Source: Deltaproteobacteria bacterium
Lineage (GTDB): Bacteria; Myxococcota_A; UBA796; CAJQPC01
DNA length: 49,030 nucleotides
Reading direction: 5' to 3'
Assembly: GCA_016717595.1 (NCBI GenBank)
Contig: JADKFE010000010.1
Coordinates: 1 to 49,030 of the forward strand
In this document: in pieces, positions 1 to 49,030 of the stretch
Layout: every line of letters starts with the position of its first letter
Numbering within the stretch: the first letter of the stretch is position 1
Made by a program: the position numbers and the translations under genes
The notes under the pieces: generated by a model
The model's database searches: none
What the model saw: only the letters and a program-made list of their open reading frames with translations
Told to the model about the DNA's origin: nothing

Positions 1-1054
1 TTGTCGTTGTTGTAGATGTTGACGTCATGCTCTATGGAGGAGAGGCTCTCAAGGCCATCGATGCTCTCCAGCTTCGGGTTGTCGCAGACATTTAAACTGC
101 CCACCGAGGAGAGGGCCTCAAGGCCCGCCATGCTCGTCAGGGAGGAGTTGTCAGACACGTCCAGTTGATCGCGCACATCTTGAAGGCTAGAGAGGCCGGT
201 GAAATCCTTCAAGCTGTAGTTGTCCTCGACTGTGAAGTTGGTCCCGATGGAGACGAGCCCCTCAAGGCCCTCAAGGCTCTTGAGCCCTGAGTTGCCGGTC
301 AGATTAATCCTACCGGCCACGGAGATCAGGTTCTCAAGGCCCTTGAGATTTTTGAGCCCGTGGTTGGACTCCATGATGAGGCTCCCGCTCACGGCGGTGA
401 GACAGCTTAAGGACGCGATCTGTTCGGTGGTGGCGGAGGTGAGGTATAGGGTTCCACCTAAGCTGCGCTCACAATACCCAGCACAGAACTCCTTCATCTC
501 CCAGGAGAATATATCACCACGGGCGCTGTCGGAGGGCAACCAACCAGACGGGTTCGTGTCGTCACAGTCATCCGCGCCAACGAAGCCGTCGCCATCGCCG
601 TCCTCATCCAGGGTGCTCGGATCGCAGTCGTTGTCCAGACCGTCGAACGGGATCTCTTCAGTCCCCAGCGCGGGGTTGGTGTCGTCACAGTCCTCCGCCA
701 TGTTGACCCCGTCGCCGTCGAGATCGTCATCAAGGGTGCTCGGATCGCAGTCGTTGTCCACGCCGTCGTAGGTGACCTCGGCGGCGTCGGGGTGTACCGC
801 CGGGTCATCGTCGTCGCAGTCCTCAGCGAGCACAAACCCGTCGCCGTCGGCGTCCTGGGCTCGGTCTGGGTGTCGGCCTCGGTGTCGGTCTCGGTGTCGG
901 CCTCAGTGTCGGTCTGGCTGTCGGTCTGGCTGTCGGTCTGGGTGTCAGTCTGGGTGTCAGTCTGGCTGTCGGTCTCGGTGTCTTCCCCAGGCTCCTTGTC
1001 ACCACAGGCGGAGAGGAGGCTGAGGGCAAACGTGACGGAGAGGAGGGGGCGCAT
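1..1054 (-). CDS. Secreted lipoprotein (paralog B): lipobox signal, (TDTQ)n linker, 3 MopE/TSP3-like Ca-binding Cys/Asp repeats, LRR domain; 3' end runs off window; apparent -1 frameshift near 857-859
   Basis: Translation from 1054 gives MRPLLSVTFALSLLSAC (lipobox LLSAC) then DTETDSQTDTQ repeats. After ~nt 857 the YDGxDNDCDPST...DGDG motifs and LSGLEGL-type LRRs read only in the +1 frame. Expected CCCC is read as CCC when compared with paralog A. Confidence 0.55.
868..990 (-). repeat. 12-bp tandem coding repeat (gacacccagacc-like, ~10 units) encoding a (TDTQ/TDSQ/TETD)n linker
   Basis: Direct inspection of 868-990: gtctgggtgtcg/gtctcggtgtcg units on the plus strand. Confidence 0.7.
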
Positions 1055-1126
1055 CTTGGCTCCGAGGGTGATTCCGTGAACTGGATCAGAGGTCGTGACA
1101 AGCTAGCCAGCGCGGCGTCGCGAAGG

Positions 1127-3264
1127 TCAGGCGCCGGGCAGGTGCCCAGATTGTCGGTGTTCGTCACCGTGCCAGTGAACGCGGTGAGCTGCGCGACGAG
1201 GGTGCCCACCTCATCTTCGCACAAGCTGTCGTTGCTCGGCACAGAGATGTCCCAGCCCACGGTGGTGAGGGCGTCGAGGTCGGAGAGGCTCGTCAGCGAC
1301 GGGTTGTCCGAGACGTTGAGGTAATAGCTCACTTTAACGAGCGCGTTGAGGCCCGAGAGGCTCGTCAGCGACGGGTTGTCGCGAACATAGACAGAGCCGC
1401 TCAACGAGGTGACATTGGGGAGCCCCGAGAGGCTCACCAGCGAGGCGTTGTCTTCGATGCGAAGGTCCCTCTTTAAGTTGGAGAGCCCTTCGAGGCCCGA
1501 GAGGCTCGTCAGCGAGGCGTTGCTCTTCACCTTGAGGGAGTCGCCAATGGTGGTCAACGAGTCAAGGCCCGAGAGGCTTGACAGGTTGCTGTTGGAGGCG
1601 ATCAACAGGCCTCCCGCCAACGAGGTGAGGCCCTCAAGGCCGGTGAGACGCTCCAATGCGTAGTTTCCGAAGATGTGAGTCTCCCCACCGATGAAGGTCA
1701 GGCCCGAGAGCCCCGAGAGGTCTAAGAGCTGATAATTGTAGTCAATGCTGACGTCTCCACCCACGGAGGAGAGGTTCTCAAGGCCCGAGAGGGTGGTTAT
1801 CGTCCTGTTGCTGTACACGATGAGATCACCGTCGATGGCGGTGAGACAGGTCAAGGCGGCGACGTCGGTGGTCTTGGCGGCGGAGAGGTCCAGATCTCCG
1901 CCGATGCGCCGCTCACAGTACCCCGTGCAGAAGAGGGAGGTGAAGCTGGCGCCCAGATCTCCGGAGTACGTGTCAAGGGCCAGCCACCCGAGCGGGTTGG
2001 TGTCGTCGCAGTCGTCCGCCATGGCGAGGCCGTCTCCGTCGAGGTCGTCATCGGGGGTGCTCGGATCACAGTCGTTGTCGAGGCCGTCGTAGGCGATCTC
2101 GACCGCGTCGGGGCTCACCGCCGGGTCGCCGTCGTCACAGTCCGCCGCCGCGACGAGGCCGTCACCGTCGAGGTCGTCGTCGCGGGTGCTCGGATCACAG
2201 TCGTTGTCGAGCCCGTCGTAGGGTAGCTCGGCGCCGCCCACGGTTGAGTCGCCGTCGTCGCAGTCCGCCGCCGCGACGAGGCCGTCGCCGTCGAGGTCGT
2301 CGTCGAGCGTCGTCGGGTCACAGTCGTTGTGGAGTGCGTCGTAGGGCCGCTCGGCGCCACCCACGGTTGAGTCGCCGTCGTCGCAGTCCGCCGCCGCGAC
2401 GAGGCCGTCACCGTCGAGGTCGTCGCCGCGGGTGCTCGGATCACAGTCGTTGTCGAGGCCGTCGTAGGCGATCTCGACCGCGTCGGGGCTCACCGCCGGG
2501 TCGCCGTCGTCACAGTCCGCCGCCGCGACGAGGCCGTCACCGTCGAGGTCGTCGTCGCGGGTGCTCGGATCACAGTCGTTGTCGACGCCGTCGTAGGGCA
2601 GCTCGGCGCCGCCTAGGGCTGAGTCGCCGTCGTCGCAGTCGGCCGCCGCGACGAGGCCGTCGCCGTCGAGGTCGTCGTCGAGGGTGCTCGAATCACAGTC
2701 GTTGTCGACGCCGTCGTAGGTAGCTCTGCGCCGCCCACGGTTGAATCGCCGTCGTCGCAGTCGTCCGCCGCGACGAGGCCGTCGCCGTCGAGGTCGTCGT
2801 CGAGGGTGCTCGAATCACAGTCGTTGTCGACGCCGTCGTAGGGTAGCTCTGCGCCGCCCACGGTTGAGTCGCCGTCGTCGCAGTCGTCCGCCGCGACGAG
2901 GCCGTCGCCGTCGAGGTCGTCGTCGGGGGTGCTCACGTCACAGTCGTTGTCGACGCCGTCGTAGGGGTAGCTCGGCGCCGCCCACGGCGGGGTCGCCGTC
3001 GTCACAGTCGTCCGCCGCGACGAGGCCGTCGCCGTCGAGGTCGTCGTCGGGGGTGCTCGGATCACAGTCGTTGTCGACGCCGTCGTAGGGCCGCTCTGCG
3101 CCGCCTATGGTTGAGTCGCCGTCGTCGCAGTCAGCCGCCGCGACGAGGCCGTCGCCGTCGCCGTCTTGGGGCTCGGTTTCATCCTGCGTGTCCTCCGCGG
3201 GCTCTTTGTCGCCGCAGGCGGAGAGGAGGCTGAGGGCGAGCGCTGCGGCGAGGAGCGGGCGCAT
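1127..3264 (-). pseudogene. Secreted lipoprotein (paralog A): lipobox signal, ~9 tandem MopE/TSP3-like Ca-binding repeats, C-terminal LRR domain; disrupted by compensating +1/-1 indels in G-runs (~2958 and ~2719) and probable loss of stop at ~1130
   Basis: MRPLLAAALALSLLSAC starts at 3264. Repeats DGLVAAADCDDGDSTVGGAELPYDGVDNDCDPSTPDDDL read in frame 0 from 3264 to ~2960, in frame 2 between ~2960 and ~2719, then in frame 0 again. Unit at 2955 has gtagggg (4 G) and unit at 2715 has gtagg (2 G), versus gtaggg in the other units. The C-terminal ...NLGTCPAPDL reads through where paralog C ends CPSS*. Confidence 0.55.
2100..3170 (-). repeat. ~120-bp tandem coding repeats (about 9 units), each encoding one ~40-aa Cys/Asp-rich Ca-binding module
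   Basis: The unit gagtcgccgtcgtcgcagtc[c/g]gccgccgcgacgaggccgtc recurs at ~2247, 2367, 2492, 2614, 2742, 2862, 2985 and 3105. Confidence 0.8.
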
Positions 3265-3345
3265 CGGGGCTCCAACGGTGATCCCGTCGATGGGACCGTG
3301 CGTGTACGACACCATGGAGGCCGCAACAGGCGGGATGGATCACCC

Positions 3346-3600
3346 CCTCGTGAGGCTCAGGAGCTCGGGCAGGTGCCGGTGTTTTTGCTGTTGATCACCG
3401 AGCCCGAGAAGGCGGTGAGCCGGGCGAGGAGCGCGTCCACCTCCTCGCGGCGAGGGGTGGCGTCGTAGAGGATGGTGCTGGGCGATGGGGCGGAGGGCAT
3501 CCAGACCATCGAAGCTCGTCAGCGAGCTGTTTTGGTCGAGGGGGAGGCCCCTCTGCGCGGCGTTGTCAACGCCACGGAGACGCGGGGCGTGGCGCCTCAA
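3346..3600 (-). pseudogene. C-terminal remnant (~85 aa) of a third paralog of the LRR lipoprotein family, itself frameshifted
   Basis: Translation gives ...LPLDQNSSLTSFDGLDAL..., then in the +1 frame YDATPRREEVDALLARLTAFSGSVINSKNTGTCPSS*, matching the paralog A C-terminus EDEVGTLVAQLTAFTGTVTNTDNLGTCPA. It is followed by the conserved RBS/ATG junction of paralog A. Confidence 0.5.
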
Positions 3601-3653
3601 CGCCGACCTCCCGTCTCAGCGGCCGGGGCGCGGGGGCCGCTAAGCCGGAGCCA

Positions 3654-5185
3654 CTACGCCCCCACCCCAGCCGCCACCGTCAACGCCGGCCTCGGCGACT
3701 CCTCCCCGCGCGCCGCCCGCGCCACAGAGTGCGGCGCGAACTCCGCGAACGCCCGCTTGTAGTCGGCAAAGGCGCCCCCCGCGCGCACGGCGTGCATCAC
3801 CGCGAGGCCGGTCTGGGCGTCGCCCTGGGCCAACACCGCCTCCACCCAGGCCCAGCGCGCGGAGGTGGCGCGCAGCTCGACGCGGCCGCGGCTGGGCTTA
3901 AACGCCGTCTCCAGGCGCTTGAGGCGGGACTCCACCACCTTCAGGCCCACGAAGCCATCATTGAGCATGGGCGTGTTGAGCTTGGGCACAAAGGGCGCCA
4001 TGCCGATGGCGACGGGGTGGATCGCGCCGAGCTCCAAGGAGAAGCGCACGAGCTCGTCGAGATCGGCGTCGGTCTCGCCGGGCACGCCGATCATCATGTA
4101 GACCTTGAGCACCTTGTAGCGGTGCTCGGCGGCCTGGCGGGCGCAGTCGATGAGGTGCTGCTCGGTGGTGCCTTTGGACATCTCCCGGCGCAGGCGCTGG
4201 CTCGCGGCGTCTGAGGCCACGGTGAGGGTGCTGTAGCCGCCTTGGCGCAGAAGCTCGGCGATGCGGGGCTTGCGGGCCACACGGTCGGCGCGCAGGGAGC
4301 TGATGCCGACGCCCTTCCCGGCGGCGATCAGCGCCTCTAAGATGGGGACCAGCTCGGGGTGATCGGAGATCGCCGCGCCGACGAGGCCCACCCGGGGGGC
4401 GTAGTCGGGGACGAGGGAGAGCACGCGGTCGGCGGTGACCAGGCGCATCCCGCCGTTCGTGCTGCGGCGCATCACGCAGAAGGTGCACTGGCGATGGCAG
4501 CCGCGCTCCCCTCCAGCAGAAACATGCTGGAGAGCTCGGCGTCGGGGGCGATGATGCGGCTGCGGGCGGGGAGCTCGGCGTCGGAGGCCTTGGCGATGGT
4601 GGGCAGGCGGTCGCCGTCGCGCTCGGGCAGGTAACCGCCGGGCAGGGCGGCCACGGCGGCGCGTAAGGCGTCCAAGCCGCCGGAGATCGCGGCCTCGACG
4701 GCGGGCACCACCGTCTCCTCAGCCTCGCCCAGGAGCATGGCGTCGACAAACGGCGCGGCGGGGAGCGGGTTCGAGAAGGTGAGCGGGCCGCCGAGCAGCA
4801 CCAGGGGATCGTAGCCCGTGCGATCTTCGCGGCGGGCGGGGATGCCCGCGAGCTCAAAGGCCGTGAGCATCCCGGCGAGCTCAAGCTCGTAGGCCAAAGA
4901 CACGCCGATGATGGGGAAGTCCCGCAGCGGGGTCTGCGTCTCGTAGGTGCACAGGGGCAGGCGGGAGCGGCGCCAGGCGTCTACGTCGTCGGGTAAAAAC
5001 GCGCGCTCGACGGCGAACCCGGCGCGGGTGAGCAGCTCGTGAATCCACTGGAAGCCAAGGGACGACATGCCCGCGCGGTACGGCGAGGGGTAGAGCAGGG
5101 CCACGCGCGCCTGACCGGGGGTGAAGCCCGGCCCACGCTCGCGGGCGAGGCGCTCGACGATCGGCTCGTTGTGCTTCCAGGGCAT
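3654..5185 (-). CDS. B12-binding-domain radical SAM protein, split by a frameshift near 4508-4511
   Basis: The N-terminal ORF (5185-4472) has a cobalamin-binding-like fold (VALLYPSPYRAGMSSLGFQWIHELL). The radical SAM motif GCHRQCTFC is read only after shifting frame at the junction gaggggagcgcggctgccat. The C-terminal ORF (4475-3654) carries the TIM-barrel part (MMIGVPGETDADLDEL). Confidence 0.6.
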
Positions 5186-5262
5186 AGACTTCCTGCGAGG
5201 GGGGATGTACAGGTTATGAAGGTTCGAGCCCGCGCGCCCGCGCTTGTGAGGATTCTCCCCCT

Positions 5263-5997
5263 ATGCTGTCGTCCCTCGCCGTGCTGCTCCTGGGTCTAGC
5301 CCCCGCTGAGGCCGCGGAGTCCGTCTCCCTCCGTTACCTGCTCGCCGTCGATGGTGAGGTCATCGGGCACCGCGATCTCAAGATCAACTACCTGCCCACG
5401 GACTCCGGCGAGCTGCGGCTCCTGGAGTCGTTCACCGAGCTGACCTTCTCCATCGCCGGGCAGCCCTACACCTACAAGCAGCGCCTCGGCGGCCTGGGCG
5501 GCGGCAACTTCAGCTCGGCGATCAGCGACAACGGCACCGGCCGCGAGGTGCAGGCCGTACGATCCAGCCTCGGCTGGACGGTCACCGTCGCTGAAGGCAA
5601 GACGGCGGAGGTCTACGCCTTGGGCCCCGCGGCCTTTGACCTCACCTCCCTCTCCTTGCTCGATCCCGCCGTGGCCGAGAGCCTCGCCGGGCGCAGCACG
5701 CTCAAGGTGCTCGTCGCCGAGACGGGCGGCGTGATGGAGGGCCCCCTTCGCCAGGCCGCCGACGTGCAGATCAAGCTCGGCGGCCAGATGATCACCTGCG
5801 ACGAGTACGTCTGGAGCGTGCCCGAGGGTGAGGTCCGCCTGGACTACGGCCCTGAGGGCCACCTGATGCGCTACACCACCCGGGTCGCGGGCAAGGTCAT
5901 CACCGCGACGCTGGACCGCCCTCCCCCACCGCGCACCTACGGCACGACCATGGACGGGCCGCTGATTCAGTCGAGCGTCGGCGAAGAGACGCTCTAA
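5263..5997 (+). CDS. Secreted hypothetical protein (signal peptide)
   Basis: N-terminal MLSSLAVLLLGLAPAEAAES signal. The 244-aa ORF has coding-like composition and its stop overlaps the convergent hcrB-like stop by 4 nt. Confidence 0.45.
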   Translation: MLSSLAVLLLGLAPAEAAESVSLRYLLAVDGEVIGHRDLKINYLPTDSGELRLLESFTELTFSIAGQPYTYKQRLGGLGGGNFSSAISDNGTGREVQAVRSSLGWTVTVAEGKTAEVYALGPAAFDLTSLSLLDPAVAESLAGRSTLKVLVAETGGVMEGPLRQAADVQIKLGGQMITCDEYVWSVPEGEVRLDYGPEGHLMRYTTRVAGKVITATLDRPPPPRTYGTTMDGPLIQSSVGEETL

Positions 5998-6962
5998 ACG
6001 CCGCTGATCGCCGCTTCAAGGGCCCGGCGCACCTCAACCCGCACCATCTTCTTGCGCCAGGGCGCGGGCCAGACATGCGTCGAGAGCGGGCTCACCTGCT
6101 TATACGCGGCCTCGGCCACGGCCTCGACGCCGCCCGCCTCCCAGGCCTCGGCCACGCCGCCCAGCTCCACCGGGCGCGGGCCCACGGACGAGACGACCAC
6201 GCGGGGGCCCCGATCCGGGTCAAACGCCGCCGCCGTGAGCAAGAGCGGGTAGTCGATGCTGCCCCGGGCGCGCAGCTTGCGGTGAACCACACGGCCCGCG
6301 GGCGGCGGGGGCAAGATCACGGCGGTGAGCAGCTCATCCGGGGCGCGGCGGATCCAGTCGCGGCCATCATCGCCATACAGCGCGGCGACGGCCACCCGGC
6401 GGGCGCCCCGCGTAGACACCAGCTCCACCTCGGCGTCATAGAGCAGGAGCCCCGGCGCGGTGTCGGCGGAGTGCGCGGCGTAACAGCCCTTGCCTTTGGG
6501 GGCGACGTGGCAGATCGCCCCCTCGGGCGCGCTGTGGCACTTCAAGCAGCCGCCGAGCGCCCCCCGCCAGAACGTCGACTGGTTGTACCAGGCGCAGCGG
6601 GTGTCGAGCATCAGGTTGCCGCCAAGGGTGCCCATGGCCTGAATCGTAGACGTGGCGATGGTGCGTGTGGCGGCGGCCAAGGCCGGGTACAGGCTCAACA
6701 CCCGCACATCCCGACCCACCGCCCGCAGCGTGACGCCGGCGCCGATGCGTAGGCCGCCCGCCTCGGTGACGGAGATCTCTTGCAGCGCCGACACCCCACC
6801 CAGACGGATGAGCGTCGGCGGGGTGAACAGACCGTACTTCATCGAGGGCAGAAGATCCGTGCCCCCAGCGATGAGCCGGGCCTGGGGGTGGTCGGTCAGC
6901 ATCTGCGCGGCGTCGGAGACGGCGCGGGGCGAGAGCACAGAGAAGGTCGGCAGCGGCAGCAT
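5994..6962 (-). CDS. Molybdopterin dehydrogenase FAD-binding subunit with Cys-rich [4Fe-4S]-type insert (4-hydroxybenzoyl-CoA reductase beta/HcrB-like)
   Basis: RLIAGGTDLLP FAD-binding motif plus insert CAWYNQSTFWRGALGGCLKCHSAPEGAICHVAPKGKGC. Confidence 0.7.
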   Translation of the reverse strand: MLPLPTFSVLSPRAVSDAAQMLTDHPQARLIAGGTDLLPSMKYGLFTPPTLIRLGGVSALQEISVTEAGGLRIGAGVTLRAVGRDVRVLSLYPALAAATRTIATSTIQAMGTLGGNLMLDTRCAWYNQSTFWRGALGGCLKCHSAPEGAICHVAPKGKGCYAAHSADTAPGLLLYDAEVELVSTRGARRVAVAALYGDDGRDWIRRAPDELLTAVILPPPPAGRVVHRKLRARGSIDYPLLLTAAAFDPDRGPRVVVSSVGPRPVELGGVAEAWEAGGVEAVAEAAYKQVSPLSTHVWPAPWRKKMVRVEVRRALEAAISGV

Positions 6963-6965
6963 AGC

Positions 6966-9284
6966 TCAGGCTCCGTCAAAGGAGGCGCGGCGGGCCTCAC
7001 GGTCGCGGCGCTCGATGGCCTTGAGCACACGGTCGGGGGTGAACGGCGCCTCGTTCATCCACACGCCGCAGGCGTCAAAGATGGCGTTGGCGATGGCGGG
7101 CACCGTGGAGAGCTGGGGGCCCTCCCCGGCCTCTTTGGCGCCGAAGGGGCCCTCCTTGTCGTTGGACTCCACGATGATCGTGATGATCTCCGGCGTCTCA
7201 AACACCGTGGGGATCTTGTACTCCAAGATCGACGGCGCCCGGTGCAGACCGTGTTTGGTGTAGCTCTGCTCCTCAGCCAGGGCCTCCCCCACGCCCATGT
7301 ACACGCAGCCCTCGATCTGGCCCTCCACGATGGTGGGGTTTAAGGCCTTGCCGCAGTCGTGCGCCGCCCAGATGCGCTCGACGGTGACGAAGCCCGTCTC
7401 CGGGTCTACCACCACCTCGGCCACCTGGGCGGTGAACGAGTACGCCGGAGACGGCCCCACGGACTGGCGGCGGAAGCGGTTGCCGATCTTCGGGGGCTTG
7501 TAGTGCCCCACAAAGCCTAAGGTGCCGTGGCGCTCTTCAGCGAGCTGCACGGCCTCGGCAAAATCGAGGGCCTTCTCTGGCGCAGACTCGCGGAACACCT
7601 TCCCGCCGAGCATCACCACGTCCTCGCCGCCGAGCTTCTCCGCCGCGGCGGCCCGCATCACCGCGTAGAGCTGATCCGCGGCCATCTTGGCGGCGTTGCC
7701 CGCGAAGAAGGTCACTCGCGAGGAGTACGAGCCCAGGTCTACGGGCGTGAGCCCGGTGTCGGCCTCCAACACCACACAGTCGGTCTCGGGGATGCCCAGG
7801 CGCCCGGCCACGATGGCCGCGAGCATGTGGTTCGAGCCCTGGCCGATGTCGGCGGTGCCCGAGAGGATCGACACCCGCCCCGAGCGGTCGGCGCAGATCT
7901 GCACGGCGCTCTGGGGCATCTCCGACTGCACGATCGGGTGCAGGGCCCCGCACATATACGCCGAGGTGGCCAGGCCGATGCCCCGGTTGGGGCCGAGCTT
8001 GCCGCGCTTCTCCAAATACCCCGAGGCGGCGAGCACCTTGTCAACACACTCTTTGAGCGCGACGGACGTGATGCGCAGGCCGTTGGAGGTCTCTGTGTCG
8101 GGCTCCACACAGTTCTTGAGGCGCAGGGCGTCGGGGCTCATGCCGATGGCGTTCGCGAGCTTGTCGAGGTGAAGCTCTAAGGCGAAGCGCGGCTGAATCG
8201 CGCCGTGGCCTCGTTTGGGGCCGCAGGGCGGGTGGTTTGTATAGCAGCGGTGGCTCTCAAACTGCCAGTGATCGAGCTTGTAGGGCAGGGGCAAGAACAC
8301 ACCGAAGTAGTACGCCGTCACCACGCCGTAGCTGGCATACGCCCCGCCCGCGGCCCAGGCCTTAAAGTCGGCGGCGGTGATGCGCCCGTCGTTGGTGACG
8401 CCCATCTTCAGGGTCATCCGTGTGGGGTGACGGCCTCGGTGGGCATAAAACACCTCCTCACGGTCCAGGATAAACTTCACCGGGCGGCCGGTCTTTCGCG
8501 CCAAGGCCGCCGCGCACAGCTCGTTGGCGAAGGGGTCGGACTTGCCGCCATAACCCGCGCCCACATCGGGCTTGATCACCCGCACGTCCTGCTCACGCAT
8601 CCCCAGCACCTTGGACACGATGCGGTGCAGGTAGTGGGGGATCTGTGTAGACGACCAGAGGGTGAGCTTGCCGTCTGGGTGGGGTTGGGCCAGGGCGACC
8701 TGGGTCTCCAGAGGCACATGGGTGGAGCCGGGGTAGTCGTAATTCGACTCGATGATCACATCGGCCTCGGCGAACCCGGCGGCGGGGTCACCGTATTTCT
8801 GGAACACCCGGCGTAAGACGTTTGTGTCGCCCTTGCGGCGGCGCTCGTCATGCAGGAGCGGCTTGTCGGGGTTCAGCGCGTCCTCGATGGTGAACACGCC
8901 CTCTAGGGGCTCGTACTCCACACGGATGAGCGCGGCGGCGCGGCGGGCCGTCTCTTGATCCACGGCGGCCACGGCGGCGACCTCGTCCCCGATGAACAGC
9001 ACCTTGCCCACGGCCAAGGCGTGCTCGTCTTGGGCGACGGGGATGACGCCATAGGGCGTGGGGAGATCGGCCCCGGTGAGCACGGCGTAGACCCCGGGCA
9101 GGGCCAAGGCCGCGCTCACGTCGATGCTCAAGATTCGGGCGTGGGCGTGGGGCGAGCGGTTGAAGGCCCCGTGCAGCATCCCGGGCAAGGTGAGGTCGTC
9201 GGTGAAGCGGGCGGCGCCGGTGATCTTGGGCAAGCCGTCGATCTTGCCGCCGCGACGGCCAACAGGCGAATCAGGCTCGCTCAT
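6966..9284 (-). CDS. Xanthine dehydrogenase family molybdopterin-binding large subunit (HcrA/CoxL-like)
   Basis: 772 aa. Ald_Xan_dh N-terminal lid (KITGAARFTDDLTLPGMLHGAF) and MoCo-binding domains. Confidence 0.8.
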   Translation of the reverse strand: MSEPDSPVGRRGGKIDGLPKITGAARFTDDLTLPGMLHGAFNRSPHAHARILSIDVSAALALPGVYAVLTGADLPTPYGVIPVAQDEHALAVGKVLFIGDEVAAVAAVDQETARRAAALIRVEYEPLEGVFTIEDALNPDKPLLHDERRRKGDTNVLRRVFQKYGDPAAGFAEADVIIESNYDYPGSTHVPLETQVALAQPHPDGKLTLWSSTQIPHYLHRIVSKVLGMREQDVRVIKPDVGAGYGGKSDPFANELCAAALARKTGRPVKFILDREEVFYAHRGRHPTRMTLKMGVTNDGRITAADFKAWAAGGAYASYGVVTAYYFGVFLPLPYKLDHWQFESHRCYTNHPPCGPKRGHGAIQPRFALELHLDKLANAIGMSPDALRLKNCVEPDTETSNGLRITSVALKECVDKVLAASGYLEKRGKLGPNRGIGLATSAYMCGALHPIVQSEMPQSAVQICADRSGRVSILSGTADIGQGSNHMLAAIVAGRLGIPETDCVVLEADTGLTPVDLGSYSSRVTFFAGNAAKMAADQLYAVMRAAAAEKLGGEDVVMLGGKVFRESAPEKALDFAEAVQLAEERHGTLGFVGHYKPPKIGNRFRRQSVGPSPAYSFTAQVAEVVVDPETGFVTVERIWAAHDCGKALNPTIVEGQIEGCVYMGVGEALAEEQSYTKHGLHRAPSILEYKIPTVFETPEIITIIVESNDKEGPFGAKEAGEGPQLSTVPAIANAIFDACGVWMNEAPFTPDRVLKAIERRDREARRASFDGA

Positions 9285-9796
9285 GTGGACCTCCCGTTCA
9301 TCCGCTCGCGGGCCTGGCGGGCGGCGGCGAGGATCTTCGTGTAGCCCGTGCAGCGGCAGATGTTGGCGCCGAGCACCTCGTTGAGCTCGGCGTCGGTCGG
9401 GTCGGGCCGCTCGTCAAACAGGGCCTTGAGCGCCATGACGAAGCCCGGCGTGCAATACCCACACTGGGCGGCGACCTGCTCGTGGAACGCGGCCTGGATG
9501 GGGTGCAGCGCGCCGCCGACGGCCACCCCCTCGACGGTGAGCAGCTCGGCGTCCTGAGCCTCGGCGGCCAGGGTGATGCACGAGAGCCGCGGCGCGCCGT
9601 TCACCAAGACCGTACACGCGCCGCAGTCGCCGACGTCGCAGCCGTGCTTGGAGCCGGTGAGGCCAAGGTCTTGGCGCAGGAGGTTGAGGAGCGTGCGGTT
9701 CGCGGGGATCAACAGGCGTCTGCGGTCGCCGTTGACCCTCAGCGTGAGGACCAGATCGTCATCGGGCTCGGTGGGCATGGCCGCCACTATAACCAA
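9281..9796 (-). CDS. (2Fe-2S)-binding small subunit (HcrC/CoxS-like)
   Basis: GCDVGDCGACTV and CGYCTPG...CRCTGY motifs. ATGA overlap with the large-subunit gene. Confidence 0.8.
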   Translation of the reverse strand: MVIVAAMPTEPDDDLVLTLRVNGDRRRLLIPANRTLLNLLRQDLGLTGSKHGCDVGDCGACTVLVNGAPRLSCITLAAEAQDAELLTVEGVAVGGALHPIQAAFHEQVAAQCGYCTPGFVMALKALFDERPDPTDAELNEVLGANICRCTGYTKILAAARQARERMNGRST

Positions 9797-9811
9797 TGGC
9801 TTCGGGGGCGG

Positions 9812-12037
9812 TCAGACGCGCTGGGCGCCTCGGGCGCGGCGCAGGCGATCGGACTCCCCTTCAGCGCGGCGGGCGGCGCGCACCTCGTCCTCCAAGCGGC
9901 GCAGAGCCTCTCCGGCGGCGGAGACCCGGTCTTGCTCGCCGATCAGCTCTTGGCGGGCTTTGCGGGCGGCGCCGCCGATGTCGAGGAGGCGCGCCGCCGT
10001 GGCCGTGAGCTTGGACTCCCAGCGGGCGTGCTCCTCTAAGGTGGCCTCGCGGTCGGCCTTGGCGGCGAGCAGCTCGGGGCGCTCGGTGGGGTCGGGGCGC
10101 TGACCGGCCTGCTCCATCGTCTCGACGCGGCGCAAGCGGGCCTCGATCTGGGCGAGGTCTTGGGCGATGGCCTCGGGGCGCAGCTCTTTGAGCCGACCAT
10201 CGAGGCGATCGGCCTCGGCGGCCAGGTCAGCGGCCTCGGCGCGCAGCTCGACGACGGTGCGGCGTAAGTCAGCCTCGGCGGGGGTGGGCAGCTCGGCCTG
10301 GCCGATCGCCAGCTCTAAGGCGGCGAGGGACTCCTCAACCCGGGCGAGGAGCTGGCCGCCGCGGGTCTTGGGCGGAGGCGGCGCGACCACCGGCGCGGCG
10401 ACGTTCGGCGGCGCAGGGGCGGCGGCGGCAGGTTCAGCGGCGGCGGCGCCGCGCTCCACACGCACCTGGGGGCGGCTGGCGAGCAGCTCGGGCAGACGCT
10501 CGGGGGTGACGTGGGCGCGCAGGTCTCGGCCATAGGCCAAGGGCACCTTGTCGGCGTTGCGCCCGGCGTTGGAGGCGGTCACCATCACGACGACGGAGAT
10601 GAGGATCATCACCGGGAGCGCCGCCATGGCCGAGCCGAAGGTGAGCCCCACGGCGATGGCCCACAACACCCACATCGGCCCCAGCAGGTTGGGCAGGGTG
10701 CGCATCACGCGGTTCACCCGGCCGTCTTCGTCTTCAGCGCGGCGGCGTTTTTTGGCGACGAAGCCCCGGCTCTCGGCCAAGGCGGCGAGGTTATCGACGG
10801 TGTCTTCGCTCACGCCAGAGACGAGGCGGAAGCGGCGCTGGTCGAGCACGGGGCTCACCAACAGGGCGTCGATGGGCAGCCCAGCCCGCAGCGCGACGCC
10901 GCGGGCGAGGAGCTCGGCGTCGGTGATCTCCTTGGACTCCGCCGTCCACTCTTCAGGGAGCTTGGGCAGGCCGAGCTGCACCACCACCTTGTTGATCGCC
11001 TCGGCGGCGTAGCGGGCGCTCGTCTTGCCCGCCCGGGCGCTGCGCCGGGCTTGCCTGCGGCTGGCTTGGCTGGAGTGGCGAAGCTCCAGCTCAAAGCGGC
11101 CTTCAGGCAAGGCCAACGGCGCGGGCTCTAAGGTGTAGCTGGGCTGGGGTGGCGGCGGCGGCGGGGGCTCGTCTTTGGGCGGCGCGCGGCGGTTCTGAGC
11201 CCGCGGCGGCGGGGCGACGATGCGCCCACGAAGGGCCTCGGCGACCTCAGCGGCGCCTTGGGGCCGCTCGTCTGGGGAGAGGCGCAAGAGCGCGTGGATG
11301 ATGGCGCAGAGGTCATCCGGCAGCTCAGGGCGCAGGCTGGCGAGGGGCTCGACCTCGCCGGAGAGCTGGCGTTTGAGCACGGCGGCGGCGTTGGGCCCGG
11401 CGAAGGGCGCCCGGCCTGAAGCGGCGTAGTACAGCACCGTGCCCAAGGAGTAGAGGTCGCTGCGGGGGTCGGCGCGCTCGCCGTCGTAGACCTCGGGGGC
11501 GGCGTGCCCGGCGGTGCCCAAGGCCCCGGTGTGCCGGGTGGACTGCCACTGCTCTAGCCGGGCGAGGCCAAAGTCGGTGAGCGTCGCCACGCCCGCGTCG
11601 TCGATCATCACGTTCGCCGGGGTGATGTCGCGGTGCAGCACGCCGGCGCGGTGGGCGGCGGCGAGCACGTCGGCCAGCCGCGCGCCGATGGCCCGCAGCG
11701 CCGTGCCGCCGATGGGGCCTTCAGCGGCCACCCGCTCGGAGAGGGTGCGGCCGGGGTGGTACGGCATCGACAAGGCGAGGTGCCCGTCGAGCTCGTGCAG
11801 CTCTTGGGCGAGCAGCGCGCCCTCATGTTTGATGAGCCCCGCCGTCATCACCTCGCGGCGCAGGCGCTCTCGGGTGGAGGCGTCGCCGACGAGGTGGGCG
11901 TGGAGGATCTTCAGCGCGACCCGGGCGCCGCGCACCCGATCTTCAGCCAGCCAGACCGTCGCCATGCCCCCACGGCCCAGCTCACCGATGAGCGTGAACC
12001 GCTCACCGAGCACCGCGCCCCGGGCCAAGGCGCTCAA
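9812..12037 (-). CDS. Membrane-anchored Ser/Thr protein kinase with Pro-rich linker, TM segment and C-terminal coiled coil
   Basis: Hanks kinase motifs GELGRGGMATVWLA, VALK, HRDITPANVMI, DFG. Hydrophobic VLWAIAVGLTFGSAMAALPVMILISVV. Ends 15 nt before hcrC-like start. Confidence 0.8.
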   Translation of the reverse strand: MSALARGAVLGERFTLIGELGRGGMATVWLAEDRVRGARVALKILHAHLVGDASTRERLRREVMTAGLIKHEGALLAQELHELDGHLALSMPYHPGRTLSERVAAEGPIGGTALRAIGARLADVLAAAHRAGVLHRDITPANVMIDDAGVATLTDFGLARLEQWQSTRHTGALGTAGHAAPEVYDGERADPRSDLYSLGTVLYYAASGRAPFAGPNAAAVLKRQLSGEVEPLASLRPELPDDLCAIIHALLRLSPDERPQGAAEVAEALRGRIVAPPPRAQNRRAPPKDEPPPPPPPQPSYTLEPAPLALPEGRFELELRHSSQASRRQARRSARAGKTSARYAAEAINKVVVQLGLPKLPEEWTAESKEITDAELLARGVALRAGLPIDALLVSPVLDQRRFRLVSGVSEDTVDNLAALAESRGFVAKKRRRAEDEDGRVNRVMRTLPNLLGPMWVLWAIAVGLTFGSAMAALPVMILISVVVMVTASNAGRNADKVPLAYGRDLRAHVTPERLPELLASRPQVRVERGAAAAEPAAAAPAPPNVAAPVVAPPPPKTRGGQLLARVEESLAALELAIGQAELPTPAEADLRRTVVELRAEAADLAAEADRLDGRLKELRPEAIAQDLAQIEARLRRVETMEQAGQRPDPTERPELLAAKADREATLEEHARWESKLTATAARLLDIGGAARKARQELIGEQDRVSAAGEALRRLEDEVRAARRAEGESDRLRRARGAQRV

Positions 12038-12113
12038 CCGCGCACCGGAGGCACCCGACCCGAGCTTGTCTGACGCGCCGCTTCAGTCACTGAGCACTTC
12101 CCTCCCCTGCTCC

Positions 12114-12944
12114 CTATTGTGGGGTGGCCGCCGCTGGCAAACCTTTCCCCAAACGGGCCATGGTGACCCACGCGGCGACGTCATCGACCTCCCAAGAGTT
12201 GTCGGACCCACGCCAGAGCAGGCGGCCGTCACCGTCGAGCACCAGGATGTGCAGGCTGTGGAGGATGTCGCCTTGGCTCTCGACCCGGCTGGCCCCGGCG
12301 CGTAACAACAGCGTCTTGAGCGCGTCGAGCTCTAAGCGGGCGAAGGTCCACGTTGCGGGGTTCGCGCCGCGCTCGGCGCCGTAGGCCTTGAGCACCTCCA
12401 GAGAGTCCCGGGCGGGGTCCAAGGTGACGCTCACGATGCGCCCGTGGCCGAGCTGGCCTTGAAGCTCCTTGAGCTTGCTCGCCAACAAGGGGCAGGCCTC
12501 GGGCATGGGGCAAGACGTGAACAAGAAGGTGAGCACCGTCGGCACGCCTTGGCCCGCGCCGATGAGCACCGGGCCGTCCACGCCGGGCATCGTGAGCGCC
12601 GGGAGCTGCTCCCCTTCAGCCAGGGCGATCACCGCGTCGGGGGCCAGGGCCAGGGGCTCCTCGTGGCCGGTGACCTTGGCGCCGATGATCCGCACCGTGC
12701 CGTCTTCAGCGGTCATCAGGTTCGCCTGGATGAGATCCCCAGGGCGAAGCTGCCGGGCGAGGTTGGGATCGACGACGAAGGTGGTGGCGCCCTCCTCAAA
12801 GGCGCCGGGCACGGGGCCGTGCTCCAGCCGCACGCTGTGCTGGCCGACGTCGCGCACCACGCCGTTGACGGAGTAGGTGTCTCCAGCGACAAAGTTACAG
12901 CCGGCCAGAGCGAAGACGGCGATGAGCCCGCGCATCAGAGGCAC
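12114..12944 (-). CDS. SCO1/SenC-family copper chaperone lipoprotein (thioredoxin-like)
   Basis: LAGC lipobox and FTSCPMPEACP (CxxxC) motif. Confidence 0.65.
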   Translation of the reverse strand: MPLMRGLIAVFALAGCNFVAGDTYSVNGVVRDVGQHSVRLEHGPVPGAFEEGATTFVVDPNLARQLRPGDLIQANLMTAEDGTVRIIGAKVTGHEEPLALAPDAVIALAEGEQLPALTMPGVDGPVLIGAGQGVPTVLTFLFTSCPMPEACPLLASKLKELQGQLGHGRIVSVTLDPARDSLEVLKAYGAERGANPATWTFARLELDALKTLLLRAGASRVESQGDILHSLHILVLDGDGRLLWRGSDNSWEVDDVAAWVTMARLGKGLPAAATPQ

Positions 12945-13314
12945 CTCCTGAGGTTGGCAAGCCTATTCACGCGGGCGCGCCGCGTCGACGGGGCGTCGTG
13001 TCGCGGGTAAACTCCTCAGATGCCCGAGTCTCCCGAGATCCCCGCCTCTTTGCCACGACGCGCCCTGCGGCGGGCGGGCAGAGCCGCGCTCAAGGCTCTG
13101 GGCGGCGCGGTGTATTACGCGATCTACCGCGAGCTGCCGAACCCCAACGATCCCGACCCCTACTGGCGTGAGATGCACCCCGACCAAGACAAAGGCACGG
13201 GGCGCCAAGGTGGGGACTTTGAGCCCCCGCCGGGGATCTGAGGTCACACGCTGATGCTCCCGCCCGCTGCTGTGGATCGGGCTCACCGCCTTCGCCCAAG
13301 ACCCTGGGCCCCTC

Positions 13315-15126
13315 GTGGGCGACCTCTTGGGGCCGATGCCCCCGGCCACGACGCTTCGGGATGTAGACGTTCACCCGGAGTACATCCGGCTGCGCTTCAC
13401 CACCGACCGCGACTTCATCGTTGAGCTGACCCCAAGCCGTGACGGCGCCTCGCCGGTGTGCAGCGGCGGCGGCGCCGATCTCTACGTGCGCCTGGACCTC
13501 GACGCCGATCAAGAGAGCTTCGACTGGGAGCCCCTGCCGCCCATCGTCGATCAGCTCTGCGCCCGGATGGTGGACCACCCGCCGCGGTTCCCGACCTCGG
13601 AGAAGGTGTTGGCCCCCGTCGCGCCGCCGCCGGATCCCGAGCGCCCGGCGCTGCCGTTTCGACCGATGCACGTCGTCGGCGTCCTCTGGGCCGTGGCGGT
13701 CCTCGCCGCCCTGCCGCGGGCGCCCTTGGCCTGGGGGGTGGGCCTTCTCGCGCTCTTGATCCGCCTGGGGCTCTCCCCGCGCTGGATCCTCGTCGGCGGC
13801 GACGCGGCCTATGAGCGCCTGCTCGACGCGAGGGGGCGCGGCGACTCCAACCCCTACTACGGCGACGGCTGGCAAGGGTTGATGGGCCTCGTGTACACGC
13901 TCCTGGGCGAGCCCAAGACGACGGACTGGGTTCACCTCACGAACCTCGGCTTCTCGGCCTTGACCGTGGTGGCGCTCGTGGGGCTGATCTCGGCCTTGGG
14001 GGGCAGCCCCCTCGCCGCGGGCCTCGCCGGGCTCGTGTTGGCCGCGGCCCCGCTGCCGGTGCGGCTGGCGGCCACAGAGACCGACTTTGTGCTCGTCGGG
14101 CTCGTGCAGGTGCTCGCGCTCTACGGCGCGGCGCGTGGGGATCGCCGCGGGGCGGCCCTCGCGGCGCTCTCTGTGGGCCTCTCCGTTCACCTGCGGCCCC
14201 TGGGCGGCGCCTTCGCGCTTCTGCCCTTGGGCATGCTCGCCTGGCGGCGCTCGGCCTGGGCCGTCGTGTTGGGCCTGGGGCTCTGCGCCTGGCGCGCGGT
14301 GGAGCTGCTGCCGCTCGTGCGTGAGGGCAGCGGCGTGGGGGTCATCCCCTTCGGTCGGCTTCTGGAGACGGACTTCTGGGTCAAGCGCCTCAACCCCTTG
14401 GGCCGCGCCCCGGCGCTGCACCTCAGCCCCTTGTGGTCGCCGTTGGCGTTGCCGCTCCTCGCCGTGGCCGCGGTGCAGCTCTCCAAGCCCGAGACCCGCC
14501 GCGCCTGGATCTGGCCCTTGGGCTTGGGCGTCGTGCTCAGCGAGCTGCCGTACCTGCCGAAGACCTCTCCCCTTGGCGATCCCCTGCGGTTTTTGCTCCC
14601 GGCGACGGCGATGTGGGCGGGGCTCGCGGGGTTTGGCGCGGCCTTGGCCTGGGAGGGCGGCGCCAAGGCCCGCCTGGTCCTGGCGGTGGCGGCCCTGAGC
14701 TTCGTCCCCCCATGGCTCTCAGGCCAGCCGCGCTGGACGTGGCAGGTTGAGCACCTGGCCTTCGTCGAGGCCACCCGACTCGCCCCCGAAGGCGCCGAGG
14801 TGCTCTTTGACCCGGCCTTTGACGAGAACGGCAAGATCAGGATGTGGCTCAACACCCGGGGCGGGGCGCGGTGGCGGCCTTGGGCGCTGGGAGAGACCCC
14901 CGCCGAGGGCGCCTTTGTTTACCTCGGCAGCGCCGATCACCACCGGCGTTTAGAGGCCGGCGGCGCCGGGCCGAGCTTGGCCCAAGGCTGCGCGCTCACG
15001 CCGCTGACCACGATGGAGCTGCCGCCCGAGACCGACGGCTGGATTGAGCTCGGCGACGCGCCGATCCCCGCCGGGCTCTACCGGGTCGGGGCCTGCGGCC
15101 AGGGCTCAGGCTCCCCAAACCCCTGA
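13315..15126 (+). CDS. Polytopic integral membrane protein, possible GT-C (PMT/ArnT-like) glycosyltransferase
   Basis: 603 aa, a ~110-aa soluble N-terminus followed by more than 10 hydrophobic helices. The start may be GTG at 13316. Confidence 0.5.
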   Translation: MGDLLGPMPPATTLRDVDVHPEYIRLRFTTDRDFIVELTPSRDGASPVCSGGGADLYVRLDLDADQESFDWEPLPPIVDQLCARMVDHPPRFPTSEKVLAPVAPPPDPERPALPFRPMHVVGVLWAVAVLAALPRAPLAWGVGLLALLIRLGLSPRWILVGGDAAYERLLDARGRGDSNPYYGDGWQGLMGLVYTLLGEPKTTDWVHLTNLGFSALTVVALVGLISALGGSPLAAGLAGLVLAAAPLPVRLAATETDFVLVGLVQVLALYGAARGDRRGAALAALSVGLSVHLRPLGGAFALLPLGMLAWRRSAWAVVLGLGLCAWRAVELLPLVREGSGVGVIPFGRLLETDFWVKRLNPLGRAPALHLSPLWSPLALPLLAVAAVQLSKPETRRAWIWPLGLGVVLSELPYLPKTSPLGDPLRFLLPATAMWAGLAGFGAALAWEGGAKARLVLAVAALSFVPPWLSGQPRWTWQVEHLAFVEATRLAPEGAEVLFDPAFDENGKIRMWLNTRGGARWRPWALGETPAEGAFVYLGSADHHRRLEAGGAGPSLAQGCALTPLTTMELPPETDGWIELGDAPIPAGLYRVGACGQGSGSPNP

Positions 15127-15276
15127 CAGGGATCCGCCTGCCGTCGGGATCTGCGCGAAGTGGGGAGCGAGGCCTGAGCGGGCCCGCCAAGGCGGACAAA
15201 GATTGGCGTTTCTTCAGGCGAGAATGATCCGAACCGATGAGGCGCGTTGTCCTCTGAGGTGAACGGAGGTGCCCCC

Positions 15277-15378
15277 ATGTCTGAATGGAGAGATCGTCTG
15301 CTGCGCTGGCTCGACGGGCTGCTCTTTTTCCCCGAGCCAGAGCCCGCCCGCGCTGAGGCCCGGCGGCGCCGTCGATGA
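15277..15378 (+). CDS. Small ORF (33 aa, MSEWRDRLLRWLDGLLFFPEPEPARAEARRRRR) translationally coupled to the downstream gene
   Basis: GGAGGT sits 6 nt upstream of the ATG. The stop overlaps the next ATG as ATGA. Below the ORF-track length cutoff. Confidence 0.3.
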   Translation: MSEWRDRLLRWLDGLLFFPEPEPARAEARRRRR

Positions 15379-15935
15379 ACCCCGCCTCGCGTGCTCGCGC
15401 AAGGGTCGCGCGGGTGACCGCCGCCCCCCACGACCCGCCCCTGCCCCGCCACTTCCACCGCATCGAGGCCCGGGGCCATGTGGTGTACTGCCTGAGCCCC
15501 TTGGCCCCCGCGGAGCTCGTCCAGGCCGGGGGGCTGCCCCGGGAGGCGATCCTCGGCGTCACCGACCGCGACGTCGGGGACTGGGCTTGGGGCCTTCGCC
15601 CAAACCAGCTCTTCATGGACCTCTTGACCCGCCTGCTCACCGAGCACGCGGAGCTTGAGCCGACGCTCACCCAGGCCGCCTTGGCGCTGCGGGTGGGCGT
15701 GCTGGAGCTCTGGGACGGCCGCGTCGGCTTCTCCCAGCGCGGTGAAGAGGATCTGCTCGGCTGCTTTCAGGTGCGTGAGGGTCGGCTGATGCCGCGCTCG
15801 TTCAACCCCAACCGGAGCTACACCTTGGTGACTGAGCGAGGCGCCATGCGGCTGCCCGCGCGACTTCAGGCGGCTCTGCTCGCCGAGCTGCGGTCGCTGC
15901 GGGTCTTGTGGCCTGGGCCCTCGACGACGCTCTGA
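15375..15935 (+). CDS. Hypothetical protein
   Basis: 186-aa ORF with coding-like composition. Confidence 0.4.
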   Translation: MNPASRARARVARVTAAPHDPPLPRHFHRIEARGHVVYCLSPLAPAELVQAGGLPREAILGVTDRDVGDWAWGLRPNQLFMDLLTRLLTEHAELEPTLTQAALALRVGVLELWDGRVGFSQRGEEDLLGCFQVREGRLMPRSFNPNRSYTLVTERGAMRLPARLQAALLAELRSLRVLWPGPSTTL

Positions 15936-15989
15936 GGCCACCGCGCCGAGGGTCATTTGCGCGGCGTCGGGTTCTCCCCGGCGTCGCGC

Positions 15990-16943
15990 TCAGCTCTCTG
16001 GGGCGTCGCTGCCGTTGTGGACGTTCACGATGGTGAGCTGCTCGACGGCGATGCGCACCTGGCCGCTGAGGCGGCGGCGCTCAAACAGCCGCGCGGCGCC
16101 CTCTACGCCCGCTTGGGCCACCTGCTCCCGGGCGCGGAAGAGGTGCAGGGTGAGCAGGCCGGGCTCTAAGGACAACATCCGCGAGAGCTCATCGGCGTAA
16201 CGCCAGCCCAGCTCCGCGGGGCGAACCCCGGCGGCGAGATCCTCTAGCCGCGCCCGGGCCAAGGCCAAGGTCACGAGGTGATGCACCCGAGAGCTGAGCA
16301 CGATGGCGCCGCCCCGGTGCTTGATCTCCACATCGACGTGCTCTTGATCTTGGCTCACGCGGAGGGTGAGGGCGATGGTCTCTAAGCGTGGGCGCAGAGA
16401 GGTGTCCCAGGTGGTGGGCAGCTCAGCGCTTCGCGGCGCGACGGGCAAGATGAGGCGCCAAGACTCGTCTCCTAAGACGAGGCGCTGGCCATCGAGCGCC
16501 TCGGACTCCAGGCCCTCGTGCTCGACGATCCAGTGGCCGTCGTTGCCTTCGTAGACGATGGCGAGCATCCCTTCCGCGCTGGGCAGGCTGAGGATCTCGG
16601 CCTCGGACACCCGCAGGAGCTGATCGGCCTCTCGGACCGCCGCCGCGCCTGGGGGGCCGTCGTGGGCGAGCACGAAGCCGCGGTGGGGGCCGAAGCGCAC
16701 GCTGACGCCGGCGCTGAGCCCGCGACCGCGGCCGCTCTCCAGGCGCTCGCCGTCTACAAAAGTGCCGTTTCGACTGCCAAGATCACGCAGTTGCCACTCT
16801 TTGCCGGTCCAGCGTAAAGCGGCGTGCTCAGCGCTGATCTGGCGATCGTCGATGCGCACGGCGCAGTGGCCCGCGCGGCCGATGAGCGTGCGCGCGCCGA
16901 GGGCGATCAGGGCGTGGTCGTCGTCGGATCGGAGAATTCCCAT
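15990..16943 (-). CDS. FHA-domain protein
   Basis: N-terminal FHA signature LIGRAGHCAVRIDDRQISAEHAALRW...LRDLGSRNGTFVDG. Confidence 0.75.
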   Translation of the reverse strand: MGILRSDDDHALIALGARTLIGRAGHCAVRIDDRQISAEHAALRWTGKEWQLRDLGSRNGTFVDGERLESGRGRGLSAGVSVRFGPHRGFVLAHDGPPGAAAVREADQLLRVSEAEILSLPSAEGMLAIVYEGNDGHWIVEHEGLESEALDGQRLVLGDESWRLILPVAPRSAELPTTWDTSLRPRLETIALTLRVSQDQEHVDVEIKHRGGAIVLSSRVHHLVTLALARARLEDLAAGVRPAELGWRYADELSRMLSLEPGLLTLHLFRAREQVAQAGVEGAARLFERRRLSGQVRIAVEQLTIVNVHNGSDAPES

Positions 16944-17130
16944 AGGCGGGAACGTAGCACGCTAGGTCACTCTGAACGCCCCCAACAGACGCCCTTGAGG
17001 GCCTGAACCAATCAAAGTCCGCACGATACCCGCCGAAATCAATTGAAAGAGAGGCGGCGAAGCGCCTGATCTATGCTGCGCTAGGTTCGCGCGGCGCGTG
17101 ACCCTGCGACCCCCTCACGGAGAATGACTG

Positions 17131-18604
17131 ATGTCCGGCAACACCTATGTGGTCCTGATTGGTGTCAACGAGTACCCCAAGCTTGGGGCGGGCGCCTCGC
17201 TCAAGGGCTCCTGCAACGACATGCGCCACTGGCTCCGCTTCGCCCGGGTGAGCCTCGGGGTGCCCGGCGAGCAGGTTCAGCTCCTCACCCACCCGGCCCT
17301 TGAGGGCGAAGACGTGCGGCTGCCCAAGGGCCACCACCGCGGCGCGAGCTTGGCCGAGGCGAACGGGGCGATCGACGCCCTCATCCATTGGCTGCAAGAG
17401 AACCCCACGGGCACCGGGCTCATCGTGTACTCCGGCCACGGCGGCCACATCAACCCCGGCGACGACCCCAACGCCACGGACTTTGACGGCGACCGCCTCG
17501 CCTTGGGCCTCAGCGACGCGGGAGATCACCGACGGCACCCTCCGCGGCGCCCTCGTCGTTCAGCAGCTTGACCTGCGCCTCGCCGCCTTGGGCTTGAACG
17601 AGCGCGTGACCTTGGTGATCGACGCCTGCTATGGCGACCTCAACGTGCAGCGTTTTGACCGGGAGCTGATCACCGCCGAGCCCCAGCCCGACGCCACGAC
17701 CGGCCTGCGGGTGCTGCTCTCCACCGCCGTCGGCGCGGCCAGCTACGAGGCCTACATCGCCGGTCAGTGGCAGAGCGCCTACTCCTTCGCGCTCCTCACC
17801 TTGCTCAGCCAGTGGGGCAACGCCCAGGTGGGCGGCGTTCACATCGTCCGGGCGAGCCACCGCGAGCTGACCTTCCGGGCGCGTGAGCTGCTCAACGTGC
17901 TCGGCTACACCGACCAGGCCCCGGCCTTCGCGGGGGCGGCGCGGGCGCTGGACGCCCCGTTCAACAACCCGTCGATCTTTGAGGTGCCGGTGAGGCCCTC
18001 GTGGGTGCCGGACGGCAACCGAAAGATCAAGGAGCTGGGCGGAGAGTCTGACGACCTGGGCGTCTGGACGTTGAAGACCGGCAGCACCATCCTCGCGACG
18101 GGGCTGGTGAACAACTCCGGCGCGGCGGTGAGCTTCAACGGCGGCGGCTCGACCATCCAGAACGGCAAGGCGATGTGGTACCTCCGCAGCACCGGGGCGC
18201 CGCAGAGCTTTGGCAGCCTCACGATGGAGTGGCTGGCGCAGACCGCCAGCGGCGGCTCGATCTCGTGGAACGTTCCCTCCAACCTCACTTATGCCGAGAC
18301 CGAGGACTACGCGCCGTCGATGACGACGATCACCACGGCCCCGGCGGGCACCTCCTTCGGCAACTTCAGCATCAACGACGGCAACAGCGACCCCAAGAGC
18401 ATGTGGGTGTCCGTCGAGGTGACCTCCAACGGCGCGGGCAGCTACAAGGTCAACACCCTCTCGTTCACCGCGACGAGCAGCGTCACGCCCTACCAAGTCA
18501 CCCCGTTGCCCCCGCCCGGCTCAAGCTCGGGGAGCTGGACCAAGAACCAGTCCAACATCCCCTTCACCGTCGGCGTGACCTACTCCTCCAACACCCTCGG
18601 CTGA
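17131..18604 (+). CDS. Caspase-like (peptidase C14) protease with ~300-aa beta-rich C-terminal domain; split by +1 indel near 17519-17522
   Basis: YVVLIGVNEYP...GSCNDM...LIVYSGHGGH (His) in the first ORF. The catalytic Cys motif VTLVIDACYGD appears only in the second ORF's frame. Junction ...LSDAG|EITDGTL. Confidence 0.65.
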
Positions 18605-21083
18605 GGAACGGGCCACACCACCCGCAGCCCCATGGTCAGAAAGCGGCGCTCAGGGGTGTTGCCGAAGCGGGTGGCGAGGCGCTGGGTCATCGGGGGGGAG
18701 CCAAAAAAGCCCCCCCGCACCGCGCGGTGGGTGCCTGCCTCTGGGATATCCACCGCTCGCCCAGCCTGAACTGGCCCTCGCACCGACCACCAGTTGCGGC
18801 ACCAAGTGCGGGCGTTTCCGGCGAGGTCACGCACGCCGTAGGGGCTCTCGTCCGCCTCAAACTCCCCGACCGAGAGCAGGCCGGGCGGCGAAGGAACGGA
18901 GCCCAACACCGCGACCAGCGTGGCTCTAGCTCCCGGCCCCAAGGGGTGTACCGCCCGTCCACACCGCGCCCGGCCTTCTCGATCTCAAGCTCGTTGGGCA
19001 GGTGTCCGCCCATCCAAGCGGCGGCGCGCGCGGCGGCGTCCCACGAGATCGCCGTCACCGGATGATTGACCTCCCCGGGACGGCCGAGCACCACACGGTC
19101 CCCGCTGCGCACGAGATACTGGTCTTTTATGCTGACCCAGGGCCAACAACTCTCCACCCCCGCCTCATCCCCAGCGGCGATGAGCGCCTCCAAAAACGCC
19201 GCGTACTCCCCCAAGGTCACCGGGAAACGCCCCAAGACGAAGCCGTCTACCCACACCCGCTGCCGGGGCAGGCTGTCGGCGGCGAAGGGGTCTCCGCCGA
19301 CGATGCAGTAGCCCGGCGGGATGTAGACCTGGTCGTCACGAAGCTCGCCGGGCTCGGGGATCACGATGAGCGCGGGCTCACCCCCCTCGGGAGGCACGCC
19401 GTCCCAGCGCCCGGCGCGCTCCATGAGCACGGGGTAACGAACGGTGACGCCGTCGGCCTCCAGGGTGACGAGCCAAGATCCCCGGGGCACGGTCACCTCA
19501 CGCAAGGGCGTCACGCCGAGGCGCCGCTCGGGCTCGGGCACGAGGCGACGACCCTGCTCGACGAAGCGGTGCAGCCAGGCGACGGCGGGCCGGGACGTGC
19601 GGATCGACAGCGCGCCGTCGCCCTTGAGGTAGGCCGCGTGTCGCCCGCGGTCGTGGCTCGCGAGCAGCAGCTCCGCCCGCTGCGTCGCCAACGGATCAAG
19701 CTGGCGATCGGCGCGCTCGAGCTCGTCGCGGTAGTGGTCGGCGAGGAGCGCGTGGGCCTCGGGAAGCTCGGGATCCCGGTTGAGCGCGGCGCGGAGATCC
19801 TGATGCCAGGCGACCTCTCGTAGGGTCACCTCGGACTCTAAGGCGGCGGCGCGGTCCTGCATCTCCCAGATGGGCAGCTTGGACTCGACGGGCGCTTCAG
19901 CGCTCAACGACTCCAAGAGCGAGGCGGCGTGGGCCCGAAGCGCCTCGGCCTCCCGCTGGAGCTTGAGGATCCCCGGGCGCTGGGCCTCGGCGCGGCGCGT
20001 CTGGGCGAGGGCCTCGGCGCGGCGCAACGAGCCGTCGAGCCACAACGAGAGCGCCTCGGCCATCGCGCCGGCGTCGGGGTAGCGGTGAATGGGGTCGGGC
20101 ATCAGCGCCCGGCCGCAGATGTGGCGCAGCTCCGGGGGGAGCTCCGCGCGCTCGATGGCCTCGGGCCAGCGCGGCGGGTCGGAGACGAGGCGCCGCCAGA
20201 TGAGCTTGGGGTCGCCCTCCAGGGGGCCTCGACCGCACAGGACGCTGTGCAGCACGGCGCCCAGCCCGTACACGTCCGAGGCTGGCCCCACCTGATCGTG
20301 CTGGCCCCGCGCCTGCTCTGGCGACATAAACGCCGGGGTGCCCAGCACCGCGCCGCCCAAGGTGACGCCCTCGTTCTCCCAGACCGGCGCCCCGGCGAAG
20401 GGCGGCAGCTCCGGCGCGCCGATCCACCGCGCCAGGCCCCAGTCCATCACCCGCACCTCACCGAAGCGGCCCACCATGAGGTTCGCGGGCTTGAGGTCGC
20501 GGTGCAGCACCCCGCGGCTGTGGGCGTACCCGACGGCGTCGCAGATGCTTCGCACCAGGGTGACGAGGCGGTGAACCACGTCGGGGCCCACGGCCGGGCC
20601 GGTGATCATCTCGCCCAGCGTCTTGCCATCCACCAAGGTCATCGTGAACCAGAGGCGCCCGTCAAGAAGCTCTCCGCGGTCCATCACCGAGACGACGCCG
20701 GGGTGCTGCAGCCGCGCCGTGGTCGCGATCTCCCCCAGAAACCTCGCCCGCGCGGCGGCGCTCTCCAGGAGCTCCCAGCCGAGCACCTTCATCGCCACAG
20801 GCACCCGCAGCTTCCGATCCCAGGCCCGGCGAACCTCGCCCATGCCGCCCCGGGCGATGAGCCCGAGATCGTGGTACCGCGCCTCGGGCGACTCAAAGGC
20901 CGCCACGGCCGCGGGCTCCCCGTCTGGGGTCCAGGTGGTCTCGTCGTGCATGATGAATGCTACAGCGCGGAGGGATCCCCGGTCAAGGCGGAGGCGCTGC
21001 CGCGCCCTTGATGGCCCAGGCGGCGATTGACGCCGGGGGGTGGCGGCGGGCGCCTCGCCGGGTGAGAGTACAGCGTGCCTCAC
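18580..21083 (-). CDS. Ser/Thr protein kinase fused to a C-terminal formylglycine-generating-enzyme (FGE/SUMF1) domain; frameshift near 18937-18947
   Basis: Kinase motifs GGMGEVRRA, AMK, HRDLKPANLMV, DWG. FGE-like block YTPWG...SPYGVRDLAGNARTWC...RAVRGGFF...GLRVVW continues in another frame at a cccc/gggg run. Confidence 0.7.
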
Positions 21084-21100
21084 CTCCTCTGGAGCCGCTG

Positions 21101-21712
21101 ATGTCGATCCCGGTCCCCCTTCGTTGTGATTGTGGCGCTGTTGCCGGGGAGATCACCGTGAGCCCCGGCGCCGGCAACCACTGCGTCTGTTTCTGCGACG
21201 ACTGCCAGGCCTTCGCCGCCGCCTTGGGCCGCGAGGACGTGCTCGACGCCTGGGGCGGCACCGACATCTACCAGACCGCCCCTGCGCGTCTGCGCATCAC
21301 CCAAGGTCAAGACGAGCTGCGCGCCCTGCGCCTCAACCCCAAGGGCCTCGTGCGCTGGTACACCGCCTGCTGCAAGACGCCCGTGGGCAACATGATGGCC
21401 ACGCCCCGCTCCCCCTTCGTCGGCGTCATCAGCCGCTTCATCGCTCTGGACGCCGAGGCCCGCGACGCGGCCGTCGGCCCGGTGACCTCCCACGTCATGG
21501 GGCGCTTCGCCAAAGGCGGCTGCCCGCCCCACGCCCACCCCAAGGTGCCGCTCTCGGCGATGCCCGGCATCGCCAAGGTGCTGCTGCGCAACATCGTCAC
21601 CGGCGGCCACAGCCCCTCGCCGTTCATCGTCGATGGCGCCTGGCGGGTTGAGCCCGAGGTGCTGAGCCCCGAGGCCCGGGCCAAGCTCAGCCCAGGCGCG
21701 CCCACGCCTTGA
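21101..21712 (+). CDS. Cys-rich hypothetical protein (GFA/CENP-V-like Zn-binding fold suspected)
   Basis: MSIPVPLRCDCGAVAGEI...NHCVCFCDDCQAF pattern. GGAG sits upstream of the ATG. Confidence 0.45.
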   Translation: MSIPVPLRCDCGAVAGEITVSPGAGNHCVCFCDDCQAFAAALGREDVLDAWGGTDIYQTAPARLRITQGQDELRALRLNPKGLVRWYTACCKTPVGNMMATPRSPFVGVISRFIALDAEARDAAVGPVTSHVMGRFAKGGCPPHAHPKVPLSAMPGIAKVLLRNIVTGGHSPSPFIVDGAWRVEPEVLSPEARAKLSPGAPTP

Positions 21713-21728
21713 TGAGCCCGGCGAGCGC

Positions 21729-22724
21729 CTACTCCGGCGCCTCTCCCCGGCGGCGCCCGCGGGGGGCCGCGCCGACGTGCCGCCGATACGCGCGCCGAAA
21801 CGCCGCGGCGTCCGCGTAGCCCACACGCTCGGCGACGTCCTCCACCGAGGCCTGGGTGGTCTCCAGCAGGTGCGCGGCGTGGGCGACGCGGATGCGCTGC
21901 ACGAAGCGCAGCGGCGTCAGCCCGACGCTCCCCTGCACACGCCGGGCGAGGGTGCGCGGCGACATGCCCGCCGCCCGCGCCAGCTCATCCAGCCCGATCT
22001 GCCGCCCGAGGTTGGCCACGACCAGCTCCTCGACACGTTTGAGCGCGGGGTCATAGGTCGAGAGGTGGTCGAGCACCATGTACCGGCCCTGGGCGGGGCG
22101 CGCGTCGAGCACGAGGTACTGGGCGGCGAGGTGGCCCACCGCCGGGGACGCCACCCGCGAGACCACGGCCAGCACAAGATCGGCGTGGGCGAAGGCCGCC
22201 CCCGCGGTCAGCGTGGCGCCGCTCTCCACCACCATCCGGTCGGCGCGCAGATCCACCAACGGGAACCGTCGTTTAAACGCCGGGATCAGCCACCAGGTCG
22301 TCGTCGCGCTCGCGCCGTCGAGCAGGCCCGCCGCCCCCAGAAAAAACGTCGCCGAGCACGAGGCGGCCACCGTGGCGCCGCGGGCGTGGGCGGCCTGCAG
22401 CGCGGCGAGGACCCGCCGCACGTCGGGCCGCGCGAGGGCCCGGTCCACGGCGCCGAGCGTGGGGGTGAACACGCCAGGCACGACGACGACGTCACCGGGG
22501 CCGAGCAGCTCGGGCTCAAACGCGCCGTCTACGGCCACGGGGCGGCCCAAGAGCGAGGTGACCGGCCCGCCGTCGGCGGAGACGACACGCTGGGTGAGGG
22601 CGCGGGACGAGCAGGGGCTCGGGGCGAGCCCGGCGCGGACGAGGCGCTGGGCGGCGCCCACGATGTCGAGGCCAAGGCCAAGCGCCCCCTCCAGCACGTC
22701 ATTCAGCGCGAGATGCACGATCAT
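21729..22724 (-). CDS. GlxA-family transcriptional regulator (DJ-1/PfpI domain + AraC HTH)
   Basis: C-terminal AraC-type HTH (LDELARAAGMSPRTLARRV...FRRAYRRHVG). N-terminal class-I glutamine-amidotransferase-like fold. Confidence 0.75.
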   Translation of the reverse strand: MIVHLALNDVLEGALGLGLDIVGAAQRLVRAGLAPSPCSSRALTQRVVSADGGPVTSLLGRPVAVDGAFEPELLGPGDVVVVPGVFTPTLGAVDRALARPDVRRVLAALQAAHARGATVAASCSATFFLGAAGLLDGASATTTWWLIPAFKRRFPLVDLRADRMVVESGATLTAGAAFAHADLVLAVVSRVASPAVGHLAAQYLVLDARPAQGRYMVLDHLSTYDPALKRVEELVVANLGRQIGLDELARAAGMSPRTLARRVQGSVGLTPLRFVQRIRVAHAAHLLETTQASVEDVAERVGYADAAAFRRAYRRHVGAAPRGRRRGEAPE

Positions 22725-22843
22725 GGCGGCGACCTCCGGGCCGGAAGGGTCATACGCCAGCGCTCGAGGTTTGGCAAGAACAGACCGATCATCGTCAATC
22801 CCGCCAATGGTCGTGGCGCGGCGCCGCCCCTACACTGTCCCCC

Positions 22844-23686
22844 ATGAACGACGACCCCCTCGACGACTTCTCCCGCCGCGCCATCACCCTCCAGTCGGTG
22901 GAGCGCGCCGTGTACGTCGCCGCCCCACCGGGCGACGGCGTCTTCCCCGCGGTGATCGTGCTCGCGGAGCTCCCCGGCATCAGCCCCCACGTCGCCCGCT
23001 TCGCCCGCTGGGTGCGGGACGCGGGGTTCTGCGTGTACATGCCCTCCCTGTTCGGGAGAGACGGCGCGTGGCCGGAGACGGCCGCCGGGACGCAGGTGCT
23101 GCGGGCGGCCTGCGTCAGCGCCGAGCTTCGGGCCCTCGGCGCCGGCCGGTCGAGCCCGGTGACGAGCTGGCTTGGCGCCCTGGCCCGCCTCGCCCACGCA
23201 GAGCGCGGCGGCCCCGGCGTCGGCGCCGTCGGCATGTGCCTCACGGGCAACTTCGCGCTCTCGATGATGCTGGAGCCCACGATGTTGGCCCCGGTCCTCT
23301 GCCAGCCCTCCTTGCCCCTCGATGATCCCGCGGGGCTCAACATCGCGCCCGAGGAGCTGGCGACGGTGCGCGCGCGCCTGGAGGCCGAGGACCTCACCGT
23401 GCGCGCCTACCGCTTCGAGGGTGACCGCTTCTGTACAGCCCAGCGCTTCGCCGCGTACCAGGCGGCCCTGGGGCCCCGCTTCGAGCCCCGGGTGCTGCCG
23501 AGCGCCGCCGCCTCACCCACCCCGCCCCCGTTCTTTCGCGACGTCGTGGCCTGCCCGCACAGCGTCGTGACCGCCCACCTCATCGACGCCGAGGGGGAGC
23601 CCACCCGGGCCGCCCGCGACGAGATCCTGTCGTTCTTGGCCGCGCGGCTGCGCCCCGCCGCGCTGGAGGAGACCCCCCATGCCTGA
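22844..23686 (+). CDS. Dienelactone hydrolase family protein
   Basis: Alpha/beta-hydrolase with Cys nucleophile elbow GMCLTGNFAL. Confidence 0.65.
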   Translation: MNDDPLDDFSRRAITLQSVERAVYVAAPPGDGVFPAVIVLAELPGISPHVARFARWVRDAGFCVYMPSLFGRDGAWPETAAGTQVLRAACVSAELRALGAGRSSPVTSWLGALARLAHAERGGPGVGAVGMCLTGNFALSMMLEPTMLAPVLCQPSLPLDDPAGLNIAPEELATVRARLEAEDLTVRAYRFEGDRFCTAQRFAAYQAALGPRFEPRVLPSAAASPTPPPFFRDVVACPHSVVTAHLIDAEGEPTRAARDEILSFLAARLRPAALEETPHA

Positions 23687-24332
23687 GTCACCCGTCGTCA
23701 TCATCGGCCGCAGCAGCTCCCACTTCACCCGCGTCGCCACCCTGTTCGCCGCCGAGCTCGGCCTGCCCTGGACCCTGGAGGTGGTCCCCCGCCTGCTCAG
23801 CCACGACCCCGCGGACTTCGGCGGCCACCCCGCCCTCAAGCTCCCGACGCTCATCACCCAAGGGGCGCCCGTCTACGGCGCGGAGAACATCTGCCGCAAG
23901 CTCACCGCCCTCGCCGGGCGCGCCGGAGACCCAACCCTCGTGCTGCCCGAGCACGTCCACGACGACACCGCCCGGAACGCCCAGGAGCTTATCTGGGTGG
24001 CGATGAGCGCCCAGGTCTCGATGCGCCTGTTGAAGCCCGGGGAGGAGCCGCCCACACCGTACCTGCTCAAGACCCAGGCCGGGCTCCGGGGCGCGCTGGC
24101 CTGGCTCGACGCGCGCCTCGACGACACCCTCGCCGCCCTGCCCACGCCGCGTCAGGTGAGCGTGCTAGAGGTCACCCTCTTGTGCCTCGTCGATCACCTG
24201 CGCTTTCTCCCCACCTTCCCCCTCGACGCCTACCCCCGCCTGTTGGCCTTCGCCGACGCCCAGGGCCAACGCGAGTCCGCCCAGCGCACCGTCTTTCATT
24301 TTGACCCCCGCCCGCCCAGAGATCCCCGATGA
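23679..24332 (+). CDS. Glutathione S-transferase-like protein
   Basis: Thioredoxin-like N-terminus VVIIGRSSSHFTRV with a helical C-terminus. Its start overlaps the previous stop. Confidence 0.55.
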   Translation: MPESPVVIIGRSSSHFTRVATLFAAELGLPWTLEVVPRLLSHDPADFGGHPALKLPTLITQGAPVYGAENICRKLTALAGRAGDPTLVLPEHVHDDTARNAQELIWVAMSAQVSMRLLKPGEEPPTPYLLKTQAGLRGALAWLDARLDDTLAALPTPRQVSVLEVTLLCLVDHLRFLPTFPLDAYPRLLAFADAQGQRESAQRTVFHFDPRPPRDPR

Positions 24333-24805
24333 AGCCCCTCACCCTCCCCGCCCTCGACCCCGCCACCGTCACGCCGCGCGCGGGCTCGGGCTACCCAGAG
24401 CCCTTCCGCTCCCGGGTGCTCCCCCGCGAGAAGCGCGCGCTGGGCGACGCCCTCGGCCTCACCCGCTTCGGCGTGAACCTCACGACCCTCGCCCCGGGGC
24501 GCGAGTCCTCAATCCGCCATCACCACTCCCACGAGGACGAGCTCGTCTACGTCTTGGAGGGTGAGCTGGTGCTGCGCACCGACGCCGGAGAGCAGCGCCT
24601 CACCGCGGGCATGTGCGCGGGCTTCCCGGCGGGATCTGGCGACGCTCACCAGCTCGTGAACCGCGGCGACGCCCCCGCCCGATTCTTAGAGATCGGCAGC
24701 CGCGACCCCGACGACGCCGTCGAGTACCCCGACGACGACCTCGCCGTCCACAAAGACGCCACGGGCGCCTACGTGTTCACCCGCCGCGACGGCTCCTCGC
24801 CCTGA
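24329..24805 (+). CDS. Cupin-domain protein
   Basis: HHHSHEDELVYVLEGE...GDAH cupin motifs. ATGA overlap with the GST-like gene. Confidence 0.65.
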   Translation: MKPLTLPALDPATVTPRAGSGYPEPFRSRVLPREKRALGDALGLTRFGVNLTTLAPGRESSIRHHHSHEDELVYVLEGELVLRTDAGEQRLTAGMCAGFPAGSGDAHQLVNRGDAPARFLEIGSRDPDDAVEYPDDDLAVHKDATGAYVFTRRDGSSP

Positions 24806-24825
24806 GCGCGTCGGCGCCGGGCCCC

Positions 24826-25932
24826 TCAGCCCAGGCGCTCCAGCTCTTTGATCAGCGCCTGATCCCGCTCGGAGACGAAGTTGATCACCACGCCCGTGCG
24901 CCCCGCGCGGGCCGTGCGACCGGCGCGGTGCAGGTAGTTATCTACCCGCGACGGCAGGTTGTAGTTGATCACCCGGCCGACGTGCTCGATGTCGAGGCCT
25001 CGGGCGCCCAAGTCCGTGGCGATGAGCAGGTCCACCTCGCCGTCGCGGAACCTCTTGAGGTTCACCCGGCGCTCGACGCGGTCCATCTCCCCGCGGAACA
25101 CGGCGCAGGGCCGCTTGATGCGGGCGAGCTGATAGACCACCTTGTCACACTGCTCGCGGGTGTTGGTGAACAGGAGCGTGCCGCCCTCGTTCGGCGTGGC
25201 CAGCTCGATCTGGAGCTGCTCAAAGCGGCGGCCATCGACGATGCGGCGGTTGATCGTGTGCAGCGTCGAGACCGGGCGGTGGCTGCCCCGGCTGCGCAGC
25301 TCGACGGGCATGTTGAAGGTGCGCTGGGCGAGGCGCGCGACGGGCGGCGGCAAGGTCGCGGTGAACAAGGCGAGCTGGCGACCGGCCGGCGTGGCGTTCA
25401 CCAGATCACCGGCCTGGGGCAAGAAGCCCAAGTCCATGAGCTGATCGGCCTCGTCGAGCACCATCATGCGCACGTCGCCCAACGACACGATCTTTCGCTC
25501 GACGAGCTGGCCCAGGCGACCGGGCGTGGCCACGAGCACCTCAAAGGCGCCCTTCACGTTCTCCCGGCTCTTGAGCAGGTCTACGCCGCCGAGGGCCATG
25601 CGCACCCGCAGGCGGGTGTCGTGGGTGAAGGTCTTGAACACCCGGGCCACCTGCTCGCCGAGCTCGCGGCTGGGCACGAGCACCACGGCGCGGGGGGCGC
25701 TCTCGGCGGTGACCGGGCTGCCGGTCTCCTCTAAGCTCTTGATCTTGTGGAGGATCGGCAGGGCGTAGGCCAGCGTCTTGCCGCTGCCCGTCTCGGCGAC
25801 GCCCACCACCGATCTCCCGGCGAGGAGCTCCGGCATCGCCCGCGCCTGAATCTCCGTGGGCCGGGTGATGCGCTGGGCGTCGAGGGTGGCCTGAAGGGTG
25901 GGCAGCAGCCCAAGCTCATAGAAGCTGTTCAT
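24826..25932 (-). CDS. DEAD-box ATP-dependent RNA helicase
   Basis: Motifs AETGSGKT, PTREL-like SRELGEQV, DEAD (VLDEADQLMD), SAT-equivalent FTAT, HRAGRTARAG. Start at MNSFYELGL; the longer ORF-track start would overlap tRNA-Glu. Confidence 0.8.
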   Translation of the reverse strand: MNSFYELGLLPTLQATLDAQRITRPTEIQARAMPELLAGRSVVGVAETGSGKTLAYALPILHKIKSLEETGSPVTAESAPRAVVLVPSRELGEQVARVFKTFTHDTRLRVRMALGGVDLLKSRENVKGAFEVLVATPGRLGQLVERKIVSLGDVRMMVLDEADQLMDLGFLPQAGDLVNATPAGRQLALFTATLPPPVARLAQRTFNMPVELRSRGSHRPVSTLHTINRRIVDGRRFEQLQIELATPNEGGTLLFTNTREQCDKVVYQLARIKRPCAVFRGEMDRVERRVNLKRFRDGEVDLLIATDLGARGLDIEHVGRVINYNLPSRVDNYLHRAGRTARAGRTGVVINFVSERDQALIKELERLG

Positions 25933-26053
25933 CGAGGCTCCGATCCTGCCCTGGGGTTCGCCACACGTCACGATGTGCCCGCCGCCGTGACGTGCAGGGC
26001 TCCAGAGTACACAACCCCCTCCGACAGACGCCGAAGGGGGTCGTGGGGGAGAT

Positions 26054-26130
26054 GGTGACCCCAACGGGATTCGAACCCGTGTTAGCGGAATGAAAATCCG
26101 CCGTCCTGGACCTGACTAGACGATGGGGTC
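26054..26130 (-). tRNA. tRNA-Glu (anticodon UUC), CCA encoded
   Basis: Reverse complement GACCCCATCGTCTAGTCAGGTCCAGGACGGCGGATTTTCATTCCGCTAACACGGGTTCGAATCCCGTTGGGGTCACCA folds as a cloverleaf. 7-bp acceptor stem, anticodon loop TTTTCAT, close to E. coli tRNA-Glu. Confidence 0.85.
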
Positions 26131-26138
26131 GAGGGGTA

Positions 26139-26211
<73 letters not shown>

Positions 26212-26249
26212 ATAGAGCGCAGGCGAAGTAACAGGGGGGGCCGCGCCGG

Positions 26250-26786
26250 TCAACCCGCCGTGCGCTTGAGGCCCGCCTTGGCCTCCTCGTGATCGGGCTT
26301 GAGGGCGAGGATCGCCTTAAACTCGCGGTTGGCGTTCAGCTTCATCGCCAAGGCCTCATACACGTTCGCCAAGGCCAGCCGGTACTCAACCACCTGCGGA
26401 TCCTTGTCTACGGCCTTGCGGAAGTAGGTCAAGGCGCCCTTGTTGTCGTTGCCGTTGGCCTGGATGATCTTGCCCAGGCGGTAGAAGGGCTCGCCCATCG
26501 GCGGATCGAAGCCTACGGCCTGGTGGTAATGAAAGAACGCCTCCTTGGTGCTGGAGAAGCTCTCGGCCTTCTTCGCCAGCTCGATCTGCTTCTCGGCCTG
26601 CTGGCGACGGCCCTTGGCGTCGGCCTCGACGAAGCGTTTTTTGTACTCCTCGTTGCGCGGGTCAAACTCCATCGCGAGCTTGAAGTTTCTCGCGGCCTTG
26701 GACCACTCGTTCGCGGCGACGTCCGCCTCGCCGAGCTTAAAGAAGCCCCGGGCCTTCTTGAGCCGCTCGATGATCGGGGCCTTCAA
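26250..26786 (-). CDS. TPR-repeat protein; the reading frame stays open upstream through a Pro/Ala/Lys-rich linker, possibly the C-terminal part of the J-domain protein
   Basis: TPR-like helical repeats (YRLALANVYEALA, ALTYFRKAVDKDP). No stop in this frame upstream of MKAP for more than 150 nt. Confidence 0.55.
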   Translation of the reverse strand: MKAPIIERLKKARGFFKLGEADVAANEWSKAARNFKLAMEFDPRNEEYKKRFVEADAKGRRQQAEKQIELAKKAESFSSTKEAFFHYHQAVGFDPPMGEPFYRLGKIIQANGNDNKGALTYFRKAVDKDPQVVEYRLALANVYEALAMKLNANREFKAILALKPDHEEAKAGLKRTAG

Positions 26787-26832
26787 GGCGTCTACGGCGG
26801 GGGAGGAGGCCTTCTTGGGCTCGGCGGCGGGC

Positions 26833-27414
26833 TTAGGCGCCTCGGGCGGCGGCGGCGGGGCTGGCGGCGCCTGGCGCCGGAGGGGTGAAACGTACGGTGT
26901 AGGGATCTGCGGTGGTGGCGGCGGCCGGCGACGCGCCGCCCGGACGCCCCACGTTCGGCGGCGAAGGCGGCGGGGGTCGGGCGGGCGGTGAGCGGGGGCT
27001 GGCCCCGGCGGGCGGCGGCGAGGCGGTCGTCGTGACCGGGCGCGGCGGCGCGGGGCTCGGGCGGGTGGCGGCGGAGGCGCCTGCGCTGGCCGGGGGCTTG
27101 GGCTTGGGCTTCCGCTTCTGGGCGGTGACGAGGTCCTGGTCGTACTGGGCGCGGGCGCGCTCGTCCCCCAAGGTGCGATAGGCCTGGTTCACCCCGGCGA
27201 ACACGTCCTCCAGCATCTTCTCGAGGCCGCCGAGGTCTTGGCGGTAGTAGCGGTCGGGGTGAAACCGCCGCGAGAGGTTGTGGTAGGCGTTCTTCAGCGC
27301 CGTGCGGTCAAAGTCCTCCGCCACGCCGAGGAGCTCGTAGTGTGTGCCGTCGCGCAGCACCTCGCTGAGCCGGTGCAGCTCGGCCACATCTTCAGGCTTG
27401 AGGCCGCCGCTCAT
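26833..27414 (-). CDS. J-domain (DnaJ-like) protein with Pro-rich tail
   Basis: HYELLGV...AYHNLSRRFHPDR J-domain with HPD motif. ATGA overlap with the xerC-like stop. Confidence 0.7.
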   Translation of the reverse strand: MSGGLKPEDVAELHRLSEVLRDGTHYELLGVAEDFDRTALKNAYHNLSRRFHPDRYYRQDLGGLEKMLEDVFAGVNQAYRTLGDERARAQYDQDLVTAQKRKPKPKPPASAGASAATRPSPAPPRPVTTTASPPPAGASPRSPPARPPPPSPPNVGRPGGASPAAATTADPYTVRFTPPAPGAASPAAAARGA

Positions 27415-28346
27415 GGAGCCTCCTCGGGGTCAAAGGGTTCAAGTCTGTCCGGCGCCCCGCTCGCCCCGCCCGCGGCCCGCCGCCCGTGGGGGTGCGCGCT
27501 GCGGTGCACCTCCAACAGCCGCTCCAAAGAGACGTGGGCGTAGCGCTGGGTCGTAGACAAGGAAGCATGGCCAAGCTGCTCCTGAATGGCCCGTAGATCA
27601 GCCCCAGAGGCTAACATATGCGTCGCTGCGCTGTGTCTGAGGGCGTGGGGGTTCACCCGGGGCTGTCCGTTCTTGAGCGCGCTGTCTCCGACGATGGTGT
27701 GAATCGCCCGCGCAGAGAGCCGACCACCACGGTGGTTCAGAAAGAGCGCCCGGCCCTGGGCGGGGAGCTGGCGCATCCACAGGCCCAGCGCCTCGGCGGC
27801 GGGAGGGCCGAAGGGCACGCGGCGCTCTTTGCGGCCCTTGCCCTTTCGCACCGTGACGAGGAGCTGCCCGAGGTCGATGTCGTCGCGGTCCAAGGCCGAG
27901 ACCTCCCCTACACGCAGGCCCGCGCCGTACATCAGCTCCAGGAGCGCCCGGTTGCGGTCGTGCAGCCAGCCCTCTTGAATCGGCGCCTCGACCAGCGCCG
28001 CGGCGTCCTGCTCGTCCAGGTAGCGCGGCACCTTCACCGGCAGGCGGGGGCTGCGCAGGCGCGCGGCGGGGGAGTCGGGGATCAGGCCTTCAGAGACCAT
28101 CCACTTAAAGAAGGATCGCAGCGCCGCGACTCTGCGCCGAATGCTGGCGGCGGCGGGCGCGCCTTCAGCCACGGCGGCGAGGTGCTCCCGAAGATCCACC
28201 AGACGCGCGCTCTGGAGATCTCGTCCGCGCTCCAAAAGGCGCGCCCGCAACGCCGCGAGATCGGCGCCATACGCGCGCAGCGTGTGCTCGCTCGCGCCCC
28301 GCTCAGCGCGCAGAACAAGCAGGTATCGGTCCAGAAGCTCACTCAC
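27411..28346 (-). CDS. Tyrosine site-specific recombinase XerC/XerD family
   Basis: N-terminal core-binding domain (LRAERGASEHTLRAYGADL). C-terminal catalytic R...HxxR...Y (HALRHSAATHML...TQRYAH). Confidence 0.8.
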   Translation of the reverse strand: MSELLDRYLLVLRAERGASEHTLRAYGADLAALRARLLERGRDLQSARLVDLREHLAAVAEGAPAAASIRRRVAALRSFFKWMVSEGLIPDSPAARLRSPRLPVKVPRYLDEQDAAALVEAPIQEGWLHDRNRALLELMYGAGLRVGEVSALDRDDIDLGQLLVTVRKGKGRKERRVPFGPPAAEALGLWMRQLPAQGRALFLNHRGGRLSARAIHTIVGDSALKNGQPRVNPHALRHSAATHMLASGADLRAIQEQLGHASLSTTQRYAHVSLERLLEVHRSAHPHGRRAAGGASGAPDRLEPFDPEEAP

Positions 28347-28442
28347 AATGACTCACCAGGGTGCGTGACGCGGCCAGGGGCTGGCTTGCTTCCCCGCTTG
28401 CGGCATCCTATACGGCGAGCATGATCTTGGGCCGCGCGGCTC

Positions 28443-31400
28443 ATGTCGGAAGATCTACGGAGCATCATGGGCAAGCCCCTCGTCATCGTCGAGTCCCCCG
28501 CCAAAGCACGCACCATCGAGAAGTTCCTCGGCGCGGGCTACCAGGTCGCCGCGTCCGTGGGCCACATCCGCGATCTCCCCGAGACCGCCGCCGACATCCC
28601 CAAAGAGTTCAAAGACAAGAAGTGGGCGCGCACGGCGGTAGACGTCGAGAACAACTTCGCGCCGCTCTATGTGCTGACCGAGCGGGGCCGAGAGCAGGTC
28701 AAGACCCTCAAGAAGATGCTCAGCGACGCCGACGCGCTCTACCTCGCGACCGATGAGGATCGTGAGGGTGAGGCCATCGCCTGGCACCTCTTTGAGGTGC
28801 TCAAGCCCAAGGTGCCGGTGAAGCGCCTCGTCTTCCACGAGATCACCGACCGCGCGATCAAAGAGGCCCTGGCCTCGCCCCGGGCCTTAAACCTCGACCT
28901 CGTGCGCGCCCAGGAGACCCGCCGGATCATCGACCGCCTCTACGGCTACAACGTCTCGCCGGTCCTGTGGAAGAAGATCAAGCCGCGCCTGTCCGCGGGG
29001 CGTGTGCAGTCCGTGGCCGTGCGCCTCATCGTCGATCGGGAGCGCAGCCGCATGCGCTTCGTGCCCGGCGCCTGGTGGGATCTCAACGCCACCTTCGACG
29101 CCCAGGCCGGGCGCTGGGCGGCGCAGCTCGTCGAGCTGAACGACAAGCGGGTGGCGAGCGGCCGCGACTTTGAGGCCACCACCGGCGCGCTCAAGCCCGG
29201 CGCCGACCTGGTCCTGCTCAACGCCGAGACCGCCGCGTCGCTGCGGGAGCGCCTGCTCCAGGGCGCGGCCAAGGTGCACAAGGTCCAGCGGAAGCCCTTC
29301 ACCGAGCGGCCCTACCCGCCCTTCACCACGTCTACGCTCCAGCAAGAGGCCAACCGCAAGTTTAAGTGGCCCGCCCGGCGCACGATGTCCGTGGCCCAGC
29401 GCCTCTATGAGACCGGCTGGATCACCTACATGAGAACCGACAGCCTGCACCTCAGCGAGCAGGCCATCAGCGCCGCCCGTGGGCTCATCAAGAGCCAGTT
29501 TGGGCCCGACTACGTCCCGAACCAACCCCGGATGTACAAGACGAGCGCCAAAGGCGCCCAGGAGGCCCACGAGGCCATCCGCCCGGCGGGGGACGTCTTC
29601 CGCAGCATCACGAGCTGCCGCGCTGAGCTTGGTGACGAGGAGGCCCGGCTCTACGAGCTCATCTGGAAGCGCACCATGGCCTGCCAGATGGAGGACGCCC
29701 GAGGCGAGCGGGTCACCGTCGACACGTTGACCACCACCGCCGCCGGAGAGCGCGCCCTGTTCCGCGCCAACGGCCGCACCTTCTCCTTCGCGGGGTATCG
29801 CCGGGTCTACGTCGAAGATCTCGACGAGGGCGCCTTTGACCTCAGCGACTCCGACACGCTCCTGCCCCCGCTCAAAGAGGGCGACGCGGCCAAGGCTGTC
29901 GAGGTCGGCGCGTCGAGCCACGAGACGTCTCCCCCCGCGCGGCTCACCGACGCCAGCCTGGTGAAAGAGCTGGAGTCCTTGGGCATCGGCCGCCCGAGCA
30001 CCTACGCCAGCATCATCGAGACCATCCTCTCCCGGGGCTACGTCTTCAAGAAGGGCACCTCGCTTGTGCCCACCTGGACGGCCTTCGCCGTCACCCAGCT
30101 CATGGAGACCCACTTCCAAGAGCTCGTCGACTACACCTTCACCGCCACGATGGAAGACGGCCTCGACTCCATCGCGTTGGGTCAGGAGACGCCTCTCCGC
30201 TACTTGTCGTCGTTCTACCACGGTCACGACGCCAACAAGCCGAACAGCGGCCTCACCGAGCAGATCCGCGCCGCCGAGGCCGCCGCCGACCCCCGCGTCG
30301 TGTGCTCGATCCCCCTGGGCACCGTGGATGGGGTGCCTGTGGTGGCCCGCGTCGGCCGCTTCGGGCCCTACATCGAGCTTGAGGACAAGACCCGCTCTCT
30401 GCCCGATGAGCTGCCCCCCGACGAGATGACCGCCGCCGCCGCCGCCGCCTTCGTGCGCAGCGCCCCCGCCGGCCCCACCAAGCTCGGCGACGACCCGGCC
30501 ACGGGCCTCGCGGTGATGTTGTTCAACGGCCGCTTCGGGCCCTACGTGCAGCTCGGCGAGACGTCCGACGACGACAAGCCCAAACGCCAGAGCTTGCCCA
30601 AAGAGCTCACCCCCGCCGAGTGTACCCTCCAGGACGCCATCGCCCTGCTCGCCCTGCCCCGCAACCTGGGCAAGTCCGCCAGCGACGACGACATCCTCGT
30701 CTTCAACGGCCGCTTCGGGCCCTTCGTGCGCGCCGGGAAAGAGGTCCGGAACATCCCCCCGGGCGTGTCGTTGCTCACGATCAGCCGGGAGCAGGCCCTG
30801 GAGCTGCTCAGCGCCCCCGCCAGCCGCGCGCGCGGCGCCGCCGCGGCCTCAAACCTCGCCGAGCTCGGCGAGAGCCCTGAAGGGCGCCGTGTGGTGGTGA
30901 AGAAGGGTCGTTTCGGCGCTTATGTCACCGACGGCGTCGTGAACGCCACCCTGAAGCGGGGCGTGACCGTCGAGGAGCTGTCTCTGGCCGACGCGCTGAT
31001 CCTGCTCAACGAGCGCCGCGACGCCCCTCCGAGCACCAAGTCCCGGGGCCGTGGCGCCCCCCGCCGCGGCGCGCCCAAAGCCGCCGCCGCGCCCAAGGCC
31101 ACCGCGAAGAAGGCCGTCGCGAAGAAGGCTGTCGCGAAGAAGGCCGTCGCCGCCGAGGCCAGCGAGGAGGCGCCCAAGCCCACGAAGAAGGCCGTCGCGA
31201 AGAAGGCCACCCCAAAGAAGGCCACCACGAAGAAGGCCCCGAGCGCCGCCGCGAAGGCCGCTGAGGCCGCCCCCGAGGCGAAGCCCACGAAGAAGACCGC
31301 CGCGAAGGCCGCCGCGAAGGCCGCTGAGGCCCCCTCCGAGGCGAAGCCTGCAGAGAAGGCCACCGCCAAGAAGGCCAGCGGCGCCAAAAAGCCACCGAAG

Positions 31401-31538
31401 AAGGCCACCGCGAAGAAGGCCGCGCCCAAGAAGGCCGCGCCCGAGGCCGCCCCCGCCGTCGCTGAGGCCCCCGCCGCTCCGGCCAAGCCGAAGACGGTCA
31501 CCCGCAAAGCCAGCCCCAAGGCGCCCGCCGAGGCCTAA
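28443..31538 (+). CDS. topA: DNA topoisomerase I with C-terminal Lys/Ala/Pro-rich histone-H1-like tail
   Basis: TOPRIM N-terminus (KPLVIVESPAKARTIEKFLG). Catalytic domain, then ~170-aa tail with KKAVAKKAVAKKAVA-type repeats. Confidence 0.9.
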   Translation: MSEDLRSIMGKPLVIVESPAKARTIEKFLGAGYQVAASVGHIRDLPETAADIPKEFKDKKWARTAVDVENNFAPLYVLTERGREQVKTLKKMLSDADALYLATDEDREGEAIAWHLFEVLKPKVPVKRLVFHEITDRAIKEALASPRALNLDLVRAQETRRIIDRLYGYNVSPVLWKKIKPRLSAGRVQSVAVRLIVDRERSRMRFVPGAWWDLNATFDAQAGRWAAQLVELNDKRVASGRDFEATTGALKPGADLVLLNAETAASLRERLLQGAAKVHKVQRKPFTERPYPPFTTSTLQQEANRKFKWPARRTMSVAQRLYETGWITYMRTDSLHLSEQAISAARGLIKSQFGPDYVPNQPRMYKTSAKGAQEAHEAIRPAGDVFRSITSCRAELGDEEARLYELIWKRTMACQMEDARGERVTVDTLTTTAAGERALFRANGRTFSFAGYRRVYVEDLDEGAFDLSDSDTLLPPLKEGDAAKAVEVGASSHETSPPARLTDASLVKELESLGIGRPSTYASIIETILSRGYVFKKGTSLVPTWTAFAVTQLMETHFQELVDYTFTATMEDGLDSIALGQETPLRYLSSFYHGHDANKPNSGLTEQIRAAEAAADPRVVCSIPLGTVDGVPVVARVGRFGPYIELEDKTRSLPDELPPDEMTAAAAAAFVRSAPAGPTKLGDDPATGLAVMLFNGRFGPYVQLGETSDDDKPKRQSLPKELTPAECTLQDAIALLALPRNLGKSASDDDILVFNGRFGPFVRAGKEVRNIPPGVSLLTISREQALELLSAPASRARGAAAASNLAELGESPEGRRVVVKKGRFGAYVTDGVVNATLKRGVTVEELSLADALILLNERRDAPPSTKSRGRGAPRRGAPKAAAAPKATAKKAVAKKAVAKKAVAAEASEEAPKPTKKAVAKKATPKKATTKKAPSAAAKAAEAAPEAKPTKKTAAKAAAKAAEAPSEAKPAEKATAKKASGAKKPPKKATAKKAAPKKAAPEAAPAVAEAPAAPAKPKTVTRKASPKAPAEA

Positions 31539-31563
31539 GCCTCACGGCCAAGGCGTCCGCCGC

Positions 31564-31872
31564 TCAAGAGAACAGCAGCGCCCACTCCCGCTCAAGGAGC
31601 TGGCGCTGCGGGTCTCCCAACTTCGCCTCCTGCTCCATGAGCATCGAGGCGACGAGGCGGCGCACGTCGTCGAGGCTCACCTGAACGTGGGTGGCGCCTT
31701 CAGGCACGAGGGCCTTGGAGATGCTCTCCAAGACCTGCTCAAAGAGGGCGTCGTCCAGATGACCCAGGTCTTGAAGCAGCTCCAAGAAGCCCAAGGCCTC
31801 CGGGGTCAGCTCGACGTGTTGGCTGGGCGAGACGGAGCGACGCCGGGATGGACTGGATTTACGAGAGTGCAT
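31564..31872 (-). CDS. Small acidic hypothetical protein (102 aa)
   Basis: ORF whose start overlaps the dprA 3' end. Confidence 0.3.
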   Translation of the reverse strand: MHSRKSSPSRRRSVSPSQHVELTPEALGFLELLQDLGHLDDALFEQVLESISKALVPEGATHVQVSLDDVRRLVASMLMEQEAKLGDPQRQLLEREWALLFS

Positions 31873-32944
31873 AGCGCTGATCGGGTAACCGCACTACCGC
31901 GCCCGTCAACTCCAGCTTTGTCAGCAGGCCAAGAACCTCACGCAGCGGCGCCTCCAGACGTGCGGCGATCTCCCCCAGGCCCCGGGGCGCGTCAAGGGCC
32001 ATGAGCAGCCGTGAGGCGGGATCGTTGCCCACACGACGCCAGCCCGCGGTGACCTCGACCAGCTCTCGCACACACAAGCAGCCCTCTGCGATGAGCAACA
32101 AACATCCCGCCGAGGCCGGCGCGTCGATGCGCCCCGGCACCGCCCAGACCTCTCGGCTGAGATCCCGCGCGGCCTTCGCGGTGTGCATGGCGCCGGACTG
32201 CAAAGACGCCTCGACCACCACCGTCGCCCGCGCCAAGGCGGCGATGAGCCGGTTTCGTCGTGGGAAGGTGTACTTTGTGGGCGGATCCCGAGGCGGCAGC
32301 TCGCTCACCAGGCTGCCGCCGCCGTTGAGGATGTCTTCATGCAGCCGCCGCGCCTCGGGCCCCGACGCGCGAGAGCAGAGCCCCTGGCCCAAGATGGCGA
32401 TCGTCACCCCGCCCGCCTCCAAGGCCCCGCGGTGGGCGCTCTCGTCGATGCCCCGGGCGGCGCCGGAGACGAGCGCCCCGCCGAGGTTCGCCGCTTGAGC
32501 CCCCAGACGCCGGGCCACGAGCCGCCCATACGGCGTACAGGCCCTCGCGCCGACCACGGCGAGCCCAGTGCGATCTCCGACCTTGGCCCCCCGCACACAG
32601 ATGAGCGCCGGAGGCTGGGCCAAGCCGAGCAAGGACTCGGGGTACAACGGCGAGCCCAAGGTGTAGAAGGGATCGGGGCTCACCTCGTCGCGAGCGCTGA
32701 GCAGCTGCTCGACGAGCTTGGGGCGAAATCCAGCGGCCACCAGCTCCGCGCCGCCCGCGCTCAACAGACCCGCCTCACCGCCGATGTTGTCCAGCGGCAC
32801 GCGCGGATCAACAGCGTCTGTCGACCGGGCCAACGCGGCCCAGCGACCAGGGATGACATAACTCACGGCTGACTCCCGGAGACCGGGAGGGGCGACCAGC
32901 ACGCCGAGGCTTATCCGCGACAGCGCGGGCTGGCCAGGGCACAA
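31859..32944 (-). CDS. dprA: DNA-processing protein DprA (Smf)
   Basis: Rossmann-like DprA motifs VVGARACTPYG, VSGAARGIDESAH, FPRRNRLIAALA, SGAMHTA. The N-terminal extent is uncertain. Confidence 0.8.
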   Translation of the reverse strand: MCPGQPALSRISLGVLVAPPGLRESAVSYVIPGRWAALARSTDAVDPRVPLDNIGGEAGLLSAGGAELVAAGFRPKLVEQLLSARDEVSPDPFYTLGSPLYPESLLGLAQPPALICVRGAKVGDRTGLAVVGARACTPYGRLVARRLGAQAANLGGALVSGAARGIDESAHRGALEAGGVTIAILGQGLCSRASGPEARRLHEDILNGGGSLVSELPPRDPPTKYTFPRRNRLIAALARATVVVEASLQSGAMHTAKAARDLSREVWAVPGRIDAPASAGCLLLIAEGCLCVRELVEVTAGWRRVGNDPASRLLMALDAPRGLGEIAARLEAPLREVLGLLTKLELTGAVVRLPDQRYALS

Positions 32945-33021
32945 CGGCGGGGCGCGGCCAGTTTTTGTGAGCGCCTCAGCGTGGAGGCGCCCTCACGCCG
33001 CTGATCTCACGCCGCTAAATC

Positions 33022-34107
33022 TCACTCCACCGTCATCGACACCGCGTCGCCGACGGCGATGGGGCGGCTGGCGTCGACGACGATGGCCGCGGCGTGATCC
33101 TCCTCCACCCGAGTGACGACCACACGCCCGACGACCTGATCGGGGATCGCCAGATCCTCGTGATCGACGCCGAAGTTCTCATCGCGGTGGTGGATGATGA
33201 AGAAGCTGTTGCCCACCCGAAGGCCGTCCGCGCGCCCACGGTCGAGGAAGACCGTCTCTCCTGTGGCCGCGAGCTCGTACTGGTCGAGGCCGCTGCGGGC
33301 GATGATCACGCCGTCGAGATCCCCCTTGGGCGCGGTCGTCGGGAGCTTGGCGGTGACGGGGTAGGCCGGGCCGACACGATCCCCGCGGCGCATCTCACGG
33401 AAGCTCCGGCGCACCACCGCGGAGACCATCTCATCGGTGGTGTGGACCACCCGAAGCTCGGCGACGACGTGGTAGAGCCTGCCGTAGCGTAAGTCTTTGG
33501 CGTCGGGGTGACGCACCTTGCGGCCCTCACGGTACACGGCGATCACGTCGCCGCAGGCCACCAGGTCGGGGTCATCCATCCGCAGGTAGACCAGATCGCC
33601 CTCGCCGAGATGCGTCGCGCCGGTCTTCGCGTACTTCACCTCGCCCCAGAGCTCCAGCTCATCGGCCAACATCGAGGCCGTGGTGTAGGTGGCCGCGGGG
33701 TAGGCCGAGGTGAAGTTGATGTCGGGGCCACACTCGGGCTCGGAGAGCTCAAAGTCGGCGGCATCGACGATGTAGCCGTCTTGGGCGCCACCATCGAGCT
33801 CAAGCCCCGGAGGGTCCAAGAGCGTGCCAGGGCGGAAGACGATGACGTTGCCGGGGTAGATCCAGTGGGGGTTCGTGATGTAGTCGTTGAACGACCACAA
33901 CCTCGGCCAGTAGCCGGCGTCGCCCATGAACCGCGACGAGATGTCCCACAGGGTGTCGCCCGTCTGGATGACGTAGCGGTCGGGCGTCGAGTCGCTCAGC
34001 TCAACGGCGTTCGTGGCGACCACGACCCCACCCTCTTGGGCCAGCGCGGGGCTCGCGCTCATCAGCAGGGCGGCGGCGAGGGCCGACCCCAACAACGTAC
34101 GCAGCAT
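33022..34107 (-). CDS. Secreted LysM-domain protein
   Basis: Signal peptide plus LysM (YVIQTGDTLWDISSRF...YPGNVIVF). Confidence 0.65.
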   Translation of the reverse strand: MLRTLLGSALAAALLMSASPALAQEGGVVVATNAVELSDSTPDRYVIQTGDTLWDISSRFMGDAGYWPRLWSFNDYITNPHWIYPGNVIVFRPGTLLDPPGLELDGGAQDGYIVDAADFELSEPECGPDINFTSAYPAATYTTASMLADELELWGEVKYAKTGATHLGEGDLVYLRMDDPDLVACGDVIAVYREGRKVRHPDAKDLRYGRLYHVVAELRVVHTTDEMVSAVVRRSFREMRRGDRVGPAYPVTAKLPTTAPKGDLDGVIIARSGLDQYELAATGETVFLDRGRADGLRVGNSFFIIHHRDENFGVDHEDLAIPDQVVGRVVVTRVEEDHAAAIVVDASRPIAVGDAVSMTVE

Positions 34108-34167
34108 GGACTCTCCTGGTCGACTACAGCGCGTCAGAGGGAAGTCTGCGTGAGACCGAGCGCCATG

Positions 34168-34515
34168 TCAACCAGGGACACGCCCGTAGTCGTCCGAGTG
34201 CCGCACCACGTCGTCGGGGTGGGCGGTCGAGACCTCATAGACCTCGCAGTCGGTGATCCCGGTCATGCGGTGCTTTCGGCGCGGCGGGATGTGGCGCACA
34301 TCGCCGGGGCGCAGGTGGTGGGCCACCAAGGCGCCCGCGTCGTCCTCCAGGTCAAGCAACATCTCCCCCTGGGTGACGCGGATCGTCTCTTCCTTTTTTT
34401 CGTGGTGCTGAAGCGACAGGCGGCGCCCGGCGAGGATCACGAGCACCTTCCCCAAATAGTCCGGGGTCTCGGCCCAGATCTCCTCATGGCCCCAAGGCTT
34501 CTCCACACGGCGCAC
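34168..34515 (-). CDS. Cupin-domain protein
   Basis: KPWGHEEIWA and HHEKKEETIRVTQGE cupin motifs. Confidence 0.6.
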   Translation of the reverse strand: MRRVEKPWGHEEIWAETPDYLGKVLVILAGRRLSLQHHEKKEETIRVTQGEMLLDLEDDAGALVAHHLRPGDVRHIPPRRKHRMTGITDCEVYEVSTAHPDDVVRHSDDYGRVPG

Positions 34516-34538
34516 GGCGACTCCTAAGCGGTTTCGCC

Positions 34539-35201
34539 CTAGCGTACCCGCGTGAGGGTGGCCTCCGCCAGCCCGAGCGTGATCAACACGCCGGCCTTGG
34601 CTTTGTTGGCCTCCTTCTCGTCGCCATAGGGGCCCACGCGCACATGCCAGCGGGTGACGCCCTCGTCTAAGGCCGCCACGGAGAAGGCCTTGAGCCCGGC
34701 GGTGGTCGCCGCCTCCACCTTGGCCTTCGCCTCCTCCGCGCTCTCGACGGTGGCGATCTGCAAGGCGTAACCTGGGCCGGGCACGCTCCCGATCTGATCG
34801 CTCGGCGGCGCGTCCGCCGCTTCACCCGCGGCGACGAGCAGCGTCTCCCCTTCCCCGGGCGCCGGGGGCGCGGGCAAGACCACGCTGACCTCGGCCTCGG
34901 TGAGCGCCGTCGGGAAGCTCAGCACCCCGGCCTCGGTGGTCGTGGCCGTCTTCGCCGCGGCTTGCTCCACCTTCGCGAGCAGCTCGACCAAGGCGTCGCT
35001 CTCGACCTCAGCGGGGATCAGGCCGATGTCTTGGGTGATCACGACAGGCTCGGGCACCTTTCGTTGCCCAAGCTCAAGGCCGATAAAAAACGCCAAGATG
35101 GCGGTTGAGATGCTCATAATCCCCAACGCCGTGAGCTGGGCGCGGGAGAGCCAGATGGAGTCTTCGCCACGAACGCGAGGAGGAGCGTACATGCCGCGCA
35201 C
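34539..35201 (-). CDS. SPOR-domain membrane protein (cell-division associated)
   Basis: Single TM near the N-terminus and a C-terminal SPOR fold (YALQIATVESAEEAKAKVEA...WHVRVGPY). A TATAGT-like box directly upstream of the internal ATG at 35192 hints at a leaderless start. Confidence 0.6.
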   Translation of the reverse strand: MRGMYAPPRVRGEDSIWLSRAQLTALGIMSISTAILAFFIGLELGQRKVPEPVVITQDIGLIPAEVESDALVELLAKVEQAAAKTATTTEAGVLSFPTALTEAEVSVVLPAPPAPGEGETLLVAAGEAADAPPSDQIGSVPGPGYALQIATVESAEEAKAKVEAATTAGLKAFSVAALDEGVTRWHVRVGPYGDEKEANKAKAGVLITLGLAEATLTRVR

Positions 35202-35297
35202 TATAACCTGATCCGAGGCTTAGTGTTGGCATGTCAAGTGCAATTGATCCGGGGCGATGGCGGCCCAGTCAACGCAGCCCAGTCAACGCAGCCCGGA

Positions 35298-35642
35298 TCA
35301 GCCCTCGCTGGTGCTGAGCCCGAGATCCATAAACCGGGTGGCGAAGGGCGTGACCTTCACCTCACGATCCACCAGCTCGGCCTCGGAGTGGGAGACGACG
35401 AGCTGGGTGACCTTGTCGAGCTCGGCCCGCAGGATCCCCGCGTCGTTGCCGACGAAGGCCACCCCCAGCACGGCGCGCTGGAGGTTGTCCATGTCTTCGA
35501 CCTCGGCCACGGCGGCGTTAAACCGCGCGGCGAGGCGGTCGCGCAGGCTGCGCACGACCTGCCGTTTGTCCTTGAGGCTGCGGGCCCAAGGCACCCGCAG
35601 CACAAACCGCGCCGTGGCGACGTGCATCTGCTCCTGCGTCAT
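35298..35642 (-). CDS. DUF503 (YlxP-like) protein downstream of infB
   Basis: Size, position immediately 3' of infB, and sequence FVLRVPWARSLKDKRQVVRSL. Confidence 0.65.
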   Translation of the reverse strand: MTQEQMHVATARFVLRVPWARSLKDKRQVVRSLRDRLAARFNAAVAEVEDMDNLQRAVLGVAFVGNDAGILRAELDKVTQLVVSHSEAELVDREVKVTPFATRFMDLGLSTSEG

Positions 35643-35654
35643 GGGTGACCCCGA

Positions 35655-38549
35655 TTAGACAGGAGAGACCATCTCCACGGTGTAGGACTCGAGCTCGTCG
35701 CCCTGCTTGATGTCGGTGAAGCCGTCCAAGGCGAGACCACACTCGTAGCCCTTCTCCACCTCGCGGACGTCGTCCTTGAAGCGGCGGAGCGAGTTGAGGC
35801 GGCCTTCCCAGATGACCACGTTGTCGCGGGTGAGGCGAACGGAGTGGGAGCGGGCGATCTTGCCGTCGAGGACAAAACAGCCCGCGACGTTGCCGATCTT
35901 GGGGATGCTGAACACCTCGCGGATGGCGACGTGGCCCTGGATCTTCTCCTCTTTGATCGGGGCGAGCATGCCGCCGAGCGCCTTCTTGATGTCGTCGAGG
36001 ACATCGTAGATGACGCGGTAGGAGCGAACCTCAACACCCTTCTCTTCAGCGGCGCGCCGGGCCTTGGCGTCGGGGCGCACGTTGAAGCCGACGACGATGG
36101 CGCCGTAGGTGCCCGCCAAGGTGACGTCGGACTCGCTGACCGCGCCGACGCCGATGTGCAGGATGTTGACCTCGGTGCCCGGCACCTTCACGCCGCTGAC
36201 GGCGCCCTTGAGGGCCTCCATCGAGCCCTGCACGTCGCCCTTGATGACGAGGTTGAGCTTCTTGATCTCGGACTCGGCCTGGGACGTGAAGAGATCCTGC
36301 AGGGTGACCTTCGCGCGCTGGCCGGGCTCGCTGGCGCGGCGGGCGGACTCAGCGCGGTGATCGGCCAAGGTGCGGGCGTCTTTCTCGGTGGCGACGACGA
36401 TGAAGGTGTCGCCGGGCTGCGGCGGCGTCTCAAGGCCGATGATCTCGACGGGGGTAGAGGGGCCGGCCGTCTTGAGGCGTTTGCCGACAAAGTCGGTCAT
36501 CGCGCGGATCTTGCCGAAGGTGCTGCCGAGCACGAGGGGATCGCCCTGCTTGAGCGTGCCGGTCTTGACGAGCAAGGTGGCCACGGCGCCGCGCCCGGTC
36601 TCGAGCTTGGCCTCAAGCACGATGCCTTCAGCGTTGCGGTCGGGGTCGCCCTTGATGTCTTCAAGCTCAGCGACGAGCAGGACGGCGTCGAGGAGATCGT
36701 CGATGCCCGTGCCCTTGAGCGCGGAGACGTTCACCATCAAGGTCTCACCGCCGAACTCTTCAGGGACGAGGCCATACTCCATGAGCTTGGTGCGGATGTT
36801 CTCCGGCTTCACGCCGGGCTTGTCGCACTTGTTCACGGCGACCACGATGGGGACCTTGGCGGCCTTGGCGTGGTTGATGGACTCCACCGTCTGGGGCATC
36901 ACGCCGTCGTCAGCGGCGACGACGAGGATGACGATGTCCGTGGCCTGGGCGCCGCGGGCGCGCATCTCGGTGAAGGCGGTGTGGCCGGGGGTGTCGATGA
37001 ACGTCACCCACTCCTGACCGCGCTTGACCTGGTAGGCGCCGATGTGCTGGGTGATGCCGCCGGCCTCACCCGAGGCGACCTTGGTCTTGCGGATGGCGTC
37101 GAGCAGCGTCGTCTTGCCGTGGTCGACGTGACCCATGACCGTGACGACGGGCGGCCGCTTGACCGCGTTCACGTCGGCCTGCTGCACGTCCTCGAGCACC
37201 TCGGCCTCGTTGAAGCCGACGTTGACGATCTCGTACTCGAACTCCTGGGCGACGAGGGTGGCGGTGTCGAGGTCGAGCTGCTCGTTGACCGTCGCCTGAA
37301 CACCCATGCCCAAGAGGACCTTGATCACTTCAGGGGCGCGCACGCCGAGCTCGTGGGAGAGCTGGCGGACGGAGACGGTGTTGTCGATCTGGATCTTGCG
37401 CTTCTGAGCCTTGGGCTTGGGGCTCATCAGGCGGTTGTTGACCGCGCCCTTCTTGGGACGTTTGCGCTGGAGCTTGGCGTCCATGCCGTCGAGGGCCTCG
37501 ACACGACCGCGCTTGCGGTTGCGGCGGCTCTCTTCTTCAGACGTCCCAGGCTGGCCGGGGCCGGGGGGGCCTCCGAAGTTGCCGGGCTGCTGCTGCATGC
37601 CGCCGCGCTGATCGGGGCGAGGGCCGCGGTTGTCCCCTTGCTGCGCCTGGGCGCCAGGGGTGGGCACACGCTGGCCGGGGCCGCCTTGATTACGATCGTT
37701 GGGGCCACGATCGTTCGGACCCCGATCGTTCGGGCCGCGGGGCTGCGGCGCCGCGCGGCTGGCGCGGGGATCGTTGGGGTCGTAGCCCGGGGGCGGACGC
37801 ACCACCGCGCGGCCGAGGCCGGGGAGGCGGGGGCGATCGGACTCGGCCTGGGGCTTGGAGGGATCGTAGCCCGGGGGCGGGCGCACCACGGCGCGACCGA
37901 GGCCCGGCAGACGCGGCAGCTCACCTTCAGGGGAGCCTTCGCGGGGCTGGGCGGCGGCCCGTGGGGGCGGACGCGGGGGCTCGGGCGGGCGGGGCGGCGG
38001 CGCGGCGCGGACCGGCACACGACGCGTAGGCTCGGCGGGGGCCTCGACGACGGGCGCGGCGGCGACCGGGGCAGCCACGGGCGCGGCGGGCGCAGGCTCG
38101 GGGGAGGCGACCTCAACCGGCGGCGCCACGGGCTCAACGACCACCGGGGCGGGCGCAGGAGCCTCGACCACCACAGGGGCGGGCGTGGCGGCGGCAGCTT
38201 CGACGACGGGCGCCTCCACAACTGGGGCCACAGCCACCGGCGGAGGGGCCTCAACCACTGGGGGAGGCGCAACAACCGGCGCGGGCTCGCGGTAGGCTTC
38301 ACGCTCGACGGGATCGGCTTTGCGAAGGCGCGTCACCGGAGGCGGAGGGGGCGGCGCGGGACGGGCCGGCTGCGTCGGGCGATCGTTACGACGGCGGATC
38401 ACGTCGCTGGTGACGCGGGTCTCGACCTCCTTGGGAGGCTCAACGGGGCCCTCTCCGGGGCGGCGCCGAGCAACCGGCGGTGGGGTCTGCGCTGGCTTGC
38501 TCGGGCTCGGCTTGGAGGTAATCCGGTCGAGCAGGTCCTTCTTTGACAT
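35655..38549 (-). CDS. infB: Translation initiation factor IF-2 with long Pro/Ala-rich N-terminal region
   Basis: G-domain [21 protein letters not shown]. Start at [10 protein letters not shown] with GAAAGGAA upstream. The ORF track's longer N-terminus (to 38882) is Cys/Arg-rich and unlikely. Confidence 0.9.
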
Positions 38550-38712
38550 TCGATTCCTTTCGCGCCTCTCCATCGCTTGGGAGAGGGTACAAGATTCGCC
38601 CGAGCACTCTCCGCCTTCACAGCGTCGGGCCCTTCGATGATGCAGGGCCACTGAGCTATCGCGCCAGCGCCCAAAGTTCAACCTTCGCCTGCGAGCGAGG
38701 AGAGAGGTTCCC

Positions 38713-39282
38713 CTAACGCAGCGCCGCCTGCCAACGCAACTCCCGCAGGAGCGCGCGGGAGGCCGCTGACCGCCGGACGACGAGCGCGGATCGTGCTCCT
38801 TTTCCGATTCGTTGACCCAGCTCGTCAACGCTGAGGTGGACGGTGAACACCGGGAGCGCCCCGGCGCGGCTGCGCAGGTCATCGCAGAGGCGCGGGCTCG
38901 TGTCGTTCGCCAAGACGAGGCACTCAGCGAGACCCGAGACCAAGGCGTCGCGAACGGCGTCTTTGCCCCCGGTCAACACGCCGCTGCGCGAGGCGATGGC
39001 CAAGGCCTCCTCCACCGCGCGCTGGTTGGCCTCTTGCACCTTGAGCAAGAGCCCCGCGGTGCGGGCCTGGGTAGACCAGGCGCGACTGCACAAGCCGGGC
39101 TTCTTCTCGAGCTCTTCGATGGCGGCGCGGTTGGGCGTCACCCAGGCGCCACGACCGCCGAGACGGGCTCGGTAGTCGGGGAAGACCTCGCCCTCTGGGG
39201 AGAGGACGAGGCGCAGAAGCGCCCCGGAGGGGCCTGACTCCCGGTTGACCAGGCAGCGGCGCTCAGGATCTTCAGCCCCCAT
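38713..39282 (-). CDS. YlxR (DUF448) fused to L7Ae-like (YlxQ) domain protein
   Basis: N-terminal RRCLVNRESGPSGALLRLV...GRGAWV (DUF448). C-terminal SGVLTGGKDAVRDALVSGLAECLVLANDTSP (L7Ae-like). Sits between nusA and infB. Confidence 0.65.
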   Translation of the reverse strand: MGAEDPERRCLVNRESGPSGALLRLVLSPEGEVFPDYRARLGGRGAWVTPNRAAIEELEKKPGLCSRAWSTQARTAGLLLKVQEANQRAVEEALAIASRSGVLTGGKDAVRDALVSGLAECLVLANDTSPRLCDDLRSRAGALPVFTVHLSVDELGQRIGKGARSALVVRRSAASRALLRELRWQAALR

Positions 39283-39288
39283 GCAGGC

Positions 39289-40599
39289 TCAGGCGTCCGC
39301 TTCAGGCGGGAGATCATCAGCGATCTCGTTCGCCTGCTTCTTGCGCTGGGAGTCCTCATAGATGAGGGCGTCCAGCACCTTGTCCGCGTGGTTGATGAGG
39401 GAGGCGGCCTCCTCCTCTTCGACGTCGAGGATCGACGCGAGCTCGTAGGGCTCGGCGTCGGTGAGATCTTTGACGGTGCGGAAGCCGTGGCGGATGAGCA
39501 GCTCGATGGTGTCGGCGTCGACACCCTCCAGGCGAGCGAACTCGCCGCGGGCGAGATCGTTGAGCTCGGCGTGCCGGGTCTCGGAGTAGATGTCTACGCG
39601 CCAGCCGGTGAGCTGGGCCGCGAGGCGCACGTTCTGGCCGCGGCGGCCGATGGCCTTGGAGAGCTGCTCGTCGGGGACGATGAGCTCCATGCAGTGCGTG
39701 TGCTCGTCGATGTAGACGCGGGACACGCTCGCCGGGGCGATGGCGTGAACGATGAACCGCGCCGGATCGGGGTGGTAAGGGATGATGTCGATCGCCTCAC
39801 CACGCAGCTCTTGCACCACCGCCTGAACGCGTGAGCCCTTGAGGCCCACGCAGGCGCCGACCGGATCGACGTCGGGATCCGTCGAAGACACGGCGATCTT
39901 GGCGCGGAAGCCCGGCTCGCGGGCGCAGGCCTCGATCCGCACGATGCCCTCGTAGATCTCCGGCACCTCAAGCTCAAAGAGCTTCATCAACAGGCCGGGG
40001 TGCGAGCGCGAGAGCACCACCTGAGAGGACTTCGCCGCCCGGGTGATGTCGAGCACGTAGGCCTGGATGCGGTCGCCTTGGCGGTAGGTCTCGGAGACCA
40101 CCTGCTCACGGCGGGGGAGGATGGCCTCGGCGCGGCCCAAGTCCACGATGATGTTGCCCTTCTCGAAGCGCCGAACGATGCCGGTGATGAGCTCACCTTT
40201 GCGGTCGCGGAACTCGTTGAAGGTCATCTCACGCTCGGCGTCGCGAACGCGCTGGATGATGACCTGCTTGGCCGTCTGGGCGGCGATGCGGCCCAAGCCC
40301 TCGACGTCCATCTTGATGCCCAAGGAGTCGCCGACCTCACAGTCCGGATCGAGGGCGCGGGCCTCCTCGATGAGGATCTCGGTGTCGTTGTTGTCGAACT
40401 CCTCAACCACCGTCTTGAACTCGAACAGCTCCACCTCACCCAGCTCCTCGTTGAACTGGGCCTCGATGTCGCGCTCGTTGCCGAAGCGCTTGCGCGCGGC
40501 GGCGACCATAGCGGACTCAAGAACCTCAATCACCGCGTCGCGGGGGATGTTCTTCTCGCGGTGGAGCATGTCGATCTGTCGGGCGAGCTCGCTGATCAT
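39289..40599 (-). CDS. nusA: Transcription termination/antitermination factor NusA
   Basis: N-terminal domain, S1 and two KH domains, acidic C-terminal repeats. [21 protein letters not shown]. Confidence 0.9.
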
Positions 40600-41141
40600 G
40601 GCGAACCTCCATCGGGGTCGGGGCGCGGTGGCGACGACTCGGCCAAAGACTCGTACTCGTCGAGCGTGAGCTGGAGCTGAGCGCGGACGATCTGGGCCAG
40701 GGGAATCGAGTGCGGCTGGCCGTCGGCCTCGATCAGCACCGCGTCACCGTCGAGCCCCTTGAGGCGGCCGGTGATCTGGCGGCGCGAGGCGGTGCCGTCT
40801 AAACGAAGACGGCAGCGGTAGCCGGAGAACTTGGCGAAGTCGGCGGGCCGCTGAAGCGGGCGCTCGATGCCGGGGGAGGAGACCTCAAGGTCGTACGCCC
40901 CGGAGATGGGATCCTCGACGTCAAGCAGGGCCGAGAGCGCGTGGCTGAGCTTGGCGAGGGGGTTCATGATGACGCCGCCGGGGCGATCCACCGAGACGCG
41001 CAGCGTGCGGCGCCCGAAGGTGTTGGTCAGCTCGACGGCGACAAGCTCGTACCCCAACGACACGGCGACGGGCTCAAACAGCGCGAAGAGCTGCGCTTGA
41101 ATCGGCCGAATGTCGGTGGTGGGGCGTGGAGACTCGGACAT
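40596..41141 (-). CDS. rimP: Ribosome maturation factor RimP
   Basis: [21 protein letters not shown]...[14 protein letters not shown]...[12 protein letters not shown]. Start at MSESPRP, downstream of the terminator hairpin. Confidence 0.8.
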
Positions 41142-41189
41142 GTTGAGGAGGACCGGCGGGATGAGGTTCAGGAGGTGATGGCCACGCCG

Positions 41190-41225
41190 AGGCCAAAAAA
41201 AAGGAGCCGCCCGGGGGGGCGCCTC
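41190..41225 (-). terminator. Rho-independent terminator after cpoB/ybgF
   Basis: Minus-strand GGAGGCGCC-CCCCC-GGGCGGCTCC hairpin with one mismatch, followed by T8. Confidence 0.5.
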
Positions 41226-41303
41226 CTCGATGAAGGAAGCAGGGACGATTCTTCTATGTCCGCGCGCACCCGCTGTCAAGCGCGGTCAAGCGCAGCCACA
41301 GCA

Positions 41304-42179
41304 TCAGGAGCCGAGGAGCGTCTTGGCCTCTTTGGCGGCCTTGCTCTTGGGGTACTTCGCGACGACGTCCTCCCAGAAGAGCTTCGCCGCGTCGTTGTTC
41401 CCCATCGCCTTGAAACACTCCCCTTGGCGCACCATCGCCCACGGCGCCCACACGCTGTCCGGGGCCTGGGTGGCGACCTCGTCGAACTTCAAGGCCGCGG
41501 ACTTGTAGTTCTTCTCGTTGTAGTAGGTCTCGGCGAGGCGATAGCGGGCCTCGACGGCGCGGGCGTGGTTGGGGTTCTCGCGTAAGAAGCGCTCAAGCTG
41601 GGCCCGGGCGAGCACGGGCTGGTTGGCCTTGAGCGACTCTTCAGCCATCCGGATGAGGTCGTCGGGGGTGGCCGCGAGCTCGACCTCTTTGGGAGGGCCT
41701 ACTGGAGCGGTGATCTCGCCGCCACCGGCGGGCGGGGCGACGGCGACCTGGCCGCCGGGGATCGGCGCGGCGGGAGGCTTGACGCCGAGCGCCTTCTCTA
41801 AGGTGGCGACGCGCAGCTCCATGTACTCCAAGCGGAACTGGGCGTCCTCGCGGAAGGCTTTGGACGCGGTGTTGGTGGCGTCGGCCTCGTGCTGGCCGGT
41901 CTCAAGCTCACCCCGCAGGCGGCGGACCTCGTCGCGCACCTGATCGAGGTTCTCCAGCTTCTCGGCCTCTTGTTGGCCGCGGTAACGCACGACCTCGTCG
42001 AGCTGCACGAGGCGGCGCTCAAGATCGGCGTTGAGGCGCTCTAGCTCATCGGCGCGGGCCTTCTGGGCCGCTAACTCACGCTCATACGCCGCGGTGGCGG
42101 ACTGGCCGGTGCGGTCGAGCACGCAGCCGTTGAGCAGGCCGAGGCCAACGCTGAGCAGGACGAGGCGGCGGGGGCTCAC
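41304..42179 (-). CDS. cpoB: Tol-Pal system protein CpoB/YbgF (coiled coil + C-terminal TPR)
   Basis: Lipobox-like LLNGC, long coiled coil, C-terminal TPR-like YRLAETYYNEKNYKSAALKF. ATGA overlap with pal. Confidence 0.7.
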   Translation of the reverse strand: MSPRRLVLLSVGLGLLNGCVLDRTGQSATAAYERELAAQKARADELERLNADLERRLVQLDEVVRYRGQQEAEKLENLDQVRDEVRRLRGELETGQHEADATNTASKAFREDAQFRLEYMELRVATLEKALGVKPPAAPIPGGQVAVAPPAGGGEITAPVGPPKEVELAATPDDLIRMAEESLKANQPVLARAQLERFLRENPNHARAVEARYRLAETYYNEKNYKSAALKFDEVATQAPDSVWAPWAMVRQGECFKAMGNNDAAKLFWEDVVAKYPKSKAAKEAKTLLGS

Positions 42180-42907
42180 CGGGTCACCCGGAGCTCAACG
42201 CGGCGGTTGGCGGACCAGACGTCCTCGCCGGAGCCCGCGCGGGTGGGGCGCTCCTCACCGTAGGTCACGGAGTCGATGCGGGACGGGGGCACACCTTGGC
42301 TCACGAGGTACTCGCGGACGGCGTTCGCCCGGCGCTGGCCCAAGGCGAGGTTGTAGTCGGTGGTGCCGCGCTCGTCGGTGTGGCCCTCTAGGCGAATACG
42401 CTCGGTGCGGCGGGAGAGGCAGGGCACCAGGGCGTTGAGCGCGGTGCGCTGGTCGGGGCGCAGGGTGTTGCTGTCGAGGTCGAAGTAGATCGTGGCCTTG
42501 TCGCAGACGGCGTTGGCGTTCGCCGCCATGAGCGAGAGGCCCCGGCGCAGGGTGGACTGCTGGCCGCTGGGGAGCTTGACCGTGATGTCCACCGAGCCCT
42601 CAGGCAAGGCCGGGACCATGACGTCGAGGGTGTTCGCATCGACGAAGGTGACCGACGAGGCCGGGGTGCCGCTGAAGCTCACCGTCGAGCCTTGGGCGAA
42701 CTCGGAGCCGTAGATGCGGGCCGAGAAGGGCTTGTTGGCGTCGCCCAGGGCCGGGTCGATGGAGATGATCTGCAGCGCGACGTCCACCGCGGGGATGTCC
42801 ACGGCGATGGTGTCATCAGGCACCTCCTCGATCTTCTTGTCGCGACACTTGGCCGCGAGCAGCGTCGGGGCCAGCATGAGGAGGAGCACGAGGCGCGCGC
42901 GAGACAT
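42176..42907 (-). CDS. pal: Peptidoglycan-associated lipoprotein Pal/OmpA-family with N-terminal Ig-like extension
   Basis: OmpA-C motif LEGHTDERGTTDYNLALGQRRANAV...WSANRRVEL. Start at MSRARLVLLLMLAPTLLAAKC. Confidence 0.75.
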   Translation of the reverse strand: MSRARLVLLLMLAPTLLAAKCRDKKIEEVPDDTIAVDIPAVDVALQIISIDPALGDANKPFSARIYGSEFAQGSTVSFSGTPASSVTFVDANTLDVMVPALPEGSVDITVKLPSGQQSTLRRGLSLMAANANAVCDKATIYFDLDSNTLRPDQRTALNALVPCLSRRTERIRLEGHTDERGTTDYNLALGQRRANAVREYLVSQGVPPSRIDSVTYGEERPTRAGSGEDVWSANRRVELRVTR

Positions 42908-43076
42908 GACGACTCCGGATGCAGCGTCATCGCTGCGAGGCACACACACACTTTTAACCCGATAATGGGTACGCGGTCTCTCTTGTCATGTCAAGTCATC
43001 ACCGAGGCTTCACCTGAACCCCACCAACGCCCCCAGCGCCCCGCCCTTCGCCGTTGTCTGCGGCCTGCTCTGCGTC

Positions 43077-44288
43077 TTGAGCGCGGCGGGCGTCGTGGCG
43101 CTGGGCGACCTGCGCGGCGCGGCGACGGCGTTTGTTGGCCTCACCAGCCTGTGGTCCCTCGGGGCGCTGGGCGCGGCGTGGGCGCACCGGGCTCAACCCT
43201 CCGCCGCCTGGGGCTGGCTGGCCTTGGGCGCGGCGCTGCGTGTGGTGATGCTCTTCTCTCCGGCGAGCCTCTCCGATGACGTCTACCGCTATCTCTGGGA
43301 GGGTGAGGTGATCGCCGCCGGGCTCAACCCGTTCTTGTACGCGCCGAGCGACCCAACGCTCACGCCGCTGCGGGATGAGGTCTGGGCCCAGGTGAACCAC
43401 AAGGACGTCTCGACGATCTACCCGCCGGGGGCCTTGTGGCTGTTTCGTGGCGTGGTGGCGCTCACGGCCTCGCCTGTGGGCTGGAAGATCCTGTCCGGGG
43501 CCTGTGATCTCGGCGTGGCGGCGATCTTGTGGCGGCTGTGCGCGGCGCGAGGGATCGCCGCCTGGGCGCCCGTGGCCTACGCGCTGCACCCCTTGCCGAT
43601 CATCGAGACCGCGGGGAGCGGGCACTTGGAGGGGCCCGCGGTCTTGGGGATGATGTTGAGCTTCACGTTCGCCCAGAGGCCGGGCCTCGCCGCGCTCTTC
43701 GCCTGGGCCGGCGCCTCGGTGAAGCTCTTGCCGGGCCTGGTGATCTTGGCCTTGGCCCGCACACCCAGCCGGGGCCTCGCCCTCGGCGTGCTTGCGGGGC
43801 TGCTCGCCATCGTGGCGTTGGGCCTGCCCTTTGTAGACGCCGGGAGCGCGCTTGGGCGAGGGTTTGGGCGGTACTACGAGGCCTGGGCGTTCAACGGCCT
43901 CGCCTTCTCGTTCTTGGAGGCGCTCACCGGGGACGGGCAGCGGGCGCGCTGGCTGGGCGTGGCCTTGGGCGGGCTCTACTGCGGAAACATTCTGCGCCAG
44001 GGGCCCAGCCTGGATCGCCTGATGCTGCACGTCGCCGGGGCGCTCTTGGTGCTCTCCCCGGTGGTTCACCCTTGGTATGTCTTGTGGGCCTTGGCCCCGG
44101 CGATGCTGCGCGGGGTGTGGCCGTGGCTGGTGTTCGCCTCGTTGTGCCCCTTGTCGTACCTGGCGCTCGCTGAGTACGATGTCCGAGGTTGGCAGGAGGT
44201 CTGGTGGATCCCGTGGATCGAACATCCGGCGCTCTGGCTGAGCCTCCTCGTGTGGTGGGCTCGCTCGACGCCGCCCTCGCCGGGCTGA
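43077..44288 (+). CDS. Polytopic membrane protein, DUF2029/GT87-like (PimE-type glycosyltransferase family suspected)
   Basis: 403 aa with more than 10 TM helices and a conserved-looking loop YRYLWEGEV...GLNPFLYAPSDP. Confidence 0.45.
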   Translation: MSAAGVVALGDLRGAATAFVGLTSLWSLGALGAAWAHRAQPSAAWGWLALGAALRVVMLFSPASLSDDVYRYLWEGEVIAAGLNPFLYAPSDPTLTPLRDEVWAQVNHKDVSTIYPPGALWLFRGVVALTASPVGWKILSGACDLGVAAILWRLCAARGIAAWAPVAYALHPLPIIETAGSGHLEGPAVLGMMLSFTFAQRPGLAALFAWAGASVKLLPGLVILALARTPSRGLALGVLAGLLAIVALGLPFVDAGSALGRGFGRYYEAWAFNGLAFSFLEALTGDGQRARWLGVALGGLYCGNILRQGPSLDRLMLHVAGALLVLSPVVHPWYVLWALAPAMLRGVWPWLVFASLCPLSYLALAEYDVRGWQEVWWIPWIEHPALWLSLLVWWARSTPPSPG

Positions 44289-45367
44289 GCCTGCCGCCGG
44301 GCCTGCGCCGCCTCGCCATCGCCGTGCCCGACCTCACCCGGCCTCTGGACACCGTCGCGGTCTTGGCCACCCTTCGCCGGGCGCTGGGGGAGCGCGCCCC
44401 CGCGGAGATCACCGTCGTCGTGGGCCTCGGCCTGCACCGCCCGCTCACCGAGGCCGAGCTCTCGCGGATGCGCGCCGCTTGCGGCTGGCCCGTCGTGAAC
44501 TCGACCCCCGACGACACCGCCGATCTCGGCCTCGTCCATGGCATCCCCTGCCAGGTCGCCCACCCCATCGCTGAGGCCGAGATGACCCTCGCCATCGGGG
44601 TCGTGGAGCTTCACCAATACGCGGGCTTCTCCGGCGGTCACAAGGCCAGCGCCGTTGGCTGCGGCGGTCGTGACACCTTGGCCGCGCTGCACGCCCGGGC
44701 CATGGTCTGTGACCCCGAGGTGCAGGTGGGCCGGGTGGAGGGCAACCCCTTCCGCGAGGCCGTAGACGCCTTGGGTGAGCACAACGGCACCCGCCTGGCC
44801 CTGCTCTCTCTGGGGGATGGGCGCTGGACCTTGGGCGAGCCCCGGGCCGCCCTGCGTGTCGCCGCCGCCGCCCAAGACCCGTGGTGGACGGTGCCCGAGC
44901 CCGTCTCGGCCTGCATCCTGCGGGTGCCCGAGGCCAAAGCGGCGAACTTTTACCAGGCGAGCCGCGCCGCCACCTACCTCGCGCTCTCGCCCTCCCCTCC
45001 CCTCATCGACGGCGCGCGGATCGTGCTCGACGCGCGCTGCCCAGATGGCGCCGGAGATGGCGATGGGGAGCGCGCCTTCGCATCTCTCATGGCGATGACC
45101 GCGCCGCCTTGGCAGAGCTTACTCACCGGGCCGGTGCCCTCTGGCGCGGGGCTGCAGCGGGCGTTTATGCTCGCGCGCCTCGCCCAGCGGTATCACCTCA
45201 TCGTCGCCGGGTGTGATCAGCCCGAGGCCCTGCAAAGGCTGGGGGTTGAGGCCACGTCTTCCCCCGCTTCAGCCGTCGCGCCCGGGGCGCTCACCGTCAA
45301 TCAGCCGTTCACCCGGCTGCCTCAGCTTCAGCGGCCACCACCGGCTTCGGGGACGGCGCCGGGCTGA
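44189..45367 (+). CDS. LarA-like (DUF2088, lactate-racemase family) protein
   Basis: Motif HQYAGFSGGHKA is typical of the LarA N-terminal domain. The start may be internal because it overlaps the upstream gene end. Confidence 0.55.
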   Translation: MAGGLVDPVDRTSGALAEPPRVVGSLDAALAGLSLPPGLRRLAIAVPDLTRPLDTVAVLATLRRALGERAPAEITVVVGLGLHRPLTEAELSRMRAACGWPVVNSTPDDTADLGLVHGIPCQVAHPIAEAEMTLAIGVVELHQYAGFSGGHKASAVGCGGRDTLAALHARAMVCDPEVQVGRVEGNPFREAVDALGEHNGTRLALLSLGDGRWTLGEPRAALRVAAAAQDPWWTVPEPVSACILRVPEAKAANFYQASRAATYLALSPSPPLIDGARIVLDARCPDGAGDGDGERAFASLMAMTAPPWQSLLTGPVPSGAGLQRAFMLARLAQRYHLIVAGCDQPEALQRLGVEATSSPASAVAPGALTVNQPFTRLPQLQRPPPASGTAPG

Positions 45368-46775
45368 GGCTGCCCAGGCCCACCCACAGGTAGCCCAGGC
45401 CAAACAGCGCCAGCAGCGGCGCCGAGCCCCAGGCCCCGGCGAACATGCAGGCGACGGCGCCGATGAGCTGCCCCAGGCCGAGGGTGATCTCAACGATGGC
45501 GCCGCCGTCGCCGCCCAAGGCGTATCGACCGCCGCCGGACTCGCCCCGTTTGGGGGTGCGCACAAAGGCCCCGACCTCGCCAAAGAGCGCCTCAAACACC
45601 GCCCGGCTCTGGTTCACGGCCATGCCCGCGCCCAAGGCCATCGCCCACGGCACCCGGCCCAGGCGCCGCGCCCAGTCGTTGTGGGTTGCCCCGGCGCTCA
45701 CCCCGTAGAACACGCCCAGGGACGTCATCGCCACGGTGAAGAACACGGCGTGGAGCGGCTCCACCAAGGGGTGCCCCACCCGCTGAATCGCCGCGAGGGG
45801 CGTGATCACCGAGAGCAGCAGCACCAGGGGATACGCGAGGTTCGCGCAGAGGTGCGCCGTGGCCTCGACCTTCACCGGCCAAGGGGCGGGCGAGCGCCAG
45901 AGCCTCGGCAAGAGCTTCTTCGCGGTCTGGATCGAGCCCTTCGCCCAGCGGCGCTGCTGGCTCTTGAACGCCAAGATGTCGCCGGGAAGCTCAGCGGGCA
46001 CGGCGAGATCCGGCAAGTACACAAACCGCCAGCCCACGAGCTGGGCGCGGTACGAGAGGTCGAGGTCTTCAGTGAGCGTGTCCCCTTGCCAGCCGCCGGC
46101 GTCGTGAATCGCCTCCCGGCGCCACAGCCCCGCCGTGCCGTTGAAGTTGAACCAGCGCCCGGAGCGCGCTCGGGCGGCGTGCTCGATGACGAAGTGCCCG
46201 TCCAACAACATCGCCTCCACCCGGGTGAGCCAAGACTCTCCTTCGTTGAGGTGGGTCCAGCGCGCCTGGACCATGCCGATCTCTGGGCCGAGGGCGGGCA
46301 CCGCGCGGCGCAAAAAGTCGGCGGGAGGCACAAAGTCGGCGTCAAAGATGGCGATGATCGAGCCCTTCGCCCGGCTGAGCCCCCAAGCCAAGGCCCCGGC
46401 CTTAAAGCCCTGGCGGTCGGGCCTGCGCAGCACCGTGACGTCGAGGCCCTTCGCCCGGTGGCGCGCGGCGGCGGCTTCAGCGAGCGGGGTGGTGTCGTCG
46501 TCGCTGTCGTCGAGGATCTGCAGCTCCAGGCGATCCCGAGGCCAGTCCAGCGCCGCCGCGGCGTCGATGAGCCGGGTGATCACATACCGCTCGTTGTAGA
46601 CCGGGAGCTGCACGGTGACGAGGGGCAGCGCGCGCTCCTCCAGCGTCGTGAGGGTCGGCGCCTGCCGCCGGGTGCGCCAATACCGCGAGGTGAGCCACAG
46701 CCGATGCAGCCCGTAGAGCGAGAGCGTTGAGGCGAGCAGCGCGTGACCGCCCAGGAGCAAAAGTTCCGTCACCAC
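45309..46775 (-). CDS. Processive family-2 glycosyltransferase (CESA-like) with C-terminal TM helices
   Basis: Motifs LDDSDDD, FDADF, TEDLDLS, QQRRWAKG (QxxRW). Confidence 0.8.
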   Translation of the reverse strand: MVTELLLLGGHALLASTLSLYGLHRLWLTSRYWRTRRQAPTLTTLEERALPLVTVQLPVYNERYVITRLIDAAAALDWPRDRLELQILDDSDDDTTPLAEAAAARHRAKGLDVTVLRRPDRQGFKAGALAWGLSRAKGSIIAIFDADFVPPADFLRRAVPALGPEIGMVQARWTHLNEGESWLTRVEAMLLDGHFVIEHAARARSGRWFNFNGTAGLWRREAIHDAGGWQGDTLTEDLDLSYRAQLVGWRFVYLPDLAVPAELPGDILAFKSQQRRWAKGSIQTAKKLLPRLWRSPAPWPVKVEATAHLCANLAYPLVLLLSVITPLAAIQRVGHPLVEPLHAVFFTVAMTSLGVFYGVSAGATHNDWARRLGRVPWAMALGAGMAVNQSRAVFEALFGEVGAFVRTPKRGESGGGRYALGGDGGAIVEITLGLGQLIGAVACMFAGAWGSAPLLALFGLGYLWVGLGSLSPAPSPKPVVAAEAEAAG

Positions 46776-47134
46776 GACCCCGTCACCACGACCGTCTCGG
46801 CGGCTCCTCCCGACCTCAAGCGCCAGGGTGAGCCGCGAGACGTTTTAGCCCCGCAGACGACCTCCGCGCAAGCCGCGCCCCGCTCGGGTATAGTGAGCTT
46901 GGCCTCTGCCCGGTTCGAGTACAGAGCGATCGTGGTTCCTCCACAAGTATGTCCCGGGACCCGCCCCTCTCCGTGGTGTGCACGCCTCCTCGTGAGGAAG
47001 CCTGAAGCGGACATGCGGCTCCCCCCTCCTGAGTGGAGGAGGACCCCAACGCTCACACGGCCAGGGTGGAGGCCACTTTTTTGCGCGGACGCCGACACGG
47101 GAACCTCCCCGCCGCCGCCAGGGTCTCCTGCACC

Positions 47135-48130
47135 ATGACCATCGTAAGCCTGCTCGTGCTCTTCGCCTGCGCCGCCCGCGCGCCCGTCGTGCTCTACCCC
47201 TTGGACCAGCACCAGCCCCCGGCGGCGCTGGTTGGGGTCTTCGCCAGCCAGAGCCCCGACGCGCTGTTTGAGGACGCCTACTCCCGGCTGCTCAACGACG
47301 ACCTGGAGGGCGCTGAGCAACGGCTGGTGTACCTCGCGGGCCTGCCGGACGGCCCACCCGAGGCGCTCTACCACCTGGGCGTCGTCTACGAGCTGCGCGG
47401 AGCGCTGGAGACGGCGATCTCGGCCTACGATCTGCTCCTCACCCAAGATCCCCCCGAGGAGCTCGCGCCGAGCGTACACTTTCGCCGCGGCCTATGTCTT
47501 GAGGAGCTCGGCCGCTTTGACGAGGCGCTCAAGGCCTTCGCCAAGGTGCCCACCACCGGCGGCCTGAGCCTCAACGACCGCGTCACCTACGACGTGGCGC
47601 GTGGCGTGGCGATGTTGGGCTCGGGCAAAGAGGCCAAAGGGCTTGAGCTGCTCCAGGCCGCGCTCTCCACCACCCGCCGCGACCCAGAGCTGGCCTGGAT
47701 CCTCGGCAAAGGCTGGTACACCCTCGCCCGGCACGACCTCGACCAAGCGGCGGCGCTCTCGCTGAACGAGTCTGAGCGGAAGGTCAAGAAGAACCTAGAG
47801 GCCCGGGCCGGGCTCATCATGGACGCCGAGGCCGACCTCGTGCACGTCGTCGAGCAGCACGAGCCGGAGTGGATCCTCCGGGGCCTGCTCGACCTCGGCG
47901 ACGCCTACATCACGCTCCGCGAAGACATGATGCGCTCACCCACCCCCGCCGGGCTCAGCGCCGAGCAGGCCGCGCTCTACGTCGCCCAGGTCGACAAGAG
48001 CACCCGCGTGCTCATCGCCAAGGCGTTCAACGCCTACGACCAGGGCCTCATCGTCGCGGGCACCCTCGGGTTTGAGGGGGAGCTGACCGAGACCCTACGC
48101 GCCCGGCGCGACGCCTTGCCCACGGACTGA
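47135..48130 (+). CDS. TPR-repeat lipoprotein
   Basis: MTIVSLLVLFACAARAP (lipobox LFAC) plus TPR-like helical repeats. Confidence 0.55.
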   Translation: MTIVSLLVLFACAARAPVVLYPLDQHQPPAALVGVFASQSPDALFEDAYSRLLNDDLEGAEQRLVYLAGLPDGPPEALYHLGVVYELRGALETAISAYDLLLTQDPPEELAPSVHFRRGLCLEELGRFDEALKAFAKVPTTGGLSLNDRVTYDVARGVAMLGSGKEAKGLELLQAALSTTRRDPELAWILGKGWYTLARHDLDQAAALSLNESERKVKKNLEARAGLIMDAEADLVHVVEQHEPEWILRGLLDLGDAYITLREDMMRSPTPAGLSAEQAALYVAQVDKSTRVLIAKAFNAYDQGLIVAGTLGFEGELTETLRARRDALPTD

Positions 48131-48150
48131 CTCGGCGGCGCTGAAGACGA

Positions 48151-48192
48151 GGCGGCCCGGCCTCCTCTGCCTCAGAGGGACCGGGCCGCAGG
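48151..48192. terminator. Possible bidirectional terminator hairpin between convergent genes
   Basis: gcggcccgg...ccgggccgc inverted repeat with a nested cctctg/cagagg repeat. Confidence 0.35.
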
Positions 48193-48216
48193 CTGAGAGC
48201 ACCAGCCAGAGTCGTT

Positions 48217-49029
48217 TCAGTCGGCGTTCTTGTAGAACGTCGGGATGTCGTAGTCGTCATGCGCGATGTCGAAGCCGCTGGCCATCTCGCGGCCGTGACC
48301 GCCGTGCATCCCGCGGCGACCGGCCACCTGAACGGCGACGCGGCGCTCGGCGGAGGGCACCACCTGCTGACGCGCCTCCTCGAAGCCCGTGGCGATGACG
48401 GTGACGCGGGCCTCGTCGCCCATGGTGTCGTCGATGACCCAACCCCAGATGAGGTTGACGTCCTCGTGGGCCTCTTCCTGAATCAGCGAGGAGGCCTCGT
48501 TGATCTCGTACATCGTGAGGTTCGAGTTGCCGGTGATGTTCATCAGGACGCTGGTGGCGCCGGAGATGGACACGTCGTCGAGCAGCGGCGAGGAGATCGC
48601 GCGCTGGGCGGCGTCCACCGTCTTGTGGTCACCCGTGGCCGTGCCGACGCCCATGAGCGCCACGCCCTTGTTGGCCATCGTCGTGCGCACGTCGGCGAAG
48701 TCGACGTTGACGATGCCCTCAAAGTTGATGAGGTCGGACACGCCCTTGATCGCCTGGAGCAGCACCTGGTCGGCGAGGTTGAACGCCTCCTTCATGGTGG
48801 TGCGGTCGCTGGCCATGGCGATGAGGCGCTGGTTGGGGATGGTGATGAGGGTGTCCACGACGCCCTTCAGGGCCTCGATGCCCTCTTCAGCCTGACGGCG
48901 GCGCTTCTTGCCCTCGAACCAGAACGGGCGGGTGACCACACCGACGGTGAGCGCGCCGTGCTCCCGGGCGAGCTGGGCCAGAACCGGCGCCGCGCCCGTG
49001 CCCGTGCCGCCGCCCATGCCGGCGGTCAC
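48217..49029 (-). CDS. ftsZ: Cell division protein FtsZ (C-terminal ~270 aa; 5' part beyond window end)
   Basis: Tubulin signature [12 protein letters not shown]7 loop region NVDFADV, C-terminal conserved peptide [10 protein letters not shown]. Confidence 0.9.
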
Positions 49030-49030
49030 G

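What the first reader, a model, noticed from the sequence alone, without database searches (positions are those of the whole stretch)
1..3600. Tandem array of paralogous Ca-binding-repeat + LRR lipoproteins with repeat expansion, a truncated third copy and multiple +/-1 indels
At least two full paralogs plus a C-terminal remnant share the same architecture: lipobox signal, Asp/Thr/Gln linker, 3 to 9 copies of a ~40-aa Cys/Asp-rich DNDCD Ca-binding module, and an LRR domain.

- The RBS/ATG junction is conserved between copies.
- One paralog has a 12-bp (TDTQ)n microsatellite.
- Paralog A has nine 120-bp units.

This looks like a recombination-prone surface-protein family with a remnant left by unequal crossing-over. 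Within paralog A, two compensating indels (GGG to GGGG at ~2958, GGG to GG at ~2719) put two repeat units in a different frame. That is unusual.
Basis: seen in the sequence. Interest (0 to 1): 0.55.

Follow-up and report, generated by a model that had tools for sequence, protein, structure and literature searches.

The report
Real lipoprotein array, artefactual frameshifts
The tandem surface-lipoprotein genes with an expanded 41-residue repeat are real and vary between strains, but the "unusual compensating frameshifts" are almost certainly single-base consensus errors of a Nanopore-derived metagenome assembly, so the finding is largely ordinary.

Summary
There is a 3' remnant (~3535-3357). 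Paralog A runs from ATG 3264 to ~1127 and has nine 123/129-bp units. Paralog B starts at ATG 1054, runs off the window, and carries a 12-bp microsatellite. Frame-corrected proteins are lipobox lipoproteins with PF11617 (MopE-type) Cys/Asp repeats and a confidently modelled LRR solenoid. This is a common but uncharacterised Myxococcota architecture.

The +/-1 indels are not special to the array. Single-base frame breaks of the same kind also interrupt a B12-radical-SAM gene (4508-4511), a caspase-like gene (17520-17522) and a kinase/FGE-sulfatase gene (~18911). All three are intact in 3-7 other assemblies, most 98-99% identical. The radical-SAM region downstream of its break is still under strong purifying selection (dN/dS 0.03-0.08). 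A sister MAG has an intact 836-aa ortholog of A without either repeat indel.

The window's protein accessions sit in the same NCBI series as two sister MAGs from a Nanopore R9.4.1 project with one Illumina polishing round, and those sisters carry their own private frameshifts.

What remains mildly interesting is the slot downstream of the radical-SAM gene. It holds lipoprotein arrays, a PIN toxin-antitoxin pair or a Septu defence cassette, depending on strain.

The parts
1..1054 (-). Paralog B, partial CDS (runs off window position 1). Frame-corrected order: lipobox signal, (TDTQ)n linker, 2.5 MopE-type modules, 'FCAGYCER' junction, LRR repeats.
   Evidence: PF11617 48.5 bits, PF01030 27.3 bits
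861..982 (-). 12-bp microsatellite encoding (T/S-D-T/S-Q/E)n in B's linker, 10.2 copies, 86% matches
857..859 (-). Frame break in B: CCC where the window's A, L001 copy 2 and L091 A have CCCC (ACCGAGCCCCA[A/G]GAC). A -1 in a C-run.
555..800 (-). B's two complete 123-bp MopE-type units
1127..3264 (-). Paralog A CDS as it would read after frame correction (712 aa): lipobox MRPLLAAALALSLLSAC, acidic linker, half module + 9 modules, LRR domain, C-terminal 'GTCPAP' cap
1999..3117 (-). Nine tandem 123/129-bp units (41/43 aa, two Cys each). Unit pairs A3-A4 are 96%, A5-A8 95% and A6-A9 91% identical, giving a 375-bp higher-order repeat.
2964..2967 (-). +1 (CCCC instead of CCC) in the L-P-Y codons of unit 2. 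Absent from the sister MAG's A ortholog.
2719..2720 (-). -1 (CC instead of CCC) at the same unit position in unit 4. Absent from the sister MAG's A ortholog.
1127..1140 (-). A's 3' end is 1 nt shorter than four other copies (CCCGAGCxCCTGA vs CCCGGCGCCTGA). The stop codon falls out of frame and the ORF as written runs on to 823.
1129..1990 (-). A's LRR domain: about ten 24-residue repeats, predicted solenoid
3357..3535 (-). Remnant C: decayed 3' end (last LRR unit + cap + stop) of the ancestral first gene of the locus. Shared with the sister MAG L091 (called there as a 48-aa ORF).
3265..3300 (-). Conserved upstream block with GGAG RBS before A's ATG. The same block lies before B at 1055-1090.
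3654..5185 (-). B12-binding radical-SAM gene, split by a -1 at the GGGG run 4508-4511 just before CxxxCxxC. Intact 509-511-aa ORFs in L001, L003, L091 and L093, and no frame break over the covered parts of L002 and L094. L092 also has the base but carries its own private break.
17131..18604 (+). Caspase-like (Peptidase_C14) gene split by an extra G in the run 17520-17522. 490 aa and intact in L083, L084, L085; L086 also lacks the extra base.
18600..21083 (-). Ser/Thr kinase + FGE-sulfatase gene with 1 nt (an A in TCG[A]CGG) missing at ~18911. 790 aa and intact in L083 and L084; L085 also has the base.

Best explanation
Window 1-3600 holds a genuine, strain-variable tandem array of surface lipoprotein genes of a widespread but uncharacterised Myxococcota family. 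Each gene encodes a lipobox signal, an acidic linker, a variable number of 41-residue two-cysteine Asp-rich PF11617 (MopE-type) modules, and an LRR solenoid.

Inferred working model: the protein is lipid-anchored and exported. The acidic, disulfide- and probably Ca2+-stabilised modules form a stalk whose length changes by unit gain or loss through homologous recombination. The LRR domain is the ligand-binding head.

The array sits in a hyper-variable slot directly 3' of a conserved radical-SAM gene. The 'third copy' is the deletion stub of the ancestral first gene of that slot.

The +/-1 indels, including the 'compensating' pair in A, are most likely residual consensus errors of a Nanopore R9.4.1 assembly, not mutations. 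In the organism A and B are probably intact genes. The errors pile up in A and B because short reads cannot be placed uniquely in 90-96% identical units and paralogs, so Illumina polishing fails there.
For: Shown:
(1) Architecture. Pfam PF11617 at 127 bits with 8 stretches, PF01030 at 49 bits. AF2 pLDDT 90.8 with a regular 24-residue beta-solenoid, and all top PDB fold hits are LRR proteins. The same architecture is found in many uncultured Myxococcota-type proteins.
(2) Seven single-base frame breaks in 49 kb: 857-859, ~1131, 2719-2720, 2964-2967, 4508-4511, 17520-17522 and ~18911. Five of the seven lie in G/C runs.
(3) The three breaks in conserved genes are private to this sequence. The radical-SAM base is present in L001, L002, L003, L091, L092, L093 and L094. 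The caspase extra base is absent from L083-L086. The FGE base is present in L083-L085. Most of these assemblies are 98-99.6% identical to the window, and several are independent ENA, JGI or Logan metagenome assemblies.
(4) Joining the frames restores full domains: Radical_SAM 48->66 bits including CxxxCxxC, Peptidase_C14 16->33 bits, FGE-sulfatase 62->108 bits.
(5) No decay. Radical-SAM dN/dS downstream of the break is 0.03 (vs L001) and 0.08 (vs L003). Frame-corrected A (712 aa) and B (351 aa) have no internal stops.
(6) The sister MAG's A ortholog is one 836-aa ORF whose unit spacings are all multiples of 3, and it lacks both repeat indels.
(7) Provenance. The window's proteins are NCBI MBK96449xx / IPO67_ on a 143,573-bp MAG contig. 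Same-species sister MAGs JADJYZ and JADJIW are listed in Singleton et al. 2021. The pipeline was CANU on Nanopore reads, Racon, two rounds of Medaka r941, then one round of Illumina Racon (PMC8012365).
(8) The sister MAGs carry their own private frameshifts: L092 has +T at window ~4317, leaving a 429-aa radical-SAM ORF; L083/L091 have +C at ~12353; L092's kinase gene is fragmented.
(9) Literature. Nanopore consensus indels cause frameshifted gene calls (PMC9262707), and such errors persist in repeats after short-read polishing (PMC8812927).
(10) Four of the seven breaks fall in the 3.3 kb of A+B (binomial P = 6e-4), as expected if polishing fails in repeats.
(11) Remnant and locus history.
Against: - No reads were available, so no indel is directly shown to be an error.
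- The window's own MAG was not found in the (truncated) supplementary table, so its Nanopore origin is inferred from accession and locus-tag series, species identity and contig style.
- The comparators are 92-99.6% identical, not the same strain, so strain-private recent mutations cannot be strictly excluded.
- B's break and A's lost stop have no orthologous comparator, only paralogs.
- Two of the seven breaks are not in homopolymers.
- L001, which appears to be a SPAdes short-read assembly from its contig name, also has degenerate copies at this locus (an in-frame stop and an internal deletion in copy 2). Real decay of family members therefore does occur in relatives.
- The stalk / Ca2+ / ligand-binding model is inference from domain composition only.
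Confidence: 0.85

Rival explanations
1. The indels are genuine, recent inactivating mutations. This strain is pseudogenising the lipoprotein array, together with the radical-SAM, caspase-like and kinase-FGE genes.
For: Family members do decay in relatives. L001 copy 2 has an in-frame stop and an internal deletion, and copy 1 is truncated in L001 and reduced to a stub in the window and L091. The breaks are enriched in A+B. The comparators are not the identical strain.
Against: The same lesion type hits three unrelated conserved genes that are under strong purifying selection (dN/dS 0.03-0.12). Each lesion is private to one assembly. The sister MAGs, which are documented as Nanopore-based, have different private lesions in the same genes. 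The independent ENA, JGI and Logan metagenome assemblies of the species show none of these breaks. There are no other lesion types (nonsense mutations, larger deletions) in A or B.
Confidence: 0.08
2. The +1/-1 pair and the other short-run indels are a functional switch: slipped-strand phase variation or programmed ribosomal frameshifting that controls expression of surface lipoproteins.
For: Surface-protein genes with repeats are classic contingency loci. A CCC-C site can in principle support +1 slippage of tRNA-Pro (general knowledge). The two indels in A restore the frame.
Against: The tracts are only 2-5 nt, far shorter than known phase-variable tracts. Frame 0 hits a stop 8 codons after the +1 site and again before the -1 site. 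The -1 site (CTA CCT ACG) offers no cognate re-pairing. The ortholog in the sister MAG is in a single frame. Identical lesions occur in cytoplasmic enzyme genes.
Confidence: 0.02
3. Beyond base-level errors, the array itself is mis-assembled: the number of repeat units is collapsed or expanded, or paralogs are chimerised.
For: Units are 85-96% identical. The sister MAG has 8 rather than 9 units and its contig ends inside the array. The 3' part of A differs completely between sisters.
Against: Nanopore reads normally span a 1.1-kb array. The unit order shows a coherent 375-bp higher-order structure. Flanking unique sequence is collinear with relatives.
Confidence: 0.12

Closest known systems
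PF11617 'Cu-binding_MopE / putative metal-binding motif' repeat proteins (type: Methylococcus capsulatus MopE, PDB 2VOV)
   Same: The 41-residue units match PF11617 well above threshold (127 bits in A, 48.5 in B). One unit aligns to the N-terminal residues 6-43 of MopE 2VOV (E = 0.002). The core is C.DG.DNDCDG-like, as tabulated in PMC3278476.
   Different: Only the short Cys/Asp motif is shared; the rest of MopE is not. No evidence was obtained here for copper binding. Here the motif is iterated 9 times as a stalk N-terminal to an LRR domain in a lipoprotein.
Bacterial LRR surface proteins / Receptor L-domain-like solenoids (internalins, BspA-type, T9SS-sorted LRR proteins of Bacteroidota)
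   Same: PF01030 and PF23952 matches. The AF2 model is a regular 24-residue solenoid, and its best fold hits are LRR proteins. The closest sequence homologs, at 35-45% identity, are LRR proteins, many carrying T9SS sorting domains.
   Different: Anchoring is by an N-terminal lipobox, not by LPXTG, T9SS or choline binding. There is a conserved Cys-containing 'FC.GYCER' N-cap and a '...C.DD...GTCP' C-cap. The ligand is unknown.
Thrombospondin type-3 (TSP3) Ca2+-binding repeats
   Same: Asp-rich DxDxDG-like motifs with paired cysteines in short tandem modules (seen directly in the sequence).
   Different: Pfam TSP_3 did not match at E <= 0.1. The resemblance is compositional, and Ca2+ binding is untested.
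Residual homopolymer and single-base indel errors in Nanopore R9.4.1 assemblies
   Same: Single-base indels, mostly in short G/C runs, fragment gene calls. They are private to each Nanopore MAG, absent from the independent metagenome assemblies, and concentrated in repeats where short-read polishing fails.
   Different: The runs here are short (2-5 nt) and two sites are not homopolymers. Read-level proof is lacking.
Myxococcus xanthus TraA-type polymorphic surface receptors (recalled from memory, not tested here)
   Same: A variable recognition domain combined with cysteine-rich tandem repeats on the myxobacterial cell surface, with strain-level polymorphism.
   Different: TraA has a PA14-like head and a MYXO-CTERM anchor rather than an LRR head and a lipobox. 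No sequence comparison was made.

Membership tests
PF11617 (Cu-binding_MopE) repeat proteins | Match to the Pfam model above its gathering score | tested here: met
   A: 127 bits (cut-off 27), 8 stretches. B: 48.5 bits. L089 and L091 orthologs also match.
PF11617 (Cu-binding_MopE) repeat proteins | Metal (Cu or Ca) binding by the motif | not testable with these tools
   Only a weak sequence match to MopE 2VOV residues 6-43. AF2 modelled the single included unit at low confidence (pLDDT 40-55).
Leucine-rich-repeat / Receptor-L-domain solenoid | Repeated ~24-residue LxxLxxLxxN-type units forming a beta-solenoid | tested here: met
   PF01030 at 49.1 bits (cut-off 21.8). AF2 pLDDT 90.8, one strand every 24 residues. 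Foldseek PDB hits are all LRR proteins.
Bacterial lipoprotein (Lgt/LspA substrate) | Signal peptide ending in the lipobox [LVI][ASTVI][GAS]C | tested here: met
   MRPLLAAALALSLLSAC (A) and MRPLLSVTFALSLLSAC (B), read directly from the sequence. No dedicated predictor was run.
Thrombospondin type-3 Ca-binding repeat (PF02412) | Match to the TSP_3 model | tested here: not met
   Not among the Pfam hits at E <= 0.1.
Phase-variable contingency locus (slipped-strand mispairing) | A long homopolymer or short-unit tract in the CDS or promoter whose length toggles the frame specifically at that locus | tested here: not met
   The tracts are 2-5 nt. The same indel type is found in radical-SAM, caspase-like and kinase-FGE genes. 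The sister ortholog is in frame.
Programmed ribosomal frameshift | A frameshift conserved in orthologs, with a slippery site and an open path between frames | tested here: not met
   The L091 ortholog is a single 836-aa ORF. There are stops in the zero frame between the two sites.
Genuine pseudogene | Lesions reproducible across independent assemblies of the lineage and/or relaxed selection after the lesion | tested here: not met
   This holds for A, B and the radical-SAM gene. The lesions are private to this assembly and dN/dS is 0.03-0.08 downstream of the radical-SAM break. Remnant C, in contrast, does meet it: it is shared with L091 and carries multi-nt gaps.
Nanopore consensus-error artefact | The assembly derives from Nanopore reads, and errors are absent from accurate reads | tested here: inconclusive
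   The sister MAGs are documented as R9.4.1 / CANU / Medaka / Illumina-Racon. The window's own MAG was not located in the truncated supplement. No reads were available.

The most novel reading that the evidence does not exclude
The single-base indels are genuine. The MopE-repeat/LRR lipoprotein array would then be a frameshift-switchable contingency locus in an uncultured UBA796 myxobacterium, with paired +1/-1 changes at the same position of different repeat units re-coding two modules. That would be embedded in a hyper-variable slot that also trades defence systems (Septu) and toxin-antitoxin modules between strains.
Probability: 0.04. Interest if true: 0.5.

Novelty: new member of a known kind. 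Interest (0 to 1): 0.12.

Why it matters
Mainly as a caution. Frameshifts, 'compensating indels' and split genes in this contig, and probably throughout this MAG collection, should not be read as biology without read support. Repeat-rich surface-protein genes are exactly where polishing fails.

The real residue is modest. It is one more example of the abundant, unstudied MopE-motif + LRR lipoproteins of Myxococcota. There is direct evidence that module number, LRR content and even gene presence differ between co-occurring wastewater strains. The genes also sit in a hotspot that alternatively carries a PIN toxin-antitoxin pair or a Septu defence cassette. That makes the family a reasonable candidate for strain-level surface recognition, but nothing here makes a long-standing question newly testable.

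Tried and rejected
- Exact-protein look-ups of three window proteins found no encoding contig (also 55). The source was only identified through the cluster look-up.
- The metagenome scan with A's LRR domain returned only two distant loci at 28-31% identity, so no independent assembly of A's unique 3' part was obtained.
- NCBIfam gave no family for A or B.
This was solved through cluster member P0209.
- I tested whether the indel sites share a motif. GAGC/GCTC lies within 6 nt of 5 of 7 sites against a 29% background. That is marginal, post hoc, and two of the sites are copies of one repeat context, so I did not use it.
- My first guess for the kinase-FGE break (a GGG run at 18901-18903) was wrong by ~8 nt. 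Comparison with L083-L085 places it at ~18911, as a missing A.
- Overlapping ORF pairs at 31.6-33.0 kb (DprA/Smg), 35.3 kb (DUF503) and 43.0-45.4 kb (membrane protein / LarA-like) were checked and are ordinary gene boundaries.
- The window's own MAG could not be found in the paper's supplement, which is truncated in the held copy.
Full report
**Observation**

The region is coding on the minus strand. Reading 5'->3' on that strand, three elements follow the stop of a radical-SAM gene at 3654.

(i) A ~180-bp stub (3535-3357) encodes a last LRR unit and the cap '...EEVDALLARLTAFSGSVINSKNTGTCPSS*'.

(ii) Paralog A starts at ATG 3264 with MRPLLAAALALSLLSAC. An acidic linker follows, then a half module and nine tandem modules. 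The NDCD anchors are spaced 124, 123, 122, 123, 129, 123, 123 and 129 bp. An LRR domain follows.

(iii) Paralog B starts at ATG 1054 with the same lipobox and a 12-bp (TDTQ)n microsatellite at 861-982. It has 2.5 modules and an LRR domain that runs off the window.

The unit is 123 bp / 41 aa, not 120 / 40. TRF also finds a 375-bp super-repeat, and unit pairs A3-A4, A5-A8 and A6-A9 are 91-96% identical. The RBS/ATG block is conserved before A, before B and before a relative's copy. A and B share only 43% identity across their LRR domains, so they are old paralogs.

I found further frame breaks. B has CCC at 857-859 where three other copies have CCCC. A is one base short just before its stop.

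**What the proteins are**

After frame correction, A (712 aa) and B (351 aa, partial) have no internal stops. Pfam gives PF11617 'Cu-binding_MopE / putative metal-binding motif' (127 bits, 8 stretches, in A) and PF01030 Receptor-L-domain / LRR_EndoS. NCBIfam has nothing.

An AF2 model of A's last module plus C-terminal domain has pLDDT 90.8. It shows one short strand every 24 residues, and Foldseek finds only LRR proteins. PDB sequence matches are weak: IGF1R L domain, MopE 2VOV residues 6-43, internalins. Homologs at 35-45% identity are numerous. Several have the same signal/lipobox + MopE modules + 'FC.GYCER' + LRR layout and are labelled Myxococcales/Myxococcota. The family is therefore a known, uncharacterised kind.

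**The frame breaks are not specific to the array**

The adjacent B12-radical-SAM gene (5185-3654) is split at a GGGG run (4508-4511), immediately before its CxxxCxxC motif. Joining the frames restores a 510-aa protein with a full Radical_SAM match.

A codon-usage Viterbi scan of the whole window flagged two more unexplained same-strand frame switches.

- A caspase-like gene has its His site in one frame and its Cys site in the next. Peptidase_C14 rises from 16 to 33 bits when the frames are joined.
- A kinase/FGE-sulfatase gene rises from 62 to 108 bits when joined.

The other flagged switches are normal gene boundaries. A DnaJ/TPR pair at 26.8 kb is probably a fourth case, because it is one 383-aa gene in the sister MAG.

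**Comparison with other assemblies**

Genome and metagenome look-ups retrieved relatives at 88-99.6% nucleotide identity.

- The base missing from the radical-SAM gene is present in L001, L002, L003, L091, L092, L093 and L094.
- The extra base in the caspase-like gene is absent from L083-L086.
- The base missing from the FGE gene is present in L083-L085.

L084, L085, L093 and L094 are separate ENA or JGI metagenome assemblies whose contig names suggest short-read assemblers. There the genes are 490, 790 and 510 aa and intact.

The radical-SAM gene is under strong purifying selection on both sides of the break. dN/dS is 0.076 upstream and 0.03 downstream against L001, and 0.125 and 0.084 against L003.

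Most directly, the sister MAG contig JADJYZ010000037.1 (L091) carries the orthologous array. Its A is a single 836-aa ORF with eight units, all spaced by multiples of three. Base-level alignment shows that the window 'lacks 1 nt' at 2719-2722 and 'has 1 extra' at 2964-2968 relative to it.

**Provenance**

The window's proteins are NCBI MBK9644899-902 and others (locus tags IPO67_...), on a 143,573-bp contig of a 'MAG: Deltaproteobacteria bacterium'. The 237-aa radical-SAM fragment is annotated there as a hypothetical protein.

Two same-species sister MAGs (JADJYZ, JADJIW) are listed in the Supplementary Data of Singleton et al. 2021 (PMC8012365) as Myxococcota class UBA796, dRep cluster 487. 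That study assembled Nanopore reads with CANU. It polished with Racon and two rounds of Medaka (r941 model), followed by one round of Racon with Illumina reads. I could not find the window's own MAG in the truncated supplement, so its membership of that project is an inference.

The sister MAGs carry their own private frameshifts. L092 has an extra T at window ~4317, leaving a 429-aa radical-SAM ORF, and a fragmented kinase gene. L083/L091 have an extra C at ~12353 in the SCO1/CusF gene.

Nanopore consensus indels that fragment gene calls are well documented (PMC9262707), as is their persistence in repeats after short-read polishing (PMC8812927). This also explains why four of the seven breaks lie in the 3.3 kb of A+B (P = 6e-4), and why two fall at the same context of near-identical units.

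**Verdict on the indels**

The 'compensating' pair is best read as two independent consensus errors at the same error-prone context of a repeat, not as biology.

- Phase variation and programmed frameshifting fail their defining tests: the tracts are short, there are stops between the sites, and the ortholog is in frame.
- Real, very recent strain-private mutations cannot be excluded without reads. I give that about 8%.

**What is real and mildly interesting**

The slot 3' of the radical-SAM gene is hyper-variable, and homology between strains ends within 5-20 bp of its stop codon.

- L089 and L003 have one intact family member there, of 535 and 512 aa.
- In L001 the 5' half of that gene is replaced by a PtuA/PtuB (Septu-like) cassette, and a second copy carries an in-frame stop and a deletion.
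- L092 and L093, at 98-99% identity to the window, have a PIN toxin-antitoxin pair instead of any lipoprotein.
- The window and L091 keep only the 3' stub of the first gene, followed by A and a further paralog.

A differs between the two sisters in unit number (9 vs 8) and in its 3' LRR part. Homology ends at window ~1565, and the next gene is a different paralog at 66% nt identity.

However, the stub looks like a deletion or replacement remnant rather than a product of unequal crossing-over between paralogs.

**Mechanism (inferred)**

These are lipid-anchored, exported proteins. An acidic, disulfide-bonded and probably Ca2+-stabilised modular stalk of variable length presents an LRR binding head. 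Strain-level variation suggests a role in surface recognition or adhesion. None of this was tested.

Noticed in passing
window 4508-4511 (gene 3654-5185, minus): The B12-binding radical-SAM gene is split by a missing base just before its CxxxCxxC motif. It is annotated in GenBank as a 237-aa hypothetical protein (MBK9644899.1). Seven other assemblies have the base.
   Followed up: yes
window 17520-17522 (gene 17131-18604, plus) and ~18911 (gene ~18600-21083, minus): A caspase-like Peptidase_C14 gene and a Ser/Thr-kinase + FGE-sulfatase gene each carry a single-base frame break that is absent from 3-4 other assemblies of the same species.
   Followed up: yes
window 26250-27414 (minus), around 26810-26885: DnaJ-domain and TPR ORFs are separate here but form one 383-aa gene in the sister MAG (L083). 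The Pro/Ala-rich linker differs by many 1-nt gaps (net +1), so this is probably another consensus error, in one or both Nanopore MAGs.
   Followed up: partly
L001 11552-14436: A two-gene PtuA (ATPase) / PtuB (HNH) Septu-like defence cassette replaces the 5' half of the first lipoprotein gene directly downstream of the radical-SAM gene (PADLOC E = 1.8e-39 and 2.7e-29).
   Followed up: partly
L092 50-807; L093 5062-5753: In two assemblies 98-99% identical to the window, the slot after the radical-SAM gene holds a PIN-domain toxin-antitoxin pair instead of the lipoprotein array. Homology to the window ends at 3637-3650. The slot behaves like an integration or replacement hotspot.
   Followed up: partly
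L001 15700-16665: Copy 2 of the family, in what appears to be a SPAdes short-read relative, has an in-frame stop (CDD*DP) and jumps from mid-module straight into the LRR repeats. It is either a genuine pseudogene or a low-coverage (3.99x) assembly problem.
   Followed up: partly
L092 (window-equivalent ~4317); L083/L091 (window-equivalent ~12353): The sister Nanopore MAGs have their own private single-base frameshifts, in the radical-SAM gene and in the SCO1/CusF gene. L092's 740-aa kinase gene is also fragmented. The error pattern looks collection-wide.
   Followed up: partly
window 1565 / L091 2307: A and its sister-MAG ortholog are ~93-96% identical from the 5' end to this point, then unrelated. 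The ortholog continues with a much longer LRR region (836 vs 712 aa), which indicates mosaic recombination among paralogs.
   Followed up: partly
window 2002-3160: The nine units are organised as a 375-bp (123+123+129) higher-order repeat. TRF scores it 1833, against 1634 for the 123-bp period.
   Followed up: partly
window indel sites 858, 2720, 2965, 4510, 18902: Five of the seven frame-break sites lie within 6 nt of GAGC/GCTC, against a 29% background. This might hint at a context- or methylation-dependent basecalling error, but it is marginal and post hoc.
   Followed up: no
window 12121-12155: The last ~14 codons of the SCO1/CusF-like gene (12114-12944, minus) differ from L001 by three 1-nt gaps (net -1). 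It is unclear which assembly is right.
   Followed up: no

Follow-up and report, generated by a model that had tools for sequence, protein, structure and literature searches.

The window analyzed here, a 49,030-nucleotide stretch of DNA from an uncultured member of the Myxococcota, contains a series of interrupted reading frames in its first 27.4 kb, raising the question of whether the interruptions belong to the organism or only to its assembly. The source organism is placed in class UBA796, comes from Danish activated sludge, and has a genome of about 8 Mb of the free-living type; the window lies within a 143.6-kb (143,573-bp) NCBI MAG contig with locus tags IPO67_*. The frame breaks were examined by inter-assembly alignment, tblastn, Pfam profile searches, repeat-unit lengths, dN/dS, and GC3. 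The comparators included sister MAGs at 98.5–99% identity and contigs with SPAdes-style (NODE_) names at 98% identity. Two of the sister MAGs are of the same species, JADJIW (L014 and L021) and JADJYZ (L015, L020, and L029); L002, L008, L022, and L032 have NODE_ names, which suggest short-read assembly, and L009, L016, L018, and L031 are other short public contigs.

One-base frame breaks in six genes

Seven one-base breaks are confirmed, at 857-859, 2719-2720, 2964-2967, 4508-4511, 17520-17522, 18909-18910, and at one position within 26845-26890. With a probable eighth at 1130-1131 they hit six genes, in a segment (1-27.4 kb) that contains about 24. The features are:

1-1054, minus strand: paralog B, a MopE-repeat/LRR lipoprotein gene that runs past the window start
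857-859, minus strand: break in paralog B; coding-strand CCC where CCCC is expected, one base short
1127-1135, minus strand: probable break at the paralog A C-terminus, with the slip at 1130-1131; TGA stop (1127-1129) out of frame after GCGCC
2719-2720, minus strand: break in a paralog A repeat; GG, one base missing (CTACC-TACGAC), unit of 122 nt versus 123
2964-2967, minus strand: break in a paralog A repeat; GGGG, one base extra (CTACCCCTACGAC), unit of 124 nt versus 123
3360-3540, minus strand: LRR lipoprotein gene remnant from the 3' end, comprising the final 29 aa and a piece of LRR in a shifted frame
3654-5185, minus strand: YgiQ-like radical SAM gene, broken at 4508-4511
4508-4511, minus strand: break in the radical SAM gene; CCCC where five bases are expected, directly preceding the ERGCHRQCTFC motif
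13254-13266, plus strand: possible additional problem, not among the eight, at gene 13315-15126, whose start site is uncertain
17131-18604, plus strand: caspase-like Peptidase_C14 gene, broken at 17520-17522
17520-17522, plus strand: break in the caspase-like gene; GGG, one base extra, between the His and Cys boxes
18580-20951, minus strand: Ser/Thr kinase-FGE-sulfatase fusion gene, broken at 18909-18910
18909-18910, minus strand: break in the kinase-FGE gene; CC where CCC is expected, within the FGE domain
26250-27414, minus strand: DnaJ-TPR gene, broken inside 26845-26890
26845-26890, minus strand: break in the DnaJ-TPR gene; net gain of one base in a Pro/Ala-rich linker of almost pure G/C, with a stop at 26833-26835

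The original prediction had called at least seven to eight disruptions, and those near 857, 1130, 2719, 4508, and 17520 lie where it put them, the loss of the paralog A stop near 1130 being probable. Those called near 2958 and 18940 are present but displaced, the first by 6 nt to 2964-2967 and the second to 18909-18910, and the tentative one in the region 26800-26990 falls within 26845-26890. A further call, near 3430, concerns a gene remnant and is of a different nature (see below).

Adding or removing one base at each break yields a full protein, and after correction the proteins again give full, single Pfam matches, bearing out the expectation that single-base corrections would restore conserved domains. 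GC3 also tracks the corrected frame. All eight lesions are gains or losses of 1 nt, and seven of them lie in G/C runs of 2–5 nt, as had been proposed for all; the DnaJ-TPR lesion lies in a G/C tract in which it cannot be assigned to any one run. Runs of at least three G or C residues hold 14.7% of the window's bases, yet all four unambiguous deletions fall within them (0.147^4, about 5 × 10−4). In the assembly alignments the eight events include neither nonsense substitutions nor IS insertions or larger deletions.

The breaks are clustered: five fall between 857 and 4511, while 27.4-49.0 kb has none, for which (27.4/49.0)^8 gives a probability of about 0.01. This latter segment consists mostly of housekeeping genes, and base-by-base comparison with L020, L029, L031, and L032 revealed no breaks in it. 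Because the breaks are clustered rather than uniform, the claim that they affect every functional inference in the window was overstated: both 5.2-17.5 kb and 27.4-49 kb are clean, save for the possible start-site problem at 13254-13266. There, L013 and L015 start from an ATG (MLPP(L/S)LLWIGL...) whose frame is offset by 2 nt from that of the gene body, and L014 has the same length state. Apart from the DnaJ-TPR site, local GC content is not raised at the breaks, and GC-dependent loss of Illumina coverage therefore fails to explain their pattern.

The lipoprotein paralogs and a neighboring remnant

An ortholog search with the two lipoprotein paralogs found none above 59% identity, and the four sites between 857 and 2967 were judged only by comparing paralog with paralog and repeat unit with repeat unit within the window. 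The lipoprotein signal peptide of paralog B begins at 1054 on the minus strand, and its frame departs from that of the MopE/LRR body at GGG 857-859, a position at which paralog A and L002 both have CCCC (ACC GAG CCC CAA GAC). The corrected paralog B has MopE and Receptor-L/LRR Pfam matches.

Paralog A ends TGC CCG GCG CC|TGA, one base fewer than in the ...GTCPSS* terminus of four related copies, and its lost stop gives a 103-aa read-through across the paralog B start. A tblastn alignment with an intact 535-aa homolog from L006 stops at 1132, corresponding to residue 534 of 535, and on this comparison the break at 1130-1131 is probably a genuine feature of the deposited sequence. The repeat units of paralog A measure 124, 123, 122, 123, 129, 123, 123, and 129 nt; only the motif GAGCTACCC(C)TACGAC distinguishes the 124-nt unit from the 122-nt one, and tblastn along the repeats switches from frame −3 to −1 and back to −3.

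These sites could be taken for phase variation of both lipoproteins, with slipped-strand mispairing at short C tracts (857, 2719, and 2964) toggling their expression. In favor of this, both products are tandem-repeat proteins predicted to be surface lipoproteins, two indels occupy the same position in the repeat unit, the tracts differ in length (2, 3, and 4), and one break is close to the 5' end of paralog B. Phase-variable loci of Neisseria, Haemophilus, and Campylobacter similarly encode surface proteins broken by one-base changes in G/C tracts. However, homopolymer tracts at such contingency loci become hypermutable at about 7 nt or more, and those at the lipoprotein sites, at 2–4 nt, are far shorter. 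Moreover, unlike those loci, the same one-base errors occur in cytoplasmic enzymes of the window, as well as in the sister assemblies, and we consider phase variation very improbable.

The remnant at 3360-3540 is a different matter. It has neither a start nor the N-terminal ~460 aa, aligns with the LRR lipoprotein over the last 29 aa only (3446-3360), and changes frame near 3475-3490. The segment 3449-3540 is identical in L008 (ENA ERZ17861834, a contig with a SPAdes-style name, 98% identical overall), and because this independent, short-read-style assembly has the same break, the frame change is genuine. The remnant, which had been attributed to sequencing error, is on sequence grounds a genuine gene fragment, and among the interrupted genes it alone looks like a pseudogene, being both truncated and common to L008.

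Comparison with other assemblies

The remaining four breaks can be compared with orthologous DNA, as had been proposed, using the sister MAGs and public contigs. At the radical SAM site all eight aligned assemblies have five bases, CCCCC in seven (L002, L006, L007, L008, L009, L010, and L012) and CGCCC in L001, and against L009, which is 97.9% identical over 2.76 kb, this is the sole indel. The Radical_SAM_N2 and Radical_SAM domains fall in two different frames of the window. Twelve of the 13 other members of the protein cluster are 496–515 aa long, the remaining one being a 415-aa partial sequence; the protein is 99% conserved across populations, and dN/dS 3' of the break in the corrected frame is 0.025–0.03. 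The island downstream of this gene varies among strains.

The caspase-like gene has GG or CCG at the corresponding position in L002, L014, L015, L016, L017, and L018, one base fewer than the window. The nine other members of its cluster are 490 aa, whereas the window source is deposited as 146 and 373 aa. Correction raises the Pfam score from 16.4 to 32.7 bits, above the cut-off, and dN/dS is 0.18 downstream of the break (corrected frame) and 0.16 upstream. In the kinase-FGE gene, L002, L014, L016, L017, and L018 have CCC and L015 has CCCT; the FGE-sulfatase profile match, split as 3-142 and 167-255, becomes continuous after correction (3-255/255), unbroken 790-aa proteins are encoded in L015 and L016, and dN/dS past the break in the corrected frame is 0.11. 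The DnaJ-TPR gene encodes a single protein of 383 aa in L015 and 385 aa in L016, the latter giving the true frame (RFTPP... then ...PEA(A/P)KPAAEPK), and the indel is placed only to about 45 nt, with the exact base not assignable.

All four of these breaks are private to this assembly, every other assembly that covers the sites being intact there. The broken frames are present in the public record: MBK9644899.1 (IPO67_07060, 237 aa) is identical to the broken radical SAM ORF, and MBK9644910.1 (146 aa) and MBK9644911.1 (IPO67_07120, 373 aa) to the two caspase-like ORFs, all three being on the same 143,573-bp contig.

Other assemblies have private breaks of their own. L014 has them at 11415, 18844, 26749, and in the J linker; L015/L029 at 12354 and 45533, together with a pair of deletions in the J/TPR linker that compensate each other; and L013 and L017 also carry private splits. 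The infB gene is split in L028 and glnS in L012, and because these are essential genes the splits cannot be biological. No private splits were found in L002, L008, L009, L016, L018, L022, L031, or L032 over the genes that they cover.

Programmed ribosomal frameshifting or some other recoding would restore the full-length proteins with one +1 or −1 shift per site. Recoding sites are conserved among orthologs, but here every ortholog is an ordinary uninterrupted ORF, and the frameshift sites are not conserved. The mechanism would have to act in both directions, across six unrelated genes in a stretch of 27 kb, and the sites have no slippery motif in common; we regard recoding as barely conceivable.

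Origin of the breaks

The breaks might instead be real and very recent, reflecting inactivation or strain-level loss-of-function polymorphism in which one-base slippage became fixed in accessory genes of the sampled plant population. All of them are in genes that appear non-essential or strain-variable, while the core genes (topA, dprA, infB, nusA, rimP, pal, and ftsZ), which span 21.6 kb, are unbroken. Polymerase slippage likewise favors homopolymers, the nearby remnant is a true decayed gene, and, as noted, strains vary in the island that lies downstream of radical SAM. However, no checkable break is found in any relative, even at 98–99% identity, and the codons downstream remain under strong purifying selection (dN/dS 0.03–0.18) with no sign of relaxation. 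The radical SAM break directly precedes the Cys motif of a highly conserved protein, nonsense mutations and larger lesions are lacking among the eight events, and the sister long-read assemblies have differing private sets that extend to infB and glnS. Such inactivation is thus unlikely. We also think it quite unlikely that some or all of the breaks record a UBA796 population in one wastewater plant having recently lost surface and signaling genes through slippage in short C/G tracts, its core genes being kept by selection; should any be real, those in the lipoprotein paralogs and other accessory genes are the most plausible.

The decaying genomes of host-restricted pathogens and symbionts also have neighboring frameshifted genes with the core spared. 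In contrast to their pseudogenes, the breaks in the window are not common to relatives, are not accompanied by nonsense or IS lesions, and lie in genes under unrelaxed selection, with one lesion per broken gene save for the three in paralog A; the source genome is also large (about 8 Mb) and of a free-living type.

We conclude that the frame breaks are very probably homopolymer consensus errors of a Nanopore assembly, and not pseudogenes, phase variation, or recoding, in agreement with the earlier preference for sequencing error over pseudogenization. The two sister MAGs of this species (JADJIW and JADJYZ) appear, together with a third, Rand_18-Q3-R56-63_MAXAC.001, in the Supplementary Data published by Singleton et al. 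2021 (PMC8012365). That study worked from Nanopore R9.4.1 reads, using CANU and Racon, then medaka twice, and finally a single pass of Racon with Illumina data. Judging from these sister MAGs and from the naming, the MAG containing the window was presumably made in the same way. Homopolymer consensus indels in Nanopore assemblies are known to give frameshifted gene calls, and Illumina polishing is needed for bins with coverage below about 40-fold (Sereika et al. 2022, PMC9262707). In such an R9.4.1 metagenome assembly, the basecalling and consensus step would have got the length of short G/C runs wrong by one base at each of eight sites, and a single round of short-read polishing would have left these errors standing.

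The breaks resemble published R9.4.1 consensus errors (PMC9262707, PMC8012365) in being one-base changes in homopolymers that split conserved genes and are private to one assembly, in that sister MAGs of the same pipeline have different private sets, and in their frequency, about 16 per 100 kb, a rate that a MAG with low or moderate coverage and incomplete polishing could plausibly show. They differ from them in the shortness of the runs (2–5 nt) and in their strong clustering within a repeat-rich, strain-variable segment.

Errors of R9.4.1 sequencing are most notorious in longer homopolymer runs, and the short runs affected here count against the error reading, as does the clustering, which would be equally expected from real mutations filtered by selection. 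If the breaks are consensus errors, the clustering may reflect failed polishing in repeated or strain-variable DNA.

The consequence is above all a caution, in that six genes, encoding two MopE/LRR lipoproteins, a YgiQ-like radical SAM protein, a caspase-like protease, a kinase-FGE fusion, and a DnaJ-TPR protein, are represented in public databases as fragments or without a full-length protein. Such errors are carried into domain architectures, gene counts, pseudogene statistics, and models trained on this sequence, while the other 40 kb of the window is reliable at the level of reading frames. If the breaks are assembly errors, the six genes are therefore to be read as intact; their corrected frames encode ordinary, conserved proteins, and the organism itself most likely has intact genes at all eight sites.

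Gene content and location of the frame breaks

The G+C content is approximately 70% across the window and all six frames show long spurious ORFs, so coding frames were assigned using third-position GC and Pfam. The gene set is typical of Myxococcota and includes the following.

Before the recombinase: MopE-repeat/LRR lipoproteins, a YgiQ-like radical SAM protein, and a three-subunit xanthine-dehydrogenase-type (XDH) enzyme
Also before the recombinase: Ser/Thr kinases, an FHA protein, a caspase-like protein, and a kinase-FGE fusion
Core block after an XerC/D-type recombinase: topA, dprA, infB, nusA, rimP, cpoB, pal, and ftsZ

Eight single-nucleotide frame slips interrupt six of the genes.

857-859, minus strand: lipoprotein paralog B (1-1054, running off the start of the window)
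1130-1131 (probable), 2719-2720, and 2964-2967, minus strand: lipoprotein paralog A (1127-3264)
4508-4511: radical SAM gene
17520: caspase-like gene
18909-18910: kinase-FGE gene
Within 26845-26890: J/TPR gene

The breaks listed in the original prediction are present in the sequence with small coordinate corrections; the kinase-FGE break had been placed at 18940.

In the radical SAM gene the frame encoding the N-terminal domain ends in ...MFLLEG followed by a stop, the one-base-shifted frame reads ERGCHRQCTFC, and adding one base to the CCCC at 4508-4511 joins the two. This run has five bases in all eight aligned assemblies, and it is the sole indel in 2.76 kb relative to contig L009, which is 97.9% identical. 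A search with an intact ortholog of the caspase-like gene (tblastn) changes frame at 17520, and both this site and 18909 have the intact length in 6/6 covering assemblies. Relatives encode a single DnaJ-TPR protein of 383-385 aa, where the window carries a net +1 change. After correction, each protein again shows one full-length domain match, with the FGE-sulfatase match of the kinase-FGE protein spanning positions 3-255 of 255 and the Peptidase_C14 score rising from 16 to 33 bits. Downstream of the breaks, dN/dS in the corrected frame is 0.025-0.18, equal to that upstream.

Comparison with sister assemblies

Two metagenome-assembled genomes (MAGs) of the same species, JADJIW and JADJYZ, match the window at 98.3-99.0% identity across 7.1-49 kb. 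In this interval the only private frame-changing indels of the window relative to JADJYZ are those at 17520, 18909, and in the J/TPR gene, with a possible fourth of 2 nt at a putative start codon (13254-13266). At that position lies the ATG with which relatives start a 600-aa membrane protein gene; in the window, and in JADJIW contig L014, it is shifted by 2 nt from the frame of the gene body, through a different start site or another small indel. The sister long-read assemblies have private breaks of their own at other positions.

JADJIW: 11415, 18844, and 26749, plus the J linker
JADJYZ: 12354 and 45533, and a compensating pair of deletions that garbles 25 residues of the J/TPR linker
JGI contigs: infB in L028, glnS in L012, and an XDH subunit in L013

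The JGI contigs (Ga0558118, Ga0558119) are public contigs of this species in which essential or conserved genes are split: infB into 786 and 178 aa (L028, 10734-13627) through a 1-nt deletion at the equivalent of window position 36202, glnS into 574 and 190 aa (L012, 10077-12370), and the XDH large subunit into 582 and 197 aa (L013, 5880-8208). These splits indicate that the same class of artefact is widespread in public long-read metagenomes. No breaks were seen in the same genes in contigs with SPAdes-style names or in other short public contigs.

The very GC-rich, Pro/Ala-rich linker of the DnaJ-TPR protein (26780-27190 and the equivalent stretches of L014, L015, and L016) carries a different error in each of the three MAGs of Nanopore or, for the window, probable Nanopore origin. 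In JADJYZ contig L015 the paired compensating deletions leave the ORF open while garbling 25 residues, and an open ORF is therefore no proof of a correct sequence. In the kinase-FGE gene, the segment running from the inter-domain linker into the FGE domain (18840-19145) is hypervariable between strains with many compensated indels. Relative to L015, dS in this gene rises from 0.046 upstream of the break to 0.26 downstream, a contrast suggestive of recombination or diversifying change. At 31422, in the Lys/Ala-rich C-terminal tail of topoisomerase I, the window shows an in-frame length polymorphism of 15 nt compared with the sister MAGs. A candidate break in a LarA-like gene (44174-44288) was rejected as an ordinary gene overlap, as were infB/ylxR, nusA/rimP, and dprA/smg, there being no frame-changing indel relative to JADJYZ contig L029 or to L031, a short public contig. 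A radical SAM protein from JADJIW or JADJYZ is absent among the 14 members of the corrected radical SAM cluster; in those MAGs the gene may likewise be frameshifted and annotated as a pseudogene, or it may be located outside the contigs concerned.

Lipoprotein paralogs and the strain-variable island

Members of the lipoprotein family carry tandem MopE-like Cys/Asp repeats of 41/43 aa, a Receptor-L/LRR domain, and a C-terminal GTCP(S/A)(S/P) end that is conserved; paralog A has eleven such repeats (123/129-nt units). The four lipoprotein breaks (857, 1130, 2719, and 2964) are identified by comparing paralogs and repeat units within the window. Units of paralog A measure 124, 123, 122, 123, 129, 123, 123, and 129 nt, and the two odd ones (124 and 122 nt) differ solely in the length of the C-run within GAGCTACCC(C)TACGAC (2964-2967 and 2719-2720, respectively). 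In paralog B the signal peptide and the body lie in different frames at 857-859, where an additional C is present in paralog A and in a relative. The TGA of paralog A is one base out of frame after GTCPAP, four related copies ending in GTCPSS*, and the break at 1130-1131 is considered probable. Among 5.8 billion proteins searched, none was more than 59% identical to corrected paralog A, and the evidence for the sites from 857 to 2967 comes from comparisons inside the window. The sister contigs JADJYZ010000037 and JADJIW010000040 probably reach across these sites.

The exception is a further break, in the remnant of an LRR lipoprotein gene (3360-3540, minus strand), which is present but is not an error. 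The remnant comprises the last 29 codons of the lipoprotein plus a shifted LRR segment. L008, an independent contig of 98% identity whose name is SPAdes-style, has exactly the same bases across the frame change; judged from this match, the remnant is a genuine truncated gene.

A strain-variable island lies downstream of the radical SAM gene (window 1-3650; L002, 15686-20800; L009, 2777-5450; L006, 3746-6171), with these contents.

Window, 1-3650: LRR remnant and two MopE/LRR lipoprotein paralogs
L002: 497-aa ATPase-like and 464-aa Cys-rich proteins that form a defence-like pair, followed by two lipoproteins
L009 and L010: a PIN protein together with an 86-aa protein, and a pentapeptide-repeat protein
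L006 and L012: one 535-aa lipoprotein and an FGE-sulfatase protein

The lipoprotein ortholog in L002, a 4x-coverage contig with a SPAdes-style name, has an in-frame TAG in a MopE repeat (CDD*DPAVGG, ~19985-19990), which may reflect a true nonsense mutation or an error due to low coverage.

Provenance of the sequence and origin of the breaks

Through the clusters of the corrected radical SAM and caspase proteins, three deposited proteins were found to be identical to the broken ORFs: MBK9644899.1 (IPO67_07060, 237 aa), MBK9644910.1 (146 aa), and MBK9644911.1 (IPO67_07120, 373 aa), all fragments from one 143,573-bp NCBI contig of a "Deltaproteobacteria bacterium" MAG. Singleton et al. 2021 (PMC8012365) include JADJIW and JADJYZ in their supplementary tables as Myxococcota UBA796, MiDAS species midas_s_814, with two coverage values each (20.4 and 12.3 for JADJIW; 32.4 and 30.3 for JADJYZ). 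The third MAG of midas_s_814 in that study, Rand_18-Q3-R56-63_MAXAC.001, is the likely source of the window. The study used Nanopore R9.4.1 reads assembled with CANU; polishing consisted of Racon, medaka twice, and a single Racon round with Illumina reads (Singleton et al. 2021, PMC8012365). Exact look-ups with an XDH subunit, the radical SAM N-fragment, and the FAD subunit of the window gave no match, and a metagenome scan with the XDH protein matched only one 5.4-kb contig, covering no break site.

The lesions are private, single-base, and in G/C tracts (for seven of them the run can be defined), and the association with G/C runs exceeds chance (~5×10−4, calculated on the four unambiguous deletions). 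The eight breaks come with no nonsense mutations and no larger lesions. Five fall within 857-4511 and none in 21.6 kb of core genes, a lack with a chance probability of ~0.01 under uniform placement. This clustering is the chief argument against consensus error. It coincides with paralogous, tandem-repeated, strain-variable DNA, in which short-read polishing would be expected to fail. A similar distribution would arise if accessory genes had really been inactivated very recently, which we consider improbable given the constraint on the genes and the absence of other lesions. Local GC as a cause of failed Illumina polishing was rejected, unusual GC-richness occurring at the J/TPR site only. The methylation-type motifs CCWGG and GATC adjoin just two sites and are no consistent feature of the context. 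Phase variation and programmed frameshifting are effectively excluded, the former by the shortness of the tracts and the latter by the uninterrupted orthologs.

Consensus error is, with high probability, the best explanation of the eight breaks, since the lesions are private single-base changes in G/C tracts with no others alongside, the genes are constrained, and the Nanopore pipeline used for the sibling MAGs leaves homopolymer errors of this type (PMC9262707). With relatives intact, these data favor the predicted sequencing error over pseudogenisation. As consensus errors, the breaks are an assembly artefact of low biological interest, and the main use of the result is the correction of six gene models.

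Follow-up and report, generated by a model that had tools for sequence, protein, structure and literature searches.

Among the systems described so far, the closest to the locus analysed here is 4-hydroxybenzoyl-CoA reductase (HCR) of Thauera aromatica (HcrCAB; PDB 1RM6/1SB3; TIGR03193/03194/03195), an oxygen-sensitive enzyme that needs a low-potential ferredoxin and whose hcrCAB genes follow the order small, large and medium subunit (S-L-M). [quoted passage not shown] The only other reductive dehydroxylase known in the family besides HCR is the urolithin C 9-dehydroxylase of the gut Clostridium Enterocloster bolteae (UcdCFO/Ucdh), which removes a phenolic hydroxyl para to a carbonyl. The oxygen-dependent Box pathway is encoded by boxABC-boxR-boxD-bcl clusters (Aromatoleum/Azoarcus, Paraburkholderia); canonical clusters carry boxA next to boxB (PMC10803450), and BoxB requires an external reductase (PMC5489048).

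We followed up an HCR-like operon which a first-pass annotation had recognised in a stretch of 49,030 nucleotides from a myxobacterium, the window. Its three genes in S-L-M order on the minus strand were all found where the annotation had placed them. Our preferred reading, with a probability of about 0.55, is that they encode a cytoplasmic molybdo-flavo-iron-sulfur enzyme of the HCR type, which would reductively dehydroxylate an aryl-CoA and supply benzoyl-CoA metabolism.

Subunits and cofactor motifs

The small subunit (9281..9778, minus strand), a protein with two [2Fe-2S] clusters, matches Fer2 and Fer2_2 (1e-28), has exactly eight cysteines (47/52/55/67 and 106/109/141/143) and lacks a twin-arginine leader. 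It is followed on the same strand by the molybdopterin (Moco) large subunit (6966..9284, 772 aa; Ald_Xan_dh_C and MoCoBD_1/2) and by the FAD medium subunit (5994..6962, 322 aa; FAD_binding_5, 1.6e-38). The translational coupling that had been claimed agrees with an ATGA overlap between the small- and large-subunit genes, a gap of 3 nt between the large- and medium-subunit genes, and GGAG-type Shine-Dalgarno sites before both downstream starts. Purifying selection on the cassette genes is strong (dN/dS 0.03-0.14, and 0.03-0.09 for the small subunit).

HcrA and HcrB were by far the best matches in both structure and NCBIfam searches. The large subunit reached 604 bits with HcrA (1rm6_A), followed by CoxL at 305, with PaoC at 171; among NCBIfam models it scored 837.5 bits with TIGR03194 (cut-off 994.55), 522 with the next family, XdhA, and 261 on the PaoC model (cut-off 1180). 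The FAD subunit matched HcrB (1rm6_B) with 178.9 bits, PaoB (5g5g_B) being second with 120.4, and scored 262.9 bits with TIGR03195 (cut-off 404.55), whereas the small subunit scored 172.9 with TIGR03193 (cut-off 257.8). As all three subunits fall below the HCR equivalog cut-offs, "HCR-like" is the right term and "HCR" is not established. A neighbour-joining tree of 154 tips, which carries no bootstrap support, places the large subunit (44% identical to HcrA) together with Thauera HcrA inside an HCR-like superclade of 29 tips. By search scores and tree alike, CoxL, XdhB and nicotinate dehydrogenase are far more distant from it than HcrA is, and the HCR-like assignment of the annotation thus holds. 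Three HcrA-type features, H360, HRGR at 282-285 and E718, occur throughout the superclade, and the other 125 representatives have different residues there. Moreover, the motifs around Q214, R285 and E721 are intact, and the window's own clade has invariant changes around the active site (GAGYGG for GGGFG, YMCGALH and H486).

The Cys-rich insert C-x15-C-x2-C-x8-C-x8-C, which the annotation took as a hallmark of HcrB, is present at residues 123-160 of the FAD subunit (6483..6596, minus strand) and contains its only five cysteines (123, 139, 142, 151 and 160). Four of these, C123, C139, C151 and C160, align with C122, C138, C146 and C155, the [4Fe-4S] ligands of Thauera HcrB, while C142 is extra and is followed by a four-residue insertion, HSAP. 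The likeness to HcrB is therefore real, although the loop is not exclusive to it, since PaoB also aligns through this region. All loci of the window's clade (about 70) keep the [4Fe-4S] loop, as do three other HCR-like lineages (L088-L090), and it is missing from distant loci with the gene order M-S-L.

Cofactor motifs, homology, clade structure and neighbourhood statistics come directly from the data, whereas the substrate, the direction of electron flow, the electron donor and the promoter function are inferred. Electrons would enter at the surface [4Fe-4S] cluster and travel via FAD and both [2Fe-2S] clusters to the molybdenum, where a para-hydroxyaryl-CoA, most simply 4-hydroxybenzoyl-CoA, would be reductively dehydroxylated to benzoyl-CoA. 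This product may then be consumed in the lineage by the oxygen-dependent Box pathway and not by benzoyl-CoA reductase. The host lineage looks aerobic, given an adjacent SCO1/SenC gene and the box genes found in relatives, which, set against the oxygen sensitivity of the Thauera enzyme, counts against an HCR-type reading, as does the lack of an evident donor at the locus. The 49-kb window contains no genes for CoA ligase, Box proteins, benzoyl-CoA reductase, a ferredoxin-regenerating system or Moco maturation. This absence too weighs against the preferred reading, and so do the sub-cut-off scores, the invariant changes of the clade, the missing bootstrap support of the tree and the unrelated gene contexts of two other HCR-like representatives, P0122 and P0123.

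Promoter-like element and flanking genes

Directly upstream lies the gene of a membrane Hanks-type Ser/Thr kinase of 741 aa (9812..12037, minus strand), with a Pkinase domain (Pfam/NCBIfam) at residues 15-262 (E 8e-35), Thr where Lys is usual in the catalytic loop HRDITPAN, dN/dS of 0.16-0.20 and, as had been noticed, a transmembrane anchor, seen as a hydrophobic stretch of 37 residues at 455-492. The 15 nt reported from the end of the kinase gene to the small subunit are counted to an alternative TTG start at 9796; an ATG at 9778, 33 nt from the stop, is the more probable true start, judging from near relatives called at 165 aa and from an N-terminus, MP-x-E, conserved clade-wide. A promoter-like element, CTGACC-18 nt-TATAGT (9786..9815, minus strand), found by motif search and clade conservation, covers the stop codon of the kinase gene and leaves 7 nt between the end of its -10 box and this ATG. 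Two such sites were found in the region for 0.2 expected, and 39 of 43 clade loci show a (T/A)TA motif at a distance of 8-17 nt before the ATG of the small subunit, compared with 1.5% of background windows. The cassette is thus probably served by its own promoter, with an mRNA that has a short leader or none and is translated in a coupled fashion.

On the other side of the cassette, a TIGR03960-like radical-SAM gene (3654..5185, minus strand; Radical_SAM_N2 and Radical_SAM domains) does follow on the same strand, as the annotation had it, but a convergent ORF intervenes (5263..5997, plus strand, 244 aa; signal-peptide-like N-terminus, GC3 0.88, weak DUF6134 match). This ORF overlaps the medium-subunit stop and is conserved at 92-97% in near relatives, with dN/dS of 0.11-0.15. 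The radical-SAM gene itself is split into two frames by one G missing from a G-run at 4508-4511 (GGGG in the window, GGGGG in the relative L067), just before the CHRQCTFC motif, and the intact protein of the near relative L002 has 509 aa. The linkage of this gene to the cassette is restricted to the nearest relatives.

The annotation called the linkage of a kinase to a redox operon unusual. In the reading that goes with it, the kinase would be co-transcribed with the redox genes and control them, the radical-SAM gene being part of the same system. Such a reading draws on the shared strand, on the 15-33 nt from kinase stop to small-subunit start with no terminator-like site between, and on the persistence of the arrangement in relatives about 92% identical in DNA, with the kinase under purifying selection. 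We consider it very improbable, because the adjacency occurs only in L001, L002, L008 and L067, whose large subunits share at least 96% identity with that of the window. Some 66 further orthologous cassettes in Myxococcota genomes do without it, and the C-terminal region of the kinase has no homologue in their loci. Moreover, the conserved promoter-like motif precedes the cassette whichever gene is upstream, the radical-SAM gene is frameshifted and cut off from the cassette by a convergent gene, and the genome is rich in kinases, with two of the Ser/Thr type and one FHA protein encoded within 49 kb, so that such a neighbour may easily arise by chance. Altogether, the kinase and radical-SAM genes look like lineage-specific, incidental neighbours.

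Orthologous cassettes and alternative readings

Judged by their sequences, the orthologues of the cassette form a large and uncharacterised monophyletic clade, distinct from canonical HcrCAB and confined, as far as seen, to genome assemblies of uncultured Myxococcota. Among the roughly 51 orthologous loci with enough upstream DNA, 22 (about 43%) carry boxR-boxC-boxB in the same orientation at a distance of 0-3 kb upstream. The scores of these box genes reach the equivalog cut-offs or come close to them (BoxB, 752 bits against 499), and the loci are scattered across both subclades, a linkage spread widely over the phylogeny and much more frequent than chance would give. In about 20 orthologous loci, a coupled LpxL-like acyltransferase gene (PF03279) lies just downstream, overlapping the cassette by 4 nt in L005 and L007. 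In addition, the sister representative P0121 is surrounded by BcrB-like, BcrA/D-like, Had-like, indolepyruvate:ferredoxin oxidoreductase and MocA genes, so that both phylogenetic neighbours are tied to aryl-CoA metabolism, whereas the contexts of the HCR-like representatives P0122 and P0123 are unrelated.

The box linkage also admits an oxidative reading, in which an acyl-CoA aldehyde oxidoreductase would replace both BoxD and BoxA: the BoxC product, 3,4-dehydroadipyl-CoA semialdehyde, would be oxidised at the molybdenum, and its two electrons would reach the di-iron centre of BoxB by way of [2Fe-2S], FAD and [4Fe-4S]. No ORF with motifs of a BoxA-like 2x[4Fe-4S] ferredoxin, a BoxD-like aldehyde dehydrogenase or an AMP-ligase was found within about 8 kb in 23 box-linked loci, and in L030, L038 and L073 the S-L-M cassette comes directly after boxC-boxB, the place of boxA in canonical clusters. 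The demand of BoxB for an external reductase, the rank of PaoB, from an aldehyde oxidoreductase, as the second-best structural match for the FAD subunit, and an apparent balance of two electrons in and two out fit as well. We nevertheless find this scheme improbable: the active-site motifs are those of HcrA and not of other family members, a reductive role suits the sister lineage, whose neighbours resemble genes of benzoyl-CoA reductase, boxA and boxD could be encoded elsewhere in fragmentary assemblies, the window has no box genes, and such an electron loop is without precedent.

Somewhat less doubtful, yet still unlikely, is a substrate unrelated to benzoyl-CoA, the enzyme being either a dehydroxylase of a free phenolic, like Ucdh, or a hydroxylase or aldehyde oxidoreductase for another metabolite, perhaps connected with the LpxL-like acyltransferase. 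The sub-cut-off scores, the low identity to HcrA, the acyltransferase neighbours, the contexts of P0122 and P0123 and the precedent of Ucdh, a reductive dehydroxylase of the family that acts on a non-CoA substrate, all leave room for it, together with the absence of aromatic-catabolism genes from the window and of box genes from the majority of loci with sufficient flanking DNA. However, the extent of the box linkage and the superclade-specific active-site residues common to HcrA favour a reductive aryl-CoA enzyme, and Ucdh, which has no [4Fe-4S] loop, shares only about 33% identity with HcrA.

Comparison with described systems

Ucdh, like the proposed enzyme, belongs to the xanthine-oxidase family and runs reductively, and is set apart by description, having no [4Fe-4S] loop in its FAD subunit and acting on a non-CoA substrate. 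PaoABC shares the three-subunit composition with the window, and its FAD subunit aligns through the Cys-containing insert (120 bits), but the spacing of cysteines in the Pao loop differs, as do the gene order and the leaderless small subunit of the window. With respect to the canonical box cluster, boxR, boxC and boxB also adjoin the cassettes of relatives, whose loci lack boxA, boxD and the ligase and have the HCR-like cassette after boxB instead; the window itself has none of these genes. Thauera HcrCAB differs in the moderate identity of its large subunit, in a [4Fe-4S] loop without the insertion and the extra Cys, in lacking the GAGYGG, YMCGALH and H486 signature of the window's clade, and in its setting, since the window's lineage looks aerobic and its relatives are linked to boxCB and not to benzoyl-CoA reductase or 4-hydroxybenzoate-CoA ligase. 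Even so, it has the same subunit set in the same S-L-M order, it is the best match for both the large and the medium subunit (604 and 179 bits), it shares Q214, HRGR, H360 and AKE-x-GEG with the large subunit, and all four Cys ligands of its [4Fe-4S] cluster are kept in the FAD subunit of the window.

Subunits, cofactor motifs and family placement

The minus strand of the window encodes a small subunit (9281-9796 from a TTG start, or 9281-9778 from an ATG), a large subunit of 772 aa (6966-9284) and a medium or FAD subunit of 322 aa (5994-6962). [quoted passage not shown] The translational coupling proposed for this small-large-medium (S-L-M) cassette was also recovered, with an ATGA overlap between the small and large genes, 3 nt between the large and medium ones, and GGAG-type Shine-Dalgarno sequences before both downstream starts. 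The small-subunit gene had been described as starting just after the stop codon of the upstream kinase gene, which is possible for the TTG at 9796, but the ATG at 9778 is likelier. The small subunit keeps exactly eight cysteines (C-x4-C-x2-C-x11-C and C-x2-C-x31-C-x-C), the number expected for two [2Fe-2S] clusters. The FAD subunit has exactly five, all of them within a single loop and with the spacing originally noticed (C123-x15-C139-x2-C142-x8-C151-x8-C160). Residues C123, C139, C151 and C160 align with C122, C138, C146 and C155 of HcrB (chain 1rm6_B, 179 bits), which we take to be the [4Fe-4S] ligands in the Thauera structure. At C142 HcrB has a Tyr instead, and four extra residues follow this position in the window's protein, between ligands two and three. 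The window therefore contains the beta-subunit insertion of HCR, of ~40 residues and with four [4Fe-4S] cysteines, and not a loop devoid of conserved cysteines. As a hallmark of HcrB this loop was only partly upheld: it does align with HcrB, but PaoB, the second-best structural match, aligns through it too, so that the loop is not unique to HcrB.

The large subunit scored 837.5 bits on the HcrA model TIGR03194 in comparison with 522 for the next NCBIfam family, XdhA, and 604 bits to the HcrA structure (1rm6_A) in comparison with 305 to CoxL, the next solved structure. Similarly, the medium subunit reached 263 bits (262.9) on the HcrB model TIGR03195, against 104 for XdhB. All three subunits fall below the NCBIfam equivalog cut-offs for HCR (837.5 against 994.55 for TIGR03194, 262.9 against 404.55 for TIGR03195, and 172.9 against 257.8 for TIGR03193), and none of the 10 nearest cluster representatives reaches the HcrA one; identity to HcrA is 44% over 734 trimmed alignment columns of the large subunit. 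In a neighbour-joining tree without bootstraps, with 154 tips obtained by searching 1.84 billion cluster representatives, the large subunit groups with HcrA and not with CO dehydrogenase (CoxL), XdhB, nicotinate dehydrogenase or aldehyde oxidoreductases, as initially anticipated for the first of these clades and for nicotinate dehydrogenase, within a 29-tip superclade that includes Thauera HcrA. The window's clade is monophyletic in this unbootstrapped tree, where its sister is the representative P0121. Three active-site features are common to HcrA and to all superclade and clade members, namely His360 (presumably the position of Phe914 in bovine xanthine oxidase), HRGR at 282-285 and Glu718 in AKE-x-GEG, whereas most of the remaining 125 representatives have other residues at these positions. 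The clade has invariant substitutions of its own, namely GAGYGG (GGGFG in the others), YMCGALH and H486. Enzymes of the PaoABC type are Tat-exported, whereas the small-subunit N-terminus of the window (MPTEPDDDLVL) lacks a twin-arginine leader, and the scores of 260.7 bits for PaoC and 136.7 for PaoA are both below their cut-offs (1180 and 322, respectively). The window's operon is a further representative of an already known enzyme kind, although labelling these genes as true HCR is, together with treating the kinase neighbour as regulatory, an annotation habit to avoid.

Gene neighbourhood and expression in the window

With a G+C content of ~70% and core genes such as rimP-nusA-infB, topA, dprA and ftsZ, the window looks like the core chromosome of a myxobacterium, which also harbours MopE metal-binding repeats, two Ser/Thr kinases and one FHA protein. 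A MopE-repeat lipoprotein gene (823-3315, minus) is broken into three frames (823-2493, 2613-3065 and 2938-3315), probably through indel errors in its repeats, and contains a tandem array (2002-3160) with 9.3 copies of a 123-nt (41-aa) repeat; a PTPR-rich tail is encoded by a 12-nt repeat at 861-982.

The gene preceding the cassette (9812-12037, minus) encodes a Hanks-type Ser/Thr kinase of 741 aa (Pkinase, 8e-35) in which 37 residues form a hydrophobic segment (455-492), in keeping with the membrane kinase described at first. Its GxGxxG, VALK, DFG and APE motifs are present, and its catalytic loop reads HRDITPAN (residues ~135-143), with a Lys to Thr change that is kept in the window and two relatives (three related genomes), whereas the second kinase of the window has HRDLKPAN; the first one could be a pseudokinase or a kinase of atypical type. 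The second kinase, which carries a fused FGE-sulfatase domain (18687-21152, minus), lies within 10 kb, and so does the FHA-domain protein (15990-16961, minus), indicating a kinase-dense genome. Directly upstream of the first kinase and on the same strand, a gene at 12114-12944 encodes fused CusF-like copper-binding and SCO1/SenC domains and holds the same place in near relatives, which suggests an aerobic lifestyle with cytochrome oxidase.

Downstream of the cassette, a plus-strand gene (ORF244, 5263-5997) is convergent with the medium-subunit gene, and its end overlaps the stop codon of the latter. It encodes 244 aa with a signal-peptide-like N-terminus, shows coding-type composition (GC3 of 0.88) and is kept in near relatives. 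The radical-SAM gene reported to follow the operon is indeed on the same strand, but it lies beyond ORF244, not abutting the cassette, and is not intact, being split into two minus-strand frames (4472-5185 and 3654-4475). One G is missing in the run at 4508-4511, just before the CHRQCTFC (CxxxCxxC) motif, which can be read only once the frame is corrected. The relative L067, locally 99% identical, reads GGGGG at this place and the relative L002 encodes an intact protein of 509 aa, so the missing G reflects an error of assembly or else a gene that was inactivated very recently. Both halves (92.9 and 80.1 bits) score below the cut-off of 462.3 for TIGR03960, the model for B12-binding-type radical-SAM proteins. 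Only L001, L002, L008 and L067 combine the cassette with the kinase, the SCO1 gene, ORF244 and the radical-SAM gene. In these four, large-subunit identity to the window is 96% or higher, and the DNA of L067 matches the window at 92% identity across 13.7 kb.

Compared with two relatives, dN/dS values were 0.03-0.09 for the small, 0.04-0.06 for the large and 0.11-0.14 for the medium subunit, and 0.16-0.20 for the kinase, low values that indicate that the four genes are functional. Within 5000-12400, the only sigma-70-like matches were one inside the large-subunit gene (7201..7174) and CTGACC-18-TATAGT (9815..9786), which spans the kinase stop codon and leaves 7 nt between its -10 box and the ATG at 9778. 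Of the 43 non-identical loci of the clade, 39 have a (T/A)TA element at a distance of 8-17 nt before the start codon of the small subunit, in comparison with 1.5% of background windows, independently of the identity of the upstream gene. Written as GG(T/A)TA(G), the motif stands 9-14 nt before the ATG in 39 of the 43; the copy in the window is found at 9779-9796. We infer a putative conserved -10-type element driving a leaderless or short-leader mRNA. The possibility that this motif was an in-frame stop codon was rejected, as its offset to the ATG is inconsistent in frame (-13, -12 and -11 about equally frequent).

Distribution of the clade and its box neighbours

Thousands of metagenome homologues are 63-75% identical to the window's enzyme. 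A scan of one genome per species recovered 80 loci, all from metagenome-assembled genomes of lakes and marine sites, mostly labelled as Myxococcota or Deltaproteobacteria and with no cultured isolates among them. Many of the assemblies with the cassette (L009, L010, L012, L014, L020, L022, L055, L072 and L073, among others) were deposited as, for instance, Klebsiella pneumoniae, Bifidobacterium breve or Enterobacterales, which is implausible, and these public records appear to be taxonomically mislabelled. An orthologous S-L-M cassette is present in ~70 of the 80 loci, with large-subunit identities of 56-98%, and the search for the Cys-rich insert suggested in the first-pass annotation found the HcrB-type core, C-x15-C-x7-C-x8-C, in all of them. 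The extra cysteine (CLKC) occurs in about half of these cassettes, and the 4-residue insertion in the group of the window. Distant relatives (37-46% identity) show an M-S-L gene order and lack the loop, which is however present in three further HCR-like lineages (L088-L090). Among these other HCR-like representatives, P0121 is a fused small-large subunit (L088, 1-14450) neighboured by BcrB-like, BcrA/D-like, Had-like, acyl-CoA dehydrogenase, indolepyruvate:ferredoxin oxidoreductase and MocA genes, a probable island for anaerobic aryl-CoA degradation. An aromatic context does not extend to all HCR-like representatives, as those of P0122 and P0123 are unrelated to aromatics.

A recurrent association emerged with the Box pathway, the aerobic benzoyl-CoA route. 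Among the ~51 loci for which 6 kb or more of upstream sequence is available, 22 show a divergent boxR together with boxC and boxB within 0-3 kb upstream of the cassette and on its same strand. Box-linked loci include L003 (4362-8314), L013, L016, L017, L026, L030, L038 (3102-7055) and L073; in L030, L038 and L073, boxCB immediately precedes the cassette. NCBIfam scores were 752 bits for BoxB (cut-off 499), 707 for BoxC (cut-off 712) and 235 for the BoxR-like regulator (cut-off 204). Canonical clusters comprise boxABC together with boxR, boxD and a ligase (PMC10803450). In 23 box-linked loci, scanned over ~8 kb with regular-expression motifs rather than profile models, we found no ORF for a BoxA-like 2x[4Fe-4S] ferredoxin, a BoxD-like aldehyde dehydrogenase or an AMP-ligase. 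At locus L034, a second and unrelated xanthine-oxidase-family cassette (3505-7286), comprising a medium subunit and a small-large fusion that shares 28% identity with the large subunit of the window, sits between boxB and S-L-M.

An LpxL-like PF03279 acyltransferase gene lies directly downstream of the medium subunit in ~20 loci, as in L005 (13280-14224) and L007 (4004-4996), both with a 4-nt overlap with the medium-subunit stop. Since the box and acyltransferase linkages are scattered over both subclades and L073 carries both, an ancestral boxCB-SLM-acyltransferase arrangement is plausible. Other frequent neighbours in the box-linked loci (FG-GAP/MopE proteins, ThiD, ATP sulfurylase, an aminotransferase, an AIR-synthase-like protein and APH) were discarded as partners, being unrelated housekeeping genes. 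Neither box genes nor the acyltransferase occur within the window's 49 kb, and the whole of it is likewise devoid of genes for aromatic catabolism, CoA ligases, thioesterases, ferredoxins and Moco maturation. The genomic association of HCR with aryl-CoA or benzoyl-CoA metabolism, by way of a CoA ligase, a benzoyl-CoA reductase or a ferredoxin system, is absent from these 49 kb, and the window's operon stands as an orphan copy of the clade, with an uninformative kinase and radical-SAM context.

A putative reductive dehydroxylase and its rivals

We give a probability of about 0.5 to the cassette encoding an enzyme that reductively dehydroxylates 4-hydroxybenzoyl-CoA, or a hydroxyaryl-CoA close to it, to a product that would enter the Box pathway. 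Such a role is suggested by the conserved cofactor chain and HcrA-like active-site motifs, by the place in aryl-CoA metabolism of the two phylogenetic neighbours, Thauera HCR and the P0121 group, and by the repeated occurrence of the clade beside enzymes that consume benzoyl-CoA; the putative activity would be a ferredoxin-dependent dehydroxylation of 4-hydroxybenzoyl-CoA. What we infer about function is drawn from the unbootstrapped tree, crude motif scans and genomes covered at the cassette loci. A different substrate altogether seems rather unlikely, even if the family offers a precedent in Ucdh/UcdCFO, which dehydroxylates non-CoA phenols, and even if the window itself is devoid of box genes. 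Control of the operon by the adjacent kinase, as proposed at the outset, is very improbable: the kinase gene is under purifying constraint in the genomes compared, but only four near-identical relatives have it next to the cassette, no other locus shows a kinase directly upstream, and with a conserved -10-type element of its own the cassette would not need the kinase promoter, while some read-through may still occur.

An aerobic host, suggested by the neighbouring SCO1/SenC gene and by the box genes of relatives, is unexpected because enzymes of the HCR type are oxygen-sensitive and ferredoxin-dependent. In this regard, the clade might represent an oxygen-compatible HCR-type enzyme recruited into the Box pathway, either supplying benzoyl-CoA from hydroxyaryl-CoAs when oxygen is present or replacing BoxA and BoxD; we regard this as unlikely. 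In its more radical form, the aldehyde product of BoxC would be oxidised and the electrons returned to BoxB through the [4Fe-4S] cluster. An oxidative aldehyde oxidoreductase standing in for BoxD and BoxA would fit the box-linked loci where neither was detected, and the HcrA-like active-site motifs point instead to dehydroxylation; we hold it to be slightly less probable still. The reductive dehydroxylase remains our preferred reading.

HCR and one other enzyme are the only members of the xanthine-oxidase family known to work in the reverse direction, removing a phenolic hydroxyl. HCR is regarded as diagnostic of strictly anaerobic degradation of aromatics. In the searchable literature, HCR-Box coupling and HCR in Myxococcota receive passing mentions only, and the linkage of an HCR-like cassette to boxCB in the absence of boxA seems not to have been described there; this linkage is the most interesting lead of our work. 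Altogether, HCR has a large and strongly conserved sister clade in uncultured Myxococcota, with hosts that appear to be aerobic, and its repeated vicinity to the oxygen-dependent boxCB genes, without boxA, suggests a meeting point, so far unexplored, of the anaerobic and aerobic benzoyl-CoA routes.

What the first reader, a model, noticed from the sequence alone, without database searches (positions are those of the whole stretch)
15990..21083. FHA-domain protein / caspase-like protease / kinase-FGE fusion locus: candidate signalling or cell-fate module
Three genes are arranged as follows:
- An FHA (phospho-Thr reader) gene is divergently transcribed, across a comparatively AT-rich 188-bp intergenic region, from a peptidase-C14 (caspase/metacaspase-like) gene.
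- The caspase-like gene carries a ~300-aa Ser/Thr/Gly/Asn-rich beta domain of unknown function.
- Its 3' end overlaps convergently by ~25 nt with a Hanks Ser/Thr kinase fused to an FGE/SUMF1 domain.

Reader, kinase and protease together suggest a phosphorylation-gated proteolytic switch. Neither the C-terminal domain of the caspase-like protein nor the FHA protein's 200-aa C-terminus matches anything I recognise.
Basis: partly seen in the sequence, partly recalled or inferred. Interest (0 to 1): 0.6.

Follow-up and report, generated by a model that had tools for sequence, protein, structure and literature searches.

The report
Conserved kinase, FHA regulator, caspase module
Three neighbouring genes in a myxobacterial genome (a sensor-like protein kinase, a phospho-threonine-reading DNA-binding regulator and a caspase-like protease) stay together across distantly related bacteria, so they form a real but uncharacterised signalling module that may decide cell fate or defence.

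Summary
The window encodes three cytoplasmic proteins: an FHA protein (15990-16943, -), a C14 caspase-like protease (17131-18604, +) and a Hanks kinase fused to an FGE-like domain (18580-20951, -). The intergenic region is 187 bp at 61% GC, and the 3' ends overlap convergently by 25 nt.

- **Frameshifts:** Both the protease and kinase genes carry a private 1-bp homopolymer indel. A 98%-identical assembly has different indels and a 96-99%-identical contig has none, so these are most likely assembly errors.
- **Catalytic residues:** The His/Cys dyad, the kinase motifs and the FHA phospho-threonine-binding residues are all conserved.
- **Conservation:** In all 10 caspase-family lineages with usable flanks, down to about 25% identity, a kinase-FGE gene sits convergent to the caspase gene. 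The FHA gene is present in 7 of the 8 lineages where it could be seen, in four different arrangements.
- **FGE domain:** It lacks the catalytic cysteines and is most likely a lectin-fold binding domain.
- **Caspase C-terminal domain:** This ~200-aa beta domain evolves fast and matches nothing known.

Best reading: kinase sensor, then FHA-winged-helix regulator, with the caspase as effector. This is a new variant of FGE-lectin/caspase conflict or signalling systems. Its function is untested.

The parts
15990..16943 (-). FHA-beta-winged-helix regulator gene (317 aa)
   Evidence: ORF. The AF2 model has pLDDT 92 and pTM 0.86. Thirty-seven homologues of about 300 aa share the same architecture.
16659..16943 (-). 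FHA domain (aa 1-95) with conserved pThr-binding residues (G22 R23, S37, H40, N59 G60 T61)
16449..16646 (-). Middle all-beta domain of the FHA protein (aa ~100-165), unassigned
   Evidence: AF2 predicts strands 101-165 at pLDDT above 90. There is no Pfam or PDB sequence match.
16023..16391 (-). C-terminal OmpR/PhoB-type winged-helix domain (aa ~185-307): beta sheet, three helices and a beta-hairpin wing, with conserved Arg-rich helix 3 (FRAREQ) and wing (ERRRLSGQ)
16944..17130 (.). Divergent intergenic region, 187 bp, 61% GC, with blocks conserved across the clade (GAACCAATCAAAGTCC, CGAAATCAATTGAAA, TGATCTATGCT, GGAG Shine-Dalgarno)
   Evidence: GC percentile is.
17131..18604 (+). Caspase-like (C14, orthocaspase-type) protease gene, 490 aa after removing one G from the GGG run at 17520-17522
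17437..17439 (+). Catalytic His103 codon (motif YSGHGG)
   Evidence: Sequence. The residue is invariant in alignments A1, A3 and A7.
17520..17522 (+). GGG run carrying the window-specific +1 insertion (relatives have GG)
   Evidence: Five-genome alignment. P0001 is intact at 99% identity, and L023 is intact at 97%.
17627..17629 (+). Catalytic Cys166 codon (motif IDACYG)
   Evidence: Sequence. The residue is invariant in 45 diverse family members.
18008..18604 (+). Conserved linker motif PDGNRKIKEL (family consensus PDxxRxxxQ/E-L), followed by a ~200-aa fast-evolving Ser/Thr/Gly/Asn-rich all-beta domain with an (E)(Y/M)W motif; fold unknown
   Evidence: There is no Pfam or PDB match. Identity to distant orthologues is 20-30%, against 28-52% for the protease domain. 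The AF2 model is unusable (pLDDT 42).
18580..18604 (.). 25-nt convergent overlap of the caspase and kinase-FGE 3' ends; no terminator-like site found
   Evidence: Convergent, usually overlapping 3' ends recur in L002, L006, L012, L016, L027 and L029.
18580..20951 (-). Hanks Ser/Thr kinase - helical/beta middle region - FGE-like (FGS, C-type-lectin fold) domain gene, 790 aa after restoring one C at ~18908
20208..20876 (-). Protein kinase domain with GxGxxG-like loop (ARGGMGEV), VAMK Lys, HRDLKPAN, DWG (DFG variant) and GTPAFMSPE
   Evidence: The Pfam Pkinase hit has E=4.9e-30. The motifs are conserved in nine orthologues.
18610..19337 (-). FGE-sulfatase-like domain lacking the catalytic Cys pair
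   Evidence: Pfam PF03781 hit has E=1.3e-30. In the alignment to human FGE, the MCHRSYC loop is replaced by a gap and GSPPMTQ. No Cys pair occurs in any of nine orthologues.
18906..18910 (-). Site of the window-specific 1-bp deletion (CC in the window, CCC in relatives) that splits the kinase-FGE reading frame
   Evidence: Five-genome alignment.
20957..20986 (-). Sigma-70-like promoter TTGACC-18-TAGCAT ending 5 nt before the kinase ATG, so the mRNA is probably leaderless
   Evidence: This was the only promoter-like site in 15900-21200, where shuffles give a mean of 0.1. The element is conserved in L001, L009 and L002.

Best explanation
The locus is a self-contained, cytoplasmic three-gene signalling module.

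1. **Sensor-transmitter.** The Hanks kinase is the sensor and transmitter. Its C-terminal FGE-like domain has lost the FGE catalytic cysteines. It most likely acts as a lectin-fold binding domain for a ligand or protein partner. Binding would switch on autophosphorylation.
2. **Kinase partner.** The FHA protein is the kinase's dedicated partner. Its FHA domain docks on phospho-threonine, and its C-terminal OmpR/PhoB-type winged helix binds DNA. The signal is therefore converted into a transcriptional change, probably at the module's own promoters. In this clade the FHA gene and the caspase gene share a 187-bp divergent control region. This is PknH-EmbR logic with a different domain order.
3. 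**Output.** The orthocaspase-like protease has an intact His/Cys dyad. It is always encoded tail-to-tail with the kinase-FGE gene and is the module's output. Its fast-evolving C-terminal beta domain probably selects substrates or partners. A conserved Arg in the PDxxRxxxQL linker may be an autoprocessing site.

Shown here:
- domain identities;
- conservation of the catalytic and pThr-binding residues;
- absence of the FGE cysteines;
- the winged-helix fold, from a model;
- co-conservation of the genes.

Inferred:
- who binds whom;
- DNA binding;
- the direction of control;
- the biological role (cell-fate or anti-invader response).

The two frameshifts in the window are most likely assembly errors, so the module is probably intact.
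For: Co-conservation:
- A kinase-FGE gene lies convergent to the caspase-family gene in all 10 lineages with usable flanks. These are the window clade, L006, L012, L013, L016, L017, L024, L025, L027 and L029, with caspase identity down to about 25%.
- The FHA-winged-helix gene is present in 7 of the 8 lineages where that side is visible.
- It appears in four different positions or orientations and in unrelated genomic contexts (same calls; neighbour comparison).

Functional residues:
- The caspase His/Cys dyad is conserved.
- The kinase motifs are conserved.
- The FHA GR/SxxH/NG residues are conserved.

FHA protein:
- The model has pLDDT 92.
- The same FHA-winged-helix family sits next to other Ser/Thr kinases without any caspase: Pkinase-TPR in L019 and a TOMM-type kinase/cyclase in Delftia L014. 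This points to the kinase as its partner.

FGE domain:
- It has no catalytic Cys pair.
- It is as conserved as the kinase domain (38-63% identity).

Localisation:
- None of the three proteins has a transmembrane-like segment.

Precedents:
- EmbR has OmpR-like DNA-binding, BTAD and FHA domains, is encoded next to pknH, and needs its FHA domain for phosphorylation by PknH (PMC9239209).
- Metacaspase-FGE-sulfatase fusions occur in 33 of 671 bacterial metacaspases (PMC3501461).
- The FGS domain has been proposed as an intracellular lectin-fold sensor linked to caspase, kinase and FHA domains (PMC8195603).

Frameshifts:
- They are private 1-bp homopolymer indels. The 98.3%-identical L001 has two different ones, and the 96-99%-identical L023 reads through both genes.
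Against: - There are no experimental data on any member.
- Binding motif: no DNA motif shared across lineages was found upstream of the caspase or FHA genes.
- FHA gene position: in most lineages it neighbours the kinase gene rather than the caspase gene, so transcriptional control of the caspase is only one possibility.
- Peripheral member: L029 lacks the FHA gene and has a weak or truncated kinase domain.
- Caspase C-terminal domain: it could not be modelled.
- Frameshifts: if they are real, the module is dead in this strain.
Confidence: 0.55

Rival explanations
1. Anti-invader or abortive-infection conflict system. The FGE-like lectin domain recognises a phage or foreign molecule, the kinase fires, and the caspase-like protease kills or arrests the cell. 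The FHA regulator would amplify expression. This rival concerns the biological role. It is compatible with the wiring proposed above.
For: - Literature on the domains: FGS, caspase, Ser/Thr kinase and FHA domains are recurrent parts of predicted conflict systems of multicellular bacteria (PMC7159879 and PMC8195603). FGE-like sensors occur in defence STANDs (PMC13581612).
- Mobility: the trio moves as a unit between unrelated contexts.
- Evolutionary rate: the caspase, and especially its C-terminal domain, evolves much faster than the kinase and FHA proteins.
- Neighbours: some loci sit beside PDDEXK/AAA, AbiEii/HTH, transposase or RHS genes.
Against: - PADLOC: it has no model for the caspase or the FHA protein, and only generic kinase-domain hits.
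- FGE domain: it is not hypervariable, and the window has no DGR template repeat.
- Viral contigs: none encodes a family member.
- Genomic context: the window's neighbours are ordinary metabolic and housekeeping genes, and the locus is syntenic across the clade.
Confidence: 0.3
2. One reading: a purely post-translational switch. The kinase phosphorylates the caspase-like protein or itself, and the FHA protein reads that mark and directly gates protease activity or localisation.
For: - All three domains are intact and co-conserved.
- FHA domains do mediate protein-protein docking, as in the GarA and EmbR structures hit.
- The caspase C-terminal domain is Ser/Thr-rich, so it offers many potential phospho-sites.
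Against: - The FHA protein carries a winged-helix DNA-binding-type domain.
- Its homologues work with kinases in loci without a caspase.
- The Ser/Thr-rich domain is poorly conserved, so no conserved phospho-site is evident there.
Confidence: 0.15
3. The functional pair is caspase plus FGE-like domain. In other bacteria these two are fused in one protein. The lectin-fold domain would bind the caspase's linker or C-terminal domain, or its cleavage product. Proteolysis would then control the kinase, making the protease the input and transcription the output.
For: - Rosetta-stone logic: metacaspase-FGE-sulfatase fusions are common (PMC3501461).
- Caspase and kinase-FGE are the invariant tail-to-tail core, while the FHA gene moves around or is lost.
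- The FGE domain is well conserved, as expected for an endogenous partner.
Against: - No interaction was modelled or measured.
- The caspase regions that would be bound are either short (the PDxxRxxxQL linker) or fast-evolving.
Confidence: 0.15
4. In this particular genome the module is a decaying pseudogene pair. The two frameshifts are real mutations that inactivate both the protease and the kinase-FGE.
For: - Both genes are interrupted in the window.
- The near-identical assembly L001 also has a split kinase-FGE gene.
Against: - Each assembly has different private 1-bp indels, all in homopolymer runs.
- L023 (96-99% identical) and all other relatives are intact.
- The two assemblies differ by 30 gap openings over 21.5 kb at 98.3% identity, which is typical of indel-prone assemblies.
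- There are no other disabling changes.
Confidence: 0.1
5. The three genes are neighbours by chance and have no functional link.
For: Kinases and FHA proteins are abundant in Myxococcota. A second Hanks kinase lies 4 kb away.
Against: The same three families recur together in at least seven lineages, with different gene orders and different surrounding genes.
Confidence: 0.02

Closest known systems
PknH-EmbR of Mycobacterium tuberculosis (Ser/Thr kinase with an adjacent FHA-containing OmpR-type transcription factor)
   Different: - The domain order is reversed: FHA is N-terminal and the winged helix is C-terminal.
- There is no BTAD domain. An unassigned beta domain sits in its place.
- The kinase is cytoplasmic and has an FGE-like C-terminal domain, not a membrane sensor.
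- A caspase-like protease is part of the module.
FGS (FGE-sulfatase-like, C-type-lectin fold) centred conflict systems of Kaur, Burroughs, Iyer and Aravind 2020/2021
   Same: An intracellular, non-catalytic FGE-like domain is combined with caspase, Ser/Thr kinase and FHA domains. These systems are found mainly in multicellular-type bacteria such as Myxococcota.
   Different: - There is no STAND/NACHT NTPase, MoxR-vWA ternary core or effector-associated adaptor domain here. The kinase is fused directly to the FGS domain.
- No DGR is present and the FGS domain is not hypervariable.
- A winged-helix transcription factor is part of the set.
Metacaspase-FGE-sulfatase fusion proteins (Asplund-Samuelsson et al. 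2012)
   Same: A C14 protease with a His/Cys dyad is functionally coupled to an FGE-sulfatase domain.
   Different: Here the two are on separate proteins, encoded tail to tail. The FGE-like domain is fused to a kinase, and the protease carries its own unrelated C-terminal beta domain.
Bacterial orthocaspases and type I metacaspases (Peptidase C14B)
   Same: The YSGHG and D-A-C motifs around the catalytic His and Cys match the metacaspase/orthocaspase pattern (my own knowledge of the family). The Pfam C14 hit is above its cut-off.
   Different: The subfamily is very divergent. Several members get no Pfam hit at all. A profile search of 1.84 billion representatives finds only 387 relatives. Specific features are the PDxxRxxxQL linker and a beta domain with an EYW motif.

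Membership tests
Peptidase C14 (caspase / metacaspase / orthocaspase) | Match to the family profile above the curated threshold | tested here: met
   PF00656 scores 32.7 bits against a cut-off of 21.4, over aa 7-232. Some distant members score weakly or not at all.
Peptidase C14 (caspase / metacaspase / orthocaspase) | Catalytic His-Cys dyad | tested here: met
   His103 (SGHG) and Cys166 (DACY) are invariant in alignments A1, A3 and A7. In the 45-sequence A6, Cys is invariant and His is at least 90% conserved.
Peptidase C14 (caspase / metacaspase / orthocaspase) | Caspase/hemoglobinase fold of the p20-like domain | tested here: inconclusive
   The AF2 model from six sequences has pLDDT 42. The alternating beta/alpha pattern is compatible with the fold but the model is unusable.
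Peptidase C14 (caspase / metacaspase / orthocaspase) | Proteolytic activity and P1 specificity (Arg/Lys for metacaspases) | not testable with these tools
   Needs enzymology.
FHA domain | Profile match, the 11-strand beta-sandwich fold, and the conserved pThr-binding residues (GR, SxxH, NG) | tested here: met
OmpR/PhoB-type winged-helix DNA-binding domain (Trans_reg_C) | Sequence match to PF00486 | tested here: not met
   Only 1 of 36 family members matches, at E=0.038. The window protein does not match.
OmpR/PhoB-type winged-helix DNA-binding domain (Trans_reg_C) | Fold: N-terminal beta sheet, three helices, C-terminal beta-hairpin wing | tested here: met
OmpR/PhoB-type winged-helix DNA-binding domain (Trans_reg_C) | Sequence-specific DNA binding | not testable with these tools
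   No motif shared across lineages was seen by eye in the upstream regions. EMSA or DAP-seq is needed.
EmbR / SARP regulators | N-terminal OmpR-type DNA-binding domain followed by a BTAD helical domain (with a C-terminal FHA domain in EmbR) | tested here: not met
   The order here is FHA, then a beta domain, then the winged helix. There is no BTAD hit and no helical middle domain. The protein works like EmbR but is not a member of the family.
Hanks-type Ser/Thr protein kinase | Profile match and catalytic motifs (Gly loop, VAxK Lys, HRD, DFG, APE) | tested here: met
   PF00069 hit has E=4.9e-30. ARGGMGEV, VAMK, HRDLKPAN, DWG (Asp kept, Phe replaced by Trp) and SPE are conserved in the orthologues.
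Formylglycine-generating enzyme (FGE/SUMF1) | Match to the FGE-sulfatase fold profile | tested here: met
   PF03781 hit has E=1.3e-30 over nearly the whole profile. Human FGE is matched at E=6e-15.
Formylglycine-generating enzyme (FGE/SUMF1) | Catalytic cysteine pair (human Cys336/Cys341 loop, MCHRSYC) | tested here: not met
   The loop aligns to GSPP plus a gap plus MTQ, with no Cys. No Cys pair is present in nine orthologues. The domain is therefore not an FGE enzyme; it is an FGE-like (FGS) binding domain.
DGR-diversified FGS/C-type-lectin target proteins | Nearby template repeat and reverse transcriptase; hypervariable C-terminal region | tested here: not met
   The window has no repeat of the FGE-coding region. 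The FGE region is 38-63% identical between lineages, similar to the kinase domain. No reverse-transcriptase hit appears in the called neighbours.
STAND-FGS and MoxR-vWA ternary conflict systems | A STAND/NACHT NTPase or a MoxR-vWA core next to the FGS protein | tested here: not met
   Neither is found among conserved neighbours. Only the trio is shared between lineages. One locus (L027) has a VIT-vWA gene upstream.
Catalogued anti-phage defence systems (PADLOC-DB 2.0) | Component proteins match models of a listed system | tested here: not met
   The caspase and the FHA protein have no hits. The kinase has only generic kinase-domain hits (PD-T4-6, mad6, MkoA).

The most novel reading that the evidence does not exclude
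The trio could be an undescribed, NTPase-free bacterial cell-fate or immunity circuit. A Hanks kinase fused to an intracellular lectin-fold (FGE-like) receptor would replace the STAND/apoptosome-type switch. It would drive two outputs: a dedicated FHA-winged-helix transcription factor and an orthocaspase executioner. That would be a kinase-to-transcription-factor-plus-caspase pathway, reminiscent of eukaryotic death signalling. The tail-to-tail overlap of the kinase and caspase genes might act as an antisense safety catch on protease expression.
Probability: 0.3. Interest if true: 0.75.

Novelty: new variant of a known kind. Interest (0 to 1): 0.58.

Why it matters
Bacterial caspase-like proteases are emerging as executioners in immunity and programmed cell death, but how most of them are controlled is unknown.

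- **What the module offers:** it is a compact, portable and evolutionarily conserved case. A caspase-like protease is hard-wired to a eukaryote-like kinase that carries a lectin-fold sensor, and to a phospho-threonine-reading transcription factor of a previously undescribed architecture (FHA, beta domain, OmpR-type winged helix).
- **Why it is testable:** only three soluble proteins are involved, and they can be expressed in a model myxobacterium or in E. coli.
- **Wider relevance:** the FHA-winged-helix family also accompanies kinases in RiPP (YcaO) loci. That suggests a wider class of one-to-one Ser/Thr-kinase and transcription-factor pairs, functionally parallel to two-component systems.

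Tried and rejected
- **Caspase C-terminal domain, sequence searches:** Pfam at E<=10, a 25-sequence profile against PDB sequences, and Pfam on each member gave only noise such as Shiga toxin B and Big domains at E>0.004.
- **Caspase protein, AF2:** the six-sequence alignment gave pLDDT 42, which is unusable, so no fold search was run on it.
- **Metagenome scan:**
  - With 12 sequences, only four loci came back.
- **Winged helix, sequence-level confirmation:** Pfam on 36 members and hhalign against OmpR gave at best E=0.038.
- **Foldseek against PDB:** it listed only FHA-domain hits for the full-length model.
- **AFDB fold search:** the library was unavailable.
- **Shared operator motif:** none was evident by inspection upstream of the caspase or FHA genes across lineages.
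- **DGR hypothesis for the FGE domain:** rejected.
- **Phage-borne origin:** no relative was found in viral contigs.
- **L029 212-aa gene in the FHA position:** it is not related to the FHA family.
- **Catalytic FGE and real pseudogenisation:** both were considered and judged unlikely.

Full report
**1. Observation**

Gene layout:
- The ORF map shows an FHA gene at 15990-16943 (-).
- The caspase-like gene is split over two frames: 17131-17571 and 17300-18604 (+).
- The kinase-FGE gene is split over two frames on the minus strand: 18687-21083 and 18580-18942.

Domain hits:
- FHA, E=1.9e-17.
- Peptidase_C14, 32.7 bits against a cut-off of 21.4, on the frame-corrected protein.
- Pkinase plus FGE-sulfatase in one polypeptide.

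Other checks:
- The intergenic region is 187 bp at 61% GC, in the lowest 3.3% of same-size windows.
- The convergent overlap is 25 nt.
- None of the three proteins has a transmembrane-like segment, so the module is cytoplasmic.

**2. Frameshifts**

A five-genome alignment shows that the window alone has:
- an extra G in the run at 17520-17522;
- one C missing at about 18908.

Evidence that these are errors:
- L001 is 98.3% identical over 21.5 kb, with 30 gap openings. It has an intact caspase gene but two different private 1-bp homopolymer indels in the kinase gene.
- L023 (96-99% identical) and all more distant relatives read through both genes.
- I therefore treat both frameshifts as assembly errors, with about 0.9 confidence.

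Start of the kinase gene:
- Its true start is most likely the ATG at 20951, which gives 790 aa as in relatives.
- The only sigma-70-like promoter in the region (TTGACC-18-TAGCAT) ends 5 nt upstream of that ATG, which suggests a leaderless mRNA.

**3. The FHA protein**

- A search with its C-terminal 220 aa found 37 proteins of about 300 aa, all with an N-terminal FHA domain.
- AF2 with this alignment gave pLDDT 92 and pTM 0.86.
- The model has three parts: FHA (1-95), a second beta domain (~100-165), and a C-terminal unit (~185-307) made of a beta sheet, three helices and a beta hairpin.
- Conserved arginines sit in helix 3 and the wing.
- The pThr-binding residues GR, SxxH and NG are conserved.
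- Sequence-level similarity to Trans_reg_C is negligible. The winged-helix call therefore rests on the model alone.

**4. The caspase-like protein**

Catalytic residues and family size:
- His103 and Cys166 are conserved throughout the family.
- The YSGHG and DAC motifs are of the metacaspase/orthocaspase type (established family knowledge).
- An exhaustive profile search of 1.84 billion representatives found 387 relatives at E<=1e-3 and 199 at E<=1e-10. Most are 450-530 aa. This is a discrete, divergent subfamily.

Region after the protease domain:
- A conserved segment ends in a PDxxRxxxQ/E-L motif.
- A ~200-aa beta-rich domain follows, with an (E)YW motif.
- That domain has no Pfam or PDB match, and AF2 could not model it.
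- It is the fastest-evolving part of the module: 20-30% identity between lineages, against 28-52% for the protease domain and about 40-60% for the kinase, FGE and FHA parts.

**5. The kinase-FGE protein**

- The kinase motifs are intact, with DWG in place of DFG.
- The FGE-like domain aligns to human FGE, but the loop carrying the catalytic Cys pair is replaced and contains no Cys. The same holds in nine orthologues.
- It is not DGR-diversified. The window has no template repeat and the domain is not hypervariable.
- It is best read as an FGS-type lectin-fold binding domain.

**6. Co-conservation**

Ten caspase-family lineages had enough flanking DNA. In all ten, a kinase-FGE gene lies convergent to the caspase gene, usually with overlapping stops.

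| Lineage | Arrangement |
|---|---|
| Window clade | FHA(-) / CAS(+) / KIN(-) |
| L006 | CAS(+) / KIN(-) / FHA(-) |
| L012 | As L006, with a 481-aa gene inserted between KIN and FHA |
| L013, L016, L017, L027 | CAS(+) / KIN(-) / FHA(+) |
| L024, L025 | CAS(+) / KIN(-), then the contig ends |
| L029 | CAS(+) / weak-kinase-FGE(-), no FHA |

- Apart from the trio, the window clade shares no neighbouring genes with L006, L012 or L013. The Pfam content of the other loci's flanks also differs.
- The FHA-winged-helix family is broader than the trio. It also sits next to a Pkinase-TPR gene (L019), and next to YcaO plus a TOMM-type kinase/cyclase in Delftia and in another locus.
- Two couplings therefore emerge. 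One is FHA-winged-helix with a Ser/Thr kinase, which is general. The other is caspase with the kinase-borne FGE-like domain, which is specific to this module.

**7. Mechanism**

- The best-supported wiring is a sensor kinase (FGE-like receptor domain) signalling to an FHA-winged-helix transcription factor, as in PknH-EmbR.
- The orthocaspase is the effector, and its variable domain chooses targets.
- The known fusion of metacaspases to FGE-sulfatase domains independently links these two domains.
- So does the proposed role of FGS as an intracellular sensor combined with caspase, kinase and FHA domains.
- Which protein binds which, whether the regulator controls the caspase promoter, and the biological role are all inferences.
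- Alternatives are direct post-translational gating, the caspase acting upstream of the kinase, and a dedicated anti-invader role. They are listed with the results that would refute each.

**8. Comparison and novelty**

- The module works like PknH-EmbR plus an effector, and it uses the domain vocabulary of FGS-centred conflict systems.
- It fails the membership tests for EmbR/SARP (no BTAD, reversed order), catalytic FGE (no Cys pair), DGR targets, STAND or MoxR-vWA systems, and PADLOC-listed defence systems.
- I found no description of this trio or of the FHA-beta-winged-helix architecture in the searched literature. Absence from that library is not proof.
- I rate it a new variant of a known kind, with an interest score of about 0.58.
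- Strengths: it is solidly conserved, compact and testable.
- Weaknesses: its parts are individually familiar, and no function has been shown.

Noticed in passing
window 20957-20986 (-); also upstream of FHA-family genes in L006, L012, L013, L017, L020, L027: The kinase-FGE gene has a TTGACC-18-TAGCAT promoter ending 5 nt before its ATG, so its mRNA is probably leaderless. Many FHA-winged-helix genes in other lineages have a TAnnnT-like hexamer 7-12 nt before the start codon, which suggests the same for them.
   Followed up: partly
L014 8001-8945 (Delftia sp. PS-11, CP181346.1) and L021 2244-3191: Homologues of the FHA-winged-helix regulator sit directly after a YcaO gene. In Delftia they also accompany an LCM methyltransferase, a PF27793 protein and a 1342-aa kinase/cyclase/AAA_16 protein (TOMM-type). 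The same regulator family seems to serve kinase-controlled RiPP clusters.
   Followed up: partly
L006 14903-18540 (-) and L012 5916-9703 (+): In two lineages a right-handed beta-helix protein (799-849 aa) and a zincin-like (M43/M12 motif) 412-aa protein travel with the trio. They sit on opposite sides of it in the two loci, so they may be accessory components.
   Followed up: partly
window 9812-12037 (-): A second Hanks-type kinase (741 aa) lies about 4 kb from the FHA gene. It is syntenic only within the window's own clade and is not part of the conserved module.
   Followed up: partly
window 7130-28623 vs L001 (GCA_016706815.1, JADJIW010000040.1): Two assemblies of what looks like the same species (98.3% identity) differ by 30 gap openings in 21.5 kb. 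In the module these include private homopolymer indels inside genes, so other apparent frameshifts in this window should be distrusted.
   Followed up: partly
window 21729-24800: Four genes lie between the DUF6151 gene and the DEAD-box helicase in the window and in L001: an AraC/DJ-1 regulator, a dienelactone hydrolase, a GST-like gene and a cupin gene. They are absent at that position in the 80-86%-identical relative L002, so this is a small variable island next to the module.
   Followed up: no
window 13315-15126 (+) and 15375-15935 (+): A 603-aa hydrophobic protein and a 186-aa protein, neither with a Pfam match, lie just beyond the 3' end of the FHA gene (the 186-aa gene is convergent with it). 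They are conserved only within the clade.
   Followed up: no
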